From contig OZ024766.1 in assembly GCA_964016885.1 (NCBI GenBank), forward strand, positions 14,136,001 through 14,200,000: a stretch of 64,000 nucleotides of DNA, given 5' to 3'. This DNA comes from Eledone cirrhosa. Taxonomy: Eukaryota. Positions 1 to 64,000 of the stretch are shown here, one piece after another. A program made the translations under genes and the position numbers. Under the pieces are notes generated by a model, which saw nothing but the letters and a program-made list of their open reading frames with translations, did no database searches and had not been told where the DNA came from. Positions within the stretch are counted from its first letter, which is position 1, and each line of letters starts with the position of its first letter.

Positions 1-300
1 TGTGTGTAGAAATATGTGTGTAGGTGTTGTAATAATTCAAGATATTTCACTTCAGATAGAAAAGTTCACAATGTTTGTGTTGTGGTAGAAAACGAAATAA
101 TATGTACTTTAGTTCTCAAGACCAAATATAAAGTCAAGAAAAGTTGGTAAAAACTAAATTTTCACTGATTTCTTATTAAAATAATATTTTCCTGGCCTGT
201 AAAATGTTGAAAAACCACCTCAATATTTAATAATACAGGTGATAAAACAACAACTATGAGGTAAATAAGTCACCTTATGTTATTTACAAACATTAACGTC

Positions 301-981
301 CACCTTAATATGAAATAATCACCATAAAAGATAAAATTAGATGAGGTTTAAGTTGTAACAATGGAGCTGATATAAATGATAATATTTCACCGTCTAGTTG
401 ACACCGGTGTCATGACTTAAAAGTCCCCCACATAATTTAATACATTCAGAAACAACTTCCGTTATATTACTTCACACGCTCAATCTATATGTTAGTAATT
501 TATTCAGATTTGTATAAATAACATTATTAATGTTACATAACTGTTCATATTAAAACAAAACACATTATTGAAGGTAATAAACTAGAAATGTGAAAAATGA
601 AAATGAATGAAGCAACTAAAATAATTGTATGTTTGTGTGTGTGTGAGTATAAATATATATATATATAATTTTTTTTTTTCGTACAATGGCCATACTCGAT
701 AACGAGGGGGCAGCCATCATATGTGCCTGTGTACATATATAGCAATAATTTAAGTGTTGTGTTGGTAGTTGATCGTGTTATAGTGTTGGTTCATTTCACC
801 TTAATATGAAATAATCACCATAAAAGATAAAATGAGTTGAGGTTTAAGTTGTAACAATGGAGCTGATATAAATGGTAATATCTCACCGTCTAGTTGACAC
901 CGGTGTCATGACTTAAAAGTCCCCTAGATAATTTAATACATTGAGAAACAACTTCAGTTATATCAATTCACACCTTCAATC
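301..981. repeat. ~185-bp direct repeat pair (301-485 and 797-981)
   Basis: CACCTTAATATGAAATAATCACCATAAAAGATAAAA...CCGTCTAGTTGACACCGGTGTCATGACTTAAAAGTCCC occurs twice with few substitutions. Confidence 0.85.
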
Positions 982-1020
982 CAATTTTCGTTAAATTCCA
1001 TCTGATGCTGCTACTCGGCT

Positions 1021-1089
1021 TTTTCAACTGTACTGATTGGAGATACGTGAAATGAAGCACACACATAGACAGACACTCACACACACACA

Positions 1090-1134
<45 letters not shown>

Positions 1135-1240
1135 ATAATAATAAATTTGAAGACTAAAATCCAAAACAGCGATTCTATATATATATATATGGAGAGAGAG
1201 AGACATCATTTCACGCGTCTCCAATCAGTTCACCTGAAAA
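1021..1240. repeat. ~35-bp inverted repeat flanking CA/TA microsatellites
   Basis: TTTTCAACTGTACTGATTGGAGATACGTGAAATGA (1021) vs TCATTTCACGCGTCTCCAATCAGTTCACCTGAAAA (1206). Confidence 0.65.
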
Positions 1241-1542
1241 AGATATATATATATATATATTAGCAGAAATATATGATTGAGAAAACAAAACTCTTAAATT
1301 TTATTCTTTACACCATATTTCATCTGAAAGGGTAACATTCGTTTTCTGATGTAAGGAATTAAATAAGATTTATATACTCCGTAGAAGTTATATATATATA
1401 ATATTTATTATTATTTATTCTTCAACCTTTAAATGTAAACATACCGTTACTCCCTCGGCCCCCTAAAGACCCATTAATAATTGTAAATAGATATCGAGAC
1501 CTCTATTAACAGTTTAAATCTGCCTTTGCAGCTATATATTCA

Positions 1543-1626
1543 CATATCTGAAGAGATGTCAAATAAAGTGTCGGGTCCCGTCATCTTGATTGTACCCTAA
1601 CCTGATATCGAAACAATTGTAATATG
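1543..1626 (+). ncRNA. Type I hammerhead ribozyme motif
   Basis: CATAT-CTGAAGA-GATGTCA..TGATATC-GAAA-CAATTG-TA-ATATG: stem I CATAT/ATATG, 7-bp stem II with a long loop, palindromic stem III, GUA cleavage triplet. Confidence 0.8.
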
Positions 1627-2047
1627 ACTTCGATTCTTTTCAATCTACACTCTGTAAATTACAGCCGTAACCCTGGAATACATCCTAATCGAGACGAACC
1701 CCGTAACAACATTGAGTCCTTCTAACGGCGCGTAACTGTAGTTACACACCTAACTATCACATACATACACAGACATATATTGACATATAAACACGTATGG
1801 GCAACCTGCAGCCCACGAAGCTTTCTGAATGGCTCGCCTAAGTCACCAAAGTGAAATCTTTCAGATCTTTTACCCCAACTTTTCAGTCGTAATTTATCTT
1901 TCAATCATATTTACGATCGAGGAAAACAACGTGTACGAATCCTGAAGAAACAAATCAAAACAACCTGAGTTACCACCCCTGTTTTTTTTAATGTGGGCAC
2001 GAATGTAAATTAGCGCTTGTGACCCGCCTGCTGATGAGCCATATCTC

Positions 2048-2278
2048 TGTGTCAATGGTGTGGTGGTGTGGAGGAGGTGACCGGAGGTGGAAGAGGAAGT
2101 GACGTGAGATGCGTACCCAGGAGCATTGGTGGGCCCTCTTTCGGCTGTAACCCGCGACGGACGGACGTGCGAATTGCAAACTGCAACTTGGCGAACGGAT
2201 TATACCCACGTGGATGAGCCTAGCTCGCTGAGTGAGCTTGCAGAATTGCGGTAAGTGCAGTAGCTTTCTCGTTACAAG
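2048..2278 (+). repeat. 5' LTR
   Basis: Aligns with 3807-4054 (GGAAGAGGAAGTGACG..GATGCGTACCCAGGAGCAT..GCAGTAGCTTTCTC.TTACAAG); the right end may extend to TTACA at 2303. Confidence 0.75.
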
Positions 2279-2403
2279 CTATTTCGGCATCTGAAGACTT
2301 ACAATTGAATAAAAACAAAATAGGAAGAATTATTTTTTTAAGACAAAGCTGCCGGAAAACAGAGAAGATTCTGTTGTTTGTTACTCATCGTAGGACTAAG
2401 GAG

Positions 2404-3150
2404 ATGACGACGAGATTACGGATGAGCGGAGAAGTAATTAGAGCTTTTACTGGTGAAGGTGACATTGTCGCCTGGATGCGAAAGGTTCGGCTGGCCGCTG
2501 AGCTGCAAAAGATAGACGATGTAGCGGGCCTCATCGCACTCCATCTTGAAGGTGACGCGCTAGCGTTGTACCTCGAGATGGACGACCTCAGCCAGAGGGA
2601 CGCGCAAAAAATTGAGCGGCGTATGATGGAAGCATTCGAGGAAGGACCGCTTACCCCGTTTGCTAAGCTGGCAAGGATTAGGTGAAACGGTGAGCGTGTG
2701 GATATTTTTGCAGCGGAGATAAGGCCACTGGCCATGCTGGCTGGGTTTCAGGTGGAATGCGAACATGCAGTGCGGTTGGCGTTCATAAACGGACTTCCGG
2801 ATGATATCGCGGTGATACTGCAGAAAATACCTGGCTACAAGGAAGTGGAGATGTGTGCACTGATAGAGCAAGCCCGCATCATAGCAGAGGATGCCAAGAA
2901 GAGTGATGCGGCACTAGCAGTAACGGAGGCGCGGGGCAGCCGACAGCGAAATGGCGAAAGAGAGACAAACACGGCGCGCAGTCGCCCGCGAACGTTTACA
3001 GCTGGTTGTTTTAGGTGCCAGGGCGCGCACATGGCGAGAGACTGTAGAGAGTCAATGCCGGACATAATTTGTTACCGGTGTAAGCGGCCAGGCCACATCG
3101 CTACCAGTTGCGACCAGGAAATGGTCCAAGGGGGGCTACTGCGCCCGTAG
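2404..3150 (+). pseudogene. gag: gag (disrupted)
   Basis: Reading frame interrupted by a stop at ~2685; CFRCQGAHMARDC and CYRCKRPGHIATSC CCHC zinc knuckles. Confidence 0.8.
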
Positions 3151-3169
3151 CTACTCCTCGCAAGTAGAG

Positions 3170-3340
3170 GCGCTGCCCGTGGTAAAAATCTTTGTGAGGG
3201 GGAAGCCATTACGAGCTCTAGTGGACACCGGCTGTACGACGACACTATTGACCACGGGGGTGGTGCAGAAGTGTTGAGGGAAGAGTAGCGTAAAGGCAGT
3301 CGACGGTAGGAAGATTGAATGTGGAGGTCGCAGGGAGGTA
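3170..3340 (+). pseudogene. Retroviral-type aspartic protease remnant
   Basis: VKIFVRGKPLRALVDTGCTTTL read from 3182 (GAC ACC GGC at 3224); an in-frame stop follows. Confidence 0.75.
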
Positions 3341-3343
3341 AAG

Positions 3344-3724
3344 ATGGCGGGGCGGGGGAACATATCACCAATGGAGGCAGTGTTTTGGTACATGTCCCCT
3401 CGGGTGGGACAGGCTGAGGAATCGGTGCCACACAGAGCAATATACAGATACGACTGGTGGCACCCGTGCACTGTACCACAACGGCCAGTGGAGAGAGAGA
3501 ACGCATTCGTACAGGTGGGCGAGGAAGTCTGGGTTAAGCCCCCAGACGCACGTTGCACATCTCAATGGGGAAAGGGAACGGTGATGGCCGTAAATTCTCA
3601 GAATAACGTGTCCGTGGACGGAGTGCCAAGTCATATCCGGGATGTCCGTATTGTCGTTGTGTCAACGGACTCCAAGGAAGAGGAAATCCAAAGCGCCGCC
3701 CCAACATTACGGGGATCGCAATGA
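3344..3724 (+). pseudogene. Gypsy integrase C-terminal remnant
   Basis: AVFWYMSPR...QVGEEVWVKPPDARCTSQWGKGTV..VNSQNNVSVDG resembles the end of the integrase core plus an SH3-like C-terminal domain. Confidence 0.65.
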
Positions 3725-3806
3725 GATCGCTGACCGCCTGGATGGACGGCAGATTATCACAAGAAGCAGTGTGAGGGGGAGATTGATCCTTGAGATCAGG
3801 GGGGCA

Positions 3807-4054
3807 TGTGGGGATGGTGTGGTGGTTTGGGGGTGACCGGAAGCTGGAGACGATCGACCGGAGGCGGAAGAGGAAGTGACGTAAGATGCGTACCCAGGAG
3901 CATCTGTGGGCCCTCTTTCGGCTGTGACCCGCGAGGGCGGACGTGCAAATTGCGAGCTGCAACTTGGCAAACGCATTATACCCACGTGGCTGAGCCTATC
4001 TAGCTGAGTGAGCTAGCAGAATTGCGGTAGGTGCAGTAGCTTTCTCATTACAAG
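3807..4054 (+). repeat. 3' LTR
   Basis: TGTGGGG start immediately after the polypurine tract; homologous to 2048-2278. Confidence 0.8.
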
Positions 4055-5009
4055 GTTTCCCATGCTTGGTATATATATAGATGCATATATAGACGTTGGG
4101 TAGCACCTGTGTGTGCCTTTATGTCTCATAAGATAGTGTTTCGATTTTGAAAAATGTTCGATAAAGTATTTTAGGAGGTGATCAAATTGTTTGATAAGCA
4201 AAGCAATATTTTGATTTCTATTTTAATTTACACTCAAGAGGTGCAACACGGAGTACCGAGCCAGAAATCCAGAAAATCTGAGTAGTGTCACCTATAACTA
4301 GAAATACAAGACTTCACTGACCGTTTCCTTACCGAGCCGGTTACTTCCGAGACCGCTGGTATTCTCGGTTATCCCGGACTGTCGATTTTCTCCATAAAAT
4401 GCATGAGAATGGAAGCCCTGTGAGATAGAGTGAATGATGTAGCCTGCGTTGCTGGTTGTTTTCTGCAGCAATGCCTTCGCCATGTTTTTTCTGTGAATTA
4501 CAGCTGAGATACAGTGATCACTCTTCGGTCTCAAATAATCGTACCCAGCCCCCATGTTTATTAATTTTTCAGATATTTATTCTTATTCCAATCCAACTGC
4601 TTATCAAATTTTGCTAATCTCTCTCAGGTGAAATTTTATATTAAGTGGTAGCATTCCTCTGATCATTTTTTTTTGGTCATCAAAACCCATTATATATGAC
4701 AAAAAAAAAGAACATACGTTATAAAATAAGTAGGACGGTTTGGGGTCTCAATATGTAAAGTAATCAACCAATTATTCTGTCTAAAAAATATCAAGGGAGA
4801 CAGCATAGAAAAATTACCCCCCCCCCCCCTCCTATTATTTGGGACCCGAGAGTAAGTGGCTCATTATGATTTATTCTAAGTATATCATTTAAAGAATTAA
4901 ACATAAAAACAAACATATTCAATATAGAAAATCTCACAATACCATGAAAAACCATGGACCTTGTGTAAAGATTATTGAAGAGTATCAAATTAAAAACAAA
5001 ACACTATCA

Positions 5010-5492
5010 GAGGAAACAAAAAAGGGAGGAAGAAAAAGGGATCAAGTAGCGAAAGAAAGGGAGTGGGAGAAGAACAGACAATAGACCCCAGTCTGAGCAG
5101 TGCCCCGTGGTCAAAATGGAAAAGACATTGCCGCGGAGAATGACCAGAGACACCCACTGCACCAACCACCACACCTCACGAGGTTCTCTCCTTAACCGGA
5201 CCGCCGTCAGTTTCAATTAAAATATAAAATAATTTAAAAGAAGAGAATACAGATATATCTCTGTATTTTAATTGAAACAGATGGTGGCCTGTTTGAGGGG
5301 GGATTCTTGTGAGGTGGTGTGGCTGGTGTAGCAGGTGTCTCTGGCCATTCTCTGCAGTAATCTATTTTCCATTTTGACCACGGGGCACGGCTGAGCCACC
5401 ATTCAGACTAGGGACTAGAATCTGTTCTTCCCCCTCTCCATTTCTTTCGCTACTTGATCCCTTTCTTTTTTACTTTTCTTTTCATTCCCTCC
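5010..5492. repeat. Diverged long fold-back (arms ~5010-5225 and ~5264-5492)
   Basis: GGGATCAAGTAGCGAAAGAAA / TTTCTTTCGCTACTTGATCCC; GTGCCCCGTGGTCAAAATGGAAAA / TTTTCCATTTTGACCACGGGGCAC; GTTTCAATTAAAATA / TATTTTAATTGAAAC. Confidence 0.85.
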
Positions 5493-5599
5493 TTTAGTAG
5501 ATCGATATAGTTGCACTTACCTAATTAGATAGATTAATTACTGCTTATCGACGTCTTTCATCAAGTCTTTCATTTTGTTGAGAATACATTTATGTCCAA

Positions 5600-5965
5600 A
5601 GCGGTGAATTGGCAGAAAATTCCTTGTGGTATTCCTTCAAGATCTGCGCTCTGTGTTCAAATACCACCGAAGTCAACTTTGATTTTCATCCTATCGAGAT
5701 CAACAAAATAAAAGTAGCAGTCCAGTACTGGGATCGATTCTTCCTCTATATCTCTATCACATACACACCCACTCTCTTGTTCCCCGTATCTATCTATCCT
5801 TTCTGAAAAAAATTGACTGTGAAACCAATGCCGTCGAGGGTAGCCTCTCCTTTCACATTTACGGGGTCTATAAAACAAAGTACCAGTAACGCACTAAGGT
5901 AGGTTTATTGGACTACCCCTCCCACCAAAACTATTGTCGTTGTCCCTAAATCAGTAACAGTTATT
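5600..5965 (+). mobile_element. Two degraded tRNA-derived SINE copies (family of 36814)
   Basis: GCGGTGAATTGGCAGAA..GTTCAAATACC..GTCAACTTTGATTTTCATCC..AAATAAAAGTAGCAGT..GTACTGGG; second copy TTTACGGGGTC..AAGTACCAGTAACG. Confidence 0.65.
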
Positions 5966-6122
5966 ACATACGACAGTGAGACGGGTTTTATTTAAAAAAT
6001 TTATTTAAAAAGTTCAATTACAATAACTTTATTTAATAATATTTACGAAACTATTTAGGCGAGGTGGGACACAAGTAAACCCTGTTGTAGCATGTAATTG
6101 AGTGAGTCTTGTCACTTTTTAA

Positions 6123-6318
6123 CGAAGATGGGCGGGAAAGTTCATAGGCTGACCATGAAGGAGTGATGCTAGAGCTGTGAAATGTTGAATGCATTAATTT
6201 CAACACTTCTTATTAATAACTGAATTGTTTCTTTTCCAGAGACTATGTTGAAAAATAAACCTCATTTGAACATTCCATGAGAGTATTTTAGTCTATGAAC
6301 TTTACAGCCGACCCTCAT
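6123..6318. mobile_element. Degenerate mariner-like MITE
   Basis: Imperfect TIRs: ..GGGAAAGTTCATAGGCT and AGTCTATGAACTTTACAGCCGACCCTCA, the latter followed by TA. Confidence 0.55.
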
Positions 6319-6365
6319 ATGTACCAAGATATTTCTATAGTAAAAATACCAAGTGAAAAAATATA

Positions 6366-6710
6366 TCATCATCATCATCATTTCATTTTACGTCCACTTT
6401 TCCCTGCTTCCAAGGGTGGGACGGGAACTAATTCTGGCTTGATTTCTACAGCTGGATGCCCTTCCTAACACCAACCTCATTTACAGTGAGTGCTGGGTGC
6501 TTTTTTGCCGTGGCACCTCCACGACCACTTTGCAGTGGAATGATAGGGACATTAGTCCCTATCAACTCACTTCTACAGCTGAGTAAACTGGAGCAATGTG
6601 AAATAAAGTGTCTTACTCAAGGAAACAGCACATCAGCCGGTCTGGGAATTGAACTCACAACCTTTCGATTGCAAGGCCAATGCTCTAACTACTAAGCCAT
6701 GTGCCTCCAT
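6366..6710 (-). mobile_element. tRNA-head SINE with CORE-like centre and RTE-derived (GAT)n tail
   Basis: Minus strand: GGAGGCACATGGCTTAGTAGTTAGAGC (A box), GAGTTCAATTCC (B box), TCCTTGAGTAAGACACTTTA, then GTTAGGAAGGGCATCCAGCTGTAGAAA..GGACGTAAAATG..(GAT)n shared with the RTE 3' end at 28090-28240. Confidence 0.8.
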
Positions 6711-7616
6711 ATATATAGTGCAACACTTCAACGAAAACATATATACACATATATGTTTGTGTGTAGAGAGAGACAGAACTTACCACTAAATATGAAATAT
6801 GTTTGAATAGCATTCAGCGTGTAATAACATCACACAGTTTTGATATGTAATGTATAGACATATTTGAAGAGATGTGAATTTCCCATACATTAATTACAAT
6901 TAATTTTAGTTTATAGACCTTTCAGTAAATGTCTTTGAATTACTCTGTACATGTTCTCACACTGAGCCAAGCGTTAAACTATTTGATAATCAAGAACGAT
7001 AACTCAGAATGACAACTATTATCTGTAGCTGAGTTGTTTCCCATGGGTGTGTGTGTGTCTACGTGTGTTTATGTATACTTGTGTGTATATGTATACTTGT
7101 ATACATACATGCTGATGGCTGCAACTAGATTTCGAGTAATGCCATCGCTTGATACTTAAGTATAAACACCACGGACGTAGCGTTTTAGTCCTACAAGAGA
7201 CTTGCCTAAGGCCAGGAAGGCCATGCATCGCAAAAATGTCACATATCAAGCGATGCCTGGGCTCGAAGCTTTTTTAAGTGATGAAAGGTTTAGCAGGGGT
7301 CAACTCCCACTCTCTGAACATCGAATGTATTTAACTATAACGAAGAATTGGTCTCCATTATTGGGTGCAAACGAAGTCACAAGCTTTATAACAGTGTGAC
7401 CTTCTAGAGAGGTGTCTTAATGAAGAGCAGGAATGTGACCATTGCAACACCCACCCACCTCATGGGGGCTCCTTCCTCAAGTGTGCTGCTGTCTTTCCAA
7501 TAGTGTATACATAGCATCTCTACAGTATACATATATATGTATAGTATATATAGGTTGAGAGGACCCCTATGTAGTATCAAAGACATTACAATATCTCTAG
7601 TGTTGGTGATCTACAC

Positions 7617-7781
7617 CAGGCATGTAAAAAATGCGGCCTGCGGCCCTTTACAAGCACACCTGAGGCCCGCACATATGTTTTTACAGCAGGAGCATGTTTT
7701 ATCTTCGTAATATAAAGTAAAGAAAAATTAGTTGTAATATGCCCATGTGGTCGTCGGGGTACCCTCAGTTTGACATGCCTG
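7617..7781. mobile_element. hAT (Charlie-like) MITE
   Basis: TIRs CAGGCATGT.AAA / TTTGACATGCCTG; perfect 8-bp TSD ATCTACAC at 7609-7616 and 7782-7789. Confidence 0.9.
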
Positions 7782-7794
7782 ATCTACACGATAA

Positions 7795-8182
7795 ACGTAC
7801 CCAGCACATGCTTTAATGTGGATGTGATAGGAAGCGTTTCTAATCACAGAGAGCTTACAAAAGAAGGGTTTGAGGACCCTTTAGTTGTGTTAAGGGCATG
7901 GCAACCATCGTAGTGTTGGGGTCTACATAAATACACCCAGTGAGTGATGTAAAGTTGTTGGTGGTAGGGAGGGTACCCAGCCACAGAAAACTCGCCAAAC
8001 AAAAGGTTGGGAGGACGGTTCAGTTGTGTTGAAGGCATGACACCATCTTTAGTAAGGGTGCCACAATACACTCAGTAGAATGTGGGACAATATGTAAACG
8101 AGGTGTGGACCCCCCACTCCATTCTGGTTTGTGAAGACCTGACCAATCCTTGCTAGCAGGGAAAGTGGATGTTAAATGATGA
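7795..8182 (+). mobile_element. Degraded RTE-tail-bearing repeat
   Basis: Ends CCTTGCTAGCAGGGAAAGTGGATGTTAAATGATGA, matching the RTE 3' termini in this window. Confidence 0.5.
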
Positions 8183-8231
8183 GCTGTGACGTTACTGGTA
8201 CCAAGCTGTTTCACACTTGACATTGCACGAT

Positions 8232-8612
<381 letters not shown>

Positions 8613-8851
8613 AAAGTTATATTTAAATTGTTGGGTTACAACTAGTAAATATTTATAACTGATATAAAAGCACTCGACAAGTATTTGGAGTATATTTACA
8701 GTATTAAAAATGGAAACTATATTTATAAAACCATATTTATTTCATTATATATATTTCATTATATATATTAACTGCCAATTCAACTTTTCAAATACAAGTC
8801 GATGTTGTTACGGTATGTCAAATCTATTTATCTATAAAACTGTTTATATTG

Positions 8852-8918
8852 TATTTTGTCTGAGGAAGGCATAGCAATATTGTTAATATGATATCCCTGA
8901 AATATATATAATGAAATA
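8852..8918 (+). ncRNA. Type I hammerhead ribozyme motif
   Basis: TATTTTGT-CTGAGGA-AGG..CCT-GAAA-TATATA-TA-ATGAAATA; its 3' half and tail are inverted-duplicated at ~8697-8758. Confidence 0.7.
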
Positions 8919-8959
8919 AATATGGTTTTATAAATATAGTTTCCATTTATTTAATACTG

Positions 8960-9327
<368 letters not shown>

Positions 9328-9330
<3 letters not shown>

Positions 9331-10333
9331 TAGGAGGTGAGTTTTATTGTAGTACAATAAAGCAATGCAGATATCGGATAAGAAGACAAAAAAATTATTA
9401 TTATTTTTTTCTCCCCATCAACGAACTCATTATTAATACATATCAATTCAATATACAAACTTTAACTTCACATTATTTTTCTCAAATCCTTCTACACACA
9501 AACCATAACAATTTTTCTCTTCGCTAATTTTGAAATTGCCACAATACATACATTTCTTCTTTTGACGTTAGAATATTCACCCACAATTATTATTTTTTTC
9601 TCTCTATCTTCATACATAATTTCCCTTCGTTAATTTTCAAATTCCTTTAATTTATACATTATCTTCCAACGGTTCCCAACCTCTCTATATTAAAACAATA
9701 TATCTTTTTCTCAGTTATAAAAACTATCTCTTTCTCTCTATCACCCATCTCTCCCTCTCCACCTTCACTCTCATCTCCTCCCCCCTTTTTTTCATCCTTT
9801 CCACCCCACCCCCACCCCCTCCCTAAATAAAATATTTTTTCCTCGCACATATCCTCCCTTCGTTAATTTTCAAAATTTTTAATTTATACAGTATCTTCCA
9901 ACGGTTTTCAACCCCTCTATGTAAAAAATATATCTCCTCTCAGTTATAAAAACTATCTCTTTCTCTCTATCACCCATCTCTCCCTCTCATCTCCTTCCCT
10001 TTTCATCCTCCCCCCCCCCCTCTCTAAATAAAATATTTTTCCCAATATCACACATCAATCTAAAACCACTTTTCATATGTTGATTTAAAACTGCACTATC
10101 AACAAGTGTTTTTTAGCCTTCATATCATGTTCTCCTGTTTTATCTGATGAAAACACAAATATTATTGCTTGATGATGTTTGTTTTTGAAATGCGCATAAT
10201 AAAATATATGGAACTCCTTTAACCATCTTTTGATCTTATATTATGCATACTCCAGTCCCACAAACTGTAGAGTGCTTCTTATCCGATATCTGCATTGCTT
10301 TATTGTACTACAATAAAACTCACCTCCTACATA
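9328..10333 (+). mobile_element. Non-coding Penelope-like remnant with a ~58-bp inverted terminal duplication
   Basis: ATGTAGGAGGTGAGTTTTATTGTAGTACAATAAAGCAATGCAGATATCGGATAAGAAG (9328) is the reverse complement of ~10275-10332; contains a hammerhead and an internal ~230-bp tandem duplication (9622/9856); embedded in (TA)n. Confidence 0.7.
10137..10205 (+). ncRNA. Type I hammerhead ribozyme motif
   Basis: GTTTTAT-CTGATGA-[~16-bp hairpin]-GAAA-TGCGCA-TA-ATAAAAT. Confidence 0.85.
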
Positions 10334-10357
10334 TAAGTGTGTATATATATATATATG

Positions 10358-10388
<31 letters not shown>

Positions 10389-10409
10389 GATATATATATA
10401 TATATAAAA

Positions 10410-10511
<102 letters not shown>

Positions 10512-10517
10512 ATATCA

Positions 10518-10968
10518 AAGAGCAAAGGAGCTCTTAGGAGTCAATGGCCATCCAAAATCACCGGAGAGATGACCCCTTAGCCTTTGTCAAGGCAGAATTC
10601 TAGGAGAAGGAAAACTCTGATATAACACCTGCAACCCTGATGGTATCCAATGATGTTGACTTGTTTTTCTTTTTGGTAAATATCATCTTGGTTAAGAGAG
10701 TGGGACTGGCTTTGTGCAGTGCCTTTGCTCACTATAAAAGCTTCACAGCACAGGCATTGCTTTATATCTGGAGATCTCTCTACACTTGTCGTCACATGGT
10801 ACCATGGGCCCTGCACTATGTGTCAATAATTGTCACAAGTGTAGTGTTTGTACCAGAGTTTTCAAGTCGCTGGCTGGACTAAAAAGTCACACTCGTTCAG
10901 CGCATCGGTAGGGGTTCTCCTACATGGATATAAAGTAGTGGCCGTACTCGAAAACGAGTTGGCAGCCA

Positions 10969-10972
<4 letters not shown>
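10518..10972 (+). mobile_element. Interspersed repeat, copy 1 (copy 2 inverted at 16243-16880; end fragment at ~680-722)
   Basis: High similarity to the reverse complement of 16243-16725; flanked by (TA)n; family unknown. Confidence 0.75.
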
Positions 10973-11372
<400 letters not shown>

Positions 11373-11485
11373 GACTCCAGTTCCCCAGTGAATTAACAAC
11401 CCAACAAGGAACTGGGCATATCAGAGTATTGACAATATCATACACCTAAACAACATATGTACTTGTCTATACCATACTAATTCAA

Positions 11486-11540
11486 ACTGCCTGAAGAGGT
11501 CACAGCCAAATATGGCTGTCACTGAAATATATATAGCAGT
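11486..11540 (+). ncRNA. Type I hammerhead ribozyme motif
   Basis: ACTGC-CTGAAGA-GGT.ACAGCCA AATA TGGCTGT.ACT-GAAA-TATATA-TA-GCAGT. Confidence 0.88.
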
Positions 11541-11734
11541 AATAAACGAAGCTAAATTTTAATCATTTGATTTTTATTTAACTTTATTTTACACTACTCC
11601 GGAATAACCAAACCAACCTGCGCACTTCGTCGAGTGCTCCAGCCTGCATACTGAGGTGTTGGTATACAACCAACATAAACTCTAAATCTATATACACATA
11701 TATATATATATATATATACACATATATGTATTAA

Positions 11735-12005
11735 CTTGTTCAGGTTGTCGAGAACAATACATAGGCCAGACCAAAAACCGCCTCCGCCAACGCATGACTG
11801 TCCATAGATCCCCAAATTAAAATACGGGAATACAGGAAAATACCACTGAGTGAACACATTGATACCTGTGCCGCCCAAAATCATCCCAACTTCAGAATCT
11901 TTCCCCTCTACAAATTTAAAGATAATGCCACCCACACTCAGCGCATCAGCAAGAATCTTACTTCATTAACAAATACGGACCCCCGTCTAAACACTTCTCC
12001 CTAAG
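11735..12005 (+). pseudogene. Penelope-like GIY-YIG endonuclease C-terminal remnant
   Basis: CSGCREQYIGQTKNRLRQRMTVHRS then, after a frameshift, IPLSEHIDTCA..FRIFPLYK..LN. Confidence 0.7.
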
Positions 12006-12320
12006 ACGAACCCACAACATACACACGTCAACATACATACCTACATCAGCACACATCTCTACCCACATATAAACACAATGACACACGTAAACACACATGC
12101 TCTATGGTGAAATACAAAAAAATATATGTGCATATATATGTATGTATATATGTATATATATATATATATGTAGTGAATATATGTATGTGTATATATATTT
12201 AGTGAATATCATTTCACACCTTTTATTGTTAAGATTTTTGATGTTCTATTAAGAGAACCGATTTTACTGAAAAAATCGAATAATGTACACCATTTTACCA
12301 GGGGGAAAAAAATACTGGTC

Positions 12321-12352
<32 letters not shown>

Positions 12353-12522
12353 CACAAACACATACACACGCGTACATCAACATACAAAGAGACTTATACA
12401 CACACACACACACACACGCGCACTTCTCCGTATAAGACAAAAGCTGAAAAATATCTTTTGACATGCTAAAATACCCCCCATTGCTTTCAGACACATTCTT
12501 ACTGACCATCGAATTACTCTGC

Positions 12523-12559
<37 letters not shown>

Positions 12560-12643
12560 ATCTTAATAGCCATTTGACACACATCGCTGCTGGCCATTGT
12601 CGCAGCATCGAACACCTTACTACTACTACTACACACACACACA

Positions 12644-12675
<32 letters not shown>

Positions 12676-13058
12676 TACACACACACACACACATATTTGT
12701 TGTGAAAGAGTCATTTCTCAATCTTGGCGCAAAACCAATTTTTTATCCACATGACCTCTACCGACCAATCAAAATTGTTTTGACCACAAGCATTTTTGCA
12801 ACACAAAAATAACGCTGGAGCCACTTTTTTAACATAAAAACAGGTAGAATTCCCAAAACTAATCAGATCAGAGCAAACAACACGGACACTCTATCTCAAA
12901 ATTATTTTTGAAAAGCATTTAGAAATGCGCAACCGGTAAAAACTTAAAAACTTAAAACCACAACTGAATACTAACCCATACAATCACTAATACTCTTTTA
13001 TTCCTAATTAAGCCATTTTTCAACTGTGAACAATTTGTCAGCATTTTCTATTCCGTTT

Positions 13059-16242
<3,184 letters not shown>

Positions 16243-16245
<3 letters not shown>

Positions 16246-16880
16246 TGGCTGCCAACTCGTTTTCGAGTACGGCCACTACTTTACATCCATGTAGGATAAC
16301 CCCTACCGAAGCGCTGAACGAGTGTGACTTTTTAGTCCAGCCAGCGACTTGAAACCTCTGGTACAAACACTACACCTGTGACAATTATTGACACATAGTG
16401 CTAGGCCCATGGTAGGACAATTATTGACACATAGTGCTGGGCCCATGTGAGGACAAGTGCAGAGAGATCTCCAGATATAAAGCAATGCCTCGGCCGTGAA
16501 GCTTTTATAGTGAGCAAAGGCACTGCACAAAGCCAGTCCCACTCTCTTAACCAAGATGCTATTTACCAAAAAGAAGAACAAGTCAACATCATTGGATACC
16601 ATCAGGGTTGCAGGTGTTATATCAGAGTTTTCCTTCTCCTAGAATTCTGCCTTGACTAAGGCTAAAGGGGTCATCTCTCCCGGTGATTTTGGATGGCCAT
16701 TGACTCTTAAGAGCTCCTTTGCCCTTTGACAGGTTTTGTTTTTAGTCCTGCAGGATGTCCAAAGTCACCCTCCTCACCAAGAAACCTTGGTGGGGTTGCC
16801 AGTTTAGTCGCCAACGACCCGACCATGAGACAGGTTGTACTGGGATACATGTTACCAGTAGCACCAACTGGTGACCTGAC

Positions 16881-16882
<2 letters not shown>
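16243..16882 (-). mobile_element. Interspersed repeat, copy 2 (longer; 5' part resembles a LINE 5' UTR)
   Basis: Reverse complement of 10518-10972 plus ~160 bp containing GGCGACTAAACTGGCAACCCCACC; internal ~32-bp duplication at 16380-16447. Confidence 0.75.
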
Positions 16883-18087
<1,205 letters not shown>

Positions 18088-18233
18088 TTTTTTCCGTTGT
18101 GTTGTAATATAAATATTACACAGTAGATTATCAGCTCACGTAGAGTTTGCTCGACGGTTCCAGTTGTAGTTCCAAAAGTAATCCGGAGAAAAATAGAAAG
18201 ATTTGAATGGATACAGTTTAGTTGAAAGGAATT

Positions 18234-18348
18234 TATTGACACGTGTTTCTATAACAGTTACATAACCTAAAACAGCTATCTACAAACTTTTAGTTATGCA
18301 GACATTCAATATTTCAATGTTATTGTTTACTGTCATTTCATCAGAATA
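18234..18348 (-). ncRNA. Type I hammerhead motif with a ~90-nt stem II region
   Basis: TATT-CTGATGA-aATGACAGT...ACTGTTATa-GAAA-CACGTG-TC-AATA; GUC triplet. Confidence 0.8.
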
Positions 18349-18939
18349 ATATTACTGAGGACCTATTTAGTTTTTATAGAGAATATTAGGAGGAAGGGGT
18401 GAAGTTGTTAGAAGAATAGTTGAAGGAGTGGTTTTTCGATAGCAGTGAGAATTCTTGGTGGCAGTGATTAATTAGATTCCCATCTGTTGTTTTGACATTT
18501 TTTATAGAATATATTATTGGTTATTTTTCTAAATCTATAGAAGGATTAGAGATAGTAAAGATATGCGTGGTTGGTTTTGTGTTTGCACTTAACATTCAGA
18601 CTTAAATTTTTCTTTCAAGTGTACGTATTCTTTCACCCACGCATTCACACACAAATATATTTGCACACCTCTACAAAATACATATACTCACAATTCACAT
18701 ATTCATACTTACATATATATACACATGCATACACATATATATACACACATGTATTCATGTACATACATACGCGCTCATGTGTATACATTTTCATACTCAA
18801 CTTATCTTTATATATACACACGTATAGACACACACATATATACATACATACTCTAGTCCATGTGTACACACATACACATACATACACATCCATATACACA
18901 TACATACATACACATATATATATACATATATACATATAC

Positions 18940-18986
<47 letters not shown>

Positions 18987-18987
18987 C

Positions 18988-19038
<51 letters not shown>

Positions 19039-19307
19039 AGCACTTTAATACATGAATACACTTACATCTAACTATACACATCAAACATATATATATATTT
19101 ACTTATTTATATACATTTTCACATATATATACATACTTATGGACGTTTTTAGACACATTCATTATCGCATATTTGTACCTATTCTCATCAGCATATCTTT
19201 TCATTATTAGTATGGTAATTTAAGGTTATTAATATATGTTGAAAAGAGATTGTTTTTATATTTTTCTAACTAGATTAAGGTTTATATAGTTGGGGGATGT
19301 CCCTCTT

Positions 19308-20075
19308 TTATGTAATATTCGGCTTGTAGTGGGAAAAAAGGGTTTTAGTTCTGTGACGGCAGAATAATGTTCGTTCAATTCTGTTATTCAGCAGTTTCTT
19401 CTTGTGTGTGATTATGTAATAAATCTCAAGATTACACAATTTGCAGAAATTTTGGCTCCTGGAAAAGCTTTGGGTTTTAGCTAATTTTTCCCATTTTAGG
19501 GTAAACTTTTGATTGCTATCCCTGAGCGTCCAAGCTTTCTCTGCTAAAGTTGTTACATTTCTTTGGCTCTGGTGTTTTATTGAGTAAGAATGCCTATACA
19601 ATCGAGATTTAAACGATGTTGCCGTTGATCCCACGTAATACCACTCGTTGCCTCCGGATTTAATGGTACACTTATAAATAATATTTTTTTCCAGGCAGTT
19701 ATTGCCGAGGGGGCAGTTGTCAGGATAGGTGCAGTTACAGTTGTGTACGTTGGGTTTTCTCTGGAGTAGTATTGCGGACGAACTTAGGTGTGGTTTATTT
19801 ATGTTCTGTAGTGTATTGTCTACTGTTTTTTTGGGGTTCTTTGTACTTAAGTTCTTAGTGTTTTCGTTTAACCTTCTAGTATTGATCTTTTTTATGTGTT
19901 GTTCAAGGTTTAACGCTGTAGAGTATGACAGTCTTATAGTGGTAGGGTTTAGGATTTTGTGGTATTTGTGTGATGTGGGAAAATGTCTTTTAATTATTTT
20001 AAAGAAGAGTACTGGTAAATTTGTACTAATGGAGCTATTGTATTCGGGGTTATACCATAAGTACTCTTTCCATCG
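19308..20075 (-). pseudogene. Penelope-like RT C-terminus/linker + GIY-YIG endonuclease
   Basis: Minus strand: WYNPEY..IIKRHFPTSHKYHKILNPTTIRLSYST..CNCT..CPLGNNC..IIYKCTI..YYVGSTATSFKSRLYRH..CKLCNLE..LLNNRIE..CRH. Confidence 0.85.
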
Positions 20076-20120
20076 CTTTCTATTATTCTCTATAAAAACT
20101 AAATAGGTCCTCAGTAATAT

Positions 20121-20235
20121 TATTCTGATGAAATGACAGTAAACAATAACATTGAAATATTGAATGTCTGCATAACTAAAAGTTTGTAGATAGCTGTTTT
20201 AGGTTATGTAACTGTTATAGAAACACGTGTCAATA
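20121..20235 (+). ncRNA. Type I hammerhead motif (inverted copy of 18234-18348)
   Basis: CTGATGA at 20125; GAAACACGTGTC at 20220-20231. Confidence 0.8.
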
Positions 20236-20273
20236 AATTCCTTTCAACTAAACTGTATCCATTCAAATCTTTC

Positions 20274-21941
<1,668 letters not shown>

Positions 21942-22522
21942 CTCTTTTAACTGTTTCAGCCATCCGGCTGAGGCCATGCTGGGGCACCGCCCTTGTTGCT
22001 ACACATTTTATCTCCAGCCTGTATAGGTTGGCCACTGGTGTAGGAGGGAGTTTGTTGCTGCTGCCCTTAGGTTTCCCTCGTGTCTTGCTGTGGGCTCATC
22101 CGGGATCCTGGATAACAAGGTGTCGAGATGTTTCTTAAAGACATCCACCTCCACGTCATGCAAGTCTCTCAGATGCCTCGGCAGCCTGTTGAAGAGTTGA
22201 GGGCCCTTGAATCCCAGGCTATTGCAATACCTGCTCCTTATTCTAGATGTGGAAGACGGGACCTTTGGCACCACACAGTGACGTCCTGTTCGACGGTTGG
22301 TCCAGCTCCCAATGCCAAAGTTTGGTGCTAGTCCCTCCAGGATTTTCCACATGTAGATCACTGCGTATCTCTCCCGTCTTCGCTCCAAGGAGTAGAGGTT
22401 CGGTTCCCTCAGCCTCTCCCAGTTGCTTGTCTCCCTCATCTTGGCAATCCTCTTGGTGTAGCTTCGCTGGATTGCCTCAGGCTCCGTGGTTAGTTTTATA
22501 CTATGGGGTGACCACAACTGGG
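21942..22522 (-). mobile_element. CR1/L2-group LINE 3' fragment
   Basis: WSPH..EAIQRSYTKRI..WERLREPNLYSLERRRERYAVIYMWKILEG..GPQLFNRLP..FKKHLD. Confidence 0.8.
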
Positions 22523-22560
22523 ATAGTAATAAACGAAAGATTTATACTTTATACCATCTC

Positions 22561-22638
22561 TATTTTATTATATATATTTCGAAGATGTAAAGTTTTATGT
22601 ATAACATAAACCAGAAGATGTCCTCCTCAGACAAAATA
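22561..22638 (-). ncRNA. Type I hammerhead ribozyme motif (family of 8852)
   Basis: Minus strand: TATTTTGT-CTGAGGA-GGA..TTC-GAAA-TATATA-TA-ATAAAATA. Confidence 0.75.
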
Positions 22639-22848
22639 CATAGGAGATAATTTTTCCTGATATCCTGGTAGACAAATGAGCTGGACAGTTTGGTAACAAC
22701 CGAGTATATGATTAGAAAAAACTCAACACAGGGGGTTACGTGACTGGGAGAATAATTACAGTTTTTTAAACATTTATTAAATTATTTAAAATATAGCGTA
22801 ATTAGCATTCTAAGAGAAATATAGAATCAAAATAGTACAAAAGAAAAT

Positions 22849-23466
22849 ATACTTGCCAAATAGGAAATAGTGCTATAAGGTCTCTCTTATGGTTCCACCC
22901 TGAATACACAGTCTTCTATAGACTGTGTATTTAGTATATATACAATATACTGTGTCTTAATATAATGGAGGCACATGGCTAAGTGGTTAGAGCATTGGCC
23001 TTGCAATCAAAAGGTTGTATACTTGCCAAATAGGAAATAGTGCTATAAGGTCTCTCTTATGGTTCCAGCCTGAATACACAGTCTTCTATAGACTGTGTAT
23101 TTAGTATATATACAATATACTGTGTCTTAATATAATGGAGGCACATGGCTAAGTGGTTAGAGCATTGGCCTTGCAATCAAAAGGTTGTATACTTGCCAAA
23201 TAGGAAATAGTGCTATAAGGTCTCTCTTATGGTTCCACCCTGAATACACAGTCTTCTATAGACTGTGTATTTAGTATATATACAATATACTGTGTCTTAA
23301 TATAATGGAGGCACATGGCTAAGTGGTTAGAGCATTGGCCTTGCAATCAAAAGGTTGTATACTTGCCAAATAGGAAATAGTGCTATAAGGTCTCTCTTAT
23401 GGTTCCACCCTGAATACACAGTCTTCTATAGACTGTGTATTTAGTATATATACAATATACTGTGTG
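22849..23466 (+). repeat. 170-bp tandem repeat (~3.6 copies) containing a truncated SINE head
   Basis: Units start at 22849, 23019, 23189 and 23359; each full unit ends with GGAGGCACATGGCTAAGTGGTTAGAGCATTGGCCTTGCAATCAAAAGGTTGT. Confidence 0.92.
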
Positions 23467-23584
23467 CCCTATATGATATGGTTCTTTCTCTCTCTTTGTA
23501 TATATACATATATCTTTTCCATTTGATGTCTGCTTAAATTGTGTAAATATGTGTATGTCCATTAACACTGACTTATATATGCTA

Positions 23585-23644
<60 letters not shown>

Positions 23645-23702
23645 AAGGCTCTGATACCATCAACACTATAAACACAGAGCTGGCATGTCTAAGAACTGAC
23701 TA

Positions 23703-23758
23703 ACTGCCTGATGAGGTCATAGCCATTCAATGGCTATCATCGAAATATATATAGCAGT
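23703..23758 (+). ncRNA. Type I hammerhead ribozyme motif (family of 11486)
   Basis: ACTGC-CTGATGA-GGT.ATAGCCAT TCA ATGGCTAT.ATC-GAAA-TATATA-TA-GCAGT. Confidence 0.88.
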
Positions 23759-23819
23759 AAATAAAGGATTATGAGTTCATGCAATTGACTTATGTTTTAT
23801 CACTATATATATATATATA

Positions 23820-25460
23820 TTTATTTATTAAAATAACATATTAAAGTTTAAGCAAAGAATCGCTGCTTTCACCCTTAACGGGATCTTCTGAAACTAACAA
23901 AGTCAATCTGTGAAGGCAGAAGTGAATATTTCAAAAAACGTTGCAACAGAAGGAAGATAGGAAGACGATACTTTGGTTCGTGGAAATGTTCCTTGGTAAA
24001 GAACGGGAAAAAACGAATATAATACGTCCTTAATAGGAGCGGTGAAAAACAATTACACGCAAAGACAAAACCACGTTTATGGTATAAAAGAAGTTGTAGA
24101 CTAATGTTCTCTTAGGTGGTGCATAGAGACGTTCTCTGGCAATGAACGGAAAAAACGAAGATAATACGTCATATGTGGAGCGTGGAGAACAATTGCACGC
24201 AAAGACAAAACCACGTAAATGGTATAGCAGAAGTCGTAGACTAAAATTCTAACTAGGAGACCGAATGAATCTCGGCTTCAGAGTTAAGAATAAAGTAAAT
24301 AAAATACAATACAGAGGCAATTGAAATTAAATAAATACATACACGCATCCATATACGTACATACACAAGCATACGCGAAAACACTCGCCATAGGTATAAA
24401 AAACCACGCACATATAAATATGTGTGTGTGTGTGTGCGTGTATACAAATAATTAAATAAATATGTATATAACATGCGCACACACATACCTACATGTAAAT
24501 ACACAAATGTTCGGAGACGTACGTCAACCAAAACACGAAGTACACATATACACACACCCTACATATGTACGAACCCACATACTCACATAGACGCAAAACT
24601 CACGTATACACATAACCAAAAGCATATATACCAGAATATATAAAATATACGCCATAACATATACAATCAAATATACGTACGAGAAAGTATACGTACCTTC
24701 ACAAAACATACAGGTAATATATACTTACCTATGCAAATAAGTAATGGTATAAACATAACATATACTTAGCTACCACATCAAGATGTAAAATATCCGCGTA
24801 TAGATCGTACTATCCATTAGGGTATAATGTGGGGCTGTAATACAGGAAAGTTTTGTGCAATTTATGTTTACAAGCCGAAATTGCCTCAGATTTTTTGTTT
24901 AAGATGTGGTCTGTGGCGTAGAGTATTTCCAGGGCCTCAGCGGCGCAAAGGTCACATGATCTTTTATTTCTGTTATATGATCTAGCCCTAGCTAGGATCT
25001 CCCAGTGTAACTTATATTGGGTGTGGTTGTCTTTTAGACTCCAGATATAAGCTGAAAGTGACGTCATATTCCTTCTTAGAGGGTAACGAAAATAATGGGT
25101 ATGCATGTAAAGACGCTGCTTGAATCTATTGGCGGTTAACCCTATGTAGGCCCTACGGGACGTGGGTGTTACAACCTTACATTTGTAGACAATGTTACTA
25201 GAGAGGCATTTTCCGGATAGGGGGCAATCAACCCGATTCCTACAATTACAGTTAGTACTAACTACTGGGTTGCACGTGTTCCTACGGCTAGGTAGTTTAG
25301 CTAAATTAGAAGCTGTGATGTTATGTGCAATGTTAGGAGTCGTAGAGTAAGAAATTTTAATAGTATTTCTATTAAAAATTTTACTATATTTATGTGTAGG
25401 GGGAAAATGCTTCGTAATAAGGGAGAGAAAGATCTTAGCTAATGGTGTGGCCACCTCCAT
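23820..25460 (-). mobile_element. 5'-truncated Penelope-like element
   Basis: GIY-YIG ORF 24810-25460 and ~1 kb of 3' UTR with a ~143-bp internal duplication (24001/24144); terminus repeated at 33848-33899. Confidence 0.8.
24810..25460 (-). pseudogene. Penelope-like GIY-YIG endonuclease (open 216-aa fragment)
   Basis: KHFPPTHKYSKIFNRNTIKISYST..CNCRNRVDCPLSGKC..IVYKCKV..YIGLTANRFKQR..H..CDLCAAE..ILN. Confidence 0.88.
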
Positions 25461-25461
25461 A

Positions 25462-26481
25462 TTACATGGTGGGTTATACCATATAATGTTCTTAGCACTC
25501 TCCTGTTCATCATAGTCCTGCAGGCAATAACGGAGGAGTTTAAGACCGGATGCCCATGGGAACTCCTGTATGCTGATGACCTCACACTTATAGCTGAATC
25601 CATGGTGGAACTAGAGAAGAAATTCCAAACATGGAAGCAGGGACTAGAAAGTAAGGGTCTCAAAGTCAACCTGACAAAGACTAAGGTCCTTGTAAGTAGA
25701 CAAGAAAACAGAACCCAAATACCCTCAGGGAAATAGCCTTGCTCAGTATGTAGGAACTCCATTCTCTGCCCCAAATGCAAACAATGGGTACACAAGAGAT
25801 GAAGCGGGATCTCAGGAAGCTTAACTAAGAATGTAGGCTTCACATGCAGCAGCTGTGCTGGGACAGCAAGCAGCAAACAGCCACAGGAAACAAGTACCAC
25901 CAATCTCTGGGAGGGCTCTGTAGAAACAGTAGACAGCTTCTGCTACCTAGATGACCAAATTAGCAGCGGAGGTGGGTGTTCAGAAAGTACAATAACTAGG
26001 GTAAGAACGGGATGGAAGAAGTTCAGGGAGCTACTGCCACTACTAGCTGCAAAAGGCTTCTCCCTCAAAATGAAAGGCAGACTGTATGATGCGTGTATAT
26101 GAACAGCAATGTTACATGGTAGTGAGACCTGGGCGCTGTCTGTAGAAGACTTGGGTAGATTAGAAAGAAACGAAGCCTGCATGCTCCGATGGATGTGTAA
26201 TAGTAATATACGTGAACGGCAAAGCATTAACGAATTGAGAGAGACTGAGCATAAGAGGAATCAAATGATGTGTGCAGGAGAGGAGGTTGTGTTGGTATGG
26301 ACATGTGATATGAAGGATGATAGCTACATAAAAAGGTGCAGAGCACTAGAAGTCGATGGAAACCGCGGAGTGGGGAGACCCAAGAAGACCTGGGATGAGG
26401 TGATGAAAGCTGACCTTTCCCAATTACACCTCTCAAGAGCGATGACACACGACCGTGACCTCTGGTGTTACACAGTAATAG
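25462..26481 (+). mobile_element. RTE-clade LINE fragment A (RT C-terminus, PHD-like finger, thumb)
   Basis: LSTLLFIIVL..CPWELLYADDL..MLHGSETW..GRPKKTW, with stops and frameshifts. Confidence 0.88.
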
Positions 26482-28241
26482 CGCAACTAATCAGAGAGAG
26501 AATTGATCTAGATGAAATGCCGTTCGGGTTTGTATCAGTTAAAAGTACCACAGACGCTCTTTTCATTGTACGACAACTACAGGAGAAGTACCTAGCTAAA
26601 AGTAAACCCCTATACTTAGCTTTTGTCGACTTAGAGAAAGCCTTCAACAGAGTCCCCCGTTCCATTATCTGGTGGGCTCTTAGAAAACTAGGTGTTGATG
26701 AATGGCTTGTGAGGGCTATACAAGCCATGTATAAAGAAACAGTCAGCAAGGTTAGAATTAACAACGAATATAGTGAAGAGTTTAGCATAAAAGTTGGTGT
26801 TCATCAGGGCTGCGTTCTTAGCCCCCTACTAGTTATTATTGCCCTTCAGGTTATAACAGTGGAGTTCAAGACCGGCTGCCCATGGGAACTCCTATACGCA
26901 GATGATCTAACGCTCATAGCTGAATCAATGGCCGAACTAGAGAAGAAGTTCCAAACATGGAAGCATGGCCTAGAATCAAAAGGCCTTAAAATTAACCTGT
27001 CTAAGACTAAAGTTCTAGTTTGTAGGAAGGAAAATAGGGCACCGGTCCCATCCGGGAAATGGCCATGCTCAGTGTGTAGGAAAGGAGTAGGTAGAAACTC
27101 CATTTTATGTCCCAAATGCAAAGTATGGGTGCATAAAAGATGTAGTGGGATCACAGGTAAGCTAACTAAGAACATAGATTTTATATGTGGCCAGTGCTCT
27201 GGTGCAATAAGTAGCAGCAAGTGCCCACAGAATACTAGCTCATTCCATTGCACATATGGTTCTATAGAAATAGTGGACAGCTTCCTTTACCTGGGTGACA
27301 AAATCAGCAGTGGGGGAGGGTGCTCTGAAAGTACAGTAGCTAGAGTCAGAACTGGATAGAAAAAGTTCAGAGAGCTTATACCACTATTAGCCGCTAAAGG
27401 GTTCTCTCTAAAAATGAAAGGCAGGCTGTATGATGCCTGCATACGAACAGCAATGTTACATGGCAGTGAGACCTGGGCATTGTGTGCAGAGGATATACGC
27501 AGACTGGAGAGAAACGAAGCTTGCATGCTCCGCTGGATGTGTAATAGTAATATACGTGAACGGCAAAGCATAAACGTACTAAGGGAAAAATTAGAAATAA
27601 GAGGGATCAGATGTTGTTTACTCGAGAGAAGACTACGTTGGTATGGTCACGTGATGCGCATGAAAGATGACAGCTGTATAAAAAAGTGCAGGGCAATAAA
27701 GATAGACGGTAGCCACGGAGTAGGCAGACCCAGAAAAACCTGGGACGACTTGATAAATTCCGACCTTACACACTTACACCTCTCCAAGACAATGTCACTG
27801 GACTGAGATCTTTGGCGCTACTCAGTAATAGAGAAGACCCGCCTTATCTAAGTACAAAGTGAAACCTACCACAGTCAGTAGGCACCTCTAACAAAATACA
27901 CCCCCGCCCCACTACCCCCACCCATCCTCACCACCCCTTTCAATGTAAAGTTATGTTGGTACCACAACATCCAGTCCGAAACAAATGAGGTCGTGTAGGT
28001 ATCACGACAAAAAAACACACAATCCACGCTGTAATGTTGCTGTGTAGGCAACACGGTAAAAACCTCCCAGTTCCACACTGTAAACGTGGTTGGTGTTAGG
28101 AAGGGCATCCAGCTGTAGAAAACCCGCCAGACAGTCCTATGCGAGCAAGACAACCACTCTTGCCTCAAGTGGGAAAACTCCCGTCCAAACCCATGCAAGC
28201 GTGGAATATGGACGTTAAACGATGATGATGATGATGATGAT
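26475..28241 (+). mobile_element. RTE-clade LINE fragment B with 3' UTR and (GAT)n tail
   Basis: FGF..STTDALF..LQEK..AFVDLEKAF..GVHQGCVLSPLL..LLYADDL..RLRWYGHVMRM..GRPRKTW; ends GGACGTTAAACGATGATGAT. Confidence 0.92.
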
Positions 28242-28269
28242 ATACATGTATGTCTATATATATATATGT

Positions 28270-29270
28270 AGAAAAAATTTACGAAATGGAAATGCGGGTA
28301 TATAGAATTTATTAGGTAACAATTGTTTCTATAGAGTATGAGTTACCTATACCTCGCTATTTGAATAATACACAAATATTATCAAAAACCGAAAGTACAC
28401 TGTAAGCCAACACACCATGTCATCAGACCTTTGTATTAGAATGATATGAAAATATTTTATACACTAGATAAAAGATAAAGAAGGAGGTAGGAAGAGAAGG
28501 GGAAGAGGGAAGTGAGTAAGGTGGAGGGAGTCCTAGGGTTTAAGACAGTCAGACTAGTAGAGATTGTGAAGAGAGAATGTTTTGGCAGCAGTTAGCTTAA
28601 TGAGGCGTGTTAAGGTTGGCTGGGAAGTAGATTCTTCTAGTGGTGTTGTTCGGACAAAATTTAGTTAGAGGGGTCAAAGTGGTACAATGTCACAGACAAG
28701 TTATTAGGGCTATTATAGTAGCAGGTTATTTCTAAAGGGGTCCAGAAAAACAGTGTTTACTACTATTATTATAGAAAGCAATATCTAGTGTATAAACATA
28801 TAAGACAGAAATTTGCAAACGTTGGTGTAAAAAGGTAACATTATATGCATTTAAAAAAAGAAAAAGTCGTTTTCAAACGATAGTTACAGTATAGAGAACG
28901 TTCAATTTTGCTGTTCAAAAGTTTGTTTACCGACGTTAAAATGCAGTATATCTCTAAATTGCATAACTTGCAGAATCGATGATTTTGCTGATATGCAGGC
29001 GCAGCTGCAATAATTTGCCAATCAAGGGAGAACGCTTGATTGTTCCTCCGAAGCTGCCAGGCTTTATCGGCGAGGGTTGTTACGGAGCGCATTTTCTCGT
29101 GCCTGATCGAAGATCGATGTTGGTATAGGCGAGCCTTGAAAGAAGTTGCGGTACATCCGACGTAATACCATTTGTTGGTCCCGGAATTTATTGTACACCG
29201 GTAGACAATATTGCGTGCTAGGCACTGGTTATTCAGTGGGCACGTACCTGGTTTGGTGCAGTTACAACTA
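28270..29270 (-). mobile_element. Penelope-like 3' remnant (GIY-YIG 28841-29270, UTR, hammerhead)
   Basis: [54 protein letters not shown]; related to the element at 19308. Confidence 0.85.
28314..28430 (-). ncRNA. Type I hammerhead motif with a ~90-nt stem II region
   Basis: Minus strand: AGGT-CTGATGA-cATGG...CTATa-GAAA-CAATTG-TT-ACCT. Confidence 0.75.
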
Positions 29271-29466
29271 TTTATATATGTATATATATATACATGTATG
29301 TCTATATATATGTATATATATATACATGTATGTCTATATATATATATGTATATATATATACATGTATGTATATATATATATATATGTATATATATATACA
29401 TGTATGTATATAAATATATATGTATATATATATATATACATGTATGTATATATATATATGTATATA

Positions 29467-30486
29467 CAGGGTGTGGAAGATATTTGGTCACAATTTTCAA
29501 CTGCTAATTTCATGCAAATGCTTTTTACTTCCGTTGTCACTCTTGTCCTCATAAAAACAGTGACTATATTTCCATTATTTATTTTCAGAATAATTGATTA
29601 TGAATAATTTTGAACCTCCAAATTTGTGGAAGAGACACGGAGTTCTTCTCGGAGTCCGCGCCGGGAGGACAAATAAGGACCAGAAGATCAACTCCCAGAA
29701 CAAAAGGTGGCTCGCTGTCTCATCCAAAGACGTGCCCAGAGTCATGCAGATAAAGTTACCAGCAACAACACTGGTCTTAGGTGTCGTCAGCAGTCAAGGT
29801 GACGTAATGTCACCTCACTGTTTCCCTGAGGGTCTCAAGCTGAACACCGATGGCTACATCCGCAATCTGAGAGAGGTAGTAAAGCCCTGGATCGACCAGG
29901 TAGCTGCAGGTAGGCCGTACGTGTGGCAGCAAGACTCAGCGCCCTGCCATACCAGCCGAAAGATCCAAGCCTGGCTGTCAGAGAACTTCGTCGACCACAC
30001 CTCCCCTGACATCTGGCCTCCCAGCTCGCCTGACTGCAATCCTCTCGACTTCTTTGTGTGGGGCGCAGTGGAACGAGACACCAACAGATCTTGCTGCATT
30101 ACGAAAGACGATCTGAAGGCCAGGGTCACAAGTGCCTTTAGGGGCCTAAGTTGGGGTACAGTGACGAAGGCCTGTAGCCAGTTCCTAGGCCGCCTTGAGG
30201 CTACCATCAAAGCCAATGGCGGGTCTATCGAGTGAGATCGAAAGAACAAGTCATGAAAACAAACTGACCCAAATTTGATAAATCATCATCATCATCATCA
30301 TCATCACCGTTTTACGTCCGTTCTTCCATGCTAGCATGAGTTAGACAGGTTGTCCTGTTGTGGGCAGTGTCTGGTCGGCTGACCATGCCTTGCTCATACA
30401 GGAACTGATATATCTTAAAAAATAAAACTACTGTGTTATTTTTCTCCTAGACAGTAATCTTGCCAACAAATATCGTCCACACCCTG
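29467..30486 (+). mobile_element. maT (DD37D) Tc1/mariner transposon, internally deleted, copy 1
   Basis: TIRs CAGGGTGTGGA.GATATTTG / CAAATATCGTCCACACCCTG, TA-flanked; WQQDSAPCH..SPDCNPLD with 37 aa between the Ds; RTE-tail fragment inserted at ~30283-30410. Confidence 0.92.
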
Positions 30487-30508
30487 TATATATATATATA
30501 TATGTATG

Positions 30509-30539
<31 letters not shown>

Positions 30540-30557
30540 ATATATATGTATATATAT

Positions 30558-32085
30558 ATCATCTTCATCATCATTTTACATCCACTTTTCCCTGCTTGCA
30601 AGGGTGGGACGGGTCCTATTCAGCACAGCATCTCTCGACTTGTCACGGTCCTTTGTCATCTCCTCTATGAGCTTCAGCGTTCTGAGGTCTTCTCTCACCA
30701 CCTCTGCTCATGTTTTACATGGTCTACCTCTACTGCGTCTTTCTTCTACTGGGATTTCTTGGCACTTCTTTACCCAGCGGTCATCCCCCATGCGCATCAC
30801 ATGTCCATACCATCTCAGTCTTCTCTCCTGCACACCACAACCTATCCCTCTTATACCCAGTTTCTTTCTCAACTCATCTATGCTTGGTCGTTCACACACA
30901 TTGACATTGCACATCCAACGGACCATACTTGCTTCTCTCCAGCCTTCACATATCCTTTGCAGTTGCTGCCCATGTCTTACTACCAAGCAGCATCTCACAC
31001 AGGCATCATATAACCGTCCTTTCGTATGCAGGGAGAAACCCTTCTTTGTCAACAAAGGAAGCAGCTCCCTAAACTTCTTCCAACCCATCCTTACTCTAGA
31101 TACTATGGCCTCGGACCCCCCCCCTCCCATGCTAATCTGATAACCTAGGTACCAGAAGCTATCAACCACTTCTATAGAACCCACCTGCATTGGAAAAATG
31201 TGTCTATCACTGCGACTCCTACTGTCAAATGTCCCTGTACATCTACTGCATATGTAGTTTTCCCTACCTGTTAGTTTGCCTACTATCCCACTACATCTCT
31301 TGTGTACCTAAGATCTGCATTGCGTACATTTTATGGAATTTATGCCAGTTCCTTTCCTACATATCGAACATGGCCATTTCCCTGATGGAATCAGAGTTTT
31401 GTCCTCTTTTCTACTCATCAACACTTTTGTCTTAGCTATGTTCACTCTCAGGCCTCTTGATTCCAACTGCTGTTTCCAGAGCCAGAATTTATACTCTAGC
31501 ACCTCTACTGATTCTGCTTTAAGAACCAGATCATCAGCACAGAGAAGTTCCCATGGGCATCCAGTCTTAAACTCCTCTGTTATGGCTTGGAGGACTATAA
31601 TGAACAAGAGTGGGCTGAGGGCCGAACCCTGATGTACACCTACTTGTATCTGGAATTCCTCACTAAATTCCATTCCTACCCTCACTTTACTGACAGCACC
31701 CCTGTACATAGCTTGCACTGTCCTCACAAGCCATTCCTCTACACCTAGTTTCCTTAGGGACCACCAGATGACAGATTGGGGTACCCTATCAAAGGCCTTC
31801 TCTAGGTCAACAAAGACTAAGTATAGTGACTTATTCTTCTCTAAGAACCTCTCTTGCAATTGTCTCACCAAGAAGAGGGCATCTTTTGTACTTTTCCCAG
31901 GCACAAAACCAAACTGCATCTCATCTAAATTGACCCTTTCTCTAATCAGCTAATATTCTCTCTGCCACTATCATAACCTGATCCATCAGCTTTATGCCCC
32001 TATAATTGCTCCTCTCCAGAGCATCCCCTTTATATATGTAGCAATTTATGAGAATACTGCTGTACCAGTCTTTGGGTATGACACC
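30558..32085 (-). mobile_element. RTE-clade LINE fragment
   Basis: YKGDALERSNYRGIKL; QFGF..FVDLEKAFDRV..HQGSALSPLLF..ADDL..KWPCSIC; RLRWYGHVMRM; (GAT)n tail. Confidence 0.92.
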
Positions 32086-32139
<54 letters not shown>

Positions 32140-32195
32140 TCTAGCATGGAAAATGGACGTTAAATGAAGATGAGGATGATGATGATATGTATATA

Positions 32196-33088
32196 CAGGA
32201 TGTGAACGATATTTGGTCGCAATTTTCAACTGCTAATTTTATGCAAATTTTTTTTACTTCCGTTGTCACTCTTGTCCTCATAAAAACAGTGACTATATTT
32301 CCATTATTTATTTTCAGAATAATTGATTATGAATAATTTTGAAACTCCAAATTTGAGGAAGAGACACAGAGTTCTTCTTGGAATCAGCGCCAGGAGGACA
32401 AATAAGACCAGAAGATAAACTCTCAGAACAACAGGTGGCTCGCTGTCTCATCCAAAGACGTGCCCAGAGTCATGCAGACAGAGTTTCCAGCGACAACATT
32501 GGTCTCAGGTGTCGTCAGCAGTCAAGGTGACGTCACGCCACCTCACTGTTTCCCTGAGGGTCTCAAGCTGAACACCGATGGCTACATCTGCGTTCTGAGC
32601 GAGGTAGTAAAGCCCTGGATCGACCAGGTAGCTGCAGGTAGGCCGTACGTGTGGCAGCAAGAGTCAGCGCCCTGCCATACCAGCCGAAAGTTCCAAGCCT
32701 GGCTGTCAGAGAACTTCGTCGATCTCACCTCCCCTGACATCTGGCCTCCCAGCTCGCCTGACTGCAACCCCTTCGACTTCTTTGTGTGGGGCGCAGTGGA
32801 ACGAGACACCAACAGATCCAGCTGCAATACGAAAGACGATCTGAAGACCAGGATCACAAGTCCCTTTAGGGGCCTAAGTCGGGGGGTCAGTGACGAAGAC
32901 CTGTGGCCGGTTCTGAGGCCGCCTTCAGGCCGTCATCAAAGCCAATGGCGGGTTTGTCGAGTGAGATTGAAAGAACAAGTCATGAAGACAAACTGACCCA
33001 AGTTTTATAAATAAATCTTAAAAAATAAAACTACTGTGTTACTTTCTCCTAGACAGTTATCTTGCAAACAAATATCGTCCACACCCTG
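32196..33088 (+). mobile_element. maT (DD37D) transposon, internally deleted, copy 2
   Basis: Same TIRs and the same deletion junction as copy 1; D->E change at QQE. Confidence 0.92.
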
Positions 33089-33897
33089 TATGTATATAGT
33101 CAGCTTGACAGTGACACAGAGGAGGCTGAGGTTAGCTGGACATGCTTAACGACATCCAGAGTTGACACTGCACTCAGTGCTCCTGTAGGAGCCCCTGCAT
33201 TGACACACTGGACGAGGAAGACCAAGGTTAACATATATTGATGCTCTCAGGACAGGCACTGGTGTCTTGGAGATGCAGGACATGGGAGCGATAATGAGGG
33301 ACAGAGACCACTGGAGAGAACTCATCCATGGATCTCGTGAATTTACAAAATATCCACATTTATGTGTAAATAAAAACAATTTTATAACTTTAATGTTTGT
33401 TGGATGGTACTTTCATGACAGTTGAAATTATGACTTTTTAAAAATTAATTCACATTTGAAAATACAACTTTCTTCACCCATTCCTGAGAGGGTTGTAGGG
33501 GGTAGAGTCCTCACACACCCCTTCTAGGTCCTATGTTTGTAAAATGTCCTCTATATACTACACACACACAAAACCACATCACTCTGCACACACACACCAC
33601 ATCCCACACAACAGACATACACCATACCACACCAAACCACATACAAACCAGGTAGTTATACCAACCCAGTATCTTGGTTTTAGTGATTTTTTTGTAACAA
33701 ATCTCAACATCCCAGTCCTTAGCAACTGGAGTGGAACTCATCAGATTGGATATTAAATGATGAGCTGTGACATCATTGGTGTCAACCTGTTTCAGCCATT
33801 CCTTTGGACAACATTATAGTGTATGTATGTAGTATATATATATATATATTTATTAAAATAACAGATTAAAGTTTAAGCAAAGAATCGCTGCTTTCAC

Positions 33898-34040
33898 CTT
33901 CTAATCTATTGTAAAACTGTATTCATTGATCAATGAACCCCTTGTTAAACTTTTGGTTATATATATATATATATATAGCCAAAAGTTTAACAAGGGGTTC
34001 ATTGATTAATCAATGAATAAAGTTTTACAATAGATTAGAA
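33898..34040. repeat. ~60-bp inverted repeat centred on (TA)n
   Basis: CTTCTAATCTATTGTAAAAC..CCCCTTGTTAAACTTTTGG / CCAAAAGTTTAACAAGGGG..GTTTTACAATAGATTAGAAG. Confidence 0.85.
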
Positions 34041-34120
34041 GCACTCAACAGATAGGTTTTCTGGAGTTATTAATATTACTTCAAAATATTAATAAATATA
34101 GACATACATGTGATCAAATA

Positions 34121-34186
34121 TATTTTATTATACATATTTCAGAGGTACTGAGCTGTTTCATCAGTACGCCCTCATCAGATAAAATA
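34121..34186 (-). ncRNA. Type I hammerhead ribozyme motif
   Basis: TATTTTAT-CTGATGA-GG..GTACTGA..TCAGTAC..CT-GAAA-TATGTA-TA-ATAAAATA. Confidence 0.85.
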
Positions 34187-34250
34187 AATTGATGTCTGCC
34201 AAAACTGGAATTGAACCATCAGCACAGTTGAGGTATGTCAGACATCAATT

Positions 34251-34316
34251 TATTTTATCTGATGAGGACGTACTGATGAAATAGCTCAGTACCTCTGAAA
34301 TATGTATAATAAAATA
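34251..34316 (+). ncRNA. Type I hammerhead ribozyme motif (inverted twin)
   Basis: Same motif on + within the 128-bp inverted repeat 34071-34198 / 34239-34366. Confidence 0.85.
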
Positions 34317-34385
34317 TATTTGATCACATGTATGTTTATATTTATTAATATTTTGAAGTAATATTATATATATATATATATATAT

Positions 34386-35920
34386 ATCTCAGTGTCTCCT
34401 CTCTGACCTCAGTGTAAGCGGTACAGAGTTCTTCCCTCATCACCTCCACAGTCTCCATCCTCTCCCCCGTAGGACCAGCATAGAATTGGCCCTTAGCAGC
34501 TTTCAGGTGTTCTCTGGCTGCACACACTTTTGGGTTTGCAGAGCTGACGTGCTTCCCTTTGTTCTTTTTCCTCGGCACCAGGGTTTTACTTGCTTCCGCC
34601 ACTGCATTGGTGAAGTTCCCGTACCTCCTCGTCACACTCTCCTCGGTCCATCCAATCTCTCTCTCCTCTGACTCTCCACACAGAGCACTGAACCTGTTCC
34701 TCACTTCCACTGTGAACCTCTCCTGTAGCTTATCATCTTCCTTGAAAGCTCCCCAGTCATAGATTGTTCTCCGGGGCTGAGCCTTGCTCTTTCTTAAGTT
34801 CACCTGGACCTCACTCATAACAAGCCGGTGGTCACTACCCAGTGTACTGAAATAGCTGTATGGTTCTGTGTTCAGAACACTATTCCGCCACTTTTTCCTC
34901 ACCAGAATGAAATCAATCTGGGACTTGAACAGGTGCATATCTGAGATGTAGGTCCACATCTTCCCCGGATTCTTCCTAAACCTTAGGTTGGTTGCCATCA
35001 AGTTCGCCTCCAGCAGGGTGTCTCTCAGTAGTCTTCCATTTCGGTTGGTGTTGTTATGGAAGTACCAGCAAGGATCTTCACTGCCCTCCTTACTCAGATG
35101 TGCATTGAAGTCCCCCAAAACAAGCAGGATGTTGTGAGCTTGTGTGGTGTTGACAGCTCTACACACCTCCTCATGGAACTCTTCTGCACTCACATCACTG
35201 TCTCCCTCGGTTGGACTATAGGCTGAGATGACTGTCAGTCTTGGGTTTCCATTGAAGGTCACCCTCAACACTCGCGGGGAGATAGGCATTATTTCCCTCA
35301 CCAACAGATTGGTTTTTGCACTGAACACAAAACCCACTCCTCCTACTGCAGCATTTGTTGTGTTCTTCACTGCCGATGTCGTGATGAGCTGGCTCATCTT
35401 CCCAATCATCACACTCCTCACGGGCTCATCGTGTAGGATCCTGTGTTGTTGGATTGTAAGTATCTGCATACCACTCTCTTCGAACAGATGTCCCAACTCC
35501 TCTCTCTTCTCCAGCGTCCGAATAGTCCTCACATTCAAAGTGCCCATTTTATTGGCTCTTCTGCAGGACAAAACTGCATTCTTTATATTTGTCTCAGAGA
35601 TAGCTGATCCATCATCCACTGGCCCTCCCTGTGGCTCTAAGCCAGAAGAGTCATAACGACCAGACTGCTCCTTGACAGTGTAATTAGGGGCTCTAACCCT
35701 AGTGCTGTTAAATCGACTTTCCATGGTTCTTTTCAGTGGCTGACAATACCTTACCGGCGCCACTCAAATAAGGTAGTTATTTCCCCCATAAACAGGGCCC
35801 TAACAGGTACTACTACTCCGGCCCAGAGCAGACCTGGGAGTTATGAGAACTAAACGGTAACTCCACATTCCCAACAGCTTCGAACTGGATGTAGTTTAAT
35901 GTCTTAGCCAGGACAGTATG
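34386..35920 (-). mobile_element. LINE 5' portion: UTR + APE endonuclease ORF (RTE-like), 3' truncated at (TA)n
   Basis: GTLNVRT..GGVGF..ISAYSPT..LGDFNAH..NRNG..SQIDFIL..SDHRLV are APE motifs (the catalytic E reads Q in IQQH). Confidence 0.9.
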
Positions 35921-36061
35921 TATGTATGTATGTATTTATCAATGTATGTGTGTATGTGGACATGGCCTAGGGTAAGGACGCAAGACTTGGGATCATAATG
36001 AAATATTTAAATATTATTTCTATTTGTAATATATAGATAAATATATATCTAAGCTCTGTAT

Positions 36062-36813
36062 TTATTTATTATATATATAATGTATAATTTATTTATTATA
36101 TATATAATGTATAATTTATTTATTATATATATAATGTATAATTTATTTATTATATATATAATGTATAATTTATTTATTATATATATAATGTATAATTTAT
36201 TTATTATATATATAATGTATAATTTATTTATTATATATATAATGTATAATTTATTTATTATATATATAATGTATAATTTATTTATTATATATATAATGTA
36301 TAATTTATTTATTATATATATAATGTATAATTTATTTATTATATATATAATGTATAATTTATTTATTATATATATAATGTATAATTTATTTATTATATAT
36401 ATAATGTATAATTTATTTATTATATATATAATGTATAATTTATTTATTATATATATAATGTATAATTTATTTATTATATATATAATGTATAATTTATTTA
36501 TTATATATATAATGTATAATTTATTTATTATATATATAATGTATAATTTATTTATTATATATATAATGTATAATTTATTTATTATATATATAATGTATAA
36601 TTTATTTATTATATATATAATGTATAATTTATTTATTATATATATAATGTATAATTTATTTATTATATATATAATGTATAATTTATTTATTATATATATA
36701 ATGTATAATTTATTTATTATATATATAATGTATAATTTATTTATTATATATATAATGTATAATTTATTTATTATATATATAATGTATAATTTATTTATTA
36801 TATATATAATGTA
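36062..36813. repeat. 27-bp minisatellite, ~28 apparently identical copies
   Basis: Unit TAATTTATTTATTATATATATAATGTA. Confidence 0.95.
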
Positions 36814-37004
36814 AAAGGAGGTGGATTGGCAGTATCGGTAGAGGGTCGGATGCCATGCTTTGCAGAATAGAGTTACGTCCCTTTACGGTCTGAGTTCAAA
36901 TCCCTCCAAGGTTAACTTTGCCTTTCATCCTTACGGGGTCGATAAAATAAAAGTACCAGTAACGTACTGGGATAATTACTGGCCTTGTGCCAAAAGTAGA
37001 AACA
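36814..37004 (+). mobile_element. tRNA-derived SINE with a 17-bp TSD
   Basis: A box TGGCAGTATCGG, B box GTTCAAATCC, body AACTTTGCCTTTCATCCTTACGGGGTCGATAAAATAAAAGTACCAGT; TSD ATTATATATATAATGTA at 36797-36813 and 37005-37021. Confidence 0.88.
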
Positions 37005-37341
37005 ATTATATATATAATGTATACACAGTTCAAGAGTAACCAATCTTAAAGAGAGAGATGGAGATAGGAGAGGAGATATGAGAGGAGAGATTGGTGAATT
37101 AGTTAGAAGCCAAAGCGTAAAGGCATGTGCTCAATGTGCAATATGCAGTAGAAAGCAGCTAGGTGGCTGGGTTCATGCAGAAGTTAGGTGCGCAGAGCTG
37201 GAAATATTCATTAGTTAAGCAAAACAAGACCACAAATTTCACAAGGAAGACATTATTAAAAGATTGTCAACATATTTTAGTTTGATGTAAGGAATGTAGA
37301 GAATAATAATAATAATAATAATAATAATATATTCCTTTGAA

Positions 37342-37460
37342 GTTCCGATGAGCCGCTCTGTCTTTTAAATATGTTAATTATTTTCAACTGAACAGATCAA
37401 TTATCATATATAGTCATCTGATCCAGGAATATTATATGGAGTAGCGAAACAATTGTAAAC
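37342..37460 (+). ncRNA. Degenerate hammerhead motif (U4C)
   Basis: GTT-CCGATGA-GCCGCTCTGT...ATGGAGTAGC-GAAA-CAATTG-TA-AAC; flanked by an inverted repeat (37204-37330 vs 37478-37548 + 38464-38528). Confidence 0.6.
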
Positions 37461-37548
37461 GGACATTATTATTATTAATATTATTATTATTATTATTCTC
37501 TACATGCCTTACATCAAACTAAAATATGTTGACATTCTTTTAATAATG

Positions 37549-38463
37549 ATTTCTTTATTGGACACAAGGGCTGCCATCAAGAAAAACATTACAGACGGCA
37601 CAGGACGATACGATGTGGGTTTTGTGCGTGTAAATATTTGTATTATTTATATAAGAGAAGAAAAAAAAGGACATAAAACATATATATATATAAACAATAA
37701 AAATGAAAATTGAAACAATGAAAAATTCCCCAATACGGGGGGAAACCTCCGAGGGTTACTAGTGGCGAAAACCACACAAAAGACCACGCCACCCTGACCA
37801 CCAGGGCAAGCGCCCTCTCTCAATTTTTCCATCTCTCAAACTACAGACGTATATTCAGACGTTCTATAGAGGACTAGTGGAAGGGAAGAGCGACGACATT
37901 TTCGGAGAGATCCTGGACGTTGAAGAAGATCAGCTGTTTGCTCTCTTCCGGAGAACTTTCAGCCCAGGGCCTATGGATAACTTCCAAAAATCCCTGGCCT
38001 GGCAGTGCTACCGGGGAGCGCTGCCGGTTCGAGATAAGCTCTACAGGCATGGAAGTGCCGTCAGCTGAGCCTGTCCGAGATGCGTGCAGAGCGACGAAAC
38101 CGTTGTGCACGCACTCGTTCAGTGCCCGAGCATTGCTGACTTGTGGAGCTATGTCGAACAGTTGCTGTCACGTGTGGGACTGATCCGGTTGTCGACTGAG
38201 TCCATTGTGCAGATGGTCTCGCTGTCTTCCTTCGAGGAGGAAGGGCAGGCGGTTTTCATCTGGTTGGTGACCATGGCGAAAGAGATTGTGTGGTGGACAA
38301 GGTTAAAAGGGTTAAAGACAAACACTTTCCTCTTCGGGGAATCCCTAATTAACTTTTTCAAGTTTCACTTGAAGAGGAAAATCAGGGTGGAGAGGCAAGT
38401 GCTGCTTTCAAGCAAGTATCTTAAAAGGTGGGTGAATGTAGCGAGAATGGTCCGAATGAACGG
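37549..38463 (-). mobile_element. Tx1/L1-clade LINE 3' end with 5' inversion and an 18-bp TSD
   Basis: TSD GACATTCTTTTAATAATG (37531-37548, 38464-38481); 3' UTR with AATAAA on minus (37549-~37865); ORF2 C-terminus on plus (LAWQCYRGALPVRDKL..CPRC.QSDETVVHALVQCP). Confidence 0.88.
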
Positions 38464-38612
38464 GACATTCTTTTAATAATGTCTTCCTTGTGAAATTTGT
38501 GGTCTTGTTTTGCTTAACTAATGAATATATAATGTATATGTATTTTTGATTGGAGACACGTAGTGTAGGTGTGTTTGACTTAAGATCATAATGTCTTATT
38601 TATTTTCGGTGG

Positions 38613-41600
38613 GTTTCATGTTGATCAAAACACATTTCATGTTGGTCAAAACACATTTCATGTTGATCAAAACACATTTCATGTTGGTCAAAACACATTT
38701 CATGTTGCTCAAAACACATTTCATGTTGGTCAAAACACATTTCATGTTGGTCAAAACACATTTCATGTTGGTCAAAACACATTTCATGTTGATCAAAACA
38801 CATTCCATGTTGATCAAAACACATTCCATGTTGGTCAAAACACATTTCATGTTGGTCAAAACACATTCCATGTTGGTCAAAACACATTTCATGTTGATCA
38901 AAACACATTTCATGTTGATCAAAACACATTTCATGTTTGCCAAAACGCATTTCATGTTGGTCAAAATACATTTCATGTTGATCAAAACACATTTCATGTT
39001 GGTCAAAACACACTTCATATTGATCAAAACACATTCCATGTTGATCAAAACACATTCCATGTTGGTCAAAACACATTTCATGTTGGTCAAAACACATTCC
39101 ATGTTGGTCAAAACACATTTCATGTTGATCAAAACACATTTCATGTTGATCAAAACACATTTCATGTTTGCCAAAACGCATTTCATGTTGGTCAAAATAC
39201 ATTTCATGTTGATCAAAACACATTTCATGTTGGTCAAAACACACTTCATATTGATCAAAACACATTTCATGTTGATCAAAACACATTCCATGTTGGTCAA
39301 AACACATTTCATGTTGATCAAAACACATTTCATGTTGGTCAAAACACATTTCATGTTGGTCAAAACACATTTCATGTTGATCAAAACACATTCCATGTTG
39401 ATCAAAACACATTCCATGTTGGTCAAAACACATTTCATGTTGGTCAAAACACATTCCATGTTGGTCAAAACACATTTCATGTTGATCAAAACACATTTCA
39501 TGTTGATCAAAACACATTTCATGTTGATCAAAACACATTTCATGTTGGTCAAAACACATTTCATGTTGATCAAAACACATTTCATGTTGATCAAAACACA
39601 TTTCATGTTTGCCAAAACGCATTTCATGTTGGTCAAAATACATTTCATGTTGATCAAAACACATTTCATGTTGGTCAAAACACACTTCATATTGATCAAA
39701 ACACATTTCATGTTGATCAAAACACATTCCATGTTGGTCAAAACACATTTCATGTTGATCAAAACACATTCCATGTTGATCAAAACACATTTCATGTTTG
39801 CCAAAACGCATTTCATGTTGATCAAAACACATTTCATGTTGATCAAAACACATTTCATGTTGATCAAAACACATTCCATGTTGGTGAAAACACATTCCAT
39901 GTTGGTCAAAACACATTTCATGTTGATCAAAACACATTTCATGTTGGTCAAAACACATTTCATGTTGATCAAAACACATTTCATGTTGGTCAAAACACAT
40001 TTCATGTTGGTCAAAACACATTTCATGTTGATCAAAACACATTTCATGTTGATCAAAACATTTCATGTTGATCAAAAACACATTCCATGTTGGTCAAAAC
40101 ACATTTCATGTTGGTCAAAACACATTTCATGTTGATCAAAACACATTTCATGTTGATCAAAACATTTCATGTTGATCAAAAACACATTCCATGTTGGTCA
40201 AAACACATTTCATGTTGGTCAAAACACATTTCATGTTGATCAAAAACACATTGCATGTTGGTCAAAACACATTTCATGTTGATCAAAACACACTTCATGT
40301 TGATCAAAACACATTTCATGTTGATCAAAACACATTTCATGTTAGTCAAAACACATTTCATGTTGGTGAAAACACATTCCATGTTGGTCAAAACACATTT
40401 CATGTTGATCAAAACACATTTCATGTTGGTCAAAACACATTTCATGTTGGTCAAAACACATTTCATGTTGGTCAAAACACATTTCATGTTGATCAAAACA
40501 CATTTCATGTTGATCAAAACACATTTCATGTTAGTCAAAACACATTTCATGTTGGTGAAAACACATTCCATGTTGGTCAAAACACATTTCATGTTGGTCA
40601 AAACACATTTCATGTTGATCAAAACACATTTCATGTTGGTCAAAACACATTTCATGTTGGTCAAAACACACTTCATGTTGATCAAAACACATTTCATGTT
40701 GATCAAAACACATTTCATGTTAGTCAAAACACATTTCATGTTGGTGAAAACACATTCCATGTTGGTCAAAACACATTTCATGTTGATCAAAACACATTCC
40801 ATGTTGGTCAAAACACATTTCATGTTGGTCAAAACACATTTCATGTTGATCAAAACACATTTCATGTTGGTCAAAACACATTTCATGTTGGTCAAAACAC
40901 ATTTCATGTTAGTCAAAACACATTTCATGTTGGTGAAAACACATTCCATGTTGGTCAAAACACATTTCATGTTGGTCAAAACACATTTCATGTTGATCAA
41001 AACACATTTCATGTTGGTCAAAACACATTTCATGTTGGTCAAAACACATTTCATGTTAGTCAAAACACATTTCATGTTGGTGAAAACACATTCCATGTTG
41101 GTCAAAACACATTTCATGTTGGTCAAAACACATTCCATGTTGATCAAAACACATTTCATGTTGGTCAAAACACATTTCATGTTGATCAAAACACATTTCA
41201 TGTTAGTCAAAACACATTTCATGTTGGTGAAAACACATTCCATGTTGGTCAAAACACATTTCATGTTGATCAAAACACATTCCATGTTGGTCAAAACACA
41301 TTTCATGTTGGTCAAAACACATTTCATGTTGATCAAAACACATTTCATGTTGGTCAAAACACATTTCATGTTGGTCAAAACACACTTCATGTTGATCAAA
41401 ACACATTTCATGTTGATCAAAACACATTTCATGTTAGTCAAAACACATTTCATGTTGGTGAAAACACATTCCATGTTGGTCAAAACACATTTCATGTTGA
41501 TCAAAACACATTTCATGTTGGTCAAAACACATTTCATGTTGATCAAAACACATTTCATGTTGGTCAAAACACATTTCATGTTGGTCAAAACACATTTCAT

Positions 41601-44600
41601 GTTGATCAAAACACATTTCATGTTGATCAAAACATTTCATGTTGATCAAAAACACATTCCATGTTGGTCAAAACACATTTCATGTTGGTCAAAACACATT
41701 TCATGTTGATCAAAACACATTTCATGTTGATCAAAACATTTCATGTTGATCAAAAACACATTCCATGTTGGTCAAAACACATTTCATGTTGGTCAAAACA
41801 CATTTCATGTTGATCAAAAACACATTGCATGTTGGTCAAAACACATTTCATGTTGATCAAAACACACTTCATGTTGATCAAAACACATTTCATGTTGATC
41901 AAAACACATTTCATGTTAGTCAAAACACATTTCATGTTGATCAAAACACATTTCATGTTGGTCAAAACACATTTCATGTTGATCAAAACACATTTCATGT
42001 TGATCAAAACACATTTCATGTTGATCAAAACACATTTCATGTTAGTCAAAACACATTTCATGTTGAACAAAACACATTTCATGTTGATCAAAACACATTT
42101 CATGTTGATCAAAACACATTTCATGTTGAACAAAACACATTCCATGTTGAACAAAACACATTCCATGTTGAACAAAACACATTTCATGTTGATCAAAACA
42201 CATTTCATGTTGATCAAAACACATTTCATGTTGATCAAAACACATTCCATGTTGAACAAAACACATTCCATGTTGAACAAAACACATTTCATGTTGAACA
42301 AAACACATTTCATGTTGGTCAAAACACATTTCATGTTGATGAAAACACATTTCATGTTGATCAAAACACATTTCATGTTGATGAAAACACATTTCATGTT
42401 GATCAAAACACATTTCATGTTGATGAAAACACATTTCATGTTGATCAAAACACATTTCATGTTGATGAAAACACATTTCATGTTGATCAAAACACATTTC
42501 ATGTTGATCAAAACACATTTCATGTTGGTCAAAACACATTTCATGTTGATCAAAACACATTTCATGTTGGTCAAAACACATTTCATGTTGGTCAAAACAC
42601 ATTTCATGTTGATCAAAACACATTCCATGTTGATCAAAACACATTTCATGTTGATCAAAACACATTTCATGTTGATCAAAACACATTTCATGTTGATCAA
42701 AACACATTTCATGTTGATCAAAACACATTTCATGTTGGTGAAAACACATTTCATGTTGATCAAAACACATTCCATGTTGAACAAAACACATTTCATGTTG
42801 ATCAAAACACATTTCATGTTGATCAAAACACATTTCATGTTGATCAAAACACATTTCATGTTGAACAAGACACATTTCATGTTGGTCAAAACACATTTCA
42901 TGTTTGCCAAAACACATTTCATGTTGATCAAAACACATTCCATGTTGAACAAAACACATTTCATGTTGATCAAAACACATTTCATGTTGAACAAAACACA
43001 TTTCATGTTGATCAAAACAAATTCCATGTTGATCAAAACACATTCCATGTTGATCAAAACACATTTCATGTTGGTCAAAACACATTTCATGTTGATCAAA
43101 ACACATTTCATGTTGGTCAAAACACATTTCATGTTGATCAAAACACATTTCATGTTGATCAAAACACATTTCATGTTGATCAAAACACATTCCATGTTGA
43201 TCAAAACACATTTCATGTTGATCAAAACACATTTCATGTTGATCAAAACACATTCCATGTTGAACAAAACACATTTCATGTTGATCAAAACACATTTCAT
43301 GTTGAACAAAACACATTTCATGTTGATCAAAACAAATTCCATGTTGATCAAAACACATTCCATGTTGATCAAAACACATTTCATGTTGGTCAAAACACAT
43401 TTCATGTTGATCAAAACACATTTCATGTTGATCAAAACACATTTCATGTTGATCAAAACACATTCCATGTTGAACAAAACACATTTCATGTTGATCAAAA
43501 CACATTTCATGTTGATCAAAACACATTTCATGTTGAACAAAACACATTTCATGTTGATCAAAACAAATTCCATGTTGATCAAAACACATTCCATGTTGAT
43601 CAAAACACATTTCATGTTGGTCAAAACACATTTCATGTTGATCAAAACACATTTCATGTTGATCAAAACACATTCCATGTTGAACAAAACACATTTCATG
43701 TTGATCAAAACACATTTCATGTTGATCAAAACACATTTCATGTTGATCAAAACACATTTCATGTTGATCAAAACAAATTCCATGTTGATCAAAACACATT
43801 CCATGTTGATCAAAACACATTTCATGTTGGTCAAAACACATTTCATGTTGATCAAAACACATTTCATGTTGATCAAAACACATTTCATGTTGATCAAAAC
43901 AAATTCCATGTTGATCAAAACACATTCCATGTTGATCAAAACACATTTCATGTTGGTCAAAACACATTTCATGTTGATCAAAACACATTTCATGTTGATC
44001 AAAACACATTTCATGTTGATCAAAACACATTCCATGTTGAACAAAACACATTTCATGTTGATCAAAACACATTTCATGTTGATCAAAACACATTTCATGT
44101 TGAACAAAACACATTTCATGTTGATCAAAACAAATTCCATGTTGATCAAAACACATTCCATGTTGATCAAAACACATTTCATGTTGGTCAAAACACATTT
44201 CATGTTGATCAAAACACATTTCATGTTGATCAAAACACATTTCATGTTGATCAAAACACATTCCATGTTGAACAAAACACATTTCATGTTGGTCAAAACA
44301 CATTCCATGTTGGTCAAAACACATTCCATGTTGGTCAAAACACATTTCATGTTGATCAAAACACATTTCATGTTGATCAAAACACATTTCATGTTGATCA
44401 AAACAAATTCCATGTTGATCAAAACACATTCCATGTTGATCAAAACACATTTCATGTTGGTCAAAACACATTTCATGTTGATCAAAACACATTTCATGTT
44501 GATCAAAACACATTTCATGTTGATCAAAACACATTCCATGTTGAACAAAACACATTTCATGTTGGTCAAAACACATTCCATGTTGGTCAAAACACATTCC

Positions 44601-64000: not shown

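Follow-up and report, generated by a model that had tools for sequence, protein, structure and literature searches.

Hammerhead motifs in a 64-kb window of the Eledone cirrhosa genome as probable ends of Hydra-type Penelope-like elements

What accounts for twelve type I hammerhead ribozyme motifs of several families in 36 kb of Eledone cirrhosa DNA, most of them with no open reading frame (ORF) nearby? A sequence-only reading of this stretch had taken them for a diverse population of Penelope-like elements (PLEs), possibly including undescribed non-autonomous ribozyme retroposons that target (TA)n. We scanned the whole stretch of DNA under analysis (64 kb, here called the window) with a descriptor designed post hoc, the motifs being already known (C[CT]GANGA, stem II of up to 160 nt, GAAA-6 nt-TH, and stem I of at least 3 bp), and recovered exactly 12 motifs, all at the positions and on the strands that the earlier reading had given. 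Shuffled DNA (positions 1 to 38,600, dinucleotide-shuffled 200 times within 500-nt blocks) yielded a mean of 0.075 motifs and a maximum of 1, and none at all when the stem III palindrome was demanded as well, so the excess over shuffled sequence is confirmed.

The CUGANGA / GAAA / UH core is exact in 11 of the 12, the exception being a U4C change at 37345. Stem I has 3 to 8 bp and stem II has 6 to 16 bp with one mismatch allowed, and we agree with the earlier reading that both stems pair in families whose stem sequences are unrelated, which argues for selection on the fold. The six bases of stem III are self-complementary in every motif, with five different 6-mers among them; for these, folding predicts self-duplexes (-2.2 to -10.5 kcal/mol) but not a monomer hairpin. 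The minimum free energy fold of the monomer is often unlike the hammerhead fold, and single-strand folding z-scores are mixed (+1.4 to -3.0). In an Rfam scan of the window with 200 matches, hammerhead models were absent from the best 150, these being solely miRNA-like matches on (TA)n, and they gave no match at E values up to 10 in two small regions containing three of the motifs. By their core and stems, the twelve are type I hammerheads for which self-cleavage is predicted. They sort into 10 families (A, B, C1, C2, D, E, F, G, H, and I) and lie among related features as follows.

1543-1626, plus strand: hammerhead, family D (core C at 1548); old and diverged, in a stub at ~1504-1790, no parent ORF found
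8605-8772, minus strand: inverted arm, family A, with the long 3' end; stops within the ribozyme
8852-8918, plus strand: hammerhead, family A (core C at 8860), in a stub at 8768-8958 that begins at the family's modal 5' end; (TA)n flanks
9332-9385, minus strand: inverted tail, family B
10136-10206, plus strand: hammerhead, family B (core C at 10144), terminating ~0.9 kb of 3' UTR (9398-10332)
11486-11540, plus strand: hammerhead, family C1 (core C at 11491), in a stub at 11369-11694 from the modal 5' end to the long 3' end
18233-18349, minus strand: hammerhead, family H (core C at 18344); sense copy, ~0.97 kb past the ORF
19311-20063, minus strand: Hydra-type ORF, family H, 5'-truncated, with linker CxCX5C and GIY-YIG
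20120-20236, plus strand: hammerhead, family H (core C at 20125), in an inverted arm (20080-20273) 99.5% identical to 18196-18389
22561-22638, minus strand: hammerhead, family E, old (core C at 22630), in a piece at ~22523-22801
23703-23758, plus strand: hammerhead, family C2 (core C at 23708), in a stub at ~23636-23810
23845-23895, minus strand: thirteenth hammerhead fold, family J, with U4A, a 3-bp stem II, and a 5-bp stem III with a 7-nt loop
24813-25500, minus strand: Hydra-type ORF, family J, 5'-truncated, 0.92 kb before its ribozyme
28314-28430, minus strand: hammerhead, family I (core C at 28426); cleavage position is U
28844-29275, minus strand: GIY-YIG end of the family I ORF
33833-33898, minus strand: short 3'-terminal piece, family J, 97% identical to 23808-23873 and without the core
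34121-34186, minus strand: hammerhead, family F (core C at 34178), in the long arm (33958-34194) of a head-to-head pair
34251-34316, plus strand: hammerhead, family F (core C at 34259), in the short arm (to 34366) of the same pair
37342-37460, plus strand: hammerhead, family G (core C at 37345, U4C), within 37328-37556 and preceded by an inverted tail

A GIY-YIG piece at ~11722-11990 was rejected as the parent of the motif at 11491; it belongs to a different clade, and its insertion point is where the C1 stub ends.

Copies of the families were located across the genome by pattern searches. We found ORFs for a reverse transcriptase (RT) and a GIY-YIG endonuclease flanked or followed by the same ribozyme ends, in units of ~3.0 to 4.5 kb from ribozyme to ribozyme. 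Family B is linked through stop-to-stop frames of 738 to 821 amino acids at four loci (L123, L125, L127, and L128), the 821-residue frame of L123 being a single ORF with RT followed by a C-terminal GIY-YIG domain, and the same layout, assigned by motifs, recurs in A, C1, F, G, J, and E. ORF-bearing copies were found at loci elsewhere in the genome for A, G, C1, F, and J; family C2 is linked by two loci sharing a GIY-YIG end 1.2 to 1.3 kb upstream (in L246, we did not count the ORF that lies 1.2 kb downstream of the C2 copy), and an ORF lies within 1.5 kb at 8 of 12 loci of family H and 10 of 12 of family I. The link for family E is one decayed ORF (L293), in part common to L242. The weak points of the linkage are D, which has no ORF link, and E, which depends on that single decayed copy.

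Thus, 11 of the 12 motifs, in nine families, are pseudo-LTR ends of autonomous PLEs of the known Hydra type. The earlier reading had confined clear membership of GIY-YIG elements to the pair at 18234 and 20121 and to 28314, a restriction that does not hold, since clustering into families and searching for PLE ORFs, as it had proposed, gives ORF-bearing copies for nine of the ten families genome-wide and leaves only D unlinked. Its remark that most motifs lack a nearby ORF is correct locally and incorrect for the families, whose copies elsewhere carry ORFs; the local absence is explained by 3' UTRs of 0.4 to 2 kb between ORF and ribozyme, together with truncation.

The ORFs contain the Hydra motifs RxRW, DKT, CxCX5C, CxxC..E, and CxH and lack CCHH; RW is followed by T or R rather than K, and in family I CxY replaces CxH. 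They also resemble the Hydra-1_Obim protein when compared by eye with the printed sequence, and we assigned the elements to the Hydra clade on these motifs and this comparison. The hammerhead at the 3' end, the insertion into (TA)n, and the tandem and inverted structures with a tail are all present, and (TA)5 occurs within 400 nt downstream of 78 to 100% of copies in nine families, compared with 34% of random positions. Motifs, ORF links, and (TA)5 enrichment therefore agree with the diverse, (TA)n-targeting PLE population that had been proposed. The unit length does not follow the Hydra trait "generally <3 kb," which is descriptive rather than diagnostic, and the endonuclease is C-terminal, unlike that of Naiad PLEs, which is N-terminal and comes with no canonical hammerhead. 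Pfam and PDB searches with the ORFs matched no family and no solved structure, and a protein search with the family J ORF returned 912 relatives with a best identity of 57%. PMC8557442 already describes Hydra elements that carry hammerheads and target (TA)n, an octopus member among them.

The hammerhead of family J at 23845-23895 was absent from the earlier list, and its U4A core falls outside the strict one. It differs from the others in having a monomer-type stem III (5 bp and a 7-nt loop), and J is the largest family counted, with 22,738 matches genome-wide, of which 105 have U4. Similarly, U4C is the usual state of family G. Contigs of three sequencing runs compared with J gave no variant at core position 4 among the matches listed, which is a weak test. 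No RNA data set was listed as containing family J, a result that says nothing about its expression. U4 variants may already be listed by Lünse et al. 2017, in work on PLE hammerhead variants. A genome sample contained ~56 hammerhead motifs per Mb, giving an estimate of ~170,000 genome-wide.

We also looked at where the copies begin and end. Copies of any one family end at one of two fixed 3' positions, 85 to 115 nt apart, and many ORF-less stubs share one 5' end, a family-specific initiator-like A after TC or TT. The copies starting at this modal A, among those that reach it, number 17 of 37 in B, 6 of 24 in A, 7 of 23 in C1, 5 of 26 in F, 15 of 75 in J, and 7 of 14 in C2. Counted from core C3, this A lies at -69 in B, -90 in A, -122 in C1, -64 in F, -72 in C2, and -5 in J. 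An extra G precedes the A in 21 of 57 stubs overall (10 of 17 in B, 9 of 15 in J, and none of 14 in C1 and C2 together); several cases are explicable by the inverted arm or by local duplicates, and six are clean (L294, L040, L144, L257, L263, and L334). Other 5' ends form a continuum reaching up into the 3' UTR. Inverted pairs join a long and a short arm in 30 of 31 classifiable cases (A, B, C1, and F), with looser pairs in J (8 long and short, 3 short and short, and 2 unclassified). No 5' ends fell at the cleavage site in A, B, C1, F, or H and 2 of 71 did in J, counts that are biased because the loci were mostly chosen for containing a whole ribozyme (family G was left out, its reference having run into another repeat).

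The fixed A start, the two fixed ends, and the long-and-short pairs fit internal priming on uncleaved, capped element RNA. We consider it probable that 11 of the 12 motifs and the thirteenth are pseudo-LTR hammerheads of ten Hydra-type PLE families, whose remains in (TA)n are 5'-truncated ends, inverted arms, and short ORF-less stubs, the last being likely copies of element RNA made from its uncut 5' end. Transcription would start at the modal A inside the upstream pseudo-LTR, the start site and cap both being putative. The element protein would nick (TA)n and start reverse transcription from one of two sites within the RNA, both just 3' of the ribozyme. When the site used belonged to the 3' copy, full-length or truncated elements would be made, whereas priming at the 5' copy would run off at the cap after ~75 to 330 nt and leave an ORF-less ribozyme stub; if both DNA strands were primed, one site each, long and short head-to-head pairs would result. 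Ribozyme cleavage is predicted to be slow, dimer or protein dependent, and dispensable for insertion. An anole Penelope-like protein studied in vitro cuts both strands and starts priming from two internal positions close to the beginning of the ORF; its template there is uncleaved RNA, and cleavage is not needed (PMC11167929).

On the circle model of PMC4209133, the ribozymes would instead be a working processing step, with copies in a tandem transcript cleaving as a dimer and the unit ligated into a circle that serves as the template. The self-complementary stem III of all twelve motifs, with its predicted self-duplexes, and the pairing of stems I and II favor this model, but a circle cannot yield stubs whose fixed start lies upstream of the cleavage point, an extra G being present in some of them. 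Furthermore, the U4A of the largest family and the U4C of G are expected to reduce activity (PMC3088659 and PMC9901934), and the anole element does without cleavage. We therefore regard the circle as rather unlikely. It can still apply to long copies, and copies of a re-ligated circle would look uncut too.

The earlier suggestion of non-autonomous retroposons, which we take to mean that some short units, above all family D, propagate from an internal promoter of their own and are moved in trans by Hydra proteins, seems doubtful to us. It draws on D copies whose common sequence extends up to ~200 nt upstream of the core, on no ORF being assignable to D in 30 + 30 short and 14 long loci, on the retention of the putative start site and both priming sites in stubs, and on a report of rotifer pseudo-LTRs as cis signals for mobilization in trans (PMC3846280). 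(An ORF in L420 upstream of a D copy was rejected as D's parent; it closes with its own, different hammerhead ~0.9 kb before D.) Against it, nine of ten families have ORF-bearing copies, their 5' ends run continuously into the 3' UTR, and D likewise has two 3' ends and head-to-head pairs; D is also the most diverged family (~70 to 85% between copies), so its long copies may have decayed. The window contains no tandem arrays holding any of the motifs, and the genome matches listed are dispersed, inverted, or kilobases apart, with a few direct pairs at 200 to 500 bp. The proposal mostly fails because the motifs are not tandem retrozymes and the stubs are pieces of autonomous families, and it is possible for D only. 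Least likely, and very improbable in our view, is that the solo ends date from after insertion, when pseudo-LTRs recombined or the DNA between them was deleted, and that self-priming on an antisense template produced the inverted pairs. Solo pseudo-LTRs and head-to-head palindromes have been published and interpreted in that way (PMC3846280), but deletion predicts neither the common 5' end at an initiator-like A, nor the extra G, nor the long and short arms of 30 of 31 pairs.

Returning to internal priming on uncut RNA, we put forward a wider reading only tentatively, as somewhat short of probable: a Hydra-clade explosion with >100,000 hammerheads, whose top family has a fixed U4A in a monomer-type fold starting at the first transcribed base, U4A being either a working natural variant or a weakened ribozyme that escapes a self-cleavage brake. 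Since cleavage would sever the ORF from the priming sites and cap, a weaker ribozyme could free a family from this brake. The start-site-to-tail stubs, in their thousands, would record how capped, uncut RNA was primed internally, each double-strand cut receiving one long event and one short.

That PLEs carry hammerheads and that most genomic copies are solo ends is already known. What this genome offers is material on the role of the hammerhead in PLEs: at least 10 young families with near-intact ORFs, and natural U4, C4, and A4 cores with dimer- and monomer-type folds side by side, so that cleavage rate can be compared with copy number. The stub anatomy is a testable in vivo extension of internal priming, known in vitro from one lizard element, and suggests an origin of solo pseudo-LTRs other than deletion. 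The largest family would escape ribozyme searches that use a strict core.

Among known systems, the closest is the Hydra clade of C-terminal EN+ PLEs, including Hydra-1_Obim of Octopus bimaculoides, which in the available text of PMC8557442 shares RT and C-terminal GIY-YIG, RW and DKT, CxCX5C, the lack of CCHH, (TA)n targeting, and a type I hammerhead near the 3' end; family J also has the U.U at the foot of stem II that is frequent in File S2 of that paper. Compared with Hydra as published there, the units are longer (3.0 to 4.5 kb with 3' UTRs up to 2 kb, versus generally <3 kb), the families number at least 10 with hundreds to >22,000 copies each, stem II reaches 94 nt, tails are 85 to 115 rather than 30 to 40 nt, and U4A and U4C are family wide where all the cores in the File S2 rows covered here have U4. 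The minimal type I hammerheads of metazoan PLE pseudo-LTRs, as described in PMC4209133, are alike in being mostly solo motifs attributed to truncated elements, in opposite-strand pairs 100 to 700 bp apart, in long stem II and palindromic stem III, and in having many families per genome; the numbers differ (~170,000 estimated here versus ~4,000 in coelacanth and ~9,000 in Xenopus), and the core variant there is U3-A8 rather than U4A. Non-LTR retrozymes (PMC7229834 and bioRxiv 10.64898/2026.07.22.740005, as far as their available texts go) likewise have type I hammerheads, no ORF at the locus, and a PLE link, but they are tandem 150- to 450-bp units with canonical ribozymes, whereas the motifs here are dispersed ends of families with coding copies in nine of ten cases. 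Finally, Poseidon PAc of Anolis (PMC11167929) resembles the elements described here in its two internal priming sites defining the tail, the cutting of both strands at AT-rich DNA, the uncleaved RNA template, and the protein-assisted ribozyme; it belongs to a different clade, and among its genomic products the available text of that paper mentions neither start-site-to-tail stubs nor a cap-like G.

The descriptor recovered from the 64 kb exactly the 12 type I hammerhead motifs claimed by the sequence-only reading and none besides, having been tuned on those same 12. Stem I is 3-8 bp long, the stem II region spans 26-94 nt, and the stem III 6-mer is self-complementary in 12/12 motifs, with five distinct sequences. 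That such motifs might be no more frequent than in shuffled DNA, a possibility raised in that reading, is contradicted by the mean of 0.075 motifs in 200 local dinucleotide shuffles of positions 1-38,600, as opposed to 12 in the real sequence; the mean fell to 0 when the palindrome was required. The stem III 8-mers are predicted to form dimer duplexes (-2.2 to -10.5 kcal/mol) and no monomer hairpin, matching the dimer-type design described for Penelope-like element (PLE) hammerheads (PMC4209133). We concluded that the hammerhead feature of the window is real and is explained mostly by a known clade.

We counted each family in the Eledone cirrhosa assembly (G000, 3.0 Gb) by exact pattern; the reversed-pattern control gave 0 every time.

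Matches of hammerhead families in the assembly (window position of the core C in brackets)
A (8860): 3,983
B (10144): 18,995
C1 + C2 (11491, 23708), jointly: 9,634
D (1548): 249; 358 with an alternative pattern
E (22630): 3; 116 with a looser pattern, which includes a sister type
F (34178, 34259): 4,401
G (37345): 1,330
H (18344, 20125): 2,583
I (28426): 296

In a genome sample of 39 fixed 10-kb stretches, unweighted for contig size, the strict descriptor found 22 motifs and, in each of five shuffles of that sample, 0. The resulting density of 56 per Mb (95% interval, 35-85) extrapolates to an estimated 170,000 or so motifs genome-wide (106,000-256,000). Because hammerheads number in the tens of thousands in Schistosoma, whose genome is much smaller, this density need not be a record. 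Reported minimal motifs number 4,000 in coelacanth and 9,000 in Xenopus (PMC4209133), and reported retrozyme copies up to 120,000 in axolotl (PMC7229834). The first 38.6 kb of the window is ~5-fold richer in motifs than the sample and has three times its (TA)n content (17% versus 5.5%). The random sample also held further families: a monomer-type family whose stem III is long and whose U4 is canonical (L415), a CCGA family in addition to the first, 4-nt-palindrome types and types with stem II regions of 103-115 nt (loci L415, L389, L396, L390, L393, L414, L378 and L400).

The sequence-only reading had seen only the 18234/20121 pair and the motif at 28314 as clearly belonging to GIY-YIG elements, which proved too narrow, as A, B, C1, C2, E, F and G are also linked to ORFs. 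Family B ends flank 738- to 821-aa frames with RT and C-terminal GIY-YIG motifs (L123, L125, L127, L128), and the same layout was found for A (L194-L197), G (L206, L207), C1 (L198, L201, L202) and F (L203). In C2, a GIY-YIG end lies 1.2-1.3 kb upstream at each of two loci (92% identity between them), and in E a decayed sense ORF in L293, 66-72% identical to A and F, reaches within 1.36 kb of the ribozyme, its end recurring at another E copy. For H and I, pieces of the ORF lie in the window, and an ORF occurs within 1.5 kb of the ribozyme at 8/12 and 10/12 loci, respectively. The stop codon lies about 0.38 kb from the ribozyme in G, 0.42 kb in I, 1.0 kb in B and H, 1.2-1.4 kb in C1, C2, A and E and 2.0 kb in F; truncated copies therefore usually lack coding sequence. 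Searches by tblastn and HMM of 14 long loci and 60 short ones, local duplicates among the latter, yielded no ORF that could be assigned to D; the sole candidate was rejected, as it belonged to a different family. Two further elements were also seen. Directly 3' of the C1 stub lies a GIY-YIG end, frameshifted and from a separate Penelope-like clade of CCHH type (about 11722-11990, +), with a 72% relative after the C1 copy in L198. The other is a further Hydra-type family, likewise decayed, which carries a long-stem-II hammerhead of its own (L420:1572-4771, -; also in L421, L210 and L066).

The family proteins are 38-53% identical among themselves and gave no match in Pfam and PDB searches. They carry features given for the Hydra clade (PMC8557442): RxRW, DKT, a CxCX5C linker, CxxC and CxH around conserved E and N, and no CCHH. 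The supplement of that paper gives 21 Repbase families and the 2,507-bp, hammerhead-bearing (TA)n element Hydra-1_Obim of Octopus bimaculoides, whose protein, compared by eye alone, resembles ours. The proposed (TA)n targeting was borne out, for in nine families 78-100% of copies have (TA)5 no more than 400 nt downstream, as do 62% of D and 50% of E copies, versus 34% of random positions.

Many copies are stubs, short ORF-less element ends holding the ribozyme. The 5' ends of copies are scattered along the UTR, yet each family has one peak, at -69 (B), -90 (A), -122 (C1), -64 (F), -72 (C2) or -5 (J) from core C3, and the window insertions of A, C1 and C2 start at their respective modal sites. 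The peak base is A in all six families, preceded by TC in five and by TT in J, a setting that looks initiator-like; both an initiator-like TCACT within a pseudo-LTR and an internal promoter have been published (PMC3846280, PMC2377424). Among copies reaching the modal A, 57/199 start there, and in 21 of these 57 the preceding base is G in place of the element's C or T, as with the untemplated G of LINE-1 and SVA, which is interpreted as copied from the cap (PMC4859970). No extra G occurs in C1 and C2; six cases are clean, and several others are duplicates or coincide with an inverted junction. The modal A may be a transcription start site, and the G a copied cap. In a copy set biased to whole ribozymes, 5' ends lay no more than 3 nt from the cleavage site in B 0/64, A 0/57, C1 0/39, F 0/45, H 0/16 and J 2/71.

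The 3' ends of each family fall at two fixed positions, +107/+190 (B), +106/+193 (A), about +100/+200 (C1), +105/+209 (F) and about +155/+270 (H) from core C3. The span between them is the PLE tail, 85-115 nt here, whereas it is 30-40 nt in published Hydra-clade elements (PMC8557442). In families A, B, C1 and F, inverted pairs combine a long and a short arm in 30/31 classifiable cases (a further 7 have one end unclassified); among 13 J pairs, 8 are long+short and 3 short+short.

[quoted passage not shown] On the transcript of a tandem copy such sites would occur twice: use of the 3' pair would yield long copies, and use of the 5' pair, running to the cap, a start-site-to-tail stub with a ribozyme and no ORF. 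One priming event per DNA strand, at differing sites, would give the long and short inverted pairs. The ribozyme may then be a brake or switch, because cleavage at its 3' copy would separate the ORF from the priming sites and cleavage at its 5' copy would take off the cap.

A thirteenth fold escaped both the sequence-only reading and the strict descriptor:

23845-23895: hammerhead fold, family J, 0.92 kb past the GIY-YIG piece at 24813-25500 (-)

Stem I is 5 bp long, the core reads CAGAAGA (U4A), U.U closes the 3-bp stem II, and stem III, of 5 bp, has a 7-nt loop and no palindrome. J is the largest family counted (22,738 matches with core position 4 open), and one 3.26-kb unit (L284) has a 645-aa open stretch between two J motifs. 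Since position 4 is A in 100/100 of the matches listed and U in just 105 matches, A4 is the state of the family; G has C4 in about 92/100 of the matches listed (counted by eye). U4C is known, with reduced activity, in a viroid hammerhead (PMC3088659), and when one ribozyme was scanned by mutation, activity was low after single changes in CUGA (PMC9901934). The J fold lies 3.3 kcal/mol above the predicted minimum, and the ribozyme may be weak or dead. "U4A" has 0 occurrences in PMC3088659, and a literature search including the term was empty; wider literature searches, made mostly at the level of record listings, turned up neither a family with U4A nor PLE stubs defined by a start site.

The window also holds other elements.

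1470-1800 and 21798-24146: parts found again (98-100% identity) at two more places on the contig, a local segmental duplication
2079-4054: remains of an LTR retroelement, with broken gag-like (zinc knuckle) and protease-like frames lying between two 200-bp repeats that are 91% alike
5035-5464: imperfect 430-bp inverted repeat, MITE-like
22848-23465: 170-bp x3.6 array, hammerhead absent
25488-27831, 30700-31950, 34345-35763, 29469-30283, 32198-33012: what we take to be RTE-type LINE RT/endonuclease-like fragments and two mariner-like transposase pieces, the latter 92% alike
36060-64000: satellites of 27 bp x28, 21 bp x528 (38614-49691), 45 bp x11 and 80 bp x57 (50720-55214)
55572 to the window end: (TGG)n runs

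The literature already describes solo minimal hammerheads derived from truncated PLEs, pairs on opposite strands, Hydra elements sited in (TA)n and a member from octopus. The Octopus vulgaris repeat annotation gives 31 Penelope-like families as recently active, and neither "hammerhead" nor "Hydra" occurs in it (PMC13282606). We regard U4A as a probably new core variant, the abundance as unusual and the stub structure as an added mechanistic clue. Non-LTR retrozymes are tandem units without an ORF-bearing family, and in this the elements described here differ from them.
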